In this document: in pieces, positions 1 to 64,000 of the stretch | Numbering within the stretch: the stretch's first letter is position 1 | Layout of the letters: the number at the start of each line of letters is the position of its first letter | Assembly (NCBI GenBank): GCA_964231325.1 | Contig: CAXRIF010000002.1 | Location: 5,908 to 69,907 of the forward strand | Direction: 5' to 3' | DNA from: Rickettsiales bacterium | Lineage (GTDB): Bacteria > Pseudomonadota > Alphaproteobacteria > Rickettsiales > SXRF01 | Length of the DNA: 64,000 bases | Position numbers and translations under genes: made by a program | Notes under the pieces: generated by a model | What the model saw: only the letters and a program-made list of their open reading frames with translations | The model's database searches: none | What the model was told of the DNA's origin: nothing

Positions 1-2116
1 TGCGCCCCTGCCCATCCGTTAGACGACCATCATCGAGCACTTGCAGCAAAATATTGAACACGTCGGGGTGTGCTTTTTCCACCTCATCAAACAGGATCAC
101 CTGATACGGACGACGGCGCACCGCTTCGGTCAGCACCCCTCCTTCGTCATACCCCACATACCCTGGAGGGGCACCTACCAAACGCGCCACCGCGTGCTTT
201 TCCATGAACTCAGACATATCAATGCGCAGCATCGCCTGCTCGTCATCGAAGATGAATTCGGCGAGCGCCTTAGTGAGTTCGGTTTTACCCACACCGGTAG
301 GCCCCAGAAACAGGAACGAGCCAATTGGCCGCGCAGGATCGCCCAGCCCGGCGCGCGCACGGCGCACGGCGTTTGCCACTGCCACCAGCGCCTCTTCTTG
401 ACCCACCACGCGTTTACGTAGCGCATCTTCCATTTTAAGCAGTTTGGCGCGTTCACCTTCGAGCATTTTATCCACCGGAATACCCGTCCAGCGTGACACA
501 ATGGAGGCAATATCTTCATCAGTCACCGCCTCTTTCATCATGGTTTCTTCGCTTTTATCTTCGGCTTTTTCCAACTGCTCCTGCAGTTTCGGAATCAGGC
601 TATAGCTAATTTCGCCTGCGCGTGTCAGGTCACCCTCACGTTGCGCAATCTCGGCTTCGCGCGTTAACTCTTCAATCTCTTCTTTGAGTTTTTGCACGGA
701 TGTGAGCTGCGCTTTCTCCGCCTGCCAGCTTGAGGTCATATCCGCGCTTTGTTTTTCCAGTGCTTCCAGTTCCGCCTTCAATTTCTCTAATCGTTCTTTT
801 GAAGCGTCATCCGTTTCTTTTTTAAGCGCCTCACGCTCAATCTTAAGCTGAATGATTTTGCGATCCAGCTCATCGAGCTCTTCTGGTTTGGAGTCCACTT
901 CCATGCGCAGACGCGAGGCAGATTCATCCATCAAATCAATCGCCTTATCCGGCAAAAACCGATCGGTAATATAACGGTTAGACAAGGTAGCCGCCGACAC
1001 CAGCGCCGCATCCGTAATACGGATACCATGATGCAGCTCGTATTTTTCCTTCAGCCCGCGTAAGATAGAAATCGTATCTTCCACGGTTGGCTCGGCCACA
1101 AACACCGATTGGAAACGGCGCGCGAGTGCTGCGTCTTTTTCCACATGTTTGCGATATTCATCGAGCGTGGTTGCCCCTACGCAGTGCAGCTCACCACGTG
1201 CGAGTGCTGGTTTAAGCAGGTTCGACGCATCCATCGCGCCATCGGTTTTACCTGCACCAATCAGCGTATGCAGCTCATCAATGAACAATACCACATCACC
1301 TTCATGCGCGGAGATTTCTGAAAGCACCGCTTTCAGGCGTTCTTCAAATTCGCCGCGATATTTCGCACCCGCCACCAGCGCACCGAGGTCAAGCGAGAGC
1401 AGCTTCTTACCCTTCAATGTTTCTGGCACGTCGCCCGCAACGATACGTTGGGCAAGCCCTTCCACGATCGCGGTCTTACCCACACCCGGTTCACCAATCA
1501 GCACCGGATTGTTTTTTGTGCGGCGAGAAAGCACCTGCATCGTGCGGCGGATTTCTTCATCACGACCGATCACCGGGTCGAGTTTTCCTTTCTCAGCCAG
1601 TTCGGTAAAATCTTTGGTGTATTTTTTCAGCGCTTCCATCGTGCCTTCGGCATTGGCAGAATCGGCTGTACGCCCCTTGCGCATGTCATTAATGGCATTG
1701 TTCAGGCTTTGCGGATTCACTCCGGCATCAGCCAATATTTTACCAACGGCTGAGTGCTTATCCATCGCCATGGCCTGCAACATGCGCTCAATGGTCACAT
1801 ATTCATCACCCGCTTTTTTCGCCATTTGTTCAGTCGCGTCAAACCACTTCGCCACTTCCGGTGTCACATATAGTTGCGCCGCACCACCGCCTTCCACCTT
1901 GGGCATGGCATTCACCGTCTCCGTAACACGGTCTGCCACCATTTGTGCATTGCCACCTGCCGCGCGGATCAGCTTATCGCTCAGGCGATCCTTATCTTCC
2001 ATCATCGCGAGCAAAATATGCTCAAGCGTAAAGCGTTGATGCGAGGCGCGAAGTGCTAATGCCTGCGCTGATTCTATAATTTGCCTGGATTTCTCAGTGT
2101 ATTTCTCAAAATTCAT
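1..2116 (-). CDS. clpB: ATP-dependent chaperone ClpB (partial, runs off left edge)
   Basis: Not in ORF track; hand translation from ATG 2116: [33 protein letters not shown]..., GEPGVGKT Walker A, coiled-coil M domain, second GPTGVGKT; GGAGG upstream. Confidence 0.97.
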
Positions 2117-2140
2117 AACTTATAATCCCTCCATAACTAT

Positions 2141-2169
2141 ATATGGGTACGCTAGTGAGATTTTACAAT
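2141..2169 (-). promoter_or_regulatory. Putative sigma32 (RpoH) promoter of clpB
   Basis: Minus strand ATTGTAA-N14-ACCCATAT resembles CTTGAAA-N13-15-CCCCATNT, about 25 bp upstream of the clpB ATG. Confidence 0.6.
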
Positions 2170-2964
2170 ATCCCCCTGTTATGTTTACTGATTTTATCCA
2201 GCCCTACTGCGGCTGAAGAGCCTACATCATCACTTGAATTTAAGGGAATTTATGATGTCGGACTGGGCAAAGTACGTTTTGCACGTGTTGGTCTGGAGAT
2301 GGAACAAACTCCGAAAAGCTATGGTGTCACAAGTGACATCATCATCACCGGCATTTTAAAGTGGTTTACTAAACACCAAAGCCACACCACTTCCGAAGGA
2401 ACCGGGTCGAATTTTGCTTACACAGAGCGAAGCTATGAGAGCAATTATTTCACCAAGAAAAAACACAAGAATGTGAAAATGGTCTATGCCAAAGGCCGCC
2501 TACCGGACATCACACTCCTACCACCCGAAACCCCCGGCAACCGTTCAGAGATCAAAAAAGAGTTGCTGCTAAATCATTTCGACCCGTTGCTTGCCATTCT
2601 AAAAATGCGCGAGCAATTGCGCAAAACTCTCCAAGAAGAACAAGACAGTTTTATGCTCGATATATTCGACGGCAGGCGCATGTATCGTGCGCATTTCAAT
2701 ATCGTGGGCAAAAAAGAGCTGTTATTTAATGACAAAAAAACACCGGTAATTGTTACCAGTTTGCGGCGTGAATTAATGGGAGGGTTCACCAAGTCGGAGC
2801 TTAAAAAATATAATCCCAAAGAGCCTTCGCTCACAGTCTATTTTGCTGATGATGAGCGCATGATGCCCATACGCGTAGAGACCCATTTCTGGTTTGGCCA
2901 GATATCGGCCACGCTGGTCAAAGAATGCCGCACCGGCGAGTCGTGCTTGTTTGGATTGAAATAA
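2143..2964 (+). CDS. DUF3108-family exported protein
   Basis: Signal peptide; FDPL, IFDGRR, and VYFADDERMMPIRVET motifs typical of DUF3108; start may be GTG 2155. Confidence 0.75.
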   Translation: MGTLVRFYNIPLLCLLILSSPTAAEEPTSSLEFKGIYDVGLGKVRFARVGLEMEQTPKSYGVTSDIIITGILKWFTKHQSHTTSEGTGSNFAYTERSYESNYFTKKKHKNVKMVYAKGRLPDITLLPPETPGNRSEIKKELLLNHFDPLLAILKMREQLRKTLQEEQDSFMLDIFDGRRMYRAHFNIVGKKELLFNDKKTPVIVTSLRRELMGGFTKSELKKYNPKEPSLTVYFADDERMMPIRVETHFWFGQISATLVKECRTGESCLFGLK

Positions 2965-2967
2965 TTT

Positions 2968-3085
2968 CAGCTTACTAGACCGGGGCAAATACGCAGCTTT
3001 TTGAGAACCGGAGCGCAGCGTACGTTTAAGTACGTGAGCACCGGAAGCACAGAAAAGCAAGTAAGTTGTCCGGTATGGTAAGCTG
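2968..3085 (+). repeat. RPE-like palindromic element, copy A
   Basis: Arms CAGCTTACTAGACCGG / CCGGTATGGTAAGCTG; core GCAGCGTAC-N6-GTACGTGAGCACCGGAAGC. Confidence 0.85.
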
Positions 3086-3086
3086 C

Positions 3087-3542
3087 CTACTCTTCGTCGG
3101 CCGTTTGAACGATCACCGGCTTTTTCTTCATTTCTTCTTCCATGCTTGGGAAAGCGGTAGAGGTGATGAAAGCGGGAAGCCCTTCCCCATCATTATCGCC
3201 AGAATCATCTCCATTTTCATTAGCGCTGCCATTGGCTGCTTTCTTTTCTGATGTATCATCAGACTTTGCGCTTTTAGGTTTCTGGTTATTATTTTGCTGG
3301 CGCGGGTTATTCGCCGCCTCTTCTGCTAGCATACGATAGCAATGTTCCGCATGTTGGTAGTAATTTTCTGCCAGAACACGGTCTCCTGCGGCTAGTGCAT
3401 CACGCGCCTGCGCCAGGTATTTTTCGCGGGCTGCACCATAATTACGGCGCGGGCGATTTCCATTTTGTCCACCACGGCCACGGCGTTGATTGCTATATCC
3501 ACCACCAGAAGATTTACGTCTCATGCTATTTCCTTTGTTCAT
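3087..3542 (-). CDS. DUF4167-family protein
   Basis: EKYLAQARDALAAGDRVLAENYYQHAEH motif; conserved position downstream of prmC in Alphaproteobacteria. Confidence 0.9.
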   Translation of the reverse strand: MNKGNSMRRKSSGGGYSNQRRGRGGQNGNRPRRNYGAAREKYLAQARDALAAGDRVLAENYYQHAEHCYRMLAEEAANNPRQQNNNQKPKSAKSDDTSEKKAANGSANENGDDSGDNDGEGLPAFITSTAFPSMEEEMKKKPVIVQTADEE

Positions 3543-3550
3543 TCCAATTT

Positions 3551-4420
3551 CTATCTCGTTATCATCACACAGCGGATAATCCCACCGAGGTCTTTTTTCA
3601 TGGCCATCACATTCAGGCCTTGTTCATGTGCCAACTGTGCAAGCGCATCTTGCTGGCCCATACCAATCTCAAAAAACGCCACACCATCTTCTGCCAATAG
3701 TTCTGGCAGCGATTTCATAATCTGGCGATAACAATCCAGCCCATCTTTTCCACCATCAAGCGCTAGTTTTGGCTCATGCAGAGCAACTTCAGGCGCCAGT
3801 GATTCGATGGATGCGCTAGGGATATAAGGCGGGTTAGCGACAATAATGTCGAATGTCCCTGCTACTTTTTCACACCAGTTGGAGGCTAAAAAAGCTATCC
3901 GCGACTGCAGGCCTAAACGTATGGTGTTTTCCTTGGCTACTGCGAGTGCCGCTTCGCTTATATCAACGCCAATAGCTGTAGCATTGGAGATGGCTTTTAG
4001 CAAGGAAAGACACAAACAACCTGTACCGACCCCAAGATCCAGTATTTTATAGGTTTTTTGGCTATCTGTGCAATATTCTAACACGGCATCTATCAATGTT
4101 TCGCTGTCGGGGCGTGGGTCTAGCGTGTCATTCGTCACTTTGAAATCCATGCCATAAAACTCGCGTTTGCCGATCAAATGCGAAATAGGATGGTGTTTTA
4201 AGCGTAAATCAATCAACGAAAAATATTCGTGTCGCTGTGCTTCGCTCATCGGTTCATCCATCGCCAGCAACAATTCTTCACGACTCACATGTAGTACATG
4301 TTGTAGCAATATACGTGCATCCAGCGAACCGGAAGCAAACTTCGCATCCTGCAACTTGATCACCGCATCACGCAATGTATCCTGGATAGTATGTGTGGTT
4401 ATCTTACGTAGCGCGACCAT
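3551..4420 (-). CDS. prmC: Release factor glutamine methyltransferase PrmC/HemK
   Basis: PRPDSE, LDLGVGTG, NPPY motifs; downstream of prfA. Confidence 0.97.
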   Translation of the reverse strand: MVALRKITTHTIQDTLRDAVIKLQDAKFASGSLDARILLQHVLHVSREELLLAMDEPMSEAQRHEYFSLIDLRLKHHPISHLIGKREFYGMDFKVTNDTLDPRPDSETLIDAVLEYCTDSQKTYKILDLGVGTGCLCLSLLKAISNATAIGVDISEAALAVAKENTIRLGLQSRIAFLASNWCEKVAGTFDIIVANPPYIPSASIESLAPEVALHEPKLALDGGKDGLDCYRQIMKSLPELLAEDGVAFFEIGMGQQDALAQLAHEQGLNVMAMKKDLGGIIRCVMITR

Positions 4421-5490
4421 TAGTTCAGCTCCGATAAGCGTTTTGCTTCATCATCGGCGATCAGCGCATCGACAAATTCATCGAGATTCCCCGCCATCAC
4501 CTCATCAATATTATATGCCGTCAGGTTAATACGATGATCCGACACACGCCCTTGTGGGAAGTTATAAGTACGGATGCGTTCCGAGCGATCACCCGAGCCC
4601 ACCTGCCCCTTACGCGAAGCAGCGCGTTCGCTATCCACCTTTTCGCGTTCCAGATCATAAAGCCGCGCACGCAATACTTTCATCGCCTTTGCCTTGTTCT
4701 TGTGTTGTGATTTTTCATCCTGCTGCTGCACGGTAAGCCCAGTTGGCACATGCACAATACGCACCGCGGAATCCGTCGTGTTCACCGATTGGCCGCCTGG
4801 GCCACTCGCGCGGAACACATCAATGCGCAAATCTTTTTCTTCAATTTTAATATCCACCTCTTCCGCTTCGGGAAGCACGGCAACGGTTGCCGCAGAGGTG
4901 TGCACGCGCCCTTGTGTCTCCGTGGCTGGCACACGTTGCACGCGATGCACGCCGGATTCAAATTTCATCTTGGCGAATACGCCTCTGCCCGTAATTTCGG
5001 CGGTGGCATCTTTATAACCGCCAATGCCAGATTCAGAGGTAGACATCACCTCAAACTTCCAACCTTGGTTAGCGGCAAAGCGTTGATACATACGAAACAG
5101 GTCGGCCGCAAACAGCGCTGCCTCATCGCCGCCCGTACCCGCGCGCACCTCAAGAATAGCGTTCTTTTCATCTGCCGCATCTTTGGGAAGCAGGGAAATC
5201 TGCACTTTCTTGGTAAGCGCTGGCAGCTTTGCTTCCAGCTCGTGAATTTCCTCTTCGCCCATCGCCTTCATCTCAGCATCACATTCAGGGTCAGCAATCA
5301 TCTGTTTCGTATCAGCGAGGGCTTTTTTCGCCTCCTGATACTCTGTGATGATTTCCACGATCGGTGAAAGATCAGAAAACTCTTTGGACATTTTGGCAAA
5401 TTCAGCACCAGACGCCGTTCCTGCCGCTAATGTATCGCTTAGTTCCTGGTGGCGGCGCGCCACCATATCAAGTTTATCTTCAAAGCTCAT
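4420..5490 (-). CDS. prfA: Peptide chain release factor 1
   Basis: GGQ motif, PAT anticodon tripeptide, [12 protein letters not shown]. Confidence 0.99.
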
Positions 5491-5499
5491 GTTGAATTT

Positions 5500-6756
5500 C
5501 TATAGTTTCTGCTGCGTTAGCCACGCGCTAAGTTCGTCGCGTTTTACCTGTTCCTGCCTGCCATCGGCAAGCACTTTCACACTCACCTCGGCATTTGCTA
5601 CTTCACTGTCACCCAGAATCAACACCGCCGAAGCGCCTGCCTTTTCTGCGCGTTTCATTTTCTTGCCCATATTGCCGCGTGTCACCAGCTCCACCACAAA
5701 CTCGCGGCGCAATTCCTGCGCAAGTTTCACTGCTTCCATTTCCTGTGCGCTATCAACCGGGATAATCACAATAGGTGATGTAACCGGTGTATCTTTCATG
5801 GTCGCCTCGGTAAGTGCCATCAAGCGCTCAATGCCAGAGGCAAAACCAATACCTGGAATATCCGGCCCACCCATGGTTTTCACCAACCCGTCATAACGCC
5901 CACCGGCAAGCACGGTACCCTGCGCACCCAGCGCGTCAGTGACGAATTCAAATACGGTGTGGTTATAATAATCCAGCCCGCGCACCAGCCGCGGGTTAAG
6001 TGTGTAGGCAATACCAAGTGCATCTAGCGAAGTTGTTACATATTCAAAAAACGCCTTGGCTTCTTCGGTGAAATAATCTGCCGCGGATGGTGCATCCGCG
6101 ATCAGTTTTTTATCGCCCTCATCTTTAGAGTCCAAAATACGCAGCGGGTTTTTTTCCAGCCGTGTTTTGCTATCATCCGACAAGGAGTTCTTATGGTCGC
6201 TAAAATAGGCAACCAACGCATTACGGTATGATACACGACTTTCAGTATCACCCAATGAATTAAGCTCCAGCCTGATGTGATCTTTCAAGCCAAGCGTAGC
6301 CAGACATTGATCTGCCATGGCGATCATTTCCACATCAGCAATCGGTTCCGCCACACCTAAACATTCTGCACCAAACTGGTGAAACTGGCGCATACGACCT
6401 TTTTGCGGACGCTCGTAGCGAAAGGCTGGCCCTGCATAATACCATTTTTGTGGCAGCTCCTGCGTCAGGCTGTTTGAAATAAGTGCGCGCACGATGCTGG
6501 CGGTAAATTCCGGGCGCAGCGTCAATGATTCGCCACCGCGATCTTCAAACGTGTAGGTTTCTTTGCTCACCACGTCCGACGTATCACCCAGCGTGCGGTG
6601 AAACACTTCGGAGAACTCAAACACCGGCGTCATGATCTCGCCATAACCATAATTACGACATGCGCGCGCCATTTCGCTTTCCACTGCACGATAGCGCGCC
6701 GCTTCTTGTGGCAACAAATCATGCGTTCCGCGTACAGGTTGGAGTTTAGGCGACAT
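5500..6756 (-). CDS. hisS: Histidyl-tRNA synthetase
   Basis: [27 protein letters not shown] motifs. Confidence 0.99.
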
Positions 6757-7978
6757 GTTTCGTATCTTCTTTCGCTGCGTAATGTGTTTTCACGTATTCT
6801 TCTACCATTGCTTTGAACTCGGCTGCAATGTTTTCACCACGCAGGGTGGTCACTTTTTTACCATCCACGAATACAGGCGCAGCTGGCTGCTCCCCTGTAC
6901 CGGGCAGGCTGATGCCGATATTGGCGTGTTTGCTTTCGCCCGGGCCATTTACGATACAACCCATCACCGCCACATTCATTTTTTCTACCCCGGCATATTC
7001 CGTTTTCCATACCGGCATCTGCGCACGCAGATAAGTTTGAATATCGTCAGCAAGCTCCTGAAACACAGTGCTGGTCGTGCGCCCGCAACCTGGGCATGCC
7101 GTCACTTGTGGGGTAAAAGCGCGCAGCCCCATACTTTGTAATATCTCCTGCGCCACCTGCACTTCCTTAGTACGGTCGCCATTGGGTTCCGGCGTCAGCG
7201 AAATACGGATCGTATCGCCAATTCCTTCCTGCAGAAGCACCGATAGTGCTGCCGTAGAAGCGACAATACCTTTACTACCCATGCCCGCTTCGGTTAACCC
7301 CAGATGCAGTGGATACTCTGATTTTCGTGCCAGCTCGCGATACACCTCAATCAAATCCTGCACACGGCTCACTTTTGCCGACAAAATAATACGTTCCTTA
7401 GCAAGCCCAATGCCTTCTGCCAGCTTAGCGCTTTCCAGCGCCGAACGTACCAGCGCTTCGCGCGCCACCGCGTCCGCCTCTTTGGGTTCCGCTCTCTTCG
7501 CATTTTCATCCATCACTCGGGCGAGCAACCCTTGATCCAGGCTTCCCCAGTTCACGCCGATGCGCACGGGCTTATCATACTTGATCGCCGCTTCAATCAT
7601 CTGTGCGAATTGTTTGTCCTGCTTTTTCCCAAAACCCACATTGCCGGGATTAATACGATATTTGCCGAGCGCTTTTGCCATATCCGGATAGTCCGTAAGC
7701 AGCGTGTGGCCGTTATAGTGAAAGTCCCCCACCAGCGGCACATCACACCCCAGCTTATCGAGCGCGGCGCGAATTTCGGGTACCGCCTTGGCGGATTCCT
7801 CATTATTTACTGTAATACGCACCACTTCCGAGCCCGCATCAGCCAGCGCTTTTACCTGTGCGACCGTAGACTCAACATCCGCCGTATCGGTATTGGTCAT
7901 GGATTGCACCATCACCGGCGCATCACCGCCCACGGCAACCGTGCCAATCACTGTCTGATATGTGTTTCGTCGCGTCAT
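6746..7978 (-). CDS. ispG: HMBPP synthase IspG (GcpE)
   Basis: [29 protein letters not shown]. Confidence 0.99.
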
Positions 7979-7984
7979 TAGTAT

Positions 7985-8563
7985 CTATTTATCTGTGGCC
8001 AGCTGCATAATCGTCTTAGGCTGGCGAGGTAGCGGTAGCAGGCCATCCTCCGGCTTGCGCATATAACAGGGCGGGTATAGCCCGCCTGAGCCTTTTAGGC
8101 AAGCAACATTGCCCTGTTTCAGCGCGGAAATGCGCATTTTTTCCTGCATACGCATCGGTGTGTCCACCACAGAGATTTCCACCGTTTCCGGCTTTAGCGC
8201 ATAGACCCAGATGCCATAGGCAATTGCTGCTGCCAGCAAACCACCAGTTACAGCGCCACCACCCACCTGTTTTTCCCTGTCGAACACTTTTGGCAAAAAG
8301 AAACTACGGCGTGCTAGCGGGCCCTCCACCTGTTCATAACGGCGGGTAATTTCCACTTTATCAAGCTGCAGAAACTGGGCATACGCCTGTAAATAGCCTT
8401 TGGCATAGGCCGAGCCAGGCAGTTCGCTGAACTTTCCTGCTTCAATTGATTTCAAGTAGCACGCACGGATATGCAGCTGTTTGGAGGCGTAATCCAGCGT
8501 GATATGCTGCCCCTCGCGGGAAGCACGCAACAAATCGCCTAGTTCTGAATAGCCTTCGTCCAT
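7985..8563 (-). CDS. RodZ-like HTH/transmembrane protein (short)
   Basis: N-terminal HTH (LRASRE...YLKSIEAG...YAKGYLQAYAQFL) plus one TM; usual rodZ position upstream of ispG. Confidence 0.75.
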   Translation of the reverse strand: MDEGYSELGDLLRASREGQHITLDYASKQLHIRACYLKSIEAGKFSELPGSAYAKGYLQAYAQFLQLDKVEITRRYEQVEGPLARRSFFLPKVFDREKQVGGGAVTGGLLAAAIAYGIWVYALKPETVEISVVDTPMRMQEKMRISALKQGNVACLKGSGGLYPPCYMRKPEDGLLPLPRQPKTIMQLATDK

Positions 8564-8573
8564 AAGACAAGCC

Positions 8574-9581
8574 CTACGCAGCTTTTTGTGCTGCCTTTAA
8601 ATGTGTTTCTGCCTGTGCGATCAGTTCATCAACGATCTCCTGACAGGTTTGGATTTTAGTAACCATGCCAACGCTTTGCCCCGCCATCAGCGAGCCGTTT
8701 TCCACATCGCCATCCACCACGGCTTTACGTAGCGCACCCGCCCAGAAATGTTCGATCTTCAGCTGCGCTTCTTTTTTGTCCAATTTACCTTCGCGGAATT
8801 CTTTAATCACCTCGTGCTGTGTGCGGGTGAAGGCGTCGGTGGCTTTATTCTCAATGGCACGCACGGGAATCACCGGAAAATCCGGATCCACCTGCACACT
8901 CGCCGTGGCATTGCGAGCTGAAGCGCGAATAAAGGCCTGCTTGAAATTATCATGCGCAATACATTCCGATGCACACACGAAACGTGTGCCGAGCTGCACA
9001 CCACTTGCACCCATTTCCAGATACGAAACCATGGCCTCACCGCGACCAATACCACCCGCGACAAATACGGGCACATCTGTGATCGCTGGCAAAATTTCTT
9101 GCGCAAGCACTGAGGTAGAAACCGGGCCAATATGCCCCCCTGCTTCCGCCCCCTCAATCACCAGCGCATCCACCCCACTTCGGATCAGTTTTTTACCAAT
9201 CACCAATGCAGGAGCAAAGCCAATTACTTTTGCACCGAATTCTTTGATCGCCTTGATATGCGTGCCTGAAGGTATACCCCCCGCCAGTACCACATGTGAT
9301 ACATTATGTTTCTTACATACCTCTATGAGGGTATCCATTTGCGGGTGCATAATAATGAGATTTACACCGAATGGTTTGTCGGTCAGCTTCTTCGTTTCAG
9401 CAATTTCATTATCCAGCAATTCCGGCGTCATAGATGAACAGGCAATCACCCCAAACATTCCGGCATTACTCATCGCTGCCACTAAGTTGCGTTCGCTTAC
9501 CCAGCTCATCGCCCCGCCCATGATGGCGTGCTCGCAGCCTAGGAAATCCGTTCCGCGTTTCCAGAGTTGTTGAAGGCTCAT
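8574..9581 (-). CDS. Nitronate monooxygenase/FabK-like flavin oxidoreductase
   Basis: GGAMSWVS, EGAEAGGH, AGGIG, QLGTRF, MAGQSVG motifs. Confidence 0.9.
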   Translation of the reverse strand: MSLQQLWKRGTDFLGCEHAIMGGAMSWVSERNLVAAMSNAGMFGVIACSSMTPELLDNEIAETKKLTDKPFGVNLIIMHPQMDTLIEVCKKHNVSHVVLAGGIPSGTHIKAIKEFGAKVIGFAPALVIGKKLIRSGVDALVIEGAEAGGHIGPVSTSVLAQEILPAITDVPVFVAGGIGRGEAMVSYLEMGASGVQLGTRFVCASECIAHDNFKQAFIRASARNATASVQVDPDFPVIPVRAIENKATDAFTRTQHEVIKEFREGKLDKKEAQLKIEHFWAGALRKAVVDGDVENGSLMAGQSVGMVTKIQTCQEIVDELIAQAETHLKAAQKAA

Positions 9582-10810
9582 TATGCTTTCTCCATCTCAA
9601 ATGCACTATGTAACGCACGGACTGCAAGTTCGGTGTATTCTTCGGCGATCAACACGCTGATCTTAATCTCCGAGGTTGAAATCACCAGAATGTTGATGCC
9701 TTTTTCATGAAGCGCTCTAAACATTTCCTGCGCCACACCGGTGTGTGAACGCATACCCACGCCGATGGCAGAAATTTTGGTTACATTCTTATCCGTGGTC
9801 AGTTCCTTATACTGCAGATGCGGGCGCGCTTTTTCCATCGCCGCGACGGTACGTTCCAAATCCGCTTTCGGAATAGTAAAGGTCATGTCGGTCACTTTGC
9901 CGATTTCGTCCACGTTCTGTACGATCATATCGACATTGATCTCGGCCTCCGCCAGCGGGGCAAAAATATCCGCTGCCACCCCCGGTTTATCAGGCACACC
10001 GGCGAGCGTGATCCGCGCATCATCGCGCGAAAAAGCAATCCCAGTTACGCGTTTTTCTTCCATTATATCCTCCTCTCGCACCAACAGCGTGCCGGGTTCA
10101 TCGGCAAAGCTGCTTAGCACTTGTACAATCACATTATGGTTCATGGCGATTTCCACCGAGCGCGTTTGCAATACTTTCGCGCCGAGCGATGCCAGCTCCA
10201 ACATTTCCTCGTATGAAATTTTTTCAAGCTTGCGTGCTTCTGAAACCACACGCGGATCAGTCGTATAGACCCCATCCACATCTGTATAAATATCACAGCG
10301 ATCTGCTTTTAGTGCAGCAGCCAGCGCCACAGCGGATGTATCGGAGCCGCCGCGCCCCAGCGTGCTGATCCGGCCATCTTCAGCAATTCCCTGAAAACCG
10401 GCAACAACCGCCACTTTTCCATCCTTCAGCGTTTCGTGTAGCAATGTCGCATCAATATCAATAATCCGCGCCTTGCCGTGTCGGTTTGTGGTTTTAATGG
10501 GAATCTGCCAGCCGCAAAATGCGCGCGCGGGAATGCCCATTTCTTGCAAAGTCAACGCCAGCAAGCCACTGGTCACCTGCTCACCAGTAGATACCACATG
10601 GTCATATTCCGCCTTAGCTTCCGGAGTAGCAAGCGGCGACACATCCTGCACATAGCCCACCAGTTGGTTCGTCACCCCGGCCATGGCCGACACATTGACC
10701 ACCACCTGGTTGCCCAGCTCGAGTTCTTTTTTCACCTTAGCGGCCACATTGCGGATGCGTTCAATATCTGCAACCGATGTGCCACCGAATTTTTGTACGA
10801 TTAAAGCCAT
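9581..10810 (-). CDS. lysC: Aspartate kinase
   Basis: KFGGTSV, GRGGSDTSA, two ACT domains. Confidence 0.98.
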   Translation of the reverse strand: MALIVQKFGGTSVADIERIRNVAAKVKKELELGNQVVVNVSAMAGVTNQLVGYVQDVSPLATPEAKAEYDHVVSTGEQVTSGLLALTLQEMGIPARAFCGWQIPIKTTNRHGKARIIDIDATLLHETLKDGKVAVVAGFQGIAEDGRISTLGRGGSDTSAVALAAALKADRCDIYTDVDGVYTTDPRVVSEARKLEKISYEEMLELASLGAKVLQTRSVEIAMNHNVIVQVLSSFADEPGTLLVREEDIMEEKRVTGIAFSRDDARITLAGVPDKPGVAADIFAPLAEAEINVDMIVQNVDEIGKVTDMTFTIPKADLERTVAAMEKARPHLQYKELTTDKNVTKISAIGVGMRSHTGVAQEMFRALHEKGINILVISTSEIKISVLIAEEYTELAVRALHSAFEMEKA

Positions 10811-10822
10811 AGGGCGGGCACT

Positions 10823-11287
10823 TTACGCAATTTTCTTTTGCATTACAAGCGCATCGGTATAGCTACCGTCTTTTTGGCGATAATAGAGCTTACGACGGCG
10901 CTGATAGGCGAATCCATAGCCCTCATAAAGGCTGATGGCGGCTTGATTTCCATCCTCCACATCCAGAAAAATGGTCTCTACGCCCAGTTTCGTCATATGT
11001 GCCAGTGACTTTTCCAGCATAGCGCGCGCTATGCCTAGTTTTCGGTGTTCGGGAAGCACCGCAATGGTAATAATATCTGCCTGCTCGAACTGCGCACGAT
11101 ACACCATCATTCCCACCGGAGTTTCACCCTTTATAACAAGAAACGCGTGCGTGCCCTCCACCCCGAAAAAGTTATTAAATTCATCTGGGTTCCAATAAGT
11201 GGGAAAGCATTGCTTGTGAATCGCCGCTAGCAATTCTGCGTCTGTTTGGTCGGCAGGTTCAATGGTAAAGTTTGATTTTGTACGCAT
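10823..11287 (-). CDS. rimI: Ribosomal protein N-acetyltransferase RimI-like GNAT
   Basis: IAVLPEHRKLGIA, FLDVEDGNQAAISLY, RRKLYY; start set at ATG 11287 because the longer ORF runs through a repeat. Confidence 0.85.
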   Translation of the reverse strand: MRTKSNFTIEPADQTDAELLAAIHKQCFPTYWNPDEFNNFFGVEGTHAFLVIKGETPVGMMVYRAQFEQADIITIAVLPEHRKLGIARAMLEKSLAHMTKLGVETIFLDVEDGNQAAISLYEGYGFAYQRRRKLYYRQKDGSYTDALVMQKKIA

Positions 11288-11290
11288 AGG

Positions 11291-11413
11291 TAATTTCGCT
11301 AGACTGAGCCGGATGAGAAGGAAATAATGCGCGCAGTGATTGAGCGTATAAACAATACGCGACATGAATGAGCACATTCTTTCCAAGCAAGACGGCCAGT
11401 ATAGTAGAAATTA
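11291..11413 (+). repeat. RPE-like palindromic element, copy B (divergent)
   Basis: Arms TAATTTCGCTAGACTGAGCCG / CGGCCAGTATAGTAGAAATTA; inner GCGTAT-N5-ATACGC hairpin; overlaps stop codon of upstream gene. Confidence 0.75.
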
Positions 11414-12436
11414 TTTTTTATACACACAGAGCCACTGCTTATGATTAGGATACACTTCCACTTCCTCAAAGCTCAGCTCGGTGAGGCCATTATTGGTGGC
11501 CAGACCTTTCAAATAAATTTCGGAGAAGCGAAACAGCCCGGCATCAGGGTCAAGCTGGAAGCCATCACCTTCCATCATTTCCGCTGTAAATACAAACAAG
11601 CCGCCTGTACGTAACCCACGCGCAATTTCCGCAAAGGTTTGTTGCAGATCCCCCATAAAACTAAACAAGCCGCAGGCAATAATCAGATCATAGGCAGTGT
11701 CAGGGGATTCGGTCAAAAACTCTCGCGCATCCCGCTTAATCAACGCGTTATACACTTTATCCGAGCCATCTTTCAGAGTGATCGCTTTTTGTAGCATGAT
11801 TTCTGAAATATCCACGCCCGTGATTTCCGCTGTGATATCTTTAACCAGCGGGCCGCATAGGCCGGTACCCACCCCAAGGTCCAGCGCAGTATAATCTACG
11901 CGACCTTTGGTCGCATGCTTCCGTATAGCCGCTGCCACCAACGTATGGCCCTGATAGTTGAATTCACCAAGTTGGCTTTCTTCATAGGTTGGGGCAATAC
12001 CTTCAAAATGGTTCAGCGCCAATGTAAGTGGCATACTCTGTGGCATTTCGTCCGGTTTAGCATTTTTCCCACGCGCAATAGCAAACATATAGGCAGCTTC
12101 TTCATAGTCAGGGCGCAGTTTTTTTGCCCTGCTAAATGCAGCAACAGCCATTTTCTTTTGCTCGTCTGCTAAGCTTACAATCCCCAGATAATACCATGCA
12201 TCGGCATTCTGGGGCTGCAACCACGTTACCGCCTTGAAGCGAAAAATCGCATCACTAAAATTACCCTGATTCAGGTGCATAAGGCCAAGGCTATAATTCT
12301 TCTTGGCTACTTCATCGGCTGTACCCAGTTTAGCAGCGATCCCAAACATGAATTTTGCAAACTGTTCGCCATATATTGCAGCATCTTGTTTAAGCGAAGT
12401 AAACCAATCGGTATTTTTTCTGTTCGGATTTTGCAT
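11411..12436 (-). CDS. TPR-repeat SAM-dependent methyltransferase (COG4976-like)
   Basis: N-terminal TPRs; LDLGVGTGLCG, GVDIS, GGLFVFTAE. Confidence 0.85.
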   Translation of the reverse strand: MQNPNRKNTDWFTSLKQDAAIYGEQFAKFMFGIAAKLGTADEVAKKNYSLGLMHLNQGNFSDAIFRFKAVTWLQPQNADAWYYLGIVSLADEQKKMAVAAFSRAKKLRPDYEEAAYMFAIARGKNAKPDEMPQSMPLTLALNHFEGIAPTYEESQLGEFNYQGHTLVAAAIRKHATKGRVDYTALDLGVGTGLCGPLVKDITAEITGVDISEIMLQKAITLKDGSDKVYNALIKRDAREFLTESPDTAYDLIIACGLFSFMGDLQQTFAEIARGLRTGGLFVFTAEMMEGDGFQLDPDAGLFRFSEIYLKGLATNNGLTELSFEEVEVYPNHKQWLCVYKK

Positions 12437-12489
12437 AAGGGGCTATAATCTCCGCACTGTTTTATTAAGCCTATAACACTCACGAAAAA

Positions 12490-13215
12490 ATGGAAACAAA
12501 AACCAGCACTATCGACCCGAAAGAAGTAGAGCAATTCTCGCGTATTGCCGATGAATGGTGGGATCCGCATGGAAAGTTCAAACCGCTGCACGACATCAAT
12601 CCCCTACGTGTGAACTACATCAAAGATAGAATCGAGCAGCATTTTGGCAAATCAGAAGGTCTTTCTTTGGTGGATATTGGCTGTGGAGGCGGGTTGATCG
12701 CTGAGCCCTTTGCCAAGGCCGGCTTTAATGTATCTGCCATTGATGCGTCAGAGAAGAACATCGCCGTTGCCAAGTTGCACGCAGAACAATCGGGCGCGGA
12801 TATTGATTATCAAAGCACATCTGCTGAAGCGCTGGTGGAAACCGGCACGCAATTTGATGTGGTGTTAGCATTAGAAATTATTGAGCATGTAGCAAGCGTA
12901 CCCGCCTTTGTGGAAGCCACTTCCCAGCTGGTAAAACCCGGTGGATTACTTGTCTATTCCACCATCAACCGTACCTTTAAATCCTATGCCTTTGCCATCA
13001 TTGGTGCGGAATATATTTTGCGCATGGTACCACGTGGCACACATGAATGGAGCAAGTTTTTGCGCCCATCTGAGATCGTTCGCGAAATGCAAAAAAACGA
13101 TATTGAACTTTCAGAAATGACCGGCATGGTGCTCAATAAACTCGCATGGAAATGGGAATTAAACCCGCGTGATCTGGATGTGAATTATCTGGTCTGTGGC
13201 AAAAAGCCTATTTAG
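12490..13215 (+). CDS. ubiG: Ubiquinone biosynthesis O-methyltransferase
   Basis: WWDPHGKFKPLHDINPLR, DIGCGGG, GTHEWSKF. Confidence 0.97.
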   Translation: METKTSTIDPKEVEQFSRIADEWWDPHGKFKPLHDINPLRVNYIKDRIEQHFGKSEGLSLVDIGCGGGLIAEPFAKAGFNVSAIDASEKNIAVAKLHAEQSGADIDYQSTSAEALVETGTQFDVVLALEIIEHVASVPAFVEATSQLVKPGGLLVYSTINRTFKSYAFAIIGAEYILRMVPRGTHEWSKFLRPSEIVREMQKNDIELSEMTGMVLNKLAWKWELNPRDLDVNYLVCGKKPI

Positions 13216-13859
13216 AGCTGTGCTTCGTGGATAAAGGTTACCAGCCCCTCACCAACCACCTGCACAGCAATAGCGGCCAACAACACACCCAACAAGCGAG
13301 CCAACACCACCTTCCCTGTAACGCCTAATAGCCGCTCAATAGGCTGCGCCAGAAGAAACACGACATAGCAGCTTGCGATAATGATAAATATGATTCCTAC
13401 CAATGACCCCATATTAATCCAATTATCATTCGCAGATGACGCTTGCACAATAGTGGCTGTAATTGCCCCTGGCCCTGCCATAAGGGGGATTGCCAACGGA
13501 AAGGCTGCAATACTTTTCAAATGATCTTGGGTAATTGCTTTTTCTGCTGTTTCAGCTTTTCTCTCTTGTCTTTTTTCAAACACCATTTCCACAGCGATAG
13601 AAAAAAGCAACAAACCACCGGCAATACGAAAGGCAGGAATCCCTACGCCAAGCGCTTCAAGTACAGCCTTTCCTCCCACTACCGATGCAGCAAGAATACA
13701 AAATGCAATGATTGAGGCACGCAACGCTGTTGCCCGCCGTTCGGCAGCTGTCAGCCCAGTCGTGATGGCAATAAAAATGGTGGCCAACCCCGGGGGATCA
13801 ATGGCCACAAACAGCGTCAGGAAAGCAGTCTTGATGAATTCAATATCTAATAGCTCCAT
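13212..13859 (-). CDS. MarC-family membrane protein
   Basis: DPPG, FRIAGG, PLAIPLMAGPGAI. Confidence 0.95.
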   Translation of the reverse strand: MELLDIEFIKTAFLTLFVAIDPPGLATIFIAITTGLTAAERRATALRASIIAFCILAASVVGGKAVLEALGVGIPAFRIAGGLLLFSIAVEMVFEKRQERKAETAEKAITQDHLKSIAAFPLAIPLMAGPGAITATIVQASSANDNWINMGSLVGIIFIIIASCYVVFLLAQPIERLLGVTGKVVLARLLGVLLAAIAVQVVGEGLVTFIHEAQL

Positions 13860-13862
13860 AGC

Positions 13863-14675
13863 CTATACCTCAAACTCGCGATCATGTTCCAGCGATGGTA
13901 ACTTTGCACGTGCCTGTTTCACCTCGTCCAGATCAATCTCAGCAGTAATAATCTCTGATTCTGTGCCAGCCTCTACCACAATCTTACCCCATGGATCAAC
14001 AATCATAGCATGGCCATAGGTTTTGCGTCCCCCTTGGTGGGTTCCGCATTGCGCCGGGGCGATCACAAAACATCCATTTTCAATCGCACGCGCACGCAGG
14101 AACACATGCCAGTGCGCTTCACCCGTTACCTGTGTAAAGGCAGCAGGTACCGCCAATATTTCAGCACCGGCTTTTGCCAATGCGCGATATAAATGCGGGA
14201 ACCGCACATCATAACACACGCTCATGCCAAGTTTTGCCCATGGTGTATCGGCCACCACAGCGCGCGCACCAGACAGATAAGTCTTGGACTCACGGTAAGA
14301 CTGCCCATCTCCAACTTCCACATCAAACAGATGGATTTTGTCGTAATGAGCAACTTCGTTGCCCTTATCATCAAATAATATAGAACGGTTCACTGTTTTG
14401 CCGCTGTCATCAATAGTCACCGCTACCGACCCAGCCAGCAGCCATACACTGTATTTGCGTGCCATCTCGGCAGATGCTTTTACTGCCGGGTGCGTATCTT
14501 GTGTATAAAGGTCACGCGCGCCGCCGGGCTGGTCGATATAAAACGCCATCTCGGGAAGTGCAATCAGTTCTGCTCCCGTTTCAGCCGCACGCGCTAGCTG
14601 CGTCTCTATGGTTGCAATATTATCCTGAATATCGCCACTACTATTAAGCTGAATACACGCAATTTTTAATTTCAT
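13863..14675 (-). CDS. Carbon-nitrogen hydrolase (Nit1/deaminated glutathione amidase-like)
   Basis: LPE, YDKIHLFD, CYDVRFP catalytic triad motifs. Confidence 0.95.
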   Translation of the reverse strand: MKLKIACIQLNSSGDIQDNIATIETQLARAAETGAELIALPEMAFYIDQPGGARDLYTQDTHPAVKASAEMARKYSVWLLAGSVAVTIDDSGKTVNRSILFDDKGNEVAHYDKIHLFDVEVGDGQSYRESKTYLSGARAVVADTPWAKLGMSVCYDVRFPHLYRALAKAGAEILAVPAAFTQVTGEAHWHVFLRARAIENGCFVIAPAQCGTHQGGRKTYGHAMIVDPWGKIVVEAGTESEIITAEIDLDEVKQARAKLPSLEHDREFEV

Positions 14676-14774
14676 ATCAATACCTTACTATATATACTGG
14701 TCATTATGCCGATTGTAGGGCATTTTATCAAACCTAAATGGTTTTTTTATAACTATCTCTGTATTATCAGTCAC

Positions 14775-15953
14775 ATGCGTTATCTATACCATATTATTCT
14801 ATTCGTTGCCGCCCTTGCCTATCCCGCCACTCACCTGTTTGCTATGGAGACGCCTCCATCTGAGATTGCACAGGCTGAAGCCCCAAATATCGCCAAGGAA
14901 GTTGCCCCTGTTTATGTAGCGCTTAAAAAGCTGCGTTCGCACTATGAAGAGATCGCCAAGGAAGGTGGCTGGCCACACTTTAATGCAACTCGGGGAAAAA
15001 TAGAACCGGGCGCACGTGACGCTCGCATTAAGACCGTTCGTGAAATCCTCTCTGTGATGGGAGACTACAGAAACGACGACGTAGTCGAACCAGATCATTA
15101 TGATGGTGTGCTCGAGCAGGCCGTCATGCAATTTCAGCTTCGACACGGGCTTGAGCAAGACGGCGTCATTGGTCGCGGCACACAAAAAGCACTCAGTGTT
15201 CCCGTACAAACCAGAATCGCACAGATTGATGCCACCTTAAAGCGCATGGAATCATTTCTGCCTACCAGCGACCGTTTTATTGTAGTCAACCTGCCGGAAT
15301 ATATGTTGCGTGCATACGAACATGGCCAGCAAGTACTCGATATGCGTGTAATTGTGGGAGACAAAAAGAACCCTACTCCACGTTTTGATAACGAAATCTC
15401 CTATGTCAGTTTCAACCCGCCATGGGGTGTGCCTACGCGTATTGCCACCGAGGAGTTGCTGCCCAAGATCATCGAAGATCCAAACTACATCGCCGATCAT
15501 GGTTATAAGGTGTATTACATGCGCGGCGAAGGCAGCCCGGAAGTAAACCCGGATGATGTGCCATGGGAGCACCTGAACACGGACGTCAAAAAATTCCCTT
15601 ATTTCTTACGTCAGCAAAATAGTGCTTCTAGTGCATTAGGAAAAATAAAATTCGGCATGACAAATTCCGATCACATCTACCTACACGACACGCCTACACG
15701 TCACCTATTCAAACGCGACTATCGTGCCCTTAGCCATGGTTGCGTGCGTGTGGAAAAACCACGCGAGCTGGCGCATCTGATTTTCAAAACCGCAGAAGAT
15801 TATGACCCTGAAACGCTCAATCAGCGTTACGATGGCGATAAAGCCAGAATCATGAAGGTAGAGCCACTACCAGTACATCTCGTCTACTGGACAGCACGCG
15901 CCGATGCGAATGGCACCGCCTATTTCAGCGAAGATATTTATACACTCGATTAA
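14775..15953 (+). CDS. L,D-transpeptidase YcbB/LdtD-like
   Basis: PG-binding domain FQLRHGLEQDGVIG; IYLHDTP...SHGCVRV; signal peptide from ATG 14775. Confidence 0.93.
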   Translation: MRYLYHIILFVAALAYPATHLFAMETPPSEIAQAEAPNIAKEVAPVYVALKKLRSHYEEIAKEGGWPHFNATRGKIEPGARDARIKTVREILSVMGDYRNDDVVEPDHYDGVLEQAVMQFQLRHGLEQDGVIGRGTQKALSVPVQTRIAQIDATLKRMESFLPTSDRFIVVNLPEYMLRAYEHGQQVLDMRVIVGDKKNPTPRFDNEISYVSFNPPWGVPTRIATEELLPKIIEDPNYIADHGYKVYYMRGEGSPEVNPDDVPWEHLNTDVKKFPYFLRQQNSASSALGKIKFGMTNSDHIYLHDTPTRHLFKRDYRALSHGCVRVEKPRELAHLIFKTAEDYDPETLNQRYDGDKARIMKVEPLPVHLVYWTARADANGTAYFSEDIYTLD

Positions 15954-16004
15954 TGCCCTACTCCAACCATCATCTCTTTATTTTTCGCTAGACCGAGGTG
16001 GTTC

Positions 16005-16123
16005 AATTTCTTTCCTTTGTGTCAAATGCGCAGCGGCTACGAGAACCGCAGCGCAGCGTAGTAATACTACGTGAGCACCGGAAGCGCAGAAGCCGCAAGT
16101 AAGTTGATCAAAGGAAAGGAATT
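16005..16123 (+). repeat. RPE-like palindromic element, copy C
   Basis: Arms AATTTCTTTCCTTTGTGTCAA / TTGATCAAAGGAAAGGAATT; core close to copy A. Confidence 0.85.
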
Positions 16124-16125
16124 AA

Positions 16126-16707
16126 TTAGCCCCAGGTACGTTCGGGGCCAGTGTCTAGATGAAGGAAATCCGCACCGCGATAAATACCCACACCACCTGC
16201 GTGCATCTCAACAGCAGCACTACGTAGTGTTTGCAGGTCAACATCCGTCAGGCGAATATCAATGGCCTGACCTTTCAGGTGGAAACTTTTTTTCGCCACA
16301 TTGCGCGAACGACGGCGCAACATGCGGTTTGTTTCTGGCGAGCGATAGCCAGAAATAATTTCGAACGTACCTTCAGAGCCCAACGTACGCTGCAACGCGA
16401 TCATTTGATCGAGCAGCTTGGGGTCCATGTTTTTTTCTTGGTTATTGCGGTGGTCGCGCAACAGATAATTTGCTCTTTCCAAACCTTCCGGCACATAGTC
16501 ACCACCTGCAAAATAGGTAATGTCCATTTTTTCACCAGTGTGTGTATGTGAAAAACGAAGTTTGCGCACTTCGTTCCACGGAAGCACTTCCTCTGCAAAT
16601 GCAGGTTTTTTAGGGAGTACTAAGGTGGCAGCAGCGCCCGCAATCCCGGTTAATACCTGGCGGCGAGAAAGCAAAAGAGGCGAGCTGGGCGAGTTATTGT
16701 CCATCAT
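16126..16707 (-). CDS. YcbK/MepK-like peptidase M15 (DUF882), Tat-exported
   Basis: SRRQVL Tat motif; SGYRSPETN, HLKGQAID, HLDTG. Confidence 0.93.
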   Translation of the reverse strand: MMDNNSPSSPLLLSRRQVLTGIAGAAATLVLPKKPAFAEEVLPWNEVRKLRFSHTHTGEKMDITYFAGGDYVPEGLERANYLLRDHRNNQEKNMDPKLLDQMIALQRTLGSEGTFEIISGYRSPETNRMLRRRSRNVAKKSFHLKGQAIDIRLTDVDLQTLRSAAVEMHAGGVGIYRGADFLHLDTGPERTWG

Positions 16708-16814
16708 TTTTCCACGTTAACATTATTATTTTTGCCTTGCAACAGTAGGTTATTGAAGCATTTTTATGTAAAATTTATATTAAACTGATGTTGCATTGAT
16801 GTCACAAGACAACA

Positions 16815-18635
16815 CTAAGCCGCCTCACCTTTATTCTTTTCTTCTTCCTCTGCCAGCAGCTGTTTGGCTTTGGGGCTCAGTTGCAGGCTAAGTTCGCGAA
16901 GTTGTTTTTCATCGGCTGTGTTCGGTGCCTGCATCAGCAAGTCTTCCGCTTTTTGGTTCATTGGGAAGGCGATCACTTCGCGAATGTTTGGCTCATCAGC
17001 CAGCAGCATCACGATACGGTCAACGCCCGGAGCCAGCCCTCCATGCGGAGGTGCACCGAATTTAAAGGCGGTGATCATGCCGCCAAATTTCTGGTCGACC
17101 ACTTCAGGGCCATAGCCTGCAATCTCGAACGCCTTATACATGATGTCTGGTTTGTGGTTACGAATCGCGCCAGACGAAAGCTCCACACCATTACACACAA
17201 TGTCATACTGATAGGCCAGAATCTCGAGCGGGTCTTTATTCAGCAACGCATCCATCTCGCCTTGCGGCATAGAGAATGGGTTGTGGCTGAAGATGATTTT
17301 CTTTTCGTCTTCATCATATTCGAAATACGGGAAGTCGATCACCCAGCAGAATTTGAACACGCCTTCTTCAAGCAGGTTCAGTTCAGTTCCTAAGTGATTA
17401 CGCACTGCGCCTGCCAGTTTGGCGGCTTCGAGTTCCGAACCGCTGGAGAAGAACACCGCATCGCCCGGTTTCAGTCCGGCTTGCTGTTTCAGCTCTGCAA
17501 TTTTTTCTTCGCTCAGGAATTTCGCGATCGGCCCCTTAGGTTCATCGTTCGCATCAAAACCAATATAGGCAAGGCCTTTTGCGCCATGCTCCTTGGCAAA
17601 TTCGATCATGTTGTCAAAGAAGCTGCGCGGCTTATCAGCACATCCCGGCGCAGGAATCGCACGCACCGTGCCACCACCTTCAATCACTTTGTTGAAAATA
17701 CCAAAGCCGGAACCGCGCCATACTTCTGTTGCATCCACGATGATGATCGGGTTGCGCAGGTCGGGTTTGTCGGAGCCGTATTTCAGCATCGCCTCTTTAT
17801 AGGTGATGCGCGGGAAAGGCGCTTTGGTCACCTCTTTATCGCCGAACTCGTTGAACACACCTTCGAGCACCGGCTCGATAGCAGCAAACACGTCTTCTTG
17901 TGTTACATAGCTCATCTCCATATCGAGCTGATAGAATTCGCCGGGTGAACGATCCGCACGCGCATCTTCATCACGGAAGCACGGCGCAATCTGGAAATAT
18001 TTGTCAAAGCCAGAGACCATCAGCAGCTGTTTGAATTGCTGTGGCGCTTGCGGCAGCGCATAGAACTTACCGGGATGCACACGGCTTGGCACCAGATAAT
18101 CGCGCGCACCTTCCGGCGAGCTCGCGGTCAGAATCGGGGTTTGAAATTCGTTGAAGCCCTGCTCGGTCATACGGCGGCGAAGGCTGGCGATCACTTGCGA
18201 GCGCAACACGATATTACGGTGAATTTTTTCACAACGCAGATCGAGGAAGCGATATTTCAGGCGTGTATCTTCCGGCTGTTCGCGCTCGGTGTTCACTTGC
18301 AACGGCAGCGGTGCCGCTTTCGATTCCAGTTTATACTCTTCAACCAGCACCTCAATCTCACCGGTGGGCAGATCTTTATTCACGGTTTCCGCACTACGTG
18401 CCAGCACCTTACCTGTAATCGTGACTACGCTTTCCAGCGGCACGTGCGATAGCGCGTCCAGATGTTCGCCTTCTTCGTTAATCACCAACTGGGTGATACC
18501 GTAATGGTCGCGCAGATCGACAAATAGCAGGTTGCCGTGGTCACGACGGCGGTGAATCCAACCAGAAAGCTTCACGGATTGCTCAACCTGGCTGGCGTTG
18601 AGTTCATTACAAGTGTGCGTGCGATAGGCGTGCAT
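16815..18635 (-). CDS. aspS: Aspartyl-tRNA synthetase
   Basis: [21 protein letters not shown]. Confidence 0.99.
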
Positions 18636-18894
18636 AGGGCTATATCCAATGATTGATTGAGAGATGGTGGTATAGTGGATGAAAGCTGATTTGCCAAGGC
18701 CTTAGCCATCTTTTTCACAGATTTATAGGCTCTCCGCTATACCATCTCCCCCGCTACTCAATAAATACCTTAGAAATCATGCGGATATTACAAAGGTCGC
18801 CTTGATCAATATTGTCCAAAATATCCATAGCCTTTCTGGCTGACTATGCTTTTATAGCAGCCATACTGAATCTCAACCTCTATTACCTTATATT

Positions 18895-20052
18895 ATGTCC
18901 CCTACGCTCATAACCACCCAGTCCAAACTCGTCTCCTTTTGCAAGCAAGTGGAAAGTGGCGAATACATCACGGTGGACACAGAGTTCATCCGAGACAAAA
19001 CCTACTATCCGAGATTATGCTTGGTGCAGATTGCAGGCAGCGATGCAGCGGCGGCAATTGATCCCCTCTCCAAAGACATTGACCTGTCGCCTGTCTTTGC
19101 ATTGCTTACAAAAAAAACACTCGTCAAAGTGTTTCATGCCTGCCGTCAGGATATCGAGATTTTCTACCAGCTCGCCAATGCCATTCCTTTCCCCGTATTT
19201 GATACGCAGGTTGCTGCGGCCGTATGTGGTCATGGCGATTCCGTTGGATATGAAATGCTGGTGAATAAGATTGTTGGAAAGCAGATCGATAAAAGCTCGC
19301 GCTTTACTGATTGGTCACAGCGCCCACTCACCGATAAGCAGCTCGCTTATGCACTATCGGATGTCACCCATCTGCGTGTTATTTACGAAGAACTAAAAAG
19401 CAAAATCGAAGAAGCAGATCGCATGTCGTGGATCGAAGAAGAACACGCGTTTCTCACCGACCCCAAGCTCTATGACCCTGATCCGCAAGATTCATGGAAA
19501 CGTTTGCGTTATGGCAATATGCGCCCGAAACATCTGGCCATCTTGCGTGAGCTAGCCGCATGGCGCGAGATGGAAGCACGCAAAGCAAATATACCCCGGG
19601 GACGTATAATAAGAGACGACGTGCTAGTTGAGCTTGCCTCCAGTGCGCCGAAGAAAGAGGCGGACATTACTCGCCTGCGCAGTTTGTCTGGCGGGTTAGG
19701 AAAAAGCAAAACTGAAGCAGTGCTCAACATCGTAGAAAAAGCACTGGCACTTCCCGCCTCCGAACATCCGCAAACCGCCAAGCGTCGCAAACCATCAGAA
19801 AATGTGGTGAGCGCGATTGCTATGTTACAACTGCTTTTAAAAGTTAGTGCCGATCAGCATGGCATCGCCGCCAGCATGATCGCAGGTAAATCTGACCTTG
19901 AAGCCATCGCGCTAGGTCACAATGACACTCCTGCACTCTCCGGTTGGCGACGCGATATCTTTGGAAAGCAGGCAGAGTTGCTTATGCAAGGAAAACTCAA
20001 ACTGTCGCTGGATGCAAAAAGCAAACGCGTGCTGTTCGAAGAAGTTAAATAG
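18895..20052 (+). CDS. rnd: Ribonuclease D
   Basis: VDTEFIR, FDTQ, DWSQRPL, HRDC domain; divergent from aspS as in other Alphaproteobacteria. Confidence 0.97.
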   Translation: MSPTLITTQSKLVSFCKQVESGEYITVDTEFIRDKTYYPRLCLVQIAGSDAAAAIDPLSKDIDLSPVFALLTKKTLVKVFHACRQDIEIFYQLANAIPFPVFDTQVAAAVCGHGDSVGYEMLVNKIVGKQIDKSSRFTDWSQRPLTDKQLAYALSDVTHLRVIYEELKSKIEEADRMSWIEEEHAFLTDPKLYDPDPQDSWKRLRYGNMRPKHLAILRELAAWREMEARKANIPRGRIIRDDVLVELASSAPKKEADITRLRSLSGGLGKSKTEAVLNIVEKALALPASEHPQTAKRRKPSENVVSAIAMLQLLLKVSADQHGIAASMIAGKSDLEAIALGHNDTPALSGWRRDIFGKQAELLMQGKLKLSLDAKSKRVLFEEVK

Positions 20053-20176
20053 CCCCGCCAGATATTGCGAATGATTCTTAATTACCTTGACATCCTCTTT
20101 CCGCGGATGTAGGCCGTTGTACAGACAACCGAGAATGAATCTCACCTTTAGAACTTAAACAACGAGGATATCCTTG

Positions 20177-21400
20177 ATGACCAAATCAATCGCTCTCGCA
20201 TTGGTATTGTCCACCACCTTTGCATCGCTTTCATACGCCGCCGAGAAAAATGCTTACACACAGACTAATTTTGTGGCCAATAAAGCAAGCTATAAGCCAA
20301 CACTTGCTGTTGAGTCTGGTTTTATCAATGCGTGGGGCATCACCAACCGGCCAGCCGGTGCGGGCGGGCATTTCTGGATCACCGCCAAAGATATCAGCTT
20401 CGAATATGTGGGCGATGTCCATGCCTCACCTACTGAGAAGCTGCGTACGTTACATACGGATAATTTGAAATATGTGAAGCTACCTATTGGTGGCGAGGAT
20501 AATTTTGCAACCGGCCAGGTGTTTGTAGGCCCAACTGAACATTTCGTCATCACTCAAGAAATCGAAGGCGTAGAACCGATCACCGCACCAGCAAAATTTA
20601 TTTTTGCCAGCGATGGCGGCATTATTTCAGCATGGACAGAGCGCAAAAAAGCGGACGGCACATTTGACCGCGCGCCAGATGCGGTAACCGTGATCGACGA
20701 ATCTAAAAATGGCGTTCAATATTTTGGGCTCGCTATCAGCCATGATTTCAGCAAGCTTTATGCGGCAGACTTTGGCGAAAAACCTTCTATCATTACTTAT
20801 GATGGTACGTTCCAAAAAACGGATATGGCCTTTGATATGCCGTTTGATGAAAATAAAAACGGGATGGTGGATCCGGGTGAATATGCACCATTCAATATTC
20901 AGGGCCTAACCACACCTGCAGGTGCGCATCATCTGTTTGTCGCTTATGCCAAAACGCAAGCTTGCCCAGCCGAAGAAGTAAAAGCGGGCAACTGTAAAGA
21001 GGGAGAGTTATTCGTGGGTGAAGAAGACACCGAAACACCTGGTTCTGGCCGCGTAGCGGAGTTCACCGAAGATGGCAAGCTGGTCAAAATCTGGAAAGAT
21101 GGTGGCAAGTTGTCTGCCCCGTGGGGCTTCGCTTTTGCTCCAGCTGATTTTGGAGCATTATCAAACACGTTGCTGGTCACCAATTTTGGTGATGGCACCA
21201 TTGCAGGCTACAACCCAGAGACCACAGAGTTCGTGGATGTAATGCGCGGGGAAGATGGCAAACCTATAGTGATTGATCAAATCTGGGGCATCATCTTTGG
21301 TAATGGACACAGCCTTGGCGATAGCAACGCGCTGTATTTCGCAGCCGGTCCGGAAGACGAAGTGGACGGCCTGTTTGGCAGTTTGCGGGTCGCGAAGTAA
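20177..21400 (+). CDS. TIGR03118-family secreted protein
   Basis: Signal peptide; NAWG, YAPFNIQ, LSAPWG, NFGDGTI, LYFAAGPEDEVDGLFG. Confidence 0.85.
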   Translation: MTKSIALALVLSTTFASLSYAAEKNAYTQTNFVANKASYKPTLAVESGFINAWGITNRPAGAGGHFWITAKDISFEYVGDVHASPTEKLRTLHTDNLKYVKLPIGGEDNFATGQVFVGPTEHFVITQEIEGVEPITAPAKFIFASDGGIISAWTERKKADGTFDRAPDAVTVIDESKNGVQYFGLAISHDFSKLYAADFGEKPSIITYDGTFQKTDMAFDMPFDENKNGMVDPGEYAPFNIQGLTTPAGAHHLFVAYAKTQACPAEEVKAGNCKEGELFVGEEDTETPGSGRVAEFTEDGKLVKIWKDGGKLSAPWGFAFAPADFGALSNTLLVTNFGDGTIAGYNPETTEFVDVMRGEDGKPIVIDQIWGIIFGNGHSLGDSNALYFAAGPEDEVDGLFGSLRVAK

Positions 21401-21411
21401 AAACCAGAAGG

Positions 21412-22434
21412 TCAGGCCCTACTGACGTCTGACCTTTCTTTATTGTACGCCTCTATTCTCTCAATTAGCTGAGATACAACCTGCTTACCCCCCATAAGCT
21501 CACCTCTGGCCATGCCTAGCAGGTCTTTCTTTGCTTTCGTTATTTGGTGAGGCTCACCTTCCGGGCTGGGAAACAAGTCGCCTTTTTCATCAACAATCCC
21601 CAGCTGCCTTAACCTTCCCTCATCAATTCCATTATCTATCTTCGGCTGTATGCCAAGACGTGTCACCGTGGACGATGGCAAGGCACTTCCATTGGATGCG
21701 CTCTCGGCTTTCGCTGCTGTTGCAGCATTCTGAGAGCGAATCTCTTTCGCATAGTCCAAGAGTCTGGCCAGCCCCGGCCCTTCAAACCCTTCTTCGACAT
21801 AGTCGTAAAGCGCCTTTCGCTTTCTGTTCATTGGCACATCATCCACAGCTACGAAGTTTCCAGCCTCATCAACAATCCCCAACTCTTTCAATGTGGATTC
21901 CGTAATTTTTCCCAATACTGGTTTTGCAGCCCTCCGCACTGGAGCTTGCTGTGTGACAGGGGGTCTGGGCTTTGCGGACACAGTAGCACGAGGACGTACT
22001 ACCTGTGATGGGGCTAGAGGATACTTATCGTTATACACATCAAATAACCCTTTTCTAAGTTCCTGGCTTAACCCCAACGTTACAGCTATATCGCTTCTTT
22101 GGCTTGGTGAAAGGCGCCTATAGTGTTTACTACTATCCAGCCAATGCTCAGATTCTGGATTGGGTTCACGTGCTCCATCTTCTTTAATAAGCAATTTTCC
22201 ATCTGTTTTCTTACAGCCGCCAGCTTTTTTATACATGGCGGCTAAAAACTGCACTGCCTCATAAGCCAGATCGCTATCGGGTGGATAGGAACCGCTAGCC
22301 AACTCTTCAAGCACCATGCGCTGTATTTTAGAATTCACTCCTCTTTGCGCACTGGAGATGCGCCCAGCAGAAATTTTTTCTTCTTCCATGCGCGTCTCTA
22401 GTACTTCCGTCAAAAACCCCATAATTCTAGGCAT
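21412..22434 (-). CDS. Orphan protein with internal duplicated domain, candidate effector
   Basis: 340-aa ORF, no recognised family; two LGIVDE repeats. Confidence 0.75.
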   Translation of the reverse strand: MPRIMGFLTEVLETRMEEEKISAGRISSAQRGVNSKIQRMVLEELASGSYPPDSDLAYEAVQFLAAMYKKAGGCKKTDGKLLIKEDGAREPNPESEHWLDSSKHYRRLSPSQRSDIAVTLGLSQELRKGLFDVYNDKYPLAPSQVVRPRATVSAKPRPPVTQQAPVRRAAKPVLGKITESTLKELGIVDEAGNFVAVDDVPMNRKRKALYDYVEEGFEGPGLARLLDYAKEIRSQNAATAAKAESASNGSALPSSTVTRLGIQPKIDNGIDEGRLRQLGIVDEKGDLFPSPEGEPHQITKAKKDLLGMARGELMGGKQVVSQLIERIEAYNKERSDVSRA

Positions 22435-22526
22435 CCATCCATTGTTACAGTGAAAGAGCAGCCACTATAACCCATCCAAATATTAATTTATATTAAGAAT
22501 GCATTACATGTTTAACTTATTGCTTT

Positions 22527-24548
22527 TTATGCTTTTTTCTTAGCGCTTCCGGGTTTTTGCAGCTTCTTTTGCAGCTTATCTATTTCGTCGCGCAGGCGAG
22601 CCGCTTCTTCAAATTCTAAATCGGCTGCCGCCTCAAGCATCTTATCGCGCAGTGCGGCGATATAGTTCTCCGGATTCTTCTTCGCGTTATCGGAAAGTTT
22701 GACCTCGTATTTCACACGCTTCGTATCCACCGTGTAGTAATCATGCTCGGCGGTCGACTCGATAATCTCGCCCACATGTTTTTTAATGCTCTGCGGAGTG
22801 ATGCCATGTTTTTTATTGTAGGCTTGCTGTATGGCTCGCCGGCGATCTGTCTCATCCAGCGCTGCTTTCATCGAGTCGGTCATTTTATCAGCATATAAAA
22901 TCACCTTACTATCCACGTTACGTGCCGCGCGGCCAATGGTTTGGATCAGCGATGTGGCAGAGCGCAGGAACCCTTCCTTGTCCGCATCCAAAATGGCCAT
23001 CAGCCCGCATTCGGGAATATCGAGACCCTCACGCAGCAGGTTCACACCGATCAACACGTCAAATTTTCCCAGCCGCAAGTCACGGATAATCTCAATGCGC
23101 TCCAGCGTATCCACATCGGAATGCAAATAGCGCACCTTAATGCCCGCCTCGTTCATATAGTCGGTGAGTTCTTCGGCCATGCGTTTGGTTAGCGTGGTCA
23201 CCAATGTACGGCGCCCATGTTTGATTTGTTCGTGACACTGCGCCAGCAGATCATCCACCTGCGAATCCACCGGTTTAATTTCATATGGCGGGTCGGTAAG
23301 TCCGGTTGGGCGAATCACCTGTTCCACGAATGCACCACCCGTCGCATTCATTTCCCATTTGCCCGGCGTGGCTGACACAAACACCGTGTTAGGGCGCATC
23401 GCATCCCACTCATCAAACTTCAGCGGGCGGTTATCCAGTGCCGATGGCAAGCGAAACCCATGTTCTACCAATGTGGTTTTTCGTGCACGGTCACCGTTAT
23501 ACATGCCGCCAATTTGCGGCACGGTCACATGGCTTTCATCAATAAATAGCAGCGCATTTTCCGGCAAATATTGGAACAAGGTAGGTGGTGGGTGCCCTTC
23601 CTTGGTGCCTGCCAAATAGCGCGAATAATTTTCAATCCCCTTGCACATACCCGTTTCAGTAAGCATCTCCAGATCAAACTGTGTGCGGCTTTCCAGCCGT
23701 TGGGCTTCCACCAACTTGTTCTCAGAGCGCAAGCGCTCCAGCCGTGTTTTAAGCTCCGCTTTGATCTCTTTAATAGCGCGCTCAATGGTCGGCTTGGCTG
23801 TCACATAGTGACTATTGGCAAAAATGTCGATCGATTGCAGCTTAACTTTGCTCTCACCAGTAAGCGGGTCAAACTCACTGATGGTTTCCACATCATCGCC
23901 AAAGAATGAAATACGCCACGCCGTGTCTTCATAATGCGAAGGGAAGATATCCAGCGAATCGCCACGCACGCGGAATGTACCACGGTGGAAATCCATGTCA
24001 TTGCGCTGATATTGCAGCTCAATCAGTTTCCGGATGAGTGCTTTTTGTGACACTTCTTCGCCCACATGCACTTTCTCCACGAGGTTAGAATAACTCTCCA
24101 CCGAGCCAATACCATAAATACAACTTACCGATGCCACCACGATCACATCTGGGCGCGTAAGCATGTTACGCGTGGCTGAGTGACGCATACGGTCGATCTG
24201 CTCGTTAATCGACGAGTCTTTTTCAATAAACGTGTCGGTTTTGGGAACGTAAGCTTCCGGCTGATAATAATCATAATAAGAGACAAAATATTCCACCGCG
24301 TTATTCGGGAAAAAGCTTTTCATCTCCGAGTAAAGTTGCGCGGCCAGTGTTTTGTTATGCGCCATCACCAGCGCTGGGCGCTGTAATGTCTGAATAATTT
24401 GCGCCATGGTGAATGTCTTACCAGAGCCGGTCACCCCCAACAGCACCTGATCGCGCTCATTTGCTTTCAGTCCCTTTACCAATTCGGCAATGGCTTTCGG
24501 CTGGTCGCCCGCGGGCTTATAGTCTGAAACTAATTTAAATGTAGACAT
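22527..24548 (-). CDS. uvrB: Excinuclease ABC subunit B
   Basis: [17 protein letters not shown]-terminal UVR domain; start set at ATG 24548. Confidence 0.99.
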
Positions 24549-24564
24549 GGCTGTGTTTATAAAA

Positions 24565-24682
24565 AAATCGCTAGGCTGTGGCGGATGCAAAGCGTTGTTA
24601 GAACTATAACGCAGCGCACATTGTAGTACGCCAGTAACAGCAGCGCAACAACGCAAGCAGGCCGACCAGCATAGTAGATTTA
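24565..24682 (+). repeat. RPE-like palindromic element, copy D (degenerate core)
   Basis: Arms AAATCGCTAGGCTG / CAGCATAGTAGATTTA; core GCAGCGCAC-N6-GTACGC; overlaps tadC stop. Confidence 0.75.
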
Positions 24683-25630
24683 TTCACTACTTTGCGTTTT
24701 CTCGCCAAATATACCGCCCTGCTCTGCTACTTTAATAAATGGCGGGCCTAGGATAATAATCACAAATGCAGGCAGCATGCATATTACGAGTGGCAACGTA
24801 ATCAGCACGGGGATACGGGCAGCTTTATTCTCGGCTGTCATCAAGCGCGTGGTACGCATATCATCGGATAGCACCCGCAATGTATCAAGCAGCGACGTCC
24901 CAAATTTTTCACTTTGTATCAGCGCTGATACCAGTGATTTAAACGGCACGATACCGGTGCGCTGCGCTAGGTTCTGTAGTGCTTCCACACGATCGCTAAG
25001 TACCGTAAGCTCAATACGCGTACGGTCCAGCTCCGAAATCACCTCTGGGTGAGTTTTGCGCATTTCTGCACAGACTCTTGCCAATGCCGCATCCAGCCCA
25101 AGGCCGGATTCAATACATACCAACATCAGATCAAGCGCTTCCGGAAAAGAAAGCATCAAGATTTTTTGCCGACGCTGTTTGCAGTTGGTCACATAAAGGT
25201 TCGCGCCCATAATGCCAATAATGGCAAAAAAACCACCCAGCATAATAAACAGTAGCTTGTTCATCGCCGTCAGGTCAGTTGACGTCATGCCCTTAAATAC
25301 GATGATCGTGCCAATCACCAGAAACACTGGCTGAATAACACGTTTAAAGAATAGGAAGTAGGCCACCGCGTATGGCGAGTTAATACCAGCTTGCGCAAGC
25401 TGCGTAGTTATTTCTGGCTGGTTTTTGACATCCACCCCAAACAATGACAGCACGCCAGCACAGAACGAAGCAGACAATGGTGGTGCACCATCATCATCCT
25501 CATCCATGTATTCGCTACCAAGTGTGCCCGGCAAACGTTCCTGTGTACGGTCACGGCGAAAAATATTCACCACCGCCATATAAGCAGTGAATACCCCAAC
25601 AACAATAATGGCATAGATGAAATAATTCAT
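24680..25630 (-). CDS. tadC: Tad pilus assembly protein TadC
   Basis: T2SSF domain [25 protein letters not shown]. Confidence 0.93.
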
Positions 25631-25633
25631 GCG

Positions 25634-26593
25634 CTACACCTCGATATTGATAATTTGTTTAACCAGAAACACACCAAACAACACGATCCCGACCGCGCTC
25701 ATCAGCAGCATATTACCTGCTTGCGTCGTAAATAATGGGTCGAGATGTTTAGGCGACACCAGATAAATGGCTAAAAACTCTAATACCGGCAAAGAGCCCA
25801 GCACCCATGCGGTCGCTCTCCCCTCAGAAGATAATGCACGAATTTTCAGGTGCAGGTGTTTACGTTTACGGATGATGGTGGAAAGGTTTGAAAGCACCTC
25901 TGCCAAGTTACCACCCACCTCCTGCTGCACCGAAAGCACCACCACGAAAAAACGAATATCCGGCTCATCAATACGTTGTGATAGACGTTGCAATGATTCG
26001 ATCAGCGAGCTGCCATAGGCGGTTTCATCCGCCACCTGGCGAAACTCCGTAGACACGGGGGCCTGCATATTCTCTGCCACCATACGCACCGCTGAGTTCA
26101 ACGGATAACCAGAACGCACCGAGCGTACAATCATATCCAATGCATCGGGAAACGCGGCAAGAAAAGCCCGGTTACGTTTATTGATACGATGTTTGATAAA
26201 GAACCATCCGAGCAATACAGTAATTGCCAGGGCAGAAATAACACCTGCCACTCCACCGCCATGCAGCAAAAACAGCAACACACAAAAAATAGCCGCAAAA
26301 CTTAAGAAGAATTTTTCGATTGATTGCCCCAGCCCGGCTCTTAGCAATTTGGAATGGATCGCCTCGGCAAACGGCAACGCAAAAAAGATACGATTAAATG
26401 CGCCCGAACGATTTACTTCGTCACGAAATAAGGAGCTGCCCTCTTCCCGATCGTCCATTGCTGTTTCATTCTCCAGCCTGTCTAGCATACTGCGCGTATG
26501 GCTAGCCTCCCGCAGGAAACGACGCGGGATAAGTGCCAGCACCAGCAAATACACCATCACCCCTACTATTGTCGCAATAATAATTGGATTCAT
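25634..26593 (-). CDS. tadB: Tad pilus assembly protein TadB
   Basis: FPDALDMIVRSVRSG, QEVGGNLAE, ALSSEGR. Confidence 0.93.
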   Translation of the reverse strand: MNPIIIATIVGVMVYLLVLALIPRRFLREASHTRSMLDRLENETAMDDREEGSSLFRDEVNRSGAFNRIFFALPFAEAIHSKLLRAGLGQSIEKFFLSFAAIFCVLLFLLHGGGVAGVISALAITVLLGWFFIKHRINKRNRAFLAAFPDALDMIVRSVRSGYPLNSAVRMVAENMQAPVSTEFRQVADETAYGSSLIESLQRLSQRIDEPDIRFFVVVLSVQQEVGGNLAEVLSNLSTIIRKRKHLHLKIRALSSEGRATAWVLGSLPVLEFLAIYLVSPKHLDPLFTTQAGNMLLMSAVGIVLFGVFLVKQIINIEV

Positions 26594-26602
26594 AAACCTG
26601 CC

Positions 26603-28057
26603 CTACGTTTTCAGACATTCCAGCAATTCGGCTTCTTTGCCAAAATATGCTGCTTGTGAAACGAAACGCGGTGTCGCACCGGTAGCATAATATTCACCGG
26701 AAAGGACACCATCCTCTCCCAACGCTCCCGAGCGAAACCCGAACAAGGTCTGTGTTACAATATTTTCGCCTTGCAGGCCAACGATTTCATCAATCTGGGT
26801 GACGCGTCGCTTGCCATCGCGCTGACGCGATACCTGTACCACCAGATGCACGGCGCTGGCAATTTGATTACGTAAGGATGGAAGCGCCATACGCACTGCC
26901 GACATACCTACCAGATTTTCAATACGGCTCAGCGCATCACGCGGGCTATTGGCGTGAATGGTCGCCATCGAACCGTCATGACCAGTATTCATCGCTGATA
27001 GCACCTCAATCACCTCGTCCCCACGAATCTCACCAATAATAATACGATCTGGGCGCATACGTAGTGCATTTCGTACCAGCTGGCGCTGCGTCACCTCACC
27101 TGCACCCTCCATATTGGGTGGGCGCGATTCCATACGCAACACATGGGGCTGCTGCAATTGCAATTCGGCGGCATCCTCAATAGTGATAACGCGTTCGGCG
27201 CGATCAATATTGCCGGAAATGGCATTAAGCAACGTGGTTTTACCACTACCCGTACCGCCAGAAATAATCATGTTCAGGCGAATGCCACCGCAAATACCAA
27301 GGAATTTACACATCGCCTCGCTCATTGAGCCAAGCCCCACATAGTCATTTAGCCCGATGCTTTGTTTGCGAAATTTACGAATGGACACCAGAGAACCATC
27401 CAATGCCAGCGGCGGAATAATCGCGTTAAAACGCGAACCATCCGGCATACGCGCATCCACCATGGGGCTGGCTTCATCCACACGCCTGCCGACGATCGAT
27501 ACAATTTTCTGGATTACATTCACCAGGTGGCGTTCGCTACTGAAGGTCACATCCGTAAGCAATACCTTACCGTGTTTTTCAATAAACACGCGATTAAACC
27601 CGTTAATCATAATGTCGGAAATTTCACTGTCAGACATCAGCACCTCGATCGGCCCAAAACCCAACAAGTCGTCCACCGCCTGCTCTTTGAGGCGTTCGAC
27701 TTGTGCGTTAGTGAGTGGCACCTGAATATCATGATATAAAATATGCGCTGAAGCTTCGCGAATACGTTCCCGTTTGGCTTCATCAGTCATACTTTCTAAC
27801 TGCGAGAAATCCACCTTCTCAAGCAACAGTTCTGTCAGCCGCTTTTTGGCAGCCTTATATTCTTCGGTAGCAAGTTTTGCATCAGTGAAGCTGATTTCTG
27901 GCTTCTCCGTATGGTGTGTATAGCCCTCTTTTGCGGCTTCGTGCGAAAATATTTTTTTATCCGCAAGGCGTACTGCCTCTACTGGGCGCGCTTCCTCTTG
28001 CGATACGTGTTGTTCTGTAGGTGGCGTCAATGGGCCGCTATCTTTTTTACCGAACAT
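26603..28057 (-). CDS. cpaF: Tad pilus ATPase CpaF/TadA
   Basis: [27 protein letters not shown]. Confidence 0.96.
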
Positions 28058-29292
28058 TACGCACCCCCTTTAAGTATATTGGGAAAAGACAGTAATCCCT
28101 TTTTGGGTTCATTCAATTTATCAGCAGGCAGGCTGGATGTGTCGCCATAACGCAGAATCAGTTTACGAGCCATATCAGAAATCTGTTGGCGCAATACGGT
28201 GCTTTGTTCGCCTTCAAACAGCGTATGTGCATTGTTTTCCGCCTGCGTCACTGCTTTCACATCATTATCAATATGCACATCGATTTTACGGCGACATATG
28301 CGTTCAAAATCCTGATTATCGATTGCTTCTTTAAATTTTGCGCCACTACGGTTAATCACAATGGAGATATGTTCTTTATCGACACCAATTTTCTGCCAGG
28401 CCGCAAGCAAGCGTGAAGCGTGCGTCAGTGAGCGCAACCATAATTGCCCTACCATCATCACATGGTCTGAATAGGTAAGCGTTGCGGCTGTCCAGTCGGT
28501 CCACACATGCGGCACATCAATCACCACAAAACGAAACTTACTACGCAGAATCGTAATAAGTTCGCGCACCACTTCCGGGCGTATATTAGGAAGTAAGCGA
28601 AGCTCACTTGGCGCCGACACAATCTGCAAATGATCGCGGTAATTGACCAGCATTTTACTCACTAATCGTCCATCCAGCCCACGTTCCGGATCGTCAAATA
28701 TTTCACGGATACCAAACGGCGCAGCCAGATCCAGACTTTTACAAATAAGACCAAACTGATAGTCCATATCAACCAGCACGGTTGGCTGTTTATATTCCGT
28801 GGCCAGGCAATAAGCCAGGTTGAGTGCTACGGTACTAGATCCATCACCCGATGCTGCACTAATACAGGAGATGACTTTACCTTTAGGTAGGTTGGCCTCG
28901 TTCTTCGCTGCGCTGGAGGCTTTATCCACCAATATAGCTGCCACCTCATCGGGGTTTGCCGGATGCGTAAAATATTCAAGCACGCCGCGCTGCTTAAGTT
29001 CACGGTAAAAATCAATATCGTTCGTAGCACCCGTCACCACCACGCGTACGTTTGATTCACAATGCTGTGCAAACTCATCAAGTGCGGGCAGTATATCATC
29101 CGTATGCTGTCCAATATTAATCAGCATATGTTCTGGCGAGCTGGTGCGCAAACTTAACGCGTGTATTGCATCAGCAAAGCCACCCGCTACCACGTGCGCA
29201 TCAGGAAAACCCAACTCTTTGGCAAGCTCAGAGCTGGCATTCACCTGCTCCTGATCCAGACATATAACCAAGAGTGGGCTGAACAAACTCAT
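28057..29292 (-). CDS. cpaE: CpaE/TadZ pilus localisation protein
   Basis: Receiver-like N-terminus plus MinD-like domain with deviant Walker A. Confidence 0.88.
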   Translation of the reverse strand: MSLFSPLLVICLDQEQVNASSELAKELGFPDAHVVAGGFADAIHALSLRTSSPEHMLINIGQHTDDILPALDEFAQHCESNVRVVVTGATNDIDFYRELKQRGVLEYFTHPANPDEVAAILVDKASSAAKNEANLPKGKVISCISAASGDGSSTVALNLAYCLATEYKQPTVLVDMDYQFGLICKSLDLAAPFGIREIFDDPERGLDGRLVSKMLVNYRDHLQIVSAPSELRLLPNIRPEVVRELITILRSKFRFVVIDVPHVWTDWTAATLTYSDHVMMVGQLWLRSLTHASRLLAAWQKIGVDKEHISIVINRSGAKFKEAIDNQDFERICRRKIDVHIDNDVKAVTQAENNAHTLFEGEQSTVLRQQISDMARKLILRYGDTSSLPADKLNEPKKGLLSFPNILKGGA

Positions 29293-29313
29293 AAAGAAAT
29301 AATACCGATATTG

Positions 29314-29991
29314 TTACTGCGTCGAAATAGTGCTGAGCACTGACTGATTATTGTGAGTCGGTTCTGGCGATGGGTTCTGGTAGCGACGATAGGTTTGCAC
29401 CGCCTTGTCACCATCGGGCATATCCATCAATGCCGGATCCACAAATTGTGACTTATCACTCACCATTTGCATCGTGTTGCCAACCACCGAACAGCCTAGC
29501 TGTTGCATTGGCACATTATAAGGGTTGCTGCTATTATCAACAAAGCGGCTATCACAATCACGCACAATCACACGCTCATACACCAACACCACATCGTCAC
29601 CACCACCGGTGAACTCAGTTGGAATCCGTTGGTTAGCAAAAATAGAGCGTGCTTCCATGCACAGCGCCTCACCTCGCATACAATTAAGCTCGGCGCGCGT
29701 AGGGCGATCATCACGCACCATCGCTGCAATCTCACTCAGTGCGCCACGCGAATCAAGGCTCATAGTGACCAACTCAGAAGAGCGATCGAGTAATCGTTCC
29801 GGATCCCCTGGGTTATTAAAGGCTTCTGCCGGTGGCCCCGCATAGGTGTATGGCTTGGCTTCCTGTTGATCAGGGTATTCGTGTGTACCTGGATACACCG
29901 TAAAAGATTGCGGTTGGTTCGAGCAGGCGGAAAGCAGCAATGCACTAAGCAGTGCGCAACCTGTAACGTAAAGTGTGTGTTGTGTTTTCAT
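29314..29991 (-). CDS. CpaD-like pilus lipoprotein
   Basis: Lipobox LSAC; LGCSVVGNTMQMV motif; position between cpaC and cpaE. Confidence 0.7.
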   Translation of the reverse strand: MKTQHTLYVTGCALLSALLLSACSNQPQSFTVYPGTHEYPDQQEAKPYTYAGPPAEAFNNPGDPERLLDRSSELVTMSLDSRGALSEIAAMVRDDRPTRAELNCMRGEALCMEARSIFANQRIPTEFTGGGDDVVLVYERVIVRDCDSRFVDNSSNPYNVPMQQLGCSVVGNTMQMVSDKSQFVDPALMDMPDGDKAVQTYRRYQNPSPEPTHNNQSVLSTISTQ

Positions 29992-29992
29992 A

Positions 29993-31513
29993 TCAATCCA
30001 CCATAAACCCTACCGGTCCTTCTAGGCCCGGCGACTGTGATGTTGTTCTGCCTGCGAGGCTTCCCAACGCACCATAGAAAAATGTTTCCATTTGGCTGGC
30101 CGGACGAAAATTATCGGTTGGTAATTTCACGTCAGCACTTTTCATCGGATCAACCACATAAGGCGTCACCGCGATCACCAGCTCCGTCTCATTACGCTGA
30201 AAACTACTGCTTCTGAAAAGTGCACCCAGCACAGGCAACTCTTTCGCGCCTGGAAGCTGATCCACCTGCGCAGTCAACTCATCCTTAATAAGCCCGGCAA
30301 TCATGAAGCTCTCACCTGGTGATAGCTCCACCGTGGTTCTAGCGCGTCGTGTATTGATACTAGGGATAGAAAAACCACTGATTATCACCGCATTCTGATC
30401 GGAGATTTCAGAAACTTCCGGTTGCACTGCCATGCGAATACGATTCTCGCTAAGCACAAACGGAGTAAAGCGGATCGCCACACCAAATGGCTTATATTCA
30501 ATCGAAATATTCGGTGTGCTGCCCGAAGTATTCTGCACTACTGGAATTGGTATTTCCCCACCAGCAAGAAATTCAGCTTCCTCACCAGAGATAGCGACTA
30601 GGTTTGGCTCAGCAAGCAGCTTAAACAGCCCGTCACGTTCGAGCGCCTGAATCATCCCGCCAAGCGAGTAATTACTATCCGCATAACGCGCAGAAAACAC
30701 ACCATGCGGCGGGTTCGTTGCCGTCAGTGGGTCAGGAATAATAAATGAGCCGGGGCTACGCACCTCAGAACCATCCAGCGGCGAGAAGAACGCAGGCACA
30801 CCAGCGCCCGTTCCAAATAACACACTACCGCTACCGTTCAGATCAACTGCGCTTAAATCAATACTCAGATTTTTGAGTGCTTCGCGATTGATTTCCCCCA
30901 CCCGCACTTTCAGCATCACCTGCTGACCTGCAGTTACTTTGAGCATGTTGAGAATTTCTGCATCACCATTTTTGGCAAGATCTTCATCGTTCATATGCGT
31001 TTTTGCGGGGTCAGAACCCAGAAAATCCTTAACGATTTTAATTGCCTTTTCGGCTGCTTCAGCGCTGCGGACATGGCCAGTCAGCGCTACGCTGGTGTTC
31101 ACCATTTCCACGCCAATACGCTCGTCAGGAATAAAGTTTTTCAGCGCGCGACGCATTGCCGGAAGATCGTAACCCACCGTCACATATATCTCGCGTTGCA
31201 ATTTCCCATCTTTACCAAATACACGAACATTCGTACGGCCAAGTTTTTTACCCACGATGCTCAGGTTGTTGGCATTATGCGCATGCACATCCGCGATTTC
31301 CGGATCCGCAACCATCACTTCGCTCATGTCTGTCTTGAGCGTCACCAATGTGGAGCGGTGCTTCGGTACCATCACATATTTAGTGCTAGCATTACCGGCC
31401 GCCTGAACCACATCGCTCGACACCACAAAACATGCCGCCAACATTAAGGCAGCAAGCATTCGTTTATGCATATTTCCCATCATCATATGGCTCATTGCCC
31501 AATCCTTAATCAT
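29993..31513 (-). CDS. cpaC: Tad secretin CpaC/RcpA
   Basis: VADPEIADV, LAEPNL, FLAGGEIPIP, TELVIAVTP; true start may be a few codons downstream. Confidence 0.95.
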   Translation of the reverse strand: MIKDWAMSHMMMGNMHKRMLAALMLAACFVVSSDVVQAAGNASTKYVMVPKHRSTLVTLKTDMSEVMVADPEIADVHAHNANNLSIVGKKLGRTNVRVFGKDGKLQREIYVTVGYDLPAMRRALKNFIPDERIGVEMVNTSVALTGHVRSAEAAEKAIKIVKDFLGSDPAKTHMNDEDLAKNGDAEILNMLKVTAGQQVMLKVRVGEINREALKNLSIDLSAVDLNGSGSVLFGTGAGVPAFFSPLDGSEVRSPGSFIIPDPLTATNPPHGVFSARYADSNYSLGGMIQALERDGLFKLLAEPNLVAISGEEAEFLAGGEIPIPVVQNTSGSTPNISIEYKPFGVAIRFTPFVLSENRIRMAVQPEVSEISDQNAVIISGFSIPSINTRRARTTVELSPGESFMIAGLIKDELTAQVDQLPGAKELPVLGALFRSSSFQRNETELVIAVTPYVVDPMKSADVKLPTDNFRPASQMETFFYGALGSLAGRTTSQSPGLEGPVGFMVD

Positions 31514-32424
31514 TGCGCCACGACATCCTCTACCTGCATGTCTTCGTTCATAAATACAGAAGGCATGGAAACAGGTGCTGAACCACCCTCACTTTCCGTA
31601 CCGCGTACAATTTTTACTCCGTTACTGTTACCGCCACCTGCAGATACTTTCAGGTTAGTAAGCAACATAGATTGTGTCGGCATAACCGCGTCACCTGCCT
31701 CATCATCCTTGAGTGGGCGCAATGCCAGAGACAAGGTACCCACACGCTCGCCCAGCCTTAATGCCTGCACATCCTGTTCTCTCACCTCAAGCGTGATACT
31801 TGATGGCGTCGTGGTGGCTGCACTTGCTGTCTTGCTTGCGGCCTGACGCACATTCACCGCCAGCACTTTTGCATTATGCACCAATATCTCTGAGACATCT
31901 GGCTTCATACTCACGCGAACATCGCTGTTCTTTTCACGTGTTTGTATATCGTTGGGAATATTATGTGTCAGAATCACATCCACCCGATCCCCAGAAAACA
32001 CATAACCACCCACACCCGTTACCGCATCAGTAGCAAGCGTTACCGCGCGCATACCCGCAGGCAGTTGCGCAGCCAGAAAGCTCGGGTCATTAGGGTTGGC
32101 AATTTTATTACGTGTGAGTGGTTCGCCAGCCTGAAAGGCCGCACGCGTTACCTTGCCATTCATGTTCGCATCCGGGCTATCAGCAGTAATAAATCCATCC
32201 AATACCAAATGTGATGGCCAAGGCTGTTTTTCTACCATTTTGTCTTCAAGCACTGCCCCAACATCAATCGCCTCACGTGCAACGAGCACTTGTGAAGTAG
32301 CTACTTCTTGTTTTTTGGAGGCAGTTTGAACAGGGGTAGAGGAATCATCGCCGATCGTTTGTAACACCATGACCGCAGCAACAACCGCAATAACAGCGGC
32401 AACCAATAAAGCAACAAAGCGCAT
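31510..32424 (-). CDS. cpaB: Pilus assembly protein CpaB/RcpC
   Basis: SAF domain; GMRAVT, GDRVDV, LSLALR. Confidence 0.95.
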   Translation of the reverse strand: MRFVALLVAAVIAVVAAVMVLQTIGDDSSTPVQTASKKQEVATSQVLVAREAIDVGAVLEDKMVEKQPWPSHLVLDGFITADSPDANMNGKVTRAAFQAGEPLTRNKIANPNDPSFLAAQLPAGMRAVTLATDAVTGVGGYVFSGDRVDVILTHNIPNDIQTREKNSDVRVSMKPDVSEILVHNAKVLAVNVRQAASKTASAATTTPSSITLEVREQDVQALRLGERVGTLSLALRPLKDDEAGDAVMPTQSMLLTNLKVSAGGGNSNGVKIVRGTESEGGSAPVSMPSVFMNEDMQVEDVVAQ

Positions 32425-32582
32425 AAGCTTCTATCTACCTGTTAAAAGAACAATTTTTCGTTTTATATATTGGTTAAAGTTTATATCCCATTTGTGGAAT
32501 CGCTGTAAACATAAATATGACTTATCCACAGCATTCATGCAAAATGCACTTTCGGTGGCACATATCTGACACATCAAAAAAA

Positions 32583-34403
32583 TCAGCCCGCTTTTTTAGC
32601 GCGGCTCAGTTTTTTGCGTTCGTTAGAGTCGAGCGCTATTTTGCGAAGACGCAAATTGTTCGGCGTCACTTCCACCAGCTCGTCATCTTGAATATAGGAA
32701 ATCATTTGCTCAAGCGTCATCTTCACAGGTGGTGTCAGGCGAATCGCTTCATCCTTACTCGTCGTACGAATATTGGTGAGCTGCTTTCCTTTAAGCACAT
32801 TGATCTCAAGATCGTTATCACGGCTATGCTCGCCCACGATCATTCCCTCATACACTTTATCGGCCGGGTTGATAAACATGACACCACGATCTTGCAAATT
32901 GAAGATGGCATAGGCCACGGCTTCACCCTTATCAAGCGCGATAAGTGCGCCGTTACGTCTGCCTGCAATTTCGCCTTTGAACGGGCCATATTCGTGGAAC
33001 AAGCGGTTCATGGTACCGGTGCCACGCGTGTCGGTCAGGAATTCGCCTTGATACCCGATCAACCCGCGCGATGGCACATGAAACACGATACGTGTTTTGC
33101 CGCCACCCGATGGGCGCATGTCACTCATTTCACCTTTACGCAGGGAAATTTTTTCGACCACCACACCGCTATGTTCGTCATCCACATCCACCACTACTTC
33201 TTCGTATGGCTCAAGTTTCTGACCATCTTCTTCTTTAAACAGCACGCGTGGGCGCGAGACAGAAAGCTCAAACCCCTCGCGGCGCATGGTTTCAATCAGC
33301 ACACCAAGTTGCAGCTCGCCTCTGCCCGCCACTTCAAATGCATCTTTGCTATCGGCTTCACTCACACGAATGGCCACGTTGCCTTCTGCTTCTTTGAACA
33401 GGCGATCACGAATCATACGGCTGGTTACTTTGCTGCCTTCTTGTCCGGCGAGCGGCGAATCATTCACCCCGATGGTAACTGCCATAGTCGGCGGGTCAAT
33501 CGGTGTTGATGGCACCGGCGTATTAATTTCCAAACTACCAATCGTGTCAGACACGGTGGCTTTTTCAATCCCGGCAATCGCTACGATGTCACCCGCCTGC
33601 GCTTCTTCCACCGGCACGCGCTTCACCCCGTCAAACGCCAGCAACTTGGTCAGTCTACCCTGCTCCAGCACATCACCATTTAGGTTCAGCGCTTTGATCG
33701 GCATACCCACTTTAGCCGTACCACTATAGACGCGCCCGGTCAGGATACGTCCCAGGAACGGGTCGGCTTCCAGAATGGAGGCCAGCATAGAAAATCCCGC
33801 TTCCGGGTCTACATCCGGCTCAGGAATATGGTTGGTAATACACTCAAACAACGGATTCAGGTTTTCGCGTGGATCTTCTAAGCTGGTGGTTGCCCAGCCG
33901 TCACGACCCGATGCATAGAATGTCGGGAAATCGAGCTGTTCATCGGTGGCATCGAGCGCGGCGAACAGATCAAATACTTCGTTATGCACTTCATCGGGGC
34001 GCGCATCGCCACGGTCAATTTTATTAATAACAACAATGGGTTTAAGACCAAGCTTTAAAGCTTTACCTAAAACGAATTTGGTCTGTGGTAACGGCCCTTC
34101 GGCAGAGTCCACCAGCAACACCACACCATCCACCATACTAAGTACGCGCTCCACCTCTCCGCCAAAATCGGCGTGCCCGGGTGTATCGACAATATTGATA
34201 CGCAGGTTATCGCGTGTCACCGAAGTGCACTTCGCTAAAATAGTGATGCCGCGTTCACGCTCCAAATCACCGGAGTCCATGACGCATTCTTCCACCTGCT
34301 GCCCATCGCGGAACGTACCGCTTTGTTTCAACATTTGGTCGATCAGTGTGGTTTTGCCATGATCAACGTGAGCAATAATGGCAACATTGCGGATAGATTT
34401 CAT
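32583..34403 (-). CDS. typA: Translational GTPase TypA/BipA
   Basis: AHVDHGKTT, DTPGHADF, GRGELQL, RGLIGY. Confidence 0.99.
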   Translation of the reverse strand: MKSIRNVAIIAHVDHGKTTLIDQMLKQSGTFRDGQQVEECVMDSGDLERERGITILAKCTSVTRDNLRINIVDTPGHADFGGEVERVLSMVDGVVLLVDSAEGPLPQTKFVLGKALKLGLKPIVVINKIDRGDARPDEVHNEVFDLFAALDATDEQLDFPTFYASGRDGWATTSLEDPRENLNPLFECITNHIPEPDVDPEAGFSMLASILEADPFLGRILTGRVYSGTAKVGMPIKALNLNGDVLEQGRLTKLLAFDGVKRVPVEEAQAGDIVAIAGIEKATVSDTIGSLEINTPVPSTPIDPPTMAVTIGVNDSPLAGQEGSKVTSRMIRDRLFKEAEGNVAIRVSEADSKDAFEVAGRGELQLGVLIETMRREGFELSVSRPRVLFKEEDGQKLEPYEEVVVDVDDEHSGVVVEKISLRKGEMSDMRPSGGGKTRIVFHVPSRGLIGYQGEFLTDTRGTGTMNRLFHEYGPFKGEIAGRRNGALIALDKGEAVAYAIFNLQDRGVMFINPADKVYEGMIVGEHSRDNDLEINVLKGKQLTNIRTTSKDEAIRLTPPVKMTLEQMISYIQDDELVEVTPNNLRLRKIALDSNERKKLSRAKKAG

Positions 34404-34475
34404 ATCAGCCTAAAAAAAAAGCAAAAAAAGGAACACGCCCCATATATGTATGGAGCGAGAAAATAAATCAATTAC

Positions 34476-34503
34476 AAAGAAGAATTCCGGCCAGCGCCGG
34501 AAT
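34476..34503 (-). terminator. Intrinsic terminator after the cold-shock gene
   Basis: 8-bp stem ATTCCGGC/GCCGGAAT, 4-nt loop, followed by UCUUCUUU on the minus strand. Confidence 0.65.
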
Positions 34504-34508
34504 AGCAG

Positions 34509-34715
34509 CTATTGAATTAACTTGAGGTTCACAGCAGACGTTTTACCGTTGCTATCTGCTAGCTCATATTCAATTTTCTGGTTCTCGTCCAACATGGAAA
34601 GACCCGCTGCTTCTAATGCAGAGATATGTACGAACACATCTTGTTCACCTTCATCAGGCTTAATAAAACCAAAACGTTTTGCGGGATTGAACCACTTAAC
34701 TACGCCAGTAGCCAT
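34509..34715 (-). CDS. Cold-shock protein
   Basis: GVVKWFN, FGFI, DVFVHISA. Confidence 0.97.
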   Translation of the reverse strand: MATGVVKWFNPAKRFGFIKPDEGEQDVFVHISALEAAGLSMLDENQKIEYELADSNGKTSAVNLKLIQ

Positions 34716-34843
34716 TGTATTACTCCATTAAATTAAAACATACTATGGCGCAGACTTACCACACCAGAGAAGAACGGTTTTAGCCGATTTCTGCGTGACT
34801 GGCAAGCGGGAAACACATCAAATATCACTAGGGATACATATAG

Positions 34844-34908
34844 TAAGTTTATTAGGCTGAGCCGGAAGCGCAGGAAACACAAGGAACCCGGCCAACATAA
34901 TGAATTTA
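34844..34908 (+). repeat. RPE-like element, copy E (internally deleted)
   Basis: Arms TAAGTTTATTAGGCTGAGCCGG / CCGGCCAACATAATGAATTTA; retains CCGGAAGCGCAG; overlaps NAD kinase stop. Confidence 0.7.
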
Positions 34909-35685
34909 ATACGTGAATTGCTCGTTGATGATGCGCTCTTCAAGGTTGTGCTCGGGGTCGAATAGCAGGGTGACGCCTGATTTACGTTGCTCACTGATAA
35001 TAACATCCGTAACCCCTTGAATTTCCGTGAAATCGGCTACAGCATTCACCGGACGTTTTTGGCCTTCCAGAATGGTGAAATTCACGCTGGCATCATGTGG
35101 CAGCAGCGCCCCGTGCCAACGGCGTGGTCGGAACGGCACCAGCGGGGTCAGCGCCATCACGTTGGCTCCCAGCGGAATAATCGGCCCGCCTGCCGAGAAG
35201 TTATAAGCCGTACTACCCGCAGGCGTAGATACCAGAATACCATCACAAGTCAGCTCGCTTAGGCGCACCACATGGTCGATCGACACCTTGATCTTGGCGG
35301 CTTGCCTGCCATGACGAAAGAGCGACACTTCGTTAAAAGCCAGTGCCTGCGTAGTTTTTCCGTTTGCGCGTTGGGCAAACATGTGCAGCGGATAAAGCGT
35401 AGATTGCCTGGCATCATTAATGCGTTCCATAATATTATCCAGATTGAGCTCATTCATCAAAAAGCCCACGGTGCCGCAGTTAATACCATAAAATGGCAGC
35501 TTCATTTTCATATGCTCGTGAAGCGTTTGCAGCATAAACCCATCGCCGCCGAGCACCACGATCGCCTCTGCGCTCATGCGACGTTTGGTGATTTCCACCA
35601 CATCATAACGTTTTTCGATTTCTTTGAGTGCGGCTTGTGCTTTCTCAGACTTGTCCGCGACCACTGCTATTTTAGTAAGTGCCAT
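34906..35685 (-). CDS. nadK: NAD kinase
   Basis: GGDG, NE, DGILVSTPAGSTAY. Confidence 0.96.
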   Translation of the reverse strand: MALTKIAVVADKSEKAQAALKEIEKRYDVVEITKRRMSAEAIVVLGGDGFMLQTLHEHMKMKLPFYGINCGTVGFLMNELNLDNIMERINDARQSTLYPLHMFAQRANGKTTQALAFNEVSLFRHGRQAAKIKVSIDHVVRLSELTCDGILVSTPAGSTAYNFSAGGPIIPLGANVMALTPLVPFRPRRWHGALLPHDASVNFTILEGQKRPVNAVADFTEIQGVTDVIISEQRKSGVTLLFDPEHNLEERIINEQFTY

Positions 35686-35757
35686 GAATATGCTGCGAAA
35701 AAGGTTAATTCGCTAACGAGTCTGGCAGAGTCCAAAGCGCGTGTAAATCAAATTCTA

Positions 35758-35813
35758 AATCTTGTTAGATTGAGTCAAATCCGAAGCTTTAGCCATCCAA
35801 TAAAACAAGATTA
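35758..35813 (+). repeat. RPE-like element, copy F (internally deleted)
   Basis: Arms AATCTTGTTAGATTG / CAATAAAACAAGATT; left part matches copy G (TTAGATTGAG..AAAT.CGAAGCT); abuts stop codon. Confidence 0.6.
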
Positions 35814-36950
35814 CTGAGCGATACGACGGACGAGTGCAATGATATAGGAGAGATTCTCCATCTCCGTACCTTCGGAATATTGCAAGATGCGCTCAACGAT
35901 GCGGTTCGCATAGCGCGTGCCACCTTTTTTCTCACCTTCCGCGTCTAGCTCACGCACAATCTTCAAAAGTAGCTTCACCGCCGGGAACATCGCTTCCGGC
36001 AAACCAGATTTATTATAAATCGCGCGGAAACCCAGCTCACCACGATCAGTGATCAGCTTACGCGCATTGCCTACAGGAATGTTCGACAAATGCGCCAGGC
36101 TGGTTTCAAAAAATGCAAAATCACCCTGACATAGCGAACTCAGAATAATAGATGGAGAAAGTTTGTCCGAGGCCTGCAGTTGCGCGATGAGCTTTTCAAT
36201 ATCCGCTTCTGATTTCGTATGCTTAATCAGATGCAGCGTTTCATTCTCACGTGTTTTTTCCACTTCTTGCTGAATACCGCTTGCAGGTTCTTTATATTTC
36301 TCTTTCAGCGTTTCAGCGAGAGAAGATGACACCACGCGGATCAGTTTTTCTACGGTGGCCACCGGCAAATAAGAGCGCTCAGTCACCGCTTTCATTAAGG
36401 TTTCGTCATCACCGTAATTTTCGATAATGCGGGTAAAACCACCTTCCGAAATAATGGCGCCAGAGTTATTCACCAGCACATTCACCACCTCGTCATTTCC
36501 CTTGGCAATCAGGTTGTCAGACACGCGATCCGACACAATACGACGGCGGGAAATCGCCAGATAGCGAGACACTTCATCTTTTGCATTAATGAGATCCACC
36601 AGGTCATCATCGGTCAACACTTCGGAGAACTGCAAAATAGGCAGCGCCACCTCTTCCACATCCTGCGCCATTTTCGCGACAATATCATGTGGAATCGTCG
36701 GACTATCTTTTACATATTGCGCAAGCGAACTGCGCACGGCTACTTCCGTATCACGCAGTAACAGGCGGAAAATTTGTTCGGCCACGAGTATCTCGCGTGA
36801 ACCCAGTTTAGTTTCGCCATTGTCGTTATATGCTCCGCCGATTTTATGCGTCATATCTACGCGCGCGCCGGAACCAGTGTCGGTCAACAACCGGGTTACA
36901 TCTTCAGGGGATAAAGTGAGTGCCTCACTATGCTGCTGGGGCTGGTGCAA
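35811..36950 (-). CDS. DUF2336-family protein
   Basis: IFRLLLRDTEVAVR, VALPILQFSEVLTDDDL, GFRAIYNKSGLP. Confidence 0.9.
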   Translation of the reverse strand: MHQPQQHSEALTLSPEDVTRLLTDTGSGARVDMTHKIGGAYNDNGETKLGSREILVAEQIFRLLLRDTEVAVRSSLAQYVKDSPTIPHDIVAKMAQDVEEVALPILQFSEVLTDDDLVDLINAKDEVSRYLAISRRRIVSDRVSDNLIAKGNDEVVNVLVNNSGAIISEGGFTRIIENYGDDETLMKAVTERSYLPVATVEKLIRVVSSSLAETLKEKYKEPASGIQQEVEKTRENETLHLIKHTKSEADIEKLIAQLQASDKLSPSIILSSLCQGDFAFFETSLAHLSNIPVGNARKLITDRGELGFRAIYNKSGLPEAMFPAVKLLLKIVRELDAEGEKKGGTRYANRIVERILQYSEGTEMENLSYIIALVRRIAQ

Positions 36951-38055
36951 TTTTGCCTCCGATAATTGATAGCAAGTAGCTCATATTTTCTACGTTGCGG
37001 TGGTGTCCTTCCTTGTAAATCCGTTCGATCACTTTTTTACGGAAGTCTTCCTGTTTGTTATAGCCAAAGTCTGTTTCTTCCATACTCAGATTCAAAAGAA
37101 TATGTACCGCATCGGCAAACCCTTCTGGCATGGAAGCGGATTTATAAATTGCCTGAAACCCGAGCACACCGCTATCCATCAGCAGAATACGTGCATTCAC
37201 ACGTGGCACACCGGCAAGCCTTGCGATCCCTGCTTCAAACACACTCAGGCTACCCACACACAATGCGCGGATCAGCAAGGAGTGTGTCAACCTGCCCCCC
37301 ATAAAGAGCTGGTCGACCAGGTCTTCCACATCTTCATCATTATTCGGATCAATTTGCCCATCGGCGGGAATAATGCCCAACATTTCCCATTCGCGCGTAT
37401 CGGCAGCCACTTTCTGAGCCTGCGGAATACTGAGCTTATATTTACGGCTCAGTTCATGCTGCATTTCGCCGGTTACCGCATCATAGAGTTTCTCGGCCAC
37501 CGTCAGCGGCAACCCACCACGATGCACCAGCGTTTCAATTAGCGTATGATTTTCGGAAATTTCGCCCCAGGCAGAAAGCAATCCTTTTTCAGATAGCGAT
37601 GCGGTTTTATTTTTGAATAACTCACCCAGCACAGAAACTTTTTTGGTTTCAATCAACTTGTCTGACACGCCCTCAGACACATTTTCACGGCGCGCAATCG
37701 CGCAAAGTTTCATCACCTCTTTGGTGCTGCCGATAATGGCAATCAAATCATCATCAGTAAGCACATGCGAATGCTCAAGCACGTGTGAGGCAACATCAGC
37801 CTCATCTTCAGCAAGTTTCGCAATAATATCATGGGGCACGCTATCACAATGGCTCAAATGCTCAGCCATGGTCTTACGTACCTGTTTTTCTACATCTTTA
37901 AGTAATAAACGAAAAATATCATCGGCAATACTGGACTCTGCCTCGGTAAAACTACCAGAACGATAATCGTTCGCCAGTTTTCCCGCAAGCATACCCCGGA
38001 CATCCCCTGAGGGGTCTTGTGTAAGTTTCTTAATATCCATTGTCGATATGTTCAT
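36928..38055 (-). CDS. DUF2336-family protein (tandem paralog)
   Basis: Aligns with neighbour (IFRLLLKD, VLTDDDL, GFQAIYKSA); ends in AA. Confidence 0.9.
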   Translation of the reverse strand: MNISTMDIKKLTQDPSGDVRGMLAGKLANDYRSGSFTEAESSIADDIFRLLLKDVEKQVRKTMAEHLSHCDSVPHDIIAKLAEDEADVASHVLEHSHVLTDDDLIAIIGSTKEVMKLCAIARRENVSEGVSDKLIETKKVSVLGELFKNKTASLSEKGLLSAWGEISENHTLIETLVHRGGLPLTVAEKLYDAVTGEMQHELSRKYKLSIPQAQKVAADTREWEMLGIIPADGQIDPNNDEDVEDLVDQLFMGGRLTHSLLIRALCVGSLSVFEAGIARLAGVPRVNARILLMDSGVLGFQAIYKSASMPEGFADAVHILLNLSMEETDFGYNKQEDFRKKVIERIYKEGHHRNVENMSYLLSIIGGKIAPAPAA

Positions 38056-38181
38056 AATTGGACATGCCTTAACTTACTTTCACATTTTAAAGTGCGCAAA
38101 ACCATAACAAAATCAACTCACTAATGCAATGTGAAAGGCACGTCACCTTTTCTCCTATAACCGAAATATAGCATAGAATAG

Positions 38182-38197
38182 GTTAACTTTTCATTAA
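38182..38197. promoter_or_regulatory. CtrA box upstream of the DUF2336 pair
   Basis: GTTAA-CTTTTCA-TTAA, exact TTAA-N7-TTAAC on the minus strand. Confidence 0.65.
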
Positions 38198-38293
38198 TCT
38201 TTATTAAAATATATTTATATTGCTATGAACTTACGAGTTATGCTTTATAAATGCCCGATCGAGTAAATTTTTTGCTATTTAGGGTATTGACAC

Positions 38294-38995
38294 ATGAATA
38301 AAATACATAAAAACGCAACCTCGGCGCTAGACGGACTCCTGTTTGATGGCATGACTATCATGTCAGGCGGGTTTGGACTTTGCGGCATTCCTGAACATTG
38401 TATCACTTCGATACGCGATGCAGGCGTAAAAGACCTAACCATCATCTCCAATAATTGCGGGGTAGATGAATTTGGCCTTGGCATTATGTTACAAACCAAA
38501 CAAATCAAAAAAATGATCTCCTCTTACGTGGGCGAGAACAAAACATTTGAGAAGCAATATCTGGGTGGCGAACTCGAGCTAGAGTTTAATCCGCAAGGCA
38601 CATTGGCGGAACGTATCCGCGCGGGCGGCTGTGGTATTCCTGCCTTTTATACTAAAACCGGCGTGGGCACCGTGGTGGCGGATGGTAAAGAGACGCGCGA
38701 GTTTGACGGTGAAACCTACGTCATGGAAACCGGCCTAAAAGCAGACCTCGCCATTGTAAAGGCATGGAAGGGTGATACGAAAGGCAATCTGGTATTCCGC
38801 AAAACAGCGCGCAATTTCAACCCAATGATGGCAATGGCTGGCAAGGTCACCGTAGCCGAAGTAGAAGAACTGGTAGAGCCGCATGAGCTGGATGCCGATG
38901 AGATTCACACACCGGGTATTTTTGTACAGCGTATTTTCAAGGGCGAAGCTTTCGAAAAACGCATCGAATTTACGACAACACGGGAGGTAGCGTAA
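38294..38995 (+). CDS. scoA: 3-oxoacid CoA-transferase subunit A
   Basis: [28 protein letters not shown]. Confidence 0.95.
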
Positions 38996-39645
38996 TGGCT
39001 TGGTCACGCGACGAAATGTGTATCCGCGCTGCGGCGGAACTGGAAGATGGTTTTTATGTGAATCTTGGTATTGGCATGCCTACCGTGGTTGCCAACCATA
39101 TTCCAAATAATATTAGCGTCACGCTGCAAAGTGAAAACGGCATGCTTGGTATGGGACCGTTCCCTACCAAAGATGAAGTCGATGCCGACCTTATCAACGC
39201 TGGCAAACAGACGATCACTGAGCTTCCCGACAGCAGCTACTTCGATAGCGCCACCTCATTTGGCATGATTCGCGGCGGCCATATTGACCTTTCTATCCTA
39301 GGCGCATTGCAGGTGTCCAAAGATGGTGATCTGGCTAACTGGATGGTACCTGGCAAGATGGTCAAAGGCATGGGCGGCGCCATGGATCTGGTCGCAGGGG
39401 TTAAAAAAGTAGTGATTCTGATGGATCATGTTGCCAAAGACGGCTCGGCCAAACTGGTAAACGAATGCACCTTGCCTTTAACTGGGCAACGCGTGGTTGA
39501 TATGATTATCACCGATCTTGGCGTGTTCACGGTTAGCGAGAAAGGGCTTGCGCTTATCGAGCTGGCACCGGGAGTAAGCGCCGATGAAGTAAAAGAGAAG
39601 ACCGAAGCTCCGTTTGATGTTCGTCTGGATCAAGCTGCTGCTTGA
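38995..39645 (+). CDS. scoB: 3-oxoacid CoA-transferase subunit B
   Basis: [21 protein letters not shown]. Confidence 0.95.
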
Positions 39646-41051
39646 TGCATAAGAGGCATCTACTTTTTGCCATCATTCTCATCGAAGGTTATGTGGTATT
39701 GGCCAGCGAGTTGCTCGCCATTCGCCAGCTCATCCCCTTTGTTGGCAGCGGCGTAGAAACCGTTTCCATCATTATCAGTGCGGTGCTACTTCCGCTTGCC
39801 GTTGGCTATCATGCGGGCGGCCAGTCTTGCATACGGCACCGAAAATCTACAACGCATTTTTCCCCACGCCGCCTATTGCTGCGTAATCTTTTATGGGCAC
39901 TAATCATATTATCGCTGGGGTTATCCCATTACATTATTGATCAGCTATTCAGCTTCTTTATTCATATCGGCATTCGACATCATTTGCTTCAAACCGCTAT
40001 CTACTCTGGCATTTTTTTGGTGTACCCTGTTTTCTTATTGGGGCAGACCGTGCCATTGGTTAGCCATTATTTTGCCCGCCATCGGCTAAGTGAAATCACC
40101 GGGCTGATGTTGTTTTTTTCTACCACCGGTTCTTTTCTTGGCTCCATTTTTTCAACCATCGTGCTGATGTCATTCATCGGTGTATCTAACACGCTGATCA
40201 TCACTATGAGCTTGCTGGCGTTGCTCTGCCTGCTACTAGTGCGTCGCTGGTATAGCATCACCACCCTCACCTGCGCGGTTGTGATAGCAGGGTTGTTTTG
40301 GGCGAACACAAGTGAAGAAACGCGCAAAAAAAACATCGTCTCCGACAATGCCTATAGCCAGATACGTATCCTCACAGATGATGATAAAAAAACCTTCATC
40401 GTAAACCGCTCAAAATCCTCGCAACTAAACGAAGAAAATGAAGCCACATTCGAATACGTGTCTTACATCGACGAGGTTTTTATCCACCCGCTAAGTAAGA
40501 AACACCCTGCGCGCGACATCCTCATTTTAGGCGCTGGCGGGTTTACCATCGGACTACATGATCGTATGAACCGCTATACATTTGTCGATATTGACCCAGA
40601 TATCAAACGCACCGCAGAAACGCATTTCCTGCCAAATCCACTTGGAGAGAACAAACATTTCGTACCGATTTCTGCACGTGCTTTTTTGAAAGGAACCAAT
40701 AAACGTTATGATCTGATTATTCTGGATGCTTACACCAATATTGCATCCATCCCCGCGGAAATGATCTCGCGTGAATTTCTGCTCGATGTTAAAGCACGCT
40801 TAAAAAAACGCGGCACTATTATTGCCAACGCCATCGTTAGCCCCGATTTCAGCGATAAATTTTCTGCGCGTTATCACAACACATTCACCAGTGTATTTCC
40901 TCTATCCACGCGACAGGTAATGCAGCGTTTCAGTTGGGCACAACGAAGAAAACATAACGCTAACGTACTCTATATTTATCATGACTCACCCTTTGCTGGC
41001 GAACGCGGATACTATACGGATGATCTAAGCAGCTATTCGCTTGATCGTTAG
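39645..41051 (+). CDS. Membrane-fused spermidine-synthase-like methyltransferase
   Basis: Multiple N-terminal TMs; ILGAGG, VDIDP, DLIILDAY. Confidence 0.8.
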   Translation: MHKRHLLFAIILIEGYVVLASELLAIRQLIPFVGSGVETVSIIISAVLLPLAVGYHAGGQSCIRHRKSTTHFSPRRLLLRNLLWALIILSLGLSHYIIDQLFSFFIHIGIRHHLLQTAIYSGIFLVYPVFLLGQTVPLVSHYFARHRLSEITGLMLFFSTTGSFLGSIFSTIVLMSFIGVSNTLIITMSLLALLCLLLVRRWYSITTLTCAVVIAGLFWANTSEETRKKNIVSDNAYSQIRILTDDDKKTFIVNRSKSSQLNEENEATFEYVSYIDEVFIHPLSKKHPARDILILGAGGFTIGLHDRMNRYTFVDIDPDIKRTAETHFLPNPLGENKHFVPISARAFLKGTNKRYDLIILDAYTNIASIPAEMISREFLLDVKARLKKRGTIIANAIVSPDFSDKFSARYHNTFTSVFPLSTRQVMQRFSWAQRRKHNANVLYIYHDSPFAGERGYYTDDLSSYSLDR

Positions 41052-41056
41052 GAAAA

Positions 41057-41770
41057 TCAAAAGAGCTCTATCGAAAAGCCAATACCACTACCGATGAGCA
41101 AAGCGCCTGCAACTTGCAGAGCTACTCGGTGATAGAAATAATACACCAGTGTATTGCGACTCAACACAGCCACCGCTGTTTTGATCTTCGAAGTACGCCA
41201 ATCATCCCATATGATGTTTTTGGCATCTTTGGCAAGCTGCGCCATCATCCATGCCGTGCCGATAATGATACACAGCATCTCTGCGATATTATAATCCAGC
41301 GCCAATAGCTGTATGGCGATAAAGGTAACGTAGCTGCATACGATCAGCGTTTTTATATGCGCAGTTCTTTTGCTGCGGATCATTCTGCCAAACAGTGCAA
41401 ACAAAAAGCCTGTAGCACCATATTCAAACATCACACTGGTTGGCACCGCCATTATGACACTCACCACCATCAGCTCTGGAAGGCGATTATCAAGCCATCC
41501 GCGTTCTTCACATAGATTGAGAATAAAGCGACATATAATAAATGTTGCCAAAATATTCAGTGGAAAAATAGACGTCTGAATAAAGGGCGTAAGCAATGCG
41601 AGCAGCAATGCATATACCCATAGCTGCCTTGGTATATCGTGCGACTGTGAATAGCCAATCAGGAAGAACCACACAGGAAGCGTCACACGCCCTGCTACAC
41701 GAAATACAGCAATTTCAGGAAACAAATACGCGCCAATATGGTCGATAGTCATACCAATCACAGCAAACAA
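41057..41770 (-). CDS. TraX-family membrane protein (start uncertain)
   Basis: FDALKLFAVIGMTIDHIG, GRVTLPVWFFLIGY, LNILAT, FEYG motifs. Confidence 0.75.
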   Translation of the reverse strand: MFAVIGMTIDHIGAYLFPEIAVFRVAGRVTLPVWFFLIGYSQSHDIPRQLWVYALLLALLTPFIQTSIFPLNILATFIICRFILNLCEERGWLDNRLPELMVVSVIMAVPTSVMFEYGATGFLFALFGRMIRSKRTAHIKTLIVCSYVTFIAIQLLALDYNIAEMLCIIIGTAWMMAQLAKDAKNIIWDDWRTSKIKTAVAVLSRNTLVYYFYHRVALQVAGALLIGSGIGFSIELF

Positions 41771-41852
41771 TTTCAGCGCATCAAACGTGGTGTAGCTTGT
41801 GCCGTGCTTGTGTGTTTTATCAACTAATTTGGCAAAAATAATACACCCTTTG

Positions 41853-42323
41853 CTATGCGGCTATTTCAAAAATGCCATCTACCTCAACCGCCACACCAAA
41901 TGGCAGCTGGCTCACACCCACTGCGGCGCGCGAGTGATTCCCTGCTTCGCCGAATACCTCAACCATGAAGTCAGACACACCATTTGCTACTTTAGGTTGT
42001 TCAGTAAACTTGCCATCACAATTCACGAATACGCCAAGCTTGATACAGCGAGTCACACGATCCAGGTTGCCGTCACAAGCGAGCTTCAAATGCGAAAGCA
42101 TGTTAATACCACATTGGCGAGCCGCAGCTTGTGCTTCTTCCACCGTGCAGCCTTCTCCCACCTGACCGGTGGCCAGAGGCTTACCGTCTTTCATCGGCAA
42201 TTGACCAGAAATAAACACCTGATTGCCACTAATCACATAATTTACATAATTAGCCACAGGAGCGGCTGATGGTGGCAAATCAATATCCATACTGCTAAGT
42301 TTTTCTTCAATTTTGCTAGTCAT
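41853..42323 (-). CDS. RidA/YjgF-family protein
   Basis: PVANY, ISGQLP, NGVSD, HSRAAVG, VEVDGIF. Confidence 0.93.
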   Translation of the reverse strand: MTSKIEEKLSSMDIDLPPSAAPVANYVNYVISGNQVFISGQLPMKDGKPLATGQVGEGCTVEEAQAAARQCGINMLSHLKLACDGNLDRVTRCIKLGVFVNCDGKFTEQPKVANGVSDFMVEVFGEAGNHSRAAVGVSQLPFGVAVEVDGIFEIAA

Positions 42324-42528
42324 GTATTTTTCCTGTTATGAGAAAGTTATTCGATATAGCTACACCACAATATTATGCTGTACAGAACAGCGCAATATGG
42401 GGGCTAGCGCGCAAGCTGCAGGGACAATACACAACCATATGTTATTGTTCAATAATATTTATCGCACGCGTGATAAAATATTAACCATTTCACGTTATTC
42501 TAGGCTATCGTGGCAATAAAGTAGCCTC

Positions 42529-42562
42529 TTGTAAAAAAAATGTCACAAATCTGTGTTATAGT
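42529..42562 (+). promoter_or_regulatory. PHO-box-like repeat plus -10, upstream of virB2
   Basis: TTGTAAA-AAAA-ATGTCAC, 10 nt, TATAGT. Confidence 0.55.
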
Positions 42563-42568
42563 TACTGT

Positions 42569-42967
42569 ATGAATCATTTAGATAATCAAGAAAAAAACAG
42601 GATCATTATGCGTACTAAAGCCATAGCAACCACAGCCACGCACCGCTCGACCATGCGCGAGACCGCAGCCACGTTTTTGCTAGCCATCGCGATATATTGC
42701 GCGTTTTGTGCCGCTGCTTACGCCTGTACCGGCGGTGAAACGACCCCGATGGGTACTGTGCTTTGCACCGTAGTGGATTTCATTTATGGCAATATGGGAC
42801 GCGGTTTGGCAACACTGGCTATCGTCACATTAGGGGTGGGAGCATTGTTAGGCAAAACCTCCTGGGGAATGGCTATTACCGTTGGCGTTGGCATTTCGGT
42901 AATTTTCAATGCAGAAACCATTGCCTCTCTTCTCGTATGCGGTGGTGCACAATCACTTTGCGACTAA
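42569..42967 (+). CDS. virB2: VirB2/TrbC-type T4SS pilin
   Basis: Long leader; VLCTVV..IYGNMGRGLATLAIVTLGVGALLGK..W pilin core; start 42569 or 42608. Confidence 0.9.
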   Translation: MNHLDNQEKNRIIMRTKAIATTATHRSTMRETAATFLLAIAIYCAFCAAAYACTGGETTPMGTVLCTVVDFIYGNMGRGLATLAIVTLGVGALLGKTSWGMAITVGVGISVIFNAETIASLLVCGGAQSLCD

Positions 42968-42978
42968 ATACGCGCTCA

Positions 42979-43012
42979 CTGTCAAAAAACTGTCACATTT
43001 ATCTGCTATAAT
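42979..43012 (+). promoter_or_regulatory. PHO box plus -10, upstream of virB4
   Basis: CTGTCAA-AAAA-CTGTCAC (one mismatch to CTGTCAT-AAAA-CTGTCAC), 10 nt, TATAAT. Confidence 0.7.
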
Positions 43013-43106
43013 TTGAGGCGCGCTCCCCATCTCTTCGCCACGTGTTTATCCTTTGTTAAACAGGCATAAGTAGGATGTAGGCTCACAAAAATAATGTAGT
43101 AGGTTT

Positions 43107-45500
43107 ATGCTTTCATTTACGAAAAAAAAAGATGCCACTATTTCGGCTGAAAATATTTCCCGCCCTGCTCCATCAAAGGACGACTTCATACCCTATTATT
43201 CACACTATAACGCGAATACCCTACTGACTAAAAACGGGGAACTTCTAAAAATCATCAAGATAACAGGCAACACCCAAGGCCTGAATTATGAGGGCGGAGG
43301 CGCATCGCATGAAACCGTGCGTGAAACGATTCGCAAAGCTGTCGCAAGCCATATTCACAACGATCACTTTGCATTATGGATACATACGGTACGCAAACGC
43401 ACTCCCATCAAGGTGGGTGGCAAGTTTTCTCAGGATTTTGCCTCATACGTACATGAAAGCTGGCAGAAAAAACACAACTGGGAATATAAATATTATAACG
43501 AAGTATACATTACCATTTTGCATGAAGGGCAAGCAGCAGAGCTGTTAAATTTTGCGCATTTTAAAGATACATTTCTGCCTAGTCGTAATCGCAAATTCAG
43601 AAACCGCTATCTTGAGGATATCAGCAAAAGACTCGACAAAGCCGTCTCAGCTATCGCAAACGATATCAGCCCACATTTTGATGCGCATATTCTGGGCTTA
43701 CAGGAACGCATTCCAGAGCCAGACGACAGTCCCTCCAGCGACCCTATTTTTTATTCTGAGCCGATGGAGTTTTTGGGTACACTGTTAAACCTGTCAACAG
43801 ACAGATACCCCTTACCAGAGGCCGATATCAGCCAGATACTAAATAACCGCTCTATTACGTTTGGCTATAACGCGCTGGAGACAAAACACGCAAATGGGGA
43901 ACGCCACTTCGGAGCGATGCTAACGCTTAAACAATACCAAGAAGCGCCCATAGAAACGATTGATCATATTTTGCAATCCCCGACCGAGCTCATTATTACG
44001 CATTGCTTTGATTTTGTGTCCCACAAAAAAGCACTCAAGACAGTTAAAGCCCAGAAAGAGTGGTTTGACATTAGTGGTGACGCTTACTCAATGAAGGCAA
44101 CAGGGCTACATGACATGCTCAAAAGCCACAATAAAAGGCCAGTGGATTTTGTAGAACAACAAACCAGCATCATGGTCATCGTGGATGAGTATAAAAACCT
44201 AGAACCGGCAATTATCAAAACGCAGAATAACTTTGGTGAATTAGGTATGACCACAGTGCGTGAAGATATCATGCTAGAGGAATGTTTCTGGTCACAGCTG
44301 CCGGGAAATTTTGAATTTATTCGCCGCAAAGCCATCATTCCTACCAGCCAAATCGCGGGTTTCAGTAGGTTGAATCGTTTCCCTACCGGAGAGAATACCG
44401 GCACCCATTGGCATGAAATGCTGACCGTTGTGCCTACGCAAGTAAGTTCACCGTATTTCTTTAATTTCCATGTGCAGGATAATGGCCATACGCTTGTGCA
44501 GGATTTCAACTCGTTTAATGATGCTTACGGCAATATACTGACAAATTTCCTACTTACCTCTTCACTAAAATATGACGGCAAGCTATTCATTTTCGATCAC
44601 AAAAGAGCGTCATATCTACTGTGTGACAAGCTGGATACACAGTACCATGATATGGACGCAAAGACGCCGATTACACTTAACCCGTTCCTACTTGAAGCCA
44701 CCCCGCGCAATGCCTCTTTCTTACTGGCTTGGTGCTGCTCACTGATCGAGCCTTCATTTACCGTAACCACGCAACATCGGGAATTTATACGCAGCGCTAT
44801 TGAGCAGCTATATGAAGGCGAGAAACACTCGCAACACATGCAAGAGTTTATGCAAATTCTTTCTTTGCTAGACGCCCCACTGGCAGAGGCATTCCGCACC
44901 ACTATAGATGGCATAGAAGGCTGTAGGTTTGGTGCTAACGAAGAAGCGGATATGAACAAACACATTACCGCTTTTAGCATGGATAGCCTCAGAACAAATA
45001 ACCCGTCTATTATGGTGGCTATTTTTGCTTATCTCCTACACCGCATCATTACCAATCTCGATGGCACACCAACCATTATCGTATTGCGTGAAGCCCAAAC
45101 CTTACTTGAAAACGATTTCTTCGCGCCTCGTCTGGAAAGCCTGATGGAAATGCTGGTGCAAAACAATGTCATCCTCATTTGCACCACCTCTTCTCCTCAC
45201 GACCACGCCAATGCCCGGTCTATTCAAACATTGCTACATGGCTGCGCCACAAAGATCATTATTCCTGATGACATCAACTACGAATACACCTCACAGGCAC
45301 TGGGCATCTCCATGGACGATTCGCGGCTACTAAGCCGTATGAGCAGAGAATCAGGTGATTTTATGTTGCTGCAAAAAGATACGCGTGTGGCATTGCGCGT
45401 AGATCTGCATGAGCTGGGAGACATAAAAGCAATCATGGCCAACGATATCAAAACCCTTATTTCGGCAGGAGGTAAGTTTGCTTCACTACCGAAGCAGTAG
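43107..45500 (+). CDS. virB4: VirB4 paralog with degenerate NTPase motifs (RvhB4-II-like)
   Basis: FIPYYSHY..TLLTKNGEL, FWSQLPGNF, PYFFNFHVQDNGHT; Walker A and B altered. Confidence 0.9.
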   Translation: MLSFTKKKDATISAENISRPAPSKDDFIPYYSHYNANTLLTKNGELLKIIKITGNTQGLNYEGGGASHETVRETIRKAVASHIHNDHFALWIHTVRKRTPIKVGGKFSQDFASYVHESWQKKHNWEYKYYNEVYITILHEGQAAELLNFAHFKDTFLPSRNRKFRNRYLEDISKRLDKAVSAIANDISPHFDAHILGLQERIPEPDDSPSSDPIFYSEPMEFLGTLLNLSTDRYPLPEADISQILNNRSITFGYNALETKHANGERHFGAMLTLKQYQEAPIETIDHILQSPTELIITHCFDFVSHKKALKTVKAQKEWFDISGDAYSMKATGLHDMLKSHNKRPVDFVEQQTSIMVIVDEYKNLEPAIIKTQNNFGELGMTTVREDIMLEECFWSQLPGNFEFIRRKAIIPTSQIAGFSRLNRFPTGENTGTHWHEMLTVVPTQVSSPYFFNFHVQDNGHTLVQDFNSFNDAYGNILTNFLLTSSLKYDGKLFIFDHKRASYLLCDKLDTQYHDMDAKTPITLNPFLLEATPRNASFLLAWCCSLIEPSFTVTTQHREFIRSAIEQLYEGEKHSQHMQEFMQILSLLDAPLAEAFRTTIDGIEGCRFGANEEADMNKHITAFSMDSLRTNNPSIMVAIFAYLLHRIITNLDGTPTIIVLREAQTLLENDFFAPRLESLMEMLVQNNVILICTTSSPHDHANARSIQTLLHGCATKIIIPDDINYEYTSQALGISMDDSRLLSRMSRESGDFMLLQKDTRVALRVDLHELGDIKAIMANDIKTLISAGGKFASLPKQ

Positions 45501-45503
45501 GAC

Positions 45504-47105
45504 ATGCTGAAAGATATAAAACATTTTCTGATCATGATGCTGGCTATGTGGGCAGTGGTTTTCATGCCCGCCAAAGCGATGGCTTATGATGTGCTGACAT
45601 GTGAGGATGATGGCACCGTAACGGATGACACTTATCTATATTTTCAAGACCCCGCAGCCCCCGATGATGCGCCAAGCTTTTGCAGTGAAGTAGATGCCAC
45701 GCGCATTTTTAGCACCGTTATTTGTAATTTTGTACTCATCTTAAATGACGTTTTAGGCAAGGTATATTGCGGCATGCAGGTGTCGCTGCAGAAATATGTA
45801 GCGATTTTAATTACCATTTATATCGCGGTTTTTGCCATACAGATATTAATGGGCATGACACAGCTAAATTCGCGTGAAATGCTGGTACGTTTTGCTAAAA
45901 TTGGAGCAGTATGGGCGTTTGTTAGCAACGCAAACTGGGGGGTCAACCTACTCTTCATCTTCTTTATCGATTTTGCTAATCAGGGCATGGTATGGGCGCT
46001 CGGCTCCATTAGTGACGGCGTGAATGATATCAGCGACATCATGAATCTACCGAGTGATCCTGCTGAAGGCGTATCTGGCGCCGTACCGGCCTATGTCTAT
46101 ATTGATGGCCTGATTTACGACGCGCTTACTGGCCCCGTCTCCGAAGCGAACTCCAAAATGTTAGGGCTATTTGCCGCATTAGGACTCGCTTTCCCACCTG
46201 TGTTTATGGTGGCGGCCTACTGGGTGTGGACAACCTTCCTCATCCTCGCGCGCACGTTTATCGCTTTCTTAATGAGCTTGTCTGCCATCGCCTTCCTGAT
46301 CGCCATGAGCCCAATTTTCTTTTGTTTCATGCTGTTTCAAATCACCTTCCAATTCTTTGAGATATGGCTCAAATATATGATCTCTTACTCCTTGCAGGTA
46401 TTGATCGTATTCTCCGTAGTGGCCATGTGGATTTTGGTGATGTTCAACTTTGTAGACTTCTTCAACCAGCTTTCCAACGTGGTATACCCATACTACAAAA
46501 TGCAGAAGGGTGGCCCCGTATCCGTCGATAAAAAATCGGTAGGTATATGTCCTTATATTGTAAGTGAAGGCGTAGCACCTGGTCTGTTGGGGCCTAACAT
46601 TGAGTGTGCAGATCCTGATTTCAATCCGGGGGAAACCACTACCATCATACTCCCTTATTTTGGAGCCATAACCGTACCAACAACAAGGGGCATAGAGGAC
46701 TCTAATAAACTAATCGATTTGTACAACATCGCTCCTTCACAGGATGAAACCGAGGAAGAAAGCCCGAACCCCGCTTGCGATGATGAATTGCCGGCGGATG
46801 CACCGCAGTGTCATCTCACTCGTTTTTACTACTTCCTGGTGTATCACTTAATCACACTTATCATCATTGCTTACGCGTTCGATGCATTACTCAAGCGCGC
46901 TCCTTATCTGGCGAAAGAGCTTTCCGGCCCGCAATACGTACCTATTCTGGGTCAAGGCTTTGGCGGGCTGGGCTACAATAAGATGCGTGGTGTTTCTAAA
47001 ATGCGTGACAAAAATAGCGGTGCATTTGGTGGCGTCAGGAATGCTGCCACTGACTTTATTGAAAACTCCCGTAATACGCGGGGAAGAACGGATGGCAAGA
47101 GCTAA
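45504..47105 (+). CDS. virB6: VirB6-family T4SS membrane protein
   Basis: Polytopic; SPIFFCFMLFQIT..FFEIWLK..ISYSLQ TrbL/VirB6 signature. Confidence 0.88.
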   Translation: MLKDIKHFLIMMLAMWAVVFMPAKAMAYDVLTCEDDGTVTDDTYLYFQDPAAPDDAPSFCSEVDATRIFSTVICNFVLILNDVLGKVYCGMQVSLQKYVAILITIYIAVFAIQILMGMTQLNSREMLVRFAKIGAVWAFVSNANWGVNLLFIFFIDFANQGMVWALGSISDGVNDISDIMNLPSDPAEGVSGAVPAYVYIDGLIYDALTGPVSEANSKMLGLFAALGLAFPPVFMVAAYWVWTTFLILARTFIAFLMSLSAIAFLIAMSPIFFCFMLFQITFQFFEIWLKYMISYSLQVLIVFSVVAMWILVMFNFVDFFNQLSNVVYPYYKMQKGGPVSVDKKSVGICPYIVSEGVAPGLLGPNIECADPDFNPGETTTIILPYFGAITVPTTRGIEDSNKLIDLYNIAPSQDETEEESPNPACDDELPADAPQCHLTRFYYFLVYHLITLIIIAYAFDALLKRAPYLAKELSGPQYVPILGQGFGGLGYNKMRGVSKMRDKNSGAFGGVRNAATDFIENSRNTRGRTDGKS

Positions 47106-47106
47106 A

Positions 47107-47140
47107 TATTAACACTTTATTTATTAATGCTATCTATAGT
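47107..47140 (+). promoter_or_regulatory. CtrA-like site and -10 upstream of virB8
   Basis: TTAA-CACTTTA-TTTA (one mismatch) followed by TATAGT at 47135; AT-rich context lowers specificity. Confidence 0.35.
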
Positions 47141-47205
47141 GTGTAGGATTTGCGGCATGGGCATAACTGGTTATTTATACGGCATAATTATGGTGGTTTA
47201 CATTA

Positions 47206-47874
47206 ATGGCTAAAGCTTCTACGGAGGTATTCGAAAGCAAAAACTGGTACAAAGATCGTTACCAGTATGTGTTGGTGCAGCGCAAACTACTAGCGCTCAT
47301 CACCTTTCTGTCGCTCGCCTGCACCTTTCTTACCGTGTTTGTAATCGCACAACTAACGCCGCTAAAAACGGTGGAGCCTTTTGTTATTCAGGTGGATCAG
47401 AAAACCGGCATTGTACAAACCGTCGACCCGCTCACCGCTACCGAGCTTACTGCTAATGAAGCAGTCAATAGCTTCTATATTGTGCAATATATCAGAGCGC
47501 GCGAGACATACAGTATTGCAGATTTAGCGCGCAACTACGAAACCGTGCGCGTAATGTCTGAAAACACACGCGTCTATCCAGAGTTTACGCAACAGCAAAA
47601 CCCCAACAACCCCACGAGTAACGCCGCACGACTTGGCGCCACTGGCAGCAGAACGGTGAAGTTCAAATCGTTCTCCTACCTTACCCCCACCACGGTGCAA
47701 GCGCGTGTCATGATCGAAGAGAAAAATGATAGTGGTATTTATAATTTCCATAAAATTATCACTCTGGAGTTCCAGTATATCAAGCTGAGCCTGACAAATG
47801 AGGAACGCTACATTAACCCGTTAGGCTTCCGTGTTACTTCATACCGTGTAGACGAGGAAATTTTACAGCGATGA
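47206..47874 (+). CDS. virB8: VirB8
   Basis: PLKTVEPFVIQVD, YIRARETY, NPLGFRVTSYRVD. Confidence 0.95.
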   Translation: MAKASTEVFESKNWYKDRYQYVLVQRKLLALITFLSLACTFLTVFVIAQLTPLKTVEPFVIQVDQKTGIVQTVDPLTATELTANEAVNSFYIVQYIRARETYSIADLARNYETVRVMSENTRVYPEFTQQQNPNNPTSNAARLGATGSRTVKFKSFSYLTPTTVQARVMIEEKNDSGIYNFHKIITLEFQYIKLSLTNEERYINPLGFRVTSYRVDEEILQR

Positions 47875-48683
47875 AAAAAACTCTTCCCATAATCACACTG
47901 CTTGCTTTGGCTGCCCCCGCCCAAACAGCATTGGCTAATGCAGATGATATAACACTTCCGATTGATAGTCGTATAAAGGTGCTGCTCTATGATGAGTCAG
48001 ACGTCTATACCATTACCGCCAAGTATGGCTACCAAACCAATTTAGTGTTTTCTAAATACGAAGAAATACAAACCATTTCCGTTGGTGATCGTTCACTATG
48101 GCAGATTATTCCCTCAGGCAATCGCCTGTTTATCCGGCCGATGGATGATGATGTAACCACAAATATGACCGTACTCACTAACAGACGTTCGTATCAGTTT
48201 GATCTCAAGTCACTGAGTGACTCCGATAAAGATAAACCAATCTATGTTGCGCGTTTCAAATATCCGGAAGATTTTCGCAAACCGAAAAAGCCTGGTTCGC
48301 CGCCGCCACCGCCGCGCCCAGATATGATGCCGGAAATGCCGCCTATGCCGGGCATGAAACCTCCCCCTGCTTCTAACGCAGGTGGTTTCAGGCCATTACC
48401 GCCAAATATGGAAGCCATGAATAACTATAATTATACTTATGCTGGGCCGGATGCTCTGGCACCGGTAAAAGTGTTTGATGATGGCAACTCTACTTTTATT
48501 AAGCACCGTAAAGGCACCACCTCCATCCCAGAGGTTTTTGTTCGTAAAAATGGCACCGAACAAGCCGTAAGCTACTACATCAAAGGTGATATGATGGTCG
48601 TAAGTGCGGTTGCTGGAGAGCTAATATTACGGCACGATAACCAGACTGTGAATGTGTATAATGAAATGCTAAACCCGAGATAG
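47871..48683 (+). CDS. virB9: VirB9 with proline-rich linker
   Basis: DSRIK, NRLFIRP, TNRRSYQF, NYNY, PVKVFDDG. Confidence 0.92.
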   Translation: MKKTLPIITLLALAAPAQTALANADDITLPIDSRIKVLLYDESDVYTITAKYGYQTNLVFSKYEEIQTISVGDRSLWQIIPSGNRLFIRPMDDDVTTNMTVLTNRRSYQFDLKSLSDSDKDKPIYVARFKYPEDFRKPKKPGSPPPPPRPDMMPEMPPMPGMKPPPASNAGGFRPLPPNMEAMNNYNYTYAGPDALAPVKVFDDGNSTFIKHRKGTTSIPEVFVRKNGTEQAVSYYIKGDMMVVSAVAGELILRHDNQTVNVYNEMLNPR

Positions 48684-48690
48684 CGAAACT

Positions 48691-50109
48691 ATGGCTGACG
48701 AAGAAAACACACCTCCATCGACACCGGCTCCGGTTCCTGCGCCTGCGCCAGAACCCGCTCCAGAACCGACCCCCGCACCTGCGCCTCAGCCGGTTCCTGC
48801 GCCTCAGCCAGCTCCTGCACCAGAAACACCAGAGCCTGCTCCGCCTATTGAGAACGAGTTTGAGGAAGAAGATTATTTCGATGATGAAGAAATGGAAATG
48901 GAGCGCACAGGTCCTTCCGTTGGGTCTGGTCCGGGGAAGGTTATTTTATTCGGTGTCATTCTACTCTCATTTGTCGTGTTTATGCTCTATAGCCTGTTTT
49001 CCGACAGTGCGCCGCCTGCACCACCACCAGCAACCCTTACAGCTGTAGTGCCCGAAGATAATGCCCCTCCTGTTAATGTTGCGCCTGCGCCGCCTCCGCC
49101 ACCAGTTGCAAAAACCACGTTGGCGCCTCCACCACCACCTCCACCGCCACCTCCGCCGCCTCCGCCTCCGCCTCCACCTCCGCAACCGAAGGCCAAAGCG
49201 GTAGTGCCTCCACCACCTGCTCCTCCAACCAAGATGGCAGCACCACCACCTATGCCAAATGTAAAGGCGCTCAGCCCACTTAAGAGCGACAGCACAGACA
49301 AAGCACAGCAGCAGCGCATGCGTTCAAATATGTTGATTATGAACCCCAGGCAGCTAGCTCCTCCACCTGAAGGTGGTGAGGCTCAGGCCGCATTAAACGG
49401 CATGGACAAAAACACCGCTTTTGCCAGTAATGTGCTGACTGCAACCAAAGCACAAACAGCAAAGGCAACGCGTCTCAGCAACCTATCCTCAACTATTGCT
49501 GAGGGAAAAATCATCGAAGCAGTCATAGAGACTGGTATTAACACTGATATGGCTGCCGGAGCTCGTGCCATCATTAGCCGGGATATCTACGCAGAATCAG
49601 GCCGTAATGTCATGATACCAAAGGGTTCACGTTTAATCGGTATTTATAATTCTGATATAGATCGTGGCCAAGTTAGAGTATTTATCGTCTGGAGACGTAT
49701 CATTCGACCAGACGGTGTTGATATTGAGGTAGGGTCACCTGCGATCGATTCGTTAGGTCGAGGTGGTGTGGCTGGTATCGCAGATAATAAATATGCTGAA
49801 GTGTTCAGCGCTGCTTTCCTAACCAGTGTTATTTCGATTGGTGTGGGCTTGGGTGTGGATGCTATTGAAGATACGGAATCCTCCACCACCAGAAACACCG
49901 ATGGCAGCTCAACTTCTACCGGAGGTGCCGCTTCCGCTGCAACTACAGGGGCAGTCCAAACTATCGGTGGCGCATCAAAAGGTATTGTCGATTCTCTACT
50001 GAATATCAAGCCTACCATTACCGTTGATCAGGGTACCCGTATCAATGTATTCGTACAGAGAGACTTGATATTCCCGTCTAATATGGGTGGTGGGCCGTTT
50101 GTACAATAA
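48691..50109 (+). CDS. virB10: VirB10
   Basis: Pro-rich N-terminus, TM, IPKGSRLIG, VWRRII, PTITVDQG. Confidence 0.95.
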   Translation: MADEENTPPSTPAPVPAPAPEPAPEPTPAPAPQPVPAPQPAPAPETPEPAPPIENEFEEEDYFDDEEMEMERTGPSVGSGPGKVILFGVILLSFVVFMLYSLFSDSAPPAPPPATLTAVVPEDNAPPVNVAPAPPPPPVAKTTLAPPPPPPPPPPPPPPPPPPPQPKAKAVVPPPPAPPTKMAAPPPMPNVKALSPLKSDSTDKAQQQRMRSNMLIMNPRQLAPPPEGGEAQAALNGMDKNTAFASNVLTATKAQTAKATRLSNLSSTIAEGKIIEAVIETGINTDMAAGARAIISRDIYAESGRNVMIPKGSRLIGIYNSDIDRGQVRVFIVWRRIIRPDGVDIEVGSPAIDSLGRGGVAGIADNKYAEVFSAAFLTSVISIGVGLGVDAIEDTESSTTRNTDGSSTSTGGAASAATTGAVQTIGGASKGIVDSLLNIKPTITVDQGTRINVFVQRDLIFPSNMGGGPFVQ

Positions 50110-50136
50110 CGTGTCGTCAGTATGAGGTAGGGTTTT

Positions 50137-51123
50137 ATGGCCAACAGTTCTTTTACCGCACTTGATACCTATCTCGCTCCGCTTAAGCCTTTTTTTGAGC
50201 AACCTAAGGTAAGTGAAATATCTATCAACAAACCTGGTGAAGTATGGGTAGAGATAGGTGGCGATATGACTCATCACGAGGTGCCCGAGTTTGATCTCGA
50301 TCACCTCAAAGGTCTGGGGCGTTTGGTCGCACAGGCCACTGAGCAGAAAATCAGCGAAGAGGCCCCTCTGCTTTCTGCTACATTGCCGGATGGCTATCGT
50401 ATTCAGGTAGTATTTCCTCCTGCCTGCGAGCCATCAACAGTCGCCATGTCGATTCGTAAGCAAACAATCCTCAATCTCGACCTCGAACAATATGAGGCGC
50501 TGGGTGCGTTTCAAAACACCATCGTACGCAAGCAAGCTAACCCGATAGATGCCAAGCTGCGCGCCTTACTCGATCAGGGTGCGGTCAAAGAGTTCATCAC
50601 CGAAGCAATCCTTGCCAAGAAAAATATTATCATTAGTGGTGGTACCTCTACTGGTAAAACTACTTTCCTCAATGCGGCGCTAAAAGTAGTACCTCCTACT
50701 GAGCGTATTATTACCTGTGAAGATGCCCGCGAAATCATGATTCCGCACATTGAAAACAGGGTACACCTACTTGCCTCCAAAGGTGGGCAAGGTCGTTCAA
50801 AAGTCACCATGCAGGAACTTATTGAAGCTTGCTTGCGTTTACGTCCGGATCGTCTGATGCTCGGTGAGTTGCGTGGTAAGGAGGCATTTTCGTTCATGCG
50901 CGCCGTAAATACTGGCCATCCAGGTTCCATTTCCACCCTGCACGCCGATACCCCACAACTGGCCACAGAGCAGCTCGTATTGATGATTATGCAAGCTGGG
51001 CTGGGTGTTACGCGCGAACAAATAAAAACCTATGTGGAAAATGTCATCAATGTTATTATCCAGCTCAAACGCGGCGAGCGCGGCATGCGCTATGTCTCGG
51101 AAATCTATTTCAAGGAGAGCTAA
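50137..51123 (+). CDS. virB11: VirB11 ATPase
   Basis: GGTSTGKTT, LRLRPDR, NTGHPGSISTLHA. Confidence 0.97.
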   Translation: MANSSFTALDTYLAPLKPFFEQPKVSEISINKPGEVWVEIGGDMTHHEVPEFDLDHLKGLGRLVAQATEQKISEEAPLLSATLPDGYRIQVVFPPACEPSTVAMSIRKQTILNLDLEQYEALGAFQNTIVRKQANPIDAKLRALLDQGAVKEFITEAILAKKNIIISGGTSTGKTTFLNAALKVVPPTERIITCEDAREIMIPHIENRVHLLASKGGQGRSKVTMQELIEACLRLRPDRLMLGELRGKEAFSFMRAVNTGHPGSISTLHADTPQLATEQLVLMIMQAGLGVTREQIKTYVENVINVIIQLKRGERGMRYVSEIYFKES

Positions 51124-51159
51124 CCACTACACATAATCTATGGTGTGGTGAGGTAGGTT

Positions 51160-52989
51160 ATGGCAGCTGATCACGAACAATCAAACGTAAAACGTCAGGT
51201 CGCTAACAGGGTGTTGCTCCTAGCGGTGGTGGTTGCCATTTTGCTTATCCCTCCCTATGTCGGGGTGATTGCCTCCATTATTTGGTATTATGGTCAGGAA
51301 TACATGACCATCGCCTTTTATCCGGATCTGGCGTTCCAATCATACAAACCTTTGTTCGATTATTGGCTATCGGTCTATGAATACTGGTCGGCTAATGGAG
51401 GTGAATTTCCACAGGATTACACGTTGCAGTTCATCGGCCCGCCTGCCGGTGGCTTATTCTTAAGTCTATTCCTGCTGTATCTGATTCGCGCGCCGCTTTT
51501 GGATTTTCGTCCGTTCAAGCTCAAGGAAAGTGTGCATGGTGATGCGCACTGGGCAACGGAATCAGAGATTCGCGCGGCTAAACTGCGCGCCAAGAAAGGC
51601 CTGCTGCTAGGGCGTACCGGTGTAAATAACTACCTGATTGCGGATGACTTCCAGCACGTGCTGCTCTTCGCACCAACCGGTTCGGGTAAAGGTGTGGGCT
51701 TCGTAATTCCAAACCTGCTCTTTTGGCAAGAATCGGTTGTGTGTCATGACATTAAAATGGAGAACCATGAGCTCACCTCTGGCTATCGTGCCAAGCTAGG
51801 TCAGGAAGTGTTCTTGTGGAACCCGGCGGATCCGGAAGGTATTTCGCATTGCTATAACCCGCTCGATTGGGTGTCAGAAAAACCCGGCCAGATGGTTGAT
51901 GACGTGCAAAAAATCTGTAACCTCATTCTCCCTGAACAAGAGTTCTGGCAAAACGAAGCACGCTCGCTCATGTTGGGGGTTATTCTCTATCTGCTTGCTG
52001 TGCCGGAGAAGATCAACAGTTTTGGTGAAGTGGTGCGTACCATGCGCTCGGATGACGTGGTCTATAACCTCGCCGTGGTGCTCGACACGATTGGTAAGCG
52101 CATTCACCCCGTTGCCTACATGAATATTGCCGCCTTCCTGCAAAAAGCGGATAAGGAGCGTTCCGGCGTAATTTCAACACTGAACTCCGGCCTTGAGCTG
52201 TGGGCGAACCCGTTGATTGATGCTACTACCGCGCGTTCCGACTTTGACATGCAGCAGCTCAAGAAAAAGAAAATGAGTGTGTTCTGCGGCGTAACCCCAG
52301 ACAACTTACAGCGTCTTGAGCCACTACTTAAAGTGTTCTACCAGCAAGCGACGGATTTCATGACGCGCAAAATGCCGGGCAAAGACGAGCCACACGGTGT
52401 GCTGTTCATGATGGATGAGTTCCCGTCCCTAGGCGAAATGCCACAATTCCAGGTGGGTATCGCCTATTTCCGTGGGTATCGTGTAAAACTCTTCGTCATC
52501 ACGCAAGATACGCAACAGCTCAAAGGCATTTACGAAGAAGCAGGCATGAACAGCTTCCTGTCTAACAGCTACTACCGTATTACCTTCGCGGCGAACAACG
52601 TCGAAACCGCGAACCTCATTTCGCAGTTGATCGGTAATAAAACGGCGCAGCAATTCTCGCACAACAAGCCAAAATTCATGGATCTGAACCCCGCAGCGCG
52701 TACCATCAACACCTCGGAAGTACAGCGTGCCCTGCTCTTGCCACAGGAAGTAATTACCTTGCCGCGTGATGAACAGATCATCCTGATCGAATCGCACCCG
52801 CCAATCAAGACCAAGAAAATTTTCTACTACAAAGATAAGTTCTTCTTAAAACGTCTACTGCCGCGCCTGCCGATTCCGCAGCAAGAGCCATACGACCCTC
52901 GTAAGAAAAAAGCCGAAGCAGAAGCCAAGGCAAATGCTAATCCGCCAGAAAAACCAGACGCAGCTACGGATAGCAAACCAGCGACATAA
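51160..52989 (+). CDS. virD4: VirD4 coupling protein
   Basis: HGDAHWA, APTGSGKGVGFVIPNLL, MDEFPSLG. Confidence 0.97.
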   Translation: MAADHEQSNVKRQVANRVLLLAVVVAILLIPPYVGVIASIIWYYGQEYMTIAFYPDLAFQSYKPLFDYWLSVYEYWSANGGEFPQDYTLQFIGPPAGGLFLSLFLLYLIRAPLLDFRPFKLKESVHGDAHWATESEIRAAKLRAKKGLLLGRTGVNNYLIADDFQHVLLFAPTGSGKGVGFVIPNLLFWQESVVCHDIKMENHELTSGYRAKLGQEVFLWNPADPEGISHCYNPLDWVSEKPGQMVDDVQKICNLILPEQEFWQNEARSLMLGVILYLLAVPEKINSFGEVVRTMRSDDVVYNLAVVLDTIGKRIHPVAYMNIAAFLQKADKERSGVISTLNSGLELWANPLIDATTARSDFDMQQLKKKKMSVFCGVTPDNLQRLEPLLKVFYQQATDFMTRKMPGKDEPHGVLFMMDEFPSLGEMPQFQVGIAYFRGYRVKLFVITQDTQQLKGIYEEAGMNSFLSNSYYRITFAANNVETANLISQLIGNKTAQQFSHNKPKFMDLNPAARTINTSEVQRALLLPQEVITLPRDEQIILIESHPPIKTKKIFYYKDKFFLKRLLPRLPIPQQEPYDPRKKKAEAEAKANANPPEKPDAATDSKPAT

Positions 52990-53092
52990 TACTGATATAT
53001 AACCATAATATATCGCCACAAAATCTTAATAAATATTAGGTTTTTTATTGCCGCCCACTATCGTAAAATGACCCTCCCATATACAAAAACCT

Positions 53093-53914
53093 ATGGCGAG
53101 TACTATGGAGACAAAACTAGATAGAATAGAAACTGTAAGAGATGTGCTGGTCAGTGTGCGAGATGAAGAACGTATGCAGGCGCAAGACGCTATCGACCAA
53201 TACCATAATAAAGAGATCGCGACTAAATCACGCGCCTACAAATATGCGACAAGAGCTGTTGCCGCAGATTTCCTACTGCGCACCCTTGATAAAGACGGGC
53301 TGGAAGGCATGAACAAAGCACTTGATGCGGTAGCGTCATGGAAAAGCAAAGCGGATTACCCATCTCCCATCACGGAGATCCTTGGATCACCCGACCAAAG
53401 AGTAAAATTCATTCTTCCAGACAATATCAAGGCACATTTTGATGCGGCACTTAATGATGCTGCTAATGTTTATGCTGCCTTGCCATCCACTTCAGGTAGA
53501 CAACTATTAGGAACAGACGACCGGCACATTACGAATCTTGATGAACACAATAATGAACTGATAGGAAGACGTAAATTCATCAAAATAGCTGCAGCAAGCT
53601 CTGCTGCAACTGCCCTCGGTTTAGCCGGGTTAAGCACTACTGACCATGCCTATCAAAAAACCACAAGAACCAATACAGATGACAAGTCTAGTCAACCCAA
53701 TGCACTACAAGAGAAGCGCCAGTCAAATGCGCTTGGTAAAACAGAACAAGCCATTGCCGCTGCCTTAGGAAGTAGCGCTGCTATCACAGGTATTAGTCTG
53801 GCAGTCACTCATAGCAGCGCAAAAGAGTTACGCAAAACCGTTCCGCAGATTGTCAACGCGGTGGCAGATGTCGCTTTCTACAACTCCGAAATTGAGCATG
53901 GCTATTTCCGCTAG
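53093..53914 (+). CDS. Orphan protein downstream of virD4, candidate effector
   Basis: 273-aa ORF, two small-residue hydrophobic segments, no N-terminal signal peptide. Confidence 0.75.
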   Translation: MASTMETKLDRIETVRDVLVSVRDEERMQAQDAIDQYHNKEIATKSRAYKYATRAVAADFLLRTLDKDGLEGMNKALDAVASWKSKADYPSPITEILGSPDQRVKFILPDNIKAHFDAALNDAANVYAALPSTSGRQLLGTDDRHITNLDEHNNELIGRRKFIKIAAASSAATALGLAGLSTTDHAYQKTTRTNTDDKSSQPNALQEKRQSNALGKTEQAIAAALGSSAAITGISLAVTHSSAKELRKTVPQIVNAVADVAFYNSEIEHGYFR

Positions 53915-53929
53915 CATTAACATGAAAGC

Positions 53930-54721
53930 CTAGCTTGCCGCGATCAGCCCTTGTTCGGGTGAGCTGGCAGACGCATAGGATTTTGCCTGCATGCGCCCGG
54001 CGAGATAGGCCTGGCGCCCTGCGATTACTGCGTGCTTCATCGCCTCTGCCATCAGCACGGGGTTATTCGCTTCAGCCAGCGCCGTGTTCATCAGCACGCC
54101 GTCGCATCCCAGCTCCATCGCAAGCGTTGCATCGCTCGCGGTTCCTACTCCGGCATCCACCAGCACCGGCACTTTCGATTGCTGCACGATCATACGGATA
54201 TTAAGCGGGTTTTGAATACCCAGTCCGGAACCAATCGGAGCACCTAGTGGCATGATCGCCACGCAGCCAATTTCTTCTAATTTGCGCGCCACAATCGGAT
54301 CGTCATTCGTGTAGGCCATCACGTCAAAACCATCGGCCACCAGCTGTTTTGCTGCTTCAAGTGTTTGCTCAACATCTGGGTATAATGTTTTGTAATCACT
54401 GGTTTCTTTGGCAAGCACCTCGAGCTTCACCAGGTTCCATCCCCCCAGTTCTTTAGCGAGCCTAAGCGTACGCACCGCGTCTTCTGTGGTGTAGCATCCG
54501 GCGGTGTTTGGCAGGTAAGTATAGTGGTCAGGTGGCAGCACATCCTGCAAGCTGCCCTCTCCTTTTTGTGCGAGGTCGATGCGGCGAATTGCCACGGTAA
54601 CAATCTCTGCCCCACTAGCTTCAATCGCGGCTTTGGTTTCCGCCATGTCTTTATATTTGCCAGTCCCGACCAGCAAACGTGAATTGAACGTTTTTCCCGC
54701 TACGGTAAATGTATCCTGCAT
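53930..54721 (-). CDS. thiG: Thiazole synthase
   Basis: [26 protein letters not shown]; ATG 54721. Confidence 0.98.
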
Positions 54722-54722
54722 C

Positions 54723-54923
54723 TCAACCACCCCCAATAAATCTGACTATTTCGATCTCGTCTTCATCACTCAGCACCACCTCGTCCCAGCGTGAGCGCGG
54801 CACAATCTCGCGGTTACGCTCAATTGCAATCTGCGTTTCATTCAGCGCAAGCACCTCGGCAAGCGCTTTTACGCTGCTATTTTCGGGTAGCTCCCGTGTT
54901 TCGCCATTCACTTTGATTTGCAT
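54723..54923 (-). CDS. thiS: Sulfur carrier ThiS
   Basis: 66 aa ending FIGGG, upstream of thiG. Confidence 0.96.
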
Positions 54924-54968
54924 AACAACATGCTCTATAATGCGCGTAATTCAACAAGGACAATGATT

Positions 54969-55409
54969 ATGACTGCTAGAATACTCCTCGTCAATGGGCC
55001 AAACCTCAACAAGCTGGGCGAGCGTGAGCCAGAAATTTATGGCCATGAAACACTGGCTGATATTGAGGAACAATGCGCTAAAACGGCTGCTGAGCTTGGG
55101 CTTGAGCTAGATTGCGTGCAATCCAACCATGAGGGTGAGATTGTCGATTACATTCAAAACGCAGGTAAAACCCATCAAGGGCTGTTGATTAATGCGGGCG
55201 CATATACCCACACATCGGTCGCCATTATGGATGCGCTGCTTACCATCACCATCCCGGTGATCGAGGTACATATCTCCAACCCGTCACGCCGCGAAGAGTT
55301 TCGCCACACCTCCTATATCAGCAAAGCCGCCACTGGCGTCATCGCCGGGTTTGGCTCTAACAGCTACCAGTTGGCACTTTCCGCCATCGCAAAACTGCTT
55401 ACAAAATGA
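54969..55409 (+). CDS. aroQ: Type II 3-dehydroquinate dehydratase
   Basis: NGPNLNKLGEREPEIYG, QSNHEG, EVHISN. Confidence 0.97.
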   Translation: MTARILLVNGPNLNKLGEREPEIYGHETLADIEEQCAKTAAELGLELDCVQSNHEGEIVDYIQNAGKTHQGLLINAGAYTHTSVAIMDALLTITIPVIEVHISNPSRREEFRHTSYISKAATGVIAGFGSNSYQLALSAIAKLLTK

Positions 55410-56107
55410 CACCGCTATGTATCGCACATCGTGGTGCATCGGGAAACTTTCCTGAAAACACCATGATCGCTTTTCATCAGGCTATCGCACTTGGGGCTAA
55501 TGCGATCGAACTGGATGTGCATGTTTGTAAATCCGGCGAAGTAGTGGTCATACATGATGACACTCTGGAGCGCACCACCAATCTGACTGGGCGTGTGGAT
55601 GCGCACAGCTTTGTGGAGTTGAGCGCAGCAAGCGTTCCCTCACTTGCAGAAGTGCTTGATACATTTGCTACAAGCACCACCATTTTCATCGAATTAAAAT
55701 GTGAAACTGCGGCTGCGCCCGTTGCCAGTCTGGTAACGCATTATGCCGCACGTGGTGTTCCTTACGCACATATGCCGGTGATTGGATCACATCCCGACTG
55801 GTTGCTCACCGCAAAAGCAATGGACACCAACATCATTATTGGCACCACCCCGCCTCACGATCGGCCGATCGAAGAAGGGTTTTGCGAGCGTGCAAAGCAG
55901 GATGGTTTTGCTTCGGTGAATCCCTGCTTCAGCCAGCTCACCTCACAACTGGTGCAAGAGGCACATGTGCATGGGCTTGCGATTTATACATGGACACTCA
56001 ACGAGCCTTCCGACATTGAACAGGCGAAAAGACTTGGTGTGGATGGCATCATTAGCGACTATCCAGAAAGAGTACATGGAGAAGCTGACACCCCAATTGT
56101 TGCTTAA
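55406..56107 (+). CDS. Glycerophosphodiester phosphodiesterase
   Basis: IAHRGASG..PENT, IELDV, HD, GIISDYP. Confidence 0.93.
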   Translation: MTPLCIAHRGASGNFPENTMIAFHQAIALGANAIELDVHVCKSGEVVVIHDDTLERTTNLTGRVDAHSFVELSAASVPSLAEVLDTFATSTTIFIELKCETAAAPVASLVTHYAARGVPYAHMPVIGSHPDWLLTAKAMDTNIIIGTTPPHDRPIEEGFCERAKQDGFASVNPCFSQLTSQLVQEAHVHGLAIYTWTLNEPSDIEQAKRLGVDGIISDYPERVHGEADTPIVA

Positions 56108-56738
56108 CGCCTATGCGAACGGCTACTTCCCCATGGCAGAGGATCGCGATGCGGATGAGCTGCATTGGTTTCATCCCGAAGAACGCGGAGTCATTCCGCT
56201 GGATGCATTTCACATTCCAAAGAGTCTCGCCAAATTTTTAAAACATAATCCGTTTAGCTATTCGACCAACCGTGCGTTTCGTGATGTCATGCTTGGCTGC
56301 GCAGAGCGCGATAGCACCTGGATCAATGACACGATCATCGACCTCTATTGCGAGCTACACGAGATAGGACATGCGCATAGTGTAGAAGTATGGGCTAATT
56401 CGTCATTGCGAGCAAAGCGAAGCAATCCAGAACTGGATCGCCGCGTCGCTAATGCTCCTCGCGATGACGAGGTCTTAGTTGGCGGCCTTTACGGTGTATC
56501 ACTCGGCGGCGCATTTTTTGGCGAGAGCATGTTCTCGCGCACCACCAATGCCAGCAAGGCTGCGCTTGTACATCTGGTTACACTGATGAACGATGCGGGT
56601 TATGTGTTGCTCGATACACAATATGTCAACGACCACCTCAAACAATTCGGCATCATCGAAATCCCGCGTGGTGAATATTTGAAACGGCTGGAGGCAGCCC
56701 TTCAGATCAAACCACAAAACCCTTTTTCATTAGACTGA
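56076..56738 (+). CDS. aat: Leu/Phe-tRNA--protein transferase with in-frame repeat insertion
   Basis: AYANGYFPM, HSVEVW...LVGGLYG, FFGESMFS, ASKAAL; ATG 56076. Confidence 0.95.
   Translation: MEKLTPQLLLNAYANGYFPMAEDRDADELHWFHPEERGVIPLDAFHIPKSLAKFLKHNPFSYSTNRAFRDVMLGCAERDSTWINDTIIDLYCELHEIGHAHSVEVWANSSLRAKRSNPELDRRVANAPRDDEVLVGGLYGVSLGGAFFGESMFSRTTNASKAALVHLVTLMNDAGYVLLDTQYVNDHLKQFGIIEIPRGEYLKRLEAALQIKPQNPFSLD
56400..56470 (+). repeat. GTCATTGCGAG-type palindromic element inside aat
   Basis: TCGTCATTGCGAG...ATCCAG-AA-CTGGAT...CTCGCGATGACGA. Confidence 0.9.
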
Positions 56739-56779
56739 GGTGAGCAATAAAGTGTCTCTACAATTATACTGGAACTATA

Positions 56780-56903
56780 AATTCTCATTAGATTGAGCTA
56801 AATGCGAAGCTTGGTTTGAGCATCGCATCGCAAGCGTACACAAAGTACGCGCGCAGGGAAGCGCAGGACAAAGCAAGTAAGTTAGCCAATATAATGAGAA
56901 TTA
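56780..56903 (+). repeat. RPE-like palindromic element, copy G
   Basis: Arms AATTCTCATTAGATTGAGCTAA / TTAGCCAATATAATGAGAATT; core GCGTAC-N5-GTACGC..GGAAGCGCAG; overlaps yqgE stop. Confidence 0.85.
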
Positions 56904-57488
56904 GGCGTGTCCGACTTGGGAAGAAAAGTGCCCCATGTCGAAACCTAACGATGCGATCGCCACATTCCACTTCGCATCATTTTCTGTATCGAACACGAGT
57001 TTACGGCTGGCGGGAATGGTGATCCAGCTACCGGTTTCGATTTCTGATTCCAGTTGGCCGGGAGACCAGCCTGCATAACCGAGCATGAGCAGCCCTTTGC
57101 GTGGCCCTGCCCCTTCAGCAATTTTTTGTAGAATATTCATACTGGCACTCACCACAATACCATCTTGCGAGAAGATCGCTTCTTGTGGTGCATGGTCGGA
57201 GCTATGAATCACAAAACCCCGATATGATTCTACCGGCCCACCAAAATGGATCGGCACATCCGGCATAGACACATCACTTTCAATATTGAGCTGTTCCAAT
57301 ATTTCTTCCAGCTGCACGGTTGCCACCGGGTAGTTGATAATCACCCCCATGGCACCTTCTTTATTATGTGCACACATATAGATCACGGAACGGTCAAAAC
57401 ATGAGCCCTGCACTTGTGGCGTGGCGATCAATAATTGTCCCGCCAACGACGATTCAGGGTTCGGTGTTTTTAATAACTTGTCATCCAT
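56901..57488 (-). CDS. YqgE/AlgH-family protein
   Basis: LLIATP, GAMGVIIN, GGPVE, GYAGWSPGQLESE, GHA. Confidence 0.95.
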   Translation of the reverse strand: MDDKLLKTPNPESSLAGQLLIATPQVQGSCFDRSVIYMCAHNKEGAMGVIINYPVATVQLEEILEQLNIESDVSMPDVPIHFGGPVESYRGFVIHSSDHAPQEAIFSQDGIVVSASMNILQKIAEGAGPRKGLLMLGYAGWSPGQLESEIETGSWITIPASRKLVFDTENDAKWNVAIASLGFDMGHFSSQVGHA

Positions 57489-57528
57489 GGTTACATTCTA
57501 CTCCTTTTTACAGTGCGCACCTAGCTTT

Positions 57529-58380
57529 TTATTTTTGCTGTGCAGAGGCCGCAGCCACCTTGTACCATGCAGGAAGCTGCACCGTTATCACATCATCACT
57601 AATACGAAGTGGCATACCACTATCGCGCGATTTTTCGACCTCTTCAATACGCAGCAACGCCATGCCGATATCACTCTGGCTGGAGCGCAGCTCACCTATT
57701 TTTGTCTCACCGCAAAACACCTCTTCACCAGCTTGCGGTAACGTGCTTCCGGTTTCTGTTTTCACCTGATAGGGTGCTTTTTTCACATGGCCTCGATAAT
57801 GCGTACGCGCCGTTACTTCCTGCCCTACATAACACCCCTTCTCGTAATCCACGCCGCCAAGCTGGTCGAAGCCCCATTCCAGTAGAAAGGATTTTTCCGG
57901 GATCAAATCATTGCCATCTGGCACGCCATGCGTAAGTCGCAGGTGATGATACTCCGCTTCTGTCGCCGTAGCTTCTGGCAAATTTGCCTCGCTGCCATAA
58001 AACCGCATTCCCAATTCTGGCAATCGCATATCAGAAATAACAACTGCACCACCAACTGGCGCACTACCATTCCACGCGGCCATCACCTGCATATCATCCA
58101 AGACAGTGATTTCTACTTTTGAGCGCAAGCGATACATTGTCAGCCGTTTGCACAAATCTTCCACACGCTGTTTGTCGCAATCCAGAAGAATACGCTCACC
58201 ATGCGGCACAATAAACATCTCATGCAGGAATTTGCCTTGCGGAGTGAGCAGCGCGGCGTAGACAGCATCGCCTTTTTCTACATGCGCCATATTGCCCGTC
58301 ACCAGACCCTGCAAAAAGCTAAAACGGTCTTCACCAGAAATAGAAATCATCCCGCGGGATATTAGTAATGCTGTCTTCAT
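57529..58380 (-). CDS. ygfZ: Folate-binding Fe-S repair protein YgfZ
   Basis: FLQGLVT, LTPQGK, KGCYVGQE. Confidence 0.95.
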   Translation of the reverse strand: MKTALLISRGMISISGEDRFSFLQGLVTGNMAHVEKGDAVYAALLTPQGKFLHEMFIVPHGERILLDCDKQRVEDLCKRLTMYRLRSKVEITVLDDMQVMAAWNGSAPVGGAVVISDMRLPELGMRFYGSEANLPEATATEAEYHHLRLTHGVPDGNDLIPEKSFLLEWGFDQLGGVDYEKGCYVGQEVTARTHYRGHVKKAPYQVKTETGSTLPQAGEEVFCGETKIGELRSSQSDIGMALLRIEEVEKSRDSGMPLRISDDVITVQLPAWYKVAAASAQQK

Positions 58381-58550
58381 ACGTTACATATAGTGCGCAA
58401 GCTACGAATATAAAGAGACAAATAGCACTTAGATAAAATTAGTCATAAATACTATTAACCTTATATTTTTTATAGATAATACTTCAAACTACCCAGTATG
58501 AATGCTATACTGGTGCTGCGCCCTACCTACTGGAATACATAGCAGCACCG

Positions 58551-59474
58551 ATGCATAAGCACGTAACACATGCTCACTCACCCCACGAGATAGGGCACGC
58601 AAACAAACGCGACTCCAGCACCTCACACGGCACTGGCTGGAAGGTTGCTTATGCCGATTTTGTTACGGCAATGATGGCGTTCTTTTTGTTGCTATGGCTA
58701 TATTCAACCATGGATACCGCACAGAAGAATAATATTGCGGATTATTTCACTCCAACAGAGGCAACCACACCAGGAGGCGCCGTCCTTGGCGCCACCAGAG
58801 GTGGCCAAAAACTGCAAGCAAAGCAAGGAGAAAATCAATCAGATCTAGGCAGGGATGGCATTGTAAAGGCACAGCTCAGTCAGGGGAGTATTTCCGTCTC
58901 ACCAACACAAACTACTCACGAAGACGAAAAAGCACTAGACGTTTCTTTGGGAAAGACGGCTTTGGGGAATTTAAGTAAGCACGCCGGAGTTGATGAGGTG
59001 TTCATGGCGATATCTGAGGCATTCCAACAGATACGCGAAAATAACACTATCAATATTCCGAACAATAACGTCATGCTGGATAAAGTACGTAATACCATAC
59101 GCATTACGATTATTAGTTCCCGTGAAAACCCAGTATTCGATCCTTACAGAAATACACTTACCGCGCTTGGCAAAAAACAACTCGCCAGTTTTTCCCGTAT
59201 CATTGCTATTACAAAACGTAACGTCACCATAGGGAGTCACACCGCAACGTTTAAGAGTTTAATTAACCAAGACTATACCGGATGGGAAATATCAGCTGAT
59301 CGCGCAAAACTGCTAAGGCAACAACTGCACGAACACGGCGTGAGCAGCAATTGCATTCTGGAAATAGCCAACCATGCCGACCGAAAACCATTAGTTCCCA
59401 GCGAGCCCGCCAACCCACGCAACAATCGCCTTACCATTACCCTGCAAAACAGCATCTGTGATATGGACGAGTGA
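58551..59474 (+). CDS. MotB-like stator protein
   Basis: WKVAYADFVTAMMAFFLLLWL; OmpA-like WEISADRA...NPRNNR. Confidence 0.85.
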   Translation: MHKHVTHAHSPHEIGHANKRDSSTSHGTGWKVAYADFVTAMMAFFLLLWLYSTMDTAQKNNIADYFTPTEATTPGGAVLGATRGGQKLQAKQGENQSDLGRDGIVKAQLSQGSISVSPTQTTHEDEKALDVSLGKTALGNLSKHAGVDEVFMAISEAFQQIRENNTINIPNNNVMLDKVRNTIRITIISSRENPVFDPYRNTLTALGKKQLASFSRIIAITKRNVTIGSHTATFKSLINQDYTGWEISADRAKLLRQQLHEHGVSSNCILEIANHADRKPLVPSEPANPRNNRLTITLQNSICDMDE

Positions 59475-59543
59475 TATACACATCATAGCGCGCCATCCTA
59501 AGCACTGCAGGCACTCATTATTGGTTATTTTACGATGTTATAT

Positions 59544-60443
59544 TTATCTGGTTATATCAGATTTGGTGCGCGGACGATCAGCCCATGAACCACCCTGCTG
59601 GCCACCAACATGATCCACCATTCTTTCTGTCGGGCCTGCTGGCATATCCGGTTGGGCTGCTACAGCGGCTCTACTGCCAGCTAACCCAAGCATAGCAGTA
59701 AGCGCTATAATTGCCGGAGCATTAACGCCTCCGCCGTGGCCACCTTTTCTGTCGTCAGCACCTTTGCTGTCTTTTTGGTCAATAAGTTGCTGAGCTTCTT
59801 TTGACGACATCGTGCCCGAAAGCCTGTGTCCTCCTAACGCTTCGCCTACCAATTCAAATGCAGCATTAGCCGAAGCGACCGTCTCTTCTTTATTTATGGC
59901 ACCAGCATCAAGTTGTGCTTCGGCAAAGCCTCCAAACTGTCCCATAAACTTTGCCCTAACGTCATTACCATAAGGCTTAAACCCATGGGCTTCCTGTTTA
60001 ATAGGTGGCCAGTCATACGTAGCCCCAACTTGCTGCGAAATCACTGATCCGCCCATAGCAGAACCAATCAATGTATATGCAGCACCTATCTTTTTAGAAA
60101 GCGTATCCAGTGTTGGTACTTCATGGTCTTGAATGTCATTTATTTCTGCCTGTGATACACCCATGGTTTTCAGGTCTGCTTCAAGATGTTTGGTATGATT
60201 TAATAATGAACCTATTGCACCTTGCGTAGCAGGATCTGCCCCTTCCAAAATAGCCTTCTCAAGCGGGCGAACAAACGCCAAGCTTTGCTTTAATATCTCG
60301 ATGTAATCATCACGTGCTTCTACTGTGTCAACAGTACCAGCTCTAAGTGCGTTCCAAGGGGACGCATCTTCCACTGCATTATGTTGTGCTTGCGTGCCAT
60401 TGCGTAGTGCCATGAGAATTCCGTCTGGATTTGGACGAGACAT
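59544..60443 (-). CDS. Heme-oxygenase-like protein with C-terminal extension
   Basis: LRNGTQAQH proximal His, LEADL, AYTLIGSAMGG distal helix, ASANAAF; start set at ATG 60443. Confidence 0.7.
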   Translation of the reverse strand: MSRPNPDGILMALRNGTQAQHNAVEDASPWNALRAGTVDTVEARDDYIEILKQSLAFVRPLEKAILEGADPATQGAIGSLLNHTKHLEADLKTMGVSQAEINDIQDHEVPTLDTLSKKIGAAYTLIGSAMGGSVISQQVGATYDWPPIKQEAHGFKPYGNDVRAKFMGQFGGFAEAQLDAGAINKEETVASANAAFELVGEALGGHRLSGTMSSKEAQQLIDQKDSKGADDRKGGHGGGVNAPAIIALTAMLGLAGSRAAVAAQPDMPAGPTERMVDHVGGQQGGSWADRPRTKSDITR

Positions 60444-60490
60444 ATACTTTATTCCTATATAAAAATTAACGGATTCAGCTGGTATACACG

Positions 60491-60934
60491 CTACTTCCAA
60501 CTTTGGCAATGAACAGGGCGAGGCCTCTTCACATCTGCATTATCTTCCAAGGGAAAATAATAACGATAGAGACAATACGCAGTTTCGTTGAGCAGGCAAT
60601 TATCCTGCAAATCCGGCCGCATCATACGTAGCGCCTGCAACATACCACAGCTTATCTGATGAATAATAGATGCGCGGTACCATGGGTCCTCTTTTTGCAG
60701 GCTCTCAAGATCAAAGTGAAAATAGGCCAAAATATCCATAGCTTTGCTGGATAAGGTACGTAACTCTTCCAGGCTCAAAGCCCCTTCACTCACCAGCTCT
60801 TCCAGCTCTGTGATTAGCTGACAGGCGATTTGCTCATGGCTATGTGTCGAGTTTTTTATGAAGTTTTTAAGACGATACAAGAATGCATTATCGTAAGATA
60901 TCATACAAAAATGAATAATTTCAGCCTGTTGCAT
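60491..60934 (-). CDS. Hypothetical helical protein, first gene of Fur-box operon
   Basis: ORF with GAGGG SD before ATG 60934; no family recognised. Confidence 0.6.
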   Translation of the reverse strand: MQQAEIIHFCMISYDNAFLYRLKNFIKNSTHSHEQIACQLITELEELVSEGALSLEELRTLSSKAMDILAYFHFDLESLQKEDPWYRASIIHQISCGMLQALRMMRPDLQDNCLLNETAYCLYRYYFPLEDNADVKRPRPVHCQSWK

Positions 60935-60964
60935 TAGATTCCCTCTCAATTCACCAATAGTTAT

Positions 60965-61000
60965 TGAGAATGATTATCAGTTGCATCTATTGCCTGTCAA
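60965..61000 (-). promoter_or_regulatory. sigma70 promoter overlapped by a Fur box
   Basis: Minus strand TTGACA-N16-GATAAT; TGATAAT-C-ATTCTCA (14/15 to the 7-1-7 Fur box) covers the -10. Confidence 0.75.
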
Positions 61001-61046
61001 TGTATAAAATGGTTTAATATCTACTGTATTTAACAATGGGCCTAAC

Positions 61047-64000
61047 TTGTCGCAAGAAACCAACCAACATAAGAACTGGCTGACTTCGATCCCTGATCGT
61101 TTGAGTTACGGTTGGCACGCGCCCGAACAACGTTTCGAGTGGATCCATCTGACACGCCGCCGCCTTTTCCGTAATCTGGCGAATATTCCGGGCGAATTAA
61201 TTGGCTGGTCGATTACCACTAAAGCGCGCGGCAAAAAACCACTACTTCCGGATTTTAGCGGCGATACCTCCTACTCAAATCCCGGACAGCTTATCGACTC
61301 CAGTTTGCTTACCGGTATTTTATTTAAGCAGGTGCTTGATATCAGCGCAAAGTTTGGCCTATCCACTTATGTCAAAACAACGGTTGCGGGTTATAACCGT
61401 AATGAAGATTATAAAGGACTGATGGCGAGTGCTGCCAGCTTGCGCAACATTGCGATAGAGGCAGTACAATCTGATCCAAACTTACAAGAATGGGCACAGC
61501 AATTAGCCGAACGCGATGATGGCGCGTTACTCAAACTCAGCCGACATAATGAGCAAGCCAGCCAAATCATGATGGATTTAGCGCAGGGTCAATTACTACC
61601 AACCCAGGAAAACCTCGATGTGTTGCAAACACAGATGCAGGCCATGTCAGAGCTGGCCGATCAAAAAGCTGGGCTTATTTCACGCCCCGCCACTACGCAC
61701 CCCGCGCCCGATCATCCCGCCTATCACCTATTGGAGCAGCACAAACCGCAATTAGCAGCTGATATACGCTATGGAAAGCACGAGCGCCCAAGCCAGCATA
61801 TACGTGACGTATTAAAAGCAAACCGGCTGAATGATGCTAAGGAGGCGGTCATTTATCTGGCAACACTTTCTGGGCTGGTTGCCGACGGCGCTGTAGATAT
61901 CAGCAGCGAGTTATTTACCTTAAAAGATGACGATTTTTTCACCGCAAAAGATGCGCGAAAAGTGCGTCACGCCATGGAAGGCATCCCTAAAAATAGAGGG
62001 GTTGTTGCCATAGCAAACCACTTAAAATCGCAATTACGCGATGTGGAAAAACGCATTGAACCATTGCTGGCTTATGCAGATTTACATTATGCCGATATTG
62101 ATCAGCAATTAATCAGGAATGCGCCACACGATACCCAAACTTCGGTGTCTGTGCCTCCTCACCAAAAACCGCCTACGGGTGCAAATACCGCTCGCCCCAC
62201 ACAGCCATATTATTCTCCTAATCAGGTTGGTCTGGAATATATTGTGCGCGATGAAGCCAAGCACGAGATGGTAAAACTCTATTCGCGTAGCTTGCCAAAC
62301 TATTTATATCAAGCCCCCATCAATCTGGTTGAGCGCCTTATCCTGCCCAACGCCAAAGGCAAATGGGAGTTTAACCGCAACATAGTCGGTGGAGAATTAA
62401 AAGCCGCTTCCTGGATGGCGCTTTATAATCCCGTAGCCGAATCGTTTGGCGGTGTTAGTCTTTACGAGGCAACACGTTTGGATATCCATCGCGCAGCGGA
62501 AGCAGGCAAACGCATGGATGCATTTATGGCAGCCGCTGTACGCAGTGCAGAGCAAGCGGATCCTGATTTCAAGCACCAGATGCGTGCGTTAACCAGCAAT
62601 CATCAATATCAGTCAATTATCGACCAGCATCGCGACATACTCAATAAGCCCGCACAAGAACGCACGCACGATGATTATCTGGCCATCTCCAAAATGATGC
62701 GCAGCCTACAGAATCACGCAGAAAAAGCTGAAGAGCAAACACGCGTGCTTATGACGGGCAGCAACGACGAATCCTCTCTGAAGCAGCATGTTGCCAATGT
62801 CTTGACCAACGGAGCAAAGACAACAGCAGATGCATTAATGGTTTTCACCCTGACGCGCTTTTTAGAGGAAGCGGCTGCCGGCGATATTCTTTCCTACGAA
62901 TATGTGGACCCCGATGCCATGGTTATGGATCGCGAGGCACTCAGGCGCGTTTCCAATAGCGTGCTAGCCACGGCAGAACGCCGCGGCCTGATGATTGCGG
63001 GTGAATCCATAGATGAACATGGAAAACGCATACGCGTGGGAGAGCGCGAAGCTATTTCCGCAGGCACTCTGGTGCGCAAAACACCGCAAGGACAGTTTGT
63101 GGCGCTTACCAATGAAGAGTTTATTGGTTTTGCCAATGATGTGGTGAAAACCATCGGTCAGGATCAGGCCGCACTGGTGCAAAAATTCCTTACCGCTTCG
63201 CGGGGAATGCTTAGCGACAAAATGATACATGATGCAGAGCGTTCAATACTTGAACAGTTCCAGCCAGAACAGAAAACACCTGACACACAAACAACGCCAA
63301 GCTTTGCACACAAAGTAATGCTTGAAAAAGCCACAGCTCATCCAACGGCACGGCCAACCATCAAAGAGCGTATGGATTATGTCACCCGTGCCGAATCCGT
63401 ACATGAGATGACACAACTACGTAATCGTTATTTGGCGGTAGCCATGTTTGGCTTCCCTGTAAAAATCGTGACCAATATATTGCGTGGTGATTTCAATAAA
63501 ATCAGTGCGGCGTTTGGCAAATGGAGCCTTGCCAGTGCTGGGTTTGCAGCCGTCGCCAATACACTGGCACCAAGCTATGGTGCCGTTGCCATGAAAGAAG
63601 CCGCGGCTGCTGGCAACATCAAACTAAAACAGGAAACCGAGCAGGCAGATGCACATATTCAAGCTGCCATTCACCAGCTAGGCGCATCATCTCCCGCCAT
63701 GCGAGACAGGCTTATTTCATCACTGGGTGTCAACCCGTTATTAGGCAGCGAGCGTGCGATCGAGCAATTAGCCTTAGCTGATCCCATCTCGGCTTTAGAC
63801 AATGTCGCCGGAGCCTTTATCGACCACACAGCAACAGCGCTTGCCGGCAGCCCACAACCCATATTGTCAGGTAAAGCAGCAAAACCTGCCGAATTACTGG
63901 CGAGCATCATGAGGTTGCCCGAAGGCAATGCTGCTAATGCGGCGTTAAAACTGGCCGCTTTGTCATCTATCCTGCAACACGAAAAACGCTATATTGATGT
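61047..64000 (+). CDS. Large orphan protein (>984 aa, partial) with ~380-aa tandem divergent repeats
   Basis: Not in ORF track; hand translation from TTG 61047 shows no stop up to the window end; in-frame TAA at 61005 bounds it upstream. Confidence 0.85.
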   Translation, partial: MSQETNQHKNWLTSIPDRLSYGWHAPEQRFEWIHLTRRRLFRNLANIPGELIGWSITTKARGKKPLLPDFSGDTSYSNPGQLIDSSLLTGILFKQVLDISAKFGLSTYVKTTVAGYNRNEDYKGLMASAASLRNIAIEAVQSDPNLQEWAQQLAERDDGALLKLSRHNEQASQIMMDLAQGQLLPTQENLDVLQTQMQAMSELADQKAGLISRPATTHPAPDHPAYHLLEQHKPQLAADIRYGKHERPSQHIRDVLKANRLNDAKEAVIYLATLSGLVADGAVDISSELFTLKDDDFFTAKDARKVRHAMEGIPKNRGVVAIANHLKSQLRDVEKRIEPLLAYADLHYADIDQQLIRNAPHDTQTSVSVPPHQKPPTGANTARPTQPYYSPNQVGLEYIVRDEAKHEMVKLYSRSLPNYLYQAPINLVERLILPNAKGKWEFNRNIVGGELKAASWMALYNPVAESFGGVSLYEATRLDIHRAAEAGKRMDAFMAAAVRSAEQADPDFKHQMRALTSNHQYQSIIDQHRDILNKPAQERTHDDYLAISKMMRSLQNHAEKAEEQTRVLMTGSNDESSLKQHVANVLTNGAKTTADALMVFTLTRFLEEAAAGDILSYEYVDPDAMVMDREALRRVSNSVLATAERRGLMIAGESIDEHGKRIRVGEREAISAGTLVRKTPQGQFVALTNEEFIGFANDVVKTIGQDQAALVQKFLTASRGMLSDKMIHDAERSILEQFQPEQKTPDTQTTPSFAHKVMLEKATAHPTARPTIKERMDYVTRAESVHEMTQLRNRYLAVAMFGFPVKIVTNILRGDFNKISAAFGKWSLASAGFAAVANTLAPSYGAVAMKEAAAAGNIKLKQETEQADAHIQAAIHQLGASSPAMRDRLISSLGVNPLLGSERAIEQLALADPISALDNVAGAFIDHTATALAGSPQPILSGKAAKPAELLASIMRLPEGNAANAALKLAALSSILQHEKRYID

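Follow-up and report, generated by a model that had tools for sequence, protein, structure and literature searches.

The locus analysed here raises the question of what process could place a family of hairpin-forming repeats, in a single orientation, against the ends of genes. The window, by which we mean the whole 64-kb stretch of DNA that was analysed, contains five full copies, two internally deleted copies and two left-arm remnants of an imperfect palindrome of ~120 nt (Table 1). The original prediction had listed seven copies sharing one orientation, with the right arm at the stop codon of a minus-strand gene, and this description holds throughout: all seven places are occupied by members of the family in identical orientation, and each right end overlaps, or lies no more than 2 nt from, the TTA or CTA stop complement of a minus-strand ORF. 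With model R1 the five full copies score 99-108 bits, and their folding energies range from -37 to -57 kcal/mol; both internally deleted copies have retained the outer stem.

Table 1. Copies and remnants of the palindromic repeat in the 64-kb window.
Feature	Position	Strand	Context	Score	Adjoining stop
c1, full copy	2968..3085	+	convergent genes on either side	106 bits (R1)	plus-strand gene stop 2962-2964; minus-strand gene stop complement 3087-3089
c2, full copy	11291..11413	+	within a minus-strand gene pair (methyltransferase-like gene, then rimI)	108.4 bits	final TT plus flanking A form stop complement 11411-11413
Left-arm remnant of an older copy, truncated	15981..16004	+	stacked upstream of c3; absent from the original prediction		
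c3, full copy with atypical outer stem	16005..16123	+	L,D-transpeptidase gene (+) / mepK (-)	102.4 bits	mepK stop complement 16126-16128 (-)
c4, full copy	24565..24681	+	unnamed minus-strand gene / uvrB	108.1 bits	stop complement of the unnamed gene 24680-24682
c5, internally deleted	34844..34908	+	outer left arm fused to right half	33.5 bits (R1)	NAD kinase gene stop 34906-34908
c6, internally deleted	35758..35812	+	left arm plus short right end	nhmmer E=0.045	SpbR-family gene stop 35811-35813
Left-arm remnant, truncated	56723..56745	+	upstream of c7; absent from the original prediction		
c7, full copy	56780..56902	+	aat (+) / yqgE/algH-family gene (-)	98.9 bits	yqgE/algH-family gene stop complement 56901-56903 (-)

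The proposed hairpin with covarying stems is upheld by a set of 74 copies, 69 of them distinct. Among the distinct copies, 92.8% of cells are paired, against 71.8% in shuffles, and double changes are found at 31 of the 34 pairs; none of 500 shuffles reaches any of these measures. In a smaller set of 18 copies, covariation was seen at 27 of the 34 pairs. The G/A mismatch that had been seen to recur (TAG opposite ATA) is an internal loop with a bulged A and forms a conserved asymmetry of the hairpin, and the purine-rich unpaired internal loops are invariant. The + form carries 210 G-T against 45 A-C pairs (102 against 45 after removal of two conserved wobble columns). Folded as RNA, it is the more stable form in 63 of 69 copies (mean difference -5.8 kcal/mol), and folded as DNA in 65 of 69 (mean difference -3.0 kcal/mol), in agreement with the earlier suggestion that folding favours the strand antisense to the gene that the copy abuts. 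The same folding asymmetry of the + form is found in G228, a genome listed as belonging to the same phylum, and in G310, a 6.3-Mb genome from another alphaproteobacterial family.

The unit is ~120-125 nt long, with a terminal AA on the left and a terminal TT on the right, and has the consensus ends AA..TTCGCTAG and ATAGTAGAA..TT. The suggestion that conservation concerns structure and not terminal sequence was right for the outermost one to three pairs and the inner stems, which are the only parts that covary, and wrong for the subterminal sequences (TTCGCTAG-type at the left end and ATAGTAGAA-type at the right), which are conserved across orders. Past the last pair of the model, complementarity runs at 88%, 84% and 49% before reaching chance level. 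At one locus of G001 (L054) an ORF terminates inside the element and the right outer stem is coding, which prompted the idea that the outer stem is an inverted copy of the target; it was rejected because identical variants of the outer stem are found in several genomes and complementarity ends 2-3 nt past the model. A likeness of the apical core to the sarcin-ricin loop was also dropped, since in local alignments to the 23S gene of the genome the 74 copies score a mean of 21.6 and shuffled ones 21.2.

The genome from which the window comes, G000, holds 18 full copies and about seven partial ones. Fifteen of the 18 full copies, as judged by eye, are anchored at a stop codon, the exceptions being one copy 24 nt behind a 5S rRNA gene and two copies more than 100 nt from any gene end. 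The stops at anchored copies comprise 11 TAA, 2 TGA and 2 TAG, in a genome where TAA accounts for 51% of stops, and these counts do not establish the proposed targeting of TAA. Convergent genes in G000 have a median spacing of 1.5 nt, and with such compaction an insert that is tolerated will lie against a stop in any case; the anchoring is real, but is largely accounted for by genome compaction. No target-site duplication was detected, the flanks past AA and TT having background composition and complementarity, and no direct repeats were seen by eye in the inspected flanks; a TA or TTAA target duplication was likewise unsupported by flank composition. What is copied is a discrete unit of ~120-125 nt, and it lands in the short non-coding gap that follows a gene.

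The orientation of the copies is far from random with respect to the replichore. It agrees with GC skew in 25 of 25 R1 matches at E <1e-4 in G000 and follows the replichore in 18 of 19 in G001, in 8 of 8 in G310, where the skew is weak with identical sign at each copy, and in 7 of 8 in G228, for a combined agreement of 58/60. Across G001, G002 and nine other genomes of the family, the strand carrying the + form has negative skew in the 3-kb flanks of 25 out of 31 copies, and in 8 of 9 when convergent slots alone are considered; G004 has nine concordant and six discordant copies, with a skew too weak for the test (|skew| <0.06). All 15 abutted genes in G000 lie on the leading strand (p=1.3e-4), given a background of 1031 leading-strand genes out of 1872 (55%). 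The copies have a fixed orientation with respect to replication; their better-folding strand has the lagging-strand sequence and belongs to the leading-strand template. Such a bias could in principle arise from survival, if insertion occurred either way and the long palindrome were lost faster in one orientation, so that the other persists; loss would be faster with the more stable hairpin strand placed on the lagging-strand template or within a sense transcript. The consistently greater stability of the + form fits this reading, as does the frequency of internal deletions and mini-hairpins, exemplified by c5, c6 and a 48-nt mini-hairpin that takes the place of c3 in G003. Hairpins on the lagging-strand template are cleaved by SbcCD, and the experiments on asymmetric palindromes reportedly performed by Trinh and Sinden in 1991 count in the same direction. 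The DNA energy gap is nevertheless small (a mean of 3 of ~30 kcal/mol) for a bias of 58/60, both discordant copies are intact, with the usual folding asymmetry, and neither the survival of left halves only nor the conservation of the asymmetry across orders is explained. Differential survival appears rather unlikely as the main source of the polarity.

Comparison of related genomes bears on both selection and turnover. Of the copies that are orthologous between G001 and G002, three show 100% identity and a fourth 99.2%, within flanks that are 87-95.6% identical, so that intact copies are held unchanged by selection; two low-scoring copies diverge at about the flank rate. Within G000, pairwise identity averages 54% and reaches at most 76%, which indicates that copies within one genome are old, with no sign of a recent burst. 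The sole clear recent copy event lies in G002, where the L061 copy matches that of the L063/L068 locus at ~95% identity, with similarity ending exactly at both ends of the palindrome, and has taken the place of another resident copy, which G001 retains. Over 30 kb of synteny, there are four copies in G000, one (at another site) in G001, no full copy in G002 and G003, and two copies in G004. The search for empty sites in relatives yielded no clean one, G001 and G002 (92-97% identical flanks) differing by whole intergenic replacements, and a strain contig 98.8% identical over positions 5006-24999 of the window shows no indel and no gain or loss at c2-c4. Left halves are stacked upstream of a complete gene-proximal copy at C3:458.5k, at c3 and c7 in the window, at L187 in G004 and at L071 in G002, and half matches in G000 comprise seven left-only and no right-only ones: older copies decay from the gene-proximal side, and their left arms remain.

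The invariance of orthologous intact copies between diverged flanks, and of the purine-rich unpaired loops, is also what might be expected if the element were mainly an RNA or DNA structure serving the host at gene ends, whose function sets position and orientation, with spread being incidental; it could act as a direction-dependent transcription barrier, as a hairpin for RNase III or 3'-end stability, or as a protein-binding site. GC-rich, terminator-like hairpins fill the same slot in relatives without the element, one copy follows an rRNA operon, and two G004 copies lie directly 5' of tRNA-Arg genes on the strand of the + form, all of which favour such a function. Both REP and SPRITE elements have, in the passages drawn on here, been read as RNA elements near 3' ends (PMC3733652; PMC3049150). 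In most slots, however, including the tandem gene contexts of at least 11 of the 18 full copies, the strand that folds better runs antisense to the transcript, and none of the 25 sites returned by a terminator scan of window positions 2500-17500 falls at an element end. Furthermore, gene-end function alone fails to predict that the slots behind lagging-strand genes (580 of 1869 in G000) hold zero copies. A primary host function appears possible though rather unlikely.

The mechanism originally put forward was mobilisation of an HUH/RAYT-like kind, in which a Y1 HUH transposase would move the family as a classical REP/REPIN or an IS200/IS605 derivative. In keeping with it are the compensatory changes in the long hairpin, the presence of the tetranucleotide GTAG in the right end, and a strict replication polarity of the kind shown by IS200/IS605. 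The Y1_Tnp domain (PF01797; HUH, RAYT or IS200) has no match in G000, which is 100% complete, or in G001, G002 and G004, and occurs in only 2 of 36 genomes of the family, against 30 of 36 for the element; in a set of 61 relatives it is present in eight, with no relation to the presence of the element. TnpB (PF07282) has no match in G000 either, and GTAG lies at the 3' outer end within the stem rather than 5' of a short REP hairpin. The Y1 HUH reading is very improbable on these grounds, and close to refuted. IS110 was found in none of 24 genomes of the family, and reverse transcriptase is present in G000 and missing from G001 and G002. None of the enzyme families searched (Y1/RAYT, TnpB, IS110 and reverse transcriptase) tracks the element, and no candidate enzyme was found among them.

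The explanation that we tentatively prefer, with somewhat less than even confidence, is a non-autonomous hairpin interspersed repeat of the REPIN/ERIC kind. Its spread would be coupled to the replication fork and act on one DNA strand, through an enzyme other than Y1/RAYT, which might be a protein not yet recognised or a housekeeping enzyme of the host that reads the conserved asymmetric ends. Selection against a strong hairpin in sense transcripts, together with extreme compaction, would then restrict the remaining copies to positions directly at the stop codons of leading-strand genes. A more specific proposal, which we consider doubtful, is that the repeat is copied at the fork by a conserved, unrecognised activity on ssDNA (or RNA), independent of RAYT and IS200. 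This activity would read the asymmetric ends of a strand with the polarity of the nascent lagging strand and set each new copy directly at the 3' end of a leading-strand gene, where it would overwrite the half of any resident copy that is nearest the gene. If true, it would amount to a new pathway of transposition or templated insertion, one that also supplies gene-end structures to compact genomes.

The repeat is widespread in the Alphaproteobacteria. Homologues of the element detected with R1 lie on replicons of Mesorhizobium, Allorhizobium and Sphingobium, blastn also matches replicons of Agrobacterium, Ensifer, Rhizobium, Shinella and Phyllobacterium, and R1 has matches in 11 of 150 other alphaproteobacterial families. 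No Rfam family reaches the gathering score in the window, and for four copies searched at E up to 1 there is nothing beyond a chance snoRNA match; the core sequence was found in paper texts only among unrelated primers and other sequences, and literature searches for a stop-codon or replichore rule returned no description of this hairpin family. The movement and persistence of palindromic repeats without RAYT (ERIC, CGTC REPs, RPE and rhizobial repeats) is a long-standing open question, to which this family brings together near-absolute replication polarity, conserved folding asymmetry, purifying selection and a polar decay that leaves left arms only. Its carriers include cultivable bacteria (Mesorhizobium, Sphingobium and related genera), which makes it testable at the bench, and in annotation this family without an Rfam entry can mark gene ends and replichores in uncultured marine Alphaproteobacteria.

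Several known systems can be set beside the family. The core of the element may resemble Rickettsia palindromic elements, as the original prediction had it; those elements insert in frame within ORFs, and here one ORF, at L054 of G001, ends inside a copy. Integron attC sites have R''/R' core sites of the form RYYYAAC and GTTRRRY and occur in cassette arrays; the ends of this element contain no such cores, and its copies are dispersed beside housekeeping genes. The target-site duplication flanking terminal inverted repeats that marks IS-derived MITEs is also missing, and the elements end in TT plus flank, unlike intrinsic terminators or SPRITE-like repeats, whose GC-rich stem precedes a T-rich tract; in a simple terminator scan of window positions 2500-17500, terminator-like sites at element ends amounted to 0/25. 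The orientation of IS200/IS605 is tied to the replication fork. The family shares this feature, and for transposons of that type no inverted-repeat or duplication signature is needed and new copies would stack at a fixed target; it differs in the lack of Y1 and TnpB, in having one long palindrome instead of two subterminal hairpins, and in that its folded strand lies on the template opposite to the one used in IS200/IS605. Those single-strand transposons are treated in PMC5027513 and PMC6006769. The intergenic repeats of Sinorhizobium meliloti (RIME, Sm-repeats, and AB and C palindromes; named in PMC2573895), compared by description only, are likewise structured, of unknown function and found in rhizobia. 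The SPRITE, BOX and RUP repeats of Streptococcus pneumoniae are described as small hairpin repeats enriched at 3' ends and between convergent genes, possibly acting as terminators, with no definable target duplication for SPRITE and with 60.8-63.3% of copies on the leading strand, mirroring the coding bias (Croucher et al., 2011; PMC3049150); here the polarity is 58/60 and the long U tract is missing.

The closest likenesses are to REPINs and to ERIC. REPINs (REP-BIMEs) are described as non-autonomous hairpins of ~100 nt with conserved ends and compensatory stem changes, lying between convergent or co-directional genes, near or over stop codons, and persisting for long periods, and the passages on REPs drawn on here describe no replichore-locked orientation like that of this family (Bertels and Rainey, 2011, PMC3116915; Di Nocera et al., 2013, PMC3733652). 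Compensatory changes in a hairpin are shared with REPINs; the genomes that carry this element are without RAYT, and one continuous hairpin takes the place of two inverted short REP hairpins with a 5' GTAG/CGTC tag. In this element GTAG belongs to the right outer stem, where an A is bulged, and CTAG is found at the left end. The ERIC/IRU elements of the Enterobacteriaceae are imperfect palindromes of ~127 bp, intergenic and in transcribed regions, with no known transposase. They match this family in size, in their single long imperfect palindrome, in their intergenic location within transcribed regions and in the lack of a known transposase. ERIC/IRU elements are also treated in PMC2759123. No match to the repeat was found at E up to 1 by blastn (11-base words) in 5,426 complete E. 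coli genomes, and the two differ in host range and in the strict polarity seen here. Set among these systems, the family is REPIN/ERIC-like, lacks RAYT and is strictly polarised with respect to replication.

The window carries an imperfect palindrome at each of the seven positions for which the original prediction had described one, and all seven copies share one orientation, as it had claimed; five are full-length (118–123 nt each) and two are internally deleted (see table). The window covers C2:5908-69907 of G000, a genome of 1.95 Mb in four contigs with 47% G+C and a completeness score of 100%. In the whole genome, nhmmer and R1, a covariance model trained on the 18 full copies, recover those 18 and about seven partial copies, and Rfam holds no family matching the element. 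The UvrB of this genome shows its best identity (65–71%) to named Alphaproteobacteria, and marine and algae-associated metagenome runs contain DNA near-identical to the window. The window also includes tandem 12/24-nt direct repeats, CCN/GCN-rich and read as a Pro/Ala/Glu-rich low-complexity stretch.

Coordinates of the copies and accompanying features
Feature	Location	Strand	Remarks
Full-length copies c1–c4 and c7	window, start 2968, 11291, 16005, 24565 and 56780	+	
Internally deleted copies	window, start 34844 and 35758	+	outer stem retained
Tandem direct repeats	window 48730-49226		within ORF 48691-50109
Copy 5' of tRNA-Arg, G004	L179 10115-10191 and L181 9890-9966	+ form strand	anticodons CCG and CCT
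CCCCGC...GCGGGG-type hairpins	L054, L073, L164-L172 (G001/G002 loci); window c1 site in G001/G002		
Reverse transcriptase, G000	C3:652454-653161		open frame 451 aa
Apical 63-nt module, Proteus mirabilis	L214 398-461		

The covarying stems that had been predicted are well supported. RNAalifold on the 18 copies yields 34 pairs, of which 27 show compensatory changes, and a larger alignment to R1 comprises 74 copies (69 distinct) from G000 and its relatives G001, G002 and G004 and from nine additional family genomes that contribute a single copy each. Pairing cells reach 92.8% in this alignment against 71.8% in column shuffles, and double changes occur at 31 of the 34 pairs; none of 500 column shuffles, and no slid register, comes near the observed values. 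Fitting to the model biases the alignment toward structure, and an independent MAFFT/RNAalifold result agrees with it. Since complementarity past the last pair of R1 falls from 88% through 84% and 49% to chance level, the unit spans terminal AA to terminal TT, with sharp boundaries. Its conserved asymmetries are two nearly fixed G-T pairs and a loop with a bulged A, in which the recurring mismatch of TAG opposite ATA noticed earlier can be recognized; the internal loops are purine-rich and include an invariant CAAG.

These asymmetries extend to the folding strand. On the + form, the orientation in which the copies were originally listed, G-T cells outnumber A-C cells by 210 to 45, as anticipated from the window copies, and by 102 to 45 once the two conserved wobble columns are removed. 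Under RNA parameters, 63 of 69 copies fold more stably as the + form than as its complement (mean -5.8 kcal/mol); under DNA parameters 65 of 69 do (mean -3.0 kcal/mol), and copies of two distant genomes behave likewise. Because the usual replication-linked mutation bias would be expected to yield the opposite pattern, the folding asymmetry is probably inherited or selected.

The orientation of the element follows replication. In G000, the + form of all 25 R1 matches with E<1e-4 lies on the C-rich strand, the one with lagging-strand sequence. Matches are on the plus strand at C1:58k, throughout contig C2 and past 1.05 Mb in C3, whereas those between 50 kb and 1.04 Mb of C3, where the cumulative skew turns, are on the minus strand. 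Concordance with skew is seen for 18 of 19 copies in G001 (20-kb skew; the discordant copy lies behind a lagging-strand operon, in gene-relative orientation), for 8/8 in a 6.3-Mb genome of another alphaproteobacterial family, where skew is weak, and for 7/8 in a 2.8-Mb genome listed as the same phylum. Tested against replichore and gene strand, as originally proposed, 58 of 60 copies in these four genomes are thus locked to replication. In G004 the skew is too weak to judge (nine concordant, six discordant), and skew over the 3-kb flanks is concordant for 25 of 31 copies drawn from G001, G002 and nine other family genomes (8/9 in convergent slots only). The abutted genes of G000 lie on the leading strand in 15 of 15 cases (p=1.3e-4 against the genome share of 55%, or 1031 of 1872 called genes), and none of the 580 slots that follow lagging-strand tandem genes contains a copy. 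The better-folding strand is antisense to the adjoining gene, as had been suggested. Gene calls here come from a custom ORF and codon-bias caller whose stops are reliable and starts unreliable. Orientation-dependent survival, by which copies would persist in one orientation, is a less likely but still live explanation for this polarity.

The claimed anchoring to stop codons is real as a description: in 15 of 18 full copies, by eye, a stop-codon complement overlaps the element's final TT or is at most 3 nt away from it, and in 44 of 70 distinct flank pairs, which were not ORF-checked, such a triplet starts 0–3 nt from the element end. One copy lies 24 nt behind a 5S rRNA gene, and two G004 copies end 0–2 nt 5' of tRNA-Arg genes on the strand of the + form. 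Targeting of TAA is not shown: 11 TAA, 2 TGA and 2 TAG at the copies, with a genome-wide TAA share of 51%, do not amount to a clear preference. The gap between convergent genes in G000 has a median of 1.5 nt and is at most 20 nt in 73%; 25% of the 262 convergent pairs overlap by at least 4 nt, leaving no space for terminators. Because convergent genes nearly abut, any tolerated insert must touch stop codons. Stop-codon anchoring is therefore read here as mostly a compaction effect, and polarity as the real anomaly.

Copies within one genome are, to judge by their mean pairwise identity of 54% (maximum 76% in G000, 88% in G002), old. Yet between G001 and G002, intact orthologous copies show no difference at three loci and one changed position at a fourth, even though identity in their flanks is 87–95.6%. 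Two low-scoring copies have diverged about as fast as their flanks, and c2–c4 are unchanged in a contig with 98.8% identity to the window. A host function at gene ends is a further live account of the element, less likely than the preferred one and about as probable as orientation-dependent survival.

Across a 30-kb syntenic stretch, four copies are present in G000, one at a different site in G001 and two in G004, all in the same orientation; G002 and G003 lack a full copy. At empty orthologous sites genes abut or overlap; some of these sites carry GC-rich terminator-like hairpins, and the c3 site in G003 holds a 48-nt mini-hairpin. When G001 is compared with G002 (flank identity 92–97%), about seven copies of the former and about six of the latter lack a partner; entire intergenic regions differ there, so that neither a clean empty site nor a target duplication can be read. 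One clear copy event is seen at L061, where the G002 copy is about 95% identical to that of the L063/L068 locus, with similarity starting and stopping exactly at the palindrome ends. The new copy displaced another resident one that persists in G001; next to it lies a remnant of about 30 nt that by eye resembles the displaced copy's left arm, and the new stop codon consists of the element's TT and one flanking base. At five loci, truncated left halves stack upstream of the complete, gene-proximal copy, and a half-model search of G000 gives seven left-only and no right-only matches. Sister species harbor a second family of short GC-rich hairpins, often inverted pairs, filling gene-end slots occupied by the long element in other genomes. 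At the L051 site of G001, the G002 assembly splits into contigs C8 and C107 (L168, L171), each of which continues into a similar copy of the same short gene, an arrangement suggestive of a repeated or mobile gene at this site.

The proposed HUH transposase is very improbable and close to refuted: PF01797 (Y1/RAYT/IS200) is absent from G000, G001, G002 and G004 and occurs in 8 of 61 relatives and only 2 of 36 family genomes, whereas the element is present in 30 of those 36. PF07282 (TnpB) has no match in G000 and IS110 none in 24 family genomes. A reverse transcriptase occurs once in G000, a genome otherwise transposase-poor, in neither G001 nor G002, and in G003, G004 and others. Elsewhere in the order, the small complete genome G054 (a single 1.9-Mb contig) bears at least 59 Y1 transposase-family matches, an unusually heavy IS200/IS605 load, and 19 weak R1 matches.

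Within the order, 12 of 24 other families have R1 matches. Among 150 other families sampled in the class, 11 do; the unpublished genome G100 is one of these 11, and no other count depends on it. Matches are also present in 4/4 genomes of one 6-Mb genus and in one genome outside the class. A blastn query from that genus matched replicons of Mesorhizobium, Sphingobium, Shinella, Phyllobacterium, Agrobacterium, Allorhizobium, Bosea, Ensifer, Novosphingobium and Rhizobium, with full-length matches confirmed by R1 in Mesorhizobium, Allorhizobium and Sphingobium records. The apical module alone appears at three places in NZ_OL790812.1 of the gammaproteobacterium Proteus mirabilis, a chromosome-sized 4.09-Mb record filed as 'plasmid', and blastn against 5,426 E. 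coli genomes gives no match to the element at E up to 1.

The best account, held tentatively and at somewhat less than even confidence, is strand-specific copying coupled to the replication fork: an activity without an assigned enzyme would copy one strand, and selection and compaction would then act on the products. Such copying, orientation-dependent survival and a gene-end function may also act together. The element belongs to a known kind, that of REPINs, ERIC and SPRITE; for REPs, both covarying hairpins and closeness to stop codons are already described (PMC3116915; PMC3733652). It differs from that kind in lacking a RAYT and in its asymmetric ends, which are conserved across orders; of the proposal that structure rather than terminal sequence is conserved, the pairing and covariation of the stems stand, but the variable ends do not. 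Pneumococcal repeats, at 61–63%, merely mirror coding bias (PMC3049150), whereas the orientation of this element is locked to replication in 58 of 60 copies across four genomes.

Follow-up and report, generated by a model that had tools for sequence, protein, structure and literature searches.

Control of type IV secretion system (T4SS) genes and their substrates by regulators of the OmpR/PhoB family is well known. At PhoB-activated promoters, the PHO box ends about 10 bp before the -10 element and replaces the -35 element. The box is described as a pair of 11-nt repeats sharing a conserved core of 7 nt (CTGTCAT in Escherichia coli) in an account that also reports control of the T3SS and T6SS of Edwardsiella by PhoB (PMC4415409), and the same CTGTCAT consensus with an A/T spacer is given for PhoB of the rhizobia, which are alphaproteobacteria (PMC3131613). 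In Legionella, PmrA and CpxR are reported to regulate numerous type IV effectors (PMC3814349), and the VirB T4SS of Brucella is described as being controlled by BvrR, an OmpR-family protein (PMC10538546). In Agrobacterium, where the VirA/VirG system operates, the VirB/D4 operons and the substrate genes have a promoter box in common, through which an OmpR/PhoB-family regulator activates them. Work by Winans from 1990 reportedly found virG itself induced by phosphate starvation. Bartonella places its VirB system under the OmpR-family two-component pair BatR/BatS, and the PmrA site consists of a repeated TTAA-type half-site in tandem, immediately ahead of the -10 element.

Little is known of how the rvh T4SS of the Rickettsiales is switched on, and for the deep-branching environmental lineages there is no information at all. 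Regulators of the rvh system in the Anaplasmataceae comprise EcxR, ApxR and CtrA; apart from CtrA they are small HTH proteins, and PhoB is not known to be among them. The pst genes of Ehrlichia are reported as CtrA-regulated (PMC13515596), and, according to the S4TE paper of 2013, cis-regulatory sequences of effectors were still undescribed for alphaproteobacteria at that time. In the full-text literature searched, we found no description of a PHO-type box on rvh promoters or of a response-regulator box common to rvh units.

Here we describe two promoter sites in a 64-kb stretch of DNA (the window) from a Rickettsiales bacterium whose genome comprises 1.95 Mb in four contigs and whose DNA is found in marine and algal metagenomes. 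The coordinates of these sites and of the other features discussed below are collected in Table 1.

Table 1. Promoter elements, genes and gene clusters discussed in the text (window coordinates unless a contig is named).
Feature	Position	Strand	Remarks
Tad/Flp pilus cluster	24680-32424	-	RcpC, secretin, TadZ-like, TadA ATPase, two TadB/C
traX-like gene (pilin acetylase family)	41057..41770	-	Pfam TraX, 1.5e-14; two genes upstream of virB2, divergent
PhoB-type tandem box TTGTAAAAAAAATGTCAC (TTGTAAA-AAAA-ATGTCAC)	42529..42546	+	virB2 promoter, in the -35 place
Extended -10, TGT-TATAGT	42554..42562	+	10 nt past the virB2 box; TG at 42554-42555, hexamer 42557-42562
virB2 pilin gene	42609..42967	+	Pfam TrbC/VirB2, 3.8e-17
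PhoB-type tandem box CTGTCAAAAAACTGTCAC (CTGTCAA-AAAA-CTGTCAC)	42979..42996	+	virB4 operon promoter
Extended -10, TGC-TATAAT	43004..43012	+	10 nt past the virB4 box; TG at 43004-43005, hexamer 43007-43012
virB4(b)-virB6-virB8-virB9-virB10-virB11-virD4 row	43107..52989	+	downstream of the second box; Pfam matches for each ORF; VirB4 at 43107-45500
Glycerophosphodiester phosphodiesterase gene	55406-56107	+	no box nearby
motB	58551-59474	+
HTH_3 (Xre-type) paralogue, 668 aa	contig 1, 48904	+	locus L017
HTH_3 (Xre-type) paralogue, 586 aa	contig 3, 290204	-	locus L075
PhoB orthologue gene	this genome (G000), contig 3, 36411-37136		locus L036 3412-4137; equivalog match
Near-duplicate boxes, 236 nt apart	contig 3, 651799 and 652035	+	locus L027
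virB3-virB4a-virB6 variant box	this genome (G000), contig 3, about 1123674	-	locus L097; relatives' loci L145-L161

A sequence-only reading of the window had reported PHO-box-type repeats ahead of virB2 and virB4, followed after gaps of exactly 10 nt by TATAGT and TATAAT, respectively, and all of these elements are present in the sequence. It had also recognized the geometry of PhoB-activated promoters, with an 18-bp PHO box in place of the -35 element and 10 bp from the -10, and this description is borne out: each site consists of two 11-bp direct repeats, in which a 7-bp CTGTCAT-like core is joined to an A/T-rich 4 bp. The joint pattern (box, 10 nt, TATART, with at most one mismatch) has exactly two matches in the window, namely these two sites, and was matched in 0 of 100 dinucleotide-preserving shuffles (mean 0.00). 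A TGn stands ahead of each -10 hexamer, which makes both of them extended -10 elements. A TTGACA-like hexamer is absent from the position 17 nt upstream of the window -10s, which is occupied by an A-run.

The virB4 box starts 12 nt past the virB2 stop codon, so there is no space for a terminator between the two. At the upstream site, the virB2 ORF is open from an ATG at position 42569, just 7 nt past the -10 hexamer. Because the -10 element ends at position 42562, the ATG at 42609, which lies behind an AGGA, appears to be the likelier virB2 start.

The genes downstream of these promoters belong to a dispersed secretion system. VirB10 and VirD4 are encoded once each in the genome, both inside the window, and a second VirB4 (virB4a), 29% identical to the window copy, lies on contig 3 with virB3 before it and three VirB6 paralogues after it. 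Over the whole genome, the tally comes to two VirB4, four VirB6, one VirB10, one VirD4, two VirB2 and one VirB3. Several features of the rvh type are found here, namely a duplicated VirB4, a proliferated VirB6, several VirB2, scattered loci, a single VirB10/VirB11/VirD4 set and a host lineage within the Rickettsiales, and the rvh-type label that the sequence-only reading had given the system holds across the two loci. An rvh T4SS is not known to include VirB1 or VirB5. With only one VirB10 and one VirD4 in the genome, the idea of two independent T4SSs was dropped, and the two loci are the halves of one split rvh-type system. A conjugative element is disfavoured by the housekeeping flanks and by the absence of a relaxase or integrase among the 57 window ORFs scanned with Pfam.

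The T4SS locus is flanked by housekeeping genes, a Tad pilus cluster and motB, and the organism seems to be motile and adhesive, unlike classical obligate intracellular Rickettsiales. The traX-like gene near virB2 may possibly be linked to the T4SS pilin. The VirB4 paralogue of the window is, judged by sequence identity, fast-evolving; it is 44-51% identical within the genus, against about 64% for PstS in those genomes.

Conservation of the box was assessed in the best 29 virB4 loci from 40 relatives, in which 1.3-1.5 kb of upstream sequence was searched with a loose regular expression. At least one box was found ahead of virB2 and/or virB4 in 25 of these 29 loci, at a fixed spacing to an extended -10, and in seven relatives both a virB2-proximal and a virB4-proximal box are present as in the window. 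Two of the four misses (L070 and L071) come from other families of the order, a third (L060) is truncated by the end of its contig, and at the fourth (L065) a 272-aa ORF was taken and the 393 nt ahead of it searched, so that the virB4 upstream region was not really covered. The expression matched 36 times in 39,380 nt of sense upstream sequence, compared to four matches in the antisense direction and three in the 219,824 nt making up the rest of the loci. Together with the shuffles of the window, these controls rule out a chance origin of the motif.

The 34 sites retained from the relatives share the consensus yCTGTCAAaAAACTGTCACAATtyTnTGnTAtAnT without any variation in spacing, so that the 10-nt distance seen at both window sites corresponds to fixed columns throughout. 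Positions left free by the regular expression are near-invariant, including the A-tract, the CAAT, the TG and the TA..A.T, the last two of which occupy fixed columns in 32-33 of the 34 sites.

The second T4SS locus was checked separately in 20 of the 40 relatives, comprising 17 genomes of the family and three from other families of the order. A variant of the box, yTGCCACAAAACTGCAACAAT-tcTgTGcTA, is found in all 17 family genomes, about 420-660 nt upstream of the virB4a match and ahead of virB3, and in none of the three genomes from other families. The variant replaces the TGTCA half-sites with TGCCA and TGCAA and retains the same A-tract, CAAT and extended -10.

A position weight matrix of 21 nt, built from the relatives' sites only and applied at a threshold of at least 10 bits, yields 56 matches in the genome. 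The two window sites are its top matches in all 1.95 Mb, with 34.5 bits for the virB4 box and 28.3 bits for the virB2 box, and the virB4 box is also the sole exact genome match to CTGTCA-N5-CTGTCAC. Although ORFs of at least 150 aa cover 85% of the genome, 46 of the 56 matches fall outside such ORFs (binomial 1e-28 for the intergenic bias). A co-oriented ORF start lies within 250 nt of 37 of these 46 intergenic sites, in most cases at a distance of 40-70 nt. A box is present on each of the four T4SS transcription units, namely the window virB2, virB4b, the second virB2 and virB3-virB4a. This regulon of about 46 sites, the presence of the box on every T4SS unit and the extended -10 go beyond what the sequence-only reading had contained.

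Besides the T4SS units, about 40 further promoters carry the box, and most of them precede orphan genes. No Pfam family was assigned to 42 of the 67 box-downstream ORFs submitted, some of which are short and probably not genes. Two orphans were checked in 24 other genomes of the family; one, behind a high-scoring box, had homologues in 0/24 and the other in 2/24. The recognizable targets include a GGDEF-PAS protein, two large HTH_3 paralogues, MscS, a BON protein, DsbD with a peroxiredoxin (AhpC), ZapA, DUF192 and DUF1150 proteins and a reverse transcriptase. Both HTH_3 paralogues stand behind a box that is followed by the identical string atagccattggctaatggtta. Homologues of the HTH_3 orphan occur in only two of the 24 family genomes, and the box there scores 13.7 bits near the inferred gene start in one (G003) and just 1.4 bits in the other (G018). 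The two near-duplicate boxes of locus L027 have similar downstream sequence and precede the gene for a 449-aa reverse transcriptase (Pfam RVT_1).

Some of the proteins encoded behind the boxes share features at their C termini. A terminal [E/D/S]R is found in 9 of 56 genes in box-headed operons (for example at loci L033, L075, L081, L086, L093, L094 and L095) and in 20 of 1775 others (Fisher 8e-8, for a pattern that was defined post hoc), and a common tail of the type ..EQNKG.ER recurs in several box-headed proteins. The [E/D/S]R tail may be a C-terminal export signal. The classical positively charged T4SS tail was set aside, as the tails were not clearly net-positive when inspected by eye. 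Based on their orphan status and the post hoc enrichment of the tail, the box-headed orphan genes would be candidate T4SS substrates, and the distribution of the motif looks like that of a regulon combining a secretion machine with its cargo.

Turning to the protein that reads the boxes, it is very probable that a member of the OmpR/PhoB family binds them. The genome encodes five OmpR-family regulators. Among them is a PhoB equivalog, which scores 332.9 bits (cut-off 296.2) and whose DNA-binding domain has its best match in the E. coli PhoB-DNA complex (1gxp, 98.8 bits; next MtrA, 79.6). In an alignment, its recognition helix, RTVDVH(V/I)RRLRK, equals that of E. coli PhoB except at the V/I position, and the wing TVR..GY is kept. 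Beyond its DNA-binding domain it ends in some 15 further residues of acidic character (..EEISDEEEESKSEEK), which the other four regulators lack. Those four are CopR/CzcR-like, KdpE-like, OmpR-like and CtrA, with different recognition helices, none of them of the PhoB type, and there is no ChvI-type regulator among the five. A PmrA equivalog was not found either: PmrA models score two of the regulators at 175-180 bits, below their cut-off of 330, and give no match for PhoB.

The signalling set for PhoB is complete, with PhoR (PAS-HisKA-HATPase), PstS, PstC, PstA, PstB and PhoU all encoded; pstC, pstA and pstB directly follow phoR, and pstS and phoU lie elsewhere. The presence of phoB and phoR, on which the sequence-only reading had made its proposal depend, is thereby established. 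PhoB is above the cut-off in 34 of 41 genomes. At the level of the order, the box is present in 8 of 12 genomes with PhoB, compared to 0 of 4 without a PhoB match (8 virB4 loci, best score 2.8 bits; genome completeness 100, 99, 83 and 99%). Among the four PhoB-containing genomes that lack a box, two (G031 and G035) were each judged on one of two virB4 loci. This co-occurrence lends mild support to PhoB as the reader, and only mild support because the relatives are not independent.

The canonical Pho genes are without a box. None was found in this genome upstream of pstS, phoR-pstCAB, phoU or phoB, where the best matrix score is at most 0.7 bits, or upstream of pstS in 22 relatives, with a best score of at most 1.7 bits; tandem TGTCA repeats were likewise not seen by eye at six further relatives' loci, one locus having been dropped. 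The comparison with the pstS and phoB promoters therefore goes against the sequence-only reading, as do the targets themselves, which are T4SS units and orphan genes, with no recognizable phosphate-scavenging gene among the 67 box-downstream ORFs submitted to Pfam. A canonical Pho regulon is rejected on these grounds, and so is autoregulation via the box, which is missing upstream of all five OmpR-family regulator genes. The glycerophosphodiester phosphodiesterase gene of the window likewise has no box nearby; this family belongs to the Pho regulon of other bacteria.

For these reasons, PhoB as the reader of the boxes is only likely. The co-activation of the pilin and the virB4-virB6 unit by PhoB or a related regulator, as the sequence-only reading had it, stands insofar as a PhoB with a conserved recognition helix and a conserved motif are present, and it is weakened by the pst and pho promoters. 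The link to phosphate fares less well: phosphate limitation as the trigger is plausible, although its usual hallmark, a box at the Pho genes, is missing, and we hold it to be somewhat short of an even chance. The suggestion that the system serves to kill or parasitise neighbours for phosphate is speculation.

The same missing boxes at the pst and pho genes would suit a rewired circuit, in which PhoB reads the boxes and either responds to a cue other than phosphate, such as host contact or cross-phosphorylation by another kinase, or represses the extended -10 promoters. The start of phoR lies only 7 nt past a tRNA synthetase gene and phoR may therefore be transcribed constitutively, as a co-transcribed gene; the unusual acidic tail of PhoB would fit a changed circuit as well. 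Repression is conceivable because the TGn of the extended -10, kept in nearly all of the relatives' sites, might allow transcription without an activator and independently of a -35 element, and a protein sitting at -22 to -40 could then repress. Yet PhoR, PstSCAB and PhoU are intact and make up a normal phosphate-sensing set, and the box lies at the distance from the -10 at which PhoB activates. A rewiring of this kind is unlikely.

A different DNA-binding protein, either another OmpR-family regulator or an unrelated direct-repeat binder, could also read the repeats and leave PhoB irrelevant. Mantis and Winans (1993) reportedly complemented an E. coli phoB mutant with ChvI of Agrobacterium, and PHO-like boxes are therefore perhaps not exclusive to PhoB. 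The TGCCA and TGCAA half-sites at virB3 point in the same direction, since PhoB may not tolerate them, which also counts against the main reading, and the targets BON, MscS and DsbD/AhpC resemble an envelope-stress regulon. Alphaproteobacterial OmpR-family regulators are moreover described as using repeats with an 11-bp period, for example TGA-N8-TGA for CenR (PMC9275681). The absence of boxes from canonical Pho genes would follow naturally. However, a PhoB-type recognition helix is lacking in the four other regulators, the half-site and its A/T spacer are close to the PHO consensus, and the box is absent from the four PhoB-less relatives, so that a reader other than PhoB is improbable.

An element without any regulator, whether an intrinsic promoter or DNA-shape feature (an A-tract bend or UP-like element) or an alternative-sigma -35, is a very remote prospect. 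In its favour are the 11-bp phasing of the A-tracts and the constant spacing between the motif and the -10. On the other side, the -10 is sigma-70-like with TGn, the TGTCAC lies 10 nt rather than 17 nt from it and so cannot act as an ordinary -35, conservation centres on TGTCA cores of the kind found in winged-helix half-sites, and we know of no sigma consensus that fits the motif.

The preferred explanation is that both window sites would be activator-type sigma-70 promoters, in which a PHO-box-type repeat stands where the -35 element would otherwise be, 10 nt before an extended -10. They are the two strongest instances of a motif with about 46 intergenic sites genome-wide. The PhoB orthologue, phosphorylated and as a head-to-tail dimer, would bind the repeat and recruit RNA polymerase through region 4 of sigma, as in E. 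coli. If PhoR, PstSCAB and PhoU signal as they do elsewhere, the T4SS and its presumed substrates would be switched on under phosphate limitation. We infer PhoB binding, activation rather than repression, and phosphate as the signal from these arguments, and we rate the explanation as a whole (activator-type PHO-box promoters, a regulon and PhoB as reader) slightly better than even.

Compared with the systems introduced above, the sites resemble the PHO-box promoters of E. coli and the rhizobia in repeat form, in their position at the -35, in the PhoB recognition helix and in the presence of PhoR, Pst and PhoU. They differ in that the box is lacking at pstS, the pst operon, phoB and phoU, in that the targets are the T4SS and orphan genes, and in that the -10 is extended. 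The closest analogues of the arrangement are VirG of Agrobacterium and the PmrA regulon of the Dot/Icm systems of Legionella pneumophila and Coxiella burnetii. In the latter, one OmpR-family-type tandem repeat next to the -10 is placed on the machine genes and on many fast-evolving substrate genes, to which the box-headed orphan genes, as putative effectors, would correspond here; in contrast to that regulon, the T4SS is of the rvh/VirB-like IVA class rather than IVB, the half-site differs and a PmrA equivalog is missing. A shared promoter box on T4SS operons and substrate genes is also a trait of Agrobacterium VirG, but here a PHO-type box sits directly on the T4SS promoters and there is no separate VirG-like regulator. 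As with BvrR/BvrS and BatR/BatS, OmpR-family control would act on a VirB T4SS in a host-associated alphaproteobacterium; unlike the present case, those regulators are ChvI orthologues that answer pH and envelope cues at complex, multi-factor promoters. The rvh T4SS of the Anaplasmataceae is the same split system, from the same order.

For an uncultured organism, a box that can be scored in sequence and is common to every T4SS unit provides a concrete regulator hypothesis. It also allows putative substrates to be picked out of metagenome-assembled genomes, a use to which the PmrA box was put in Legionella and Coxiella. The boxes may moreover mark a Pho regulon whose role has shifted from scavenging nutrients to interacting with a host. 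Should the cue be phosphate, its availability would be coupled to the activity of these organisms, as symbionts or parasites of marine protists or algae. In its most far-reaching form, which we regard as doubtful, PhoB would have become detached from the phosphate-uptake genes throughout this family of uncultured marine Rickettsiales and would now be the master switch of the rvh T4SS and of a fast-turning-over set of secreted proteins. Were this so, the box together with the C-terminal [E/D/S]R tail would list each genome's effectors from sequence.
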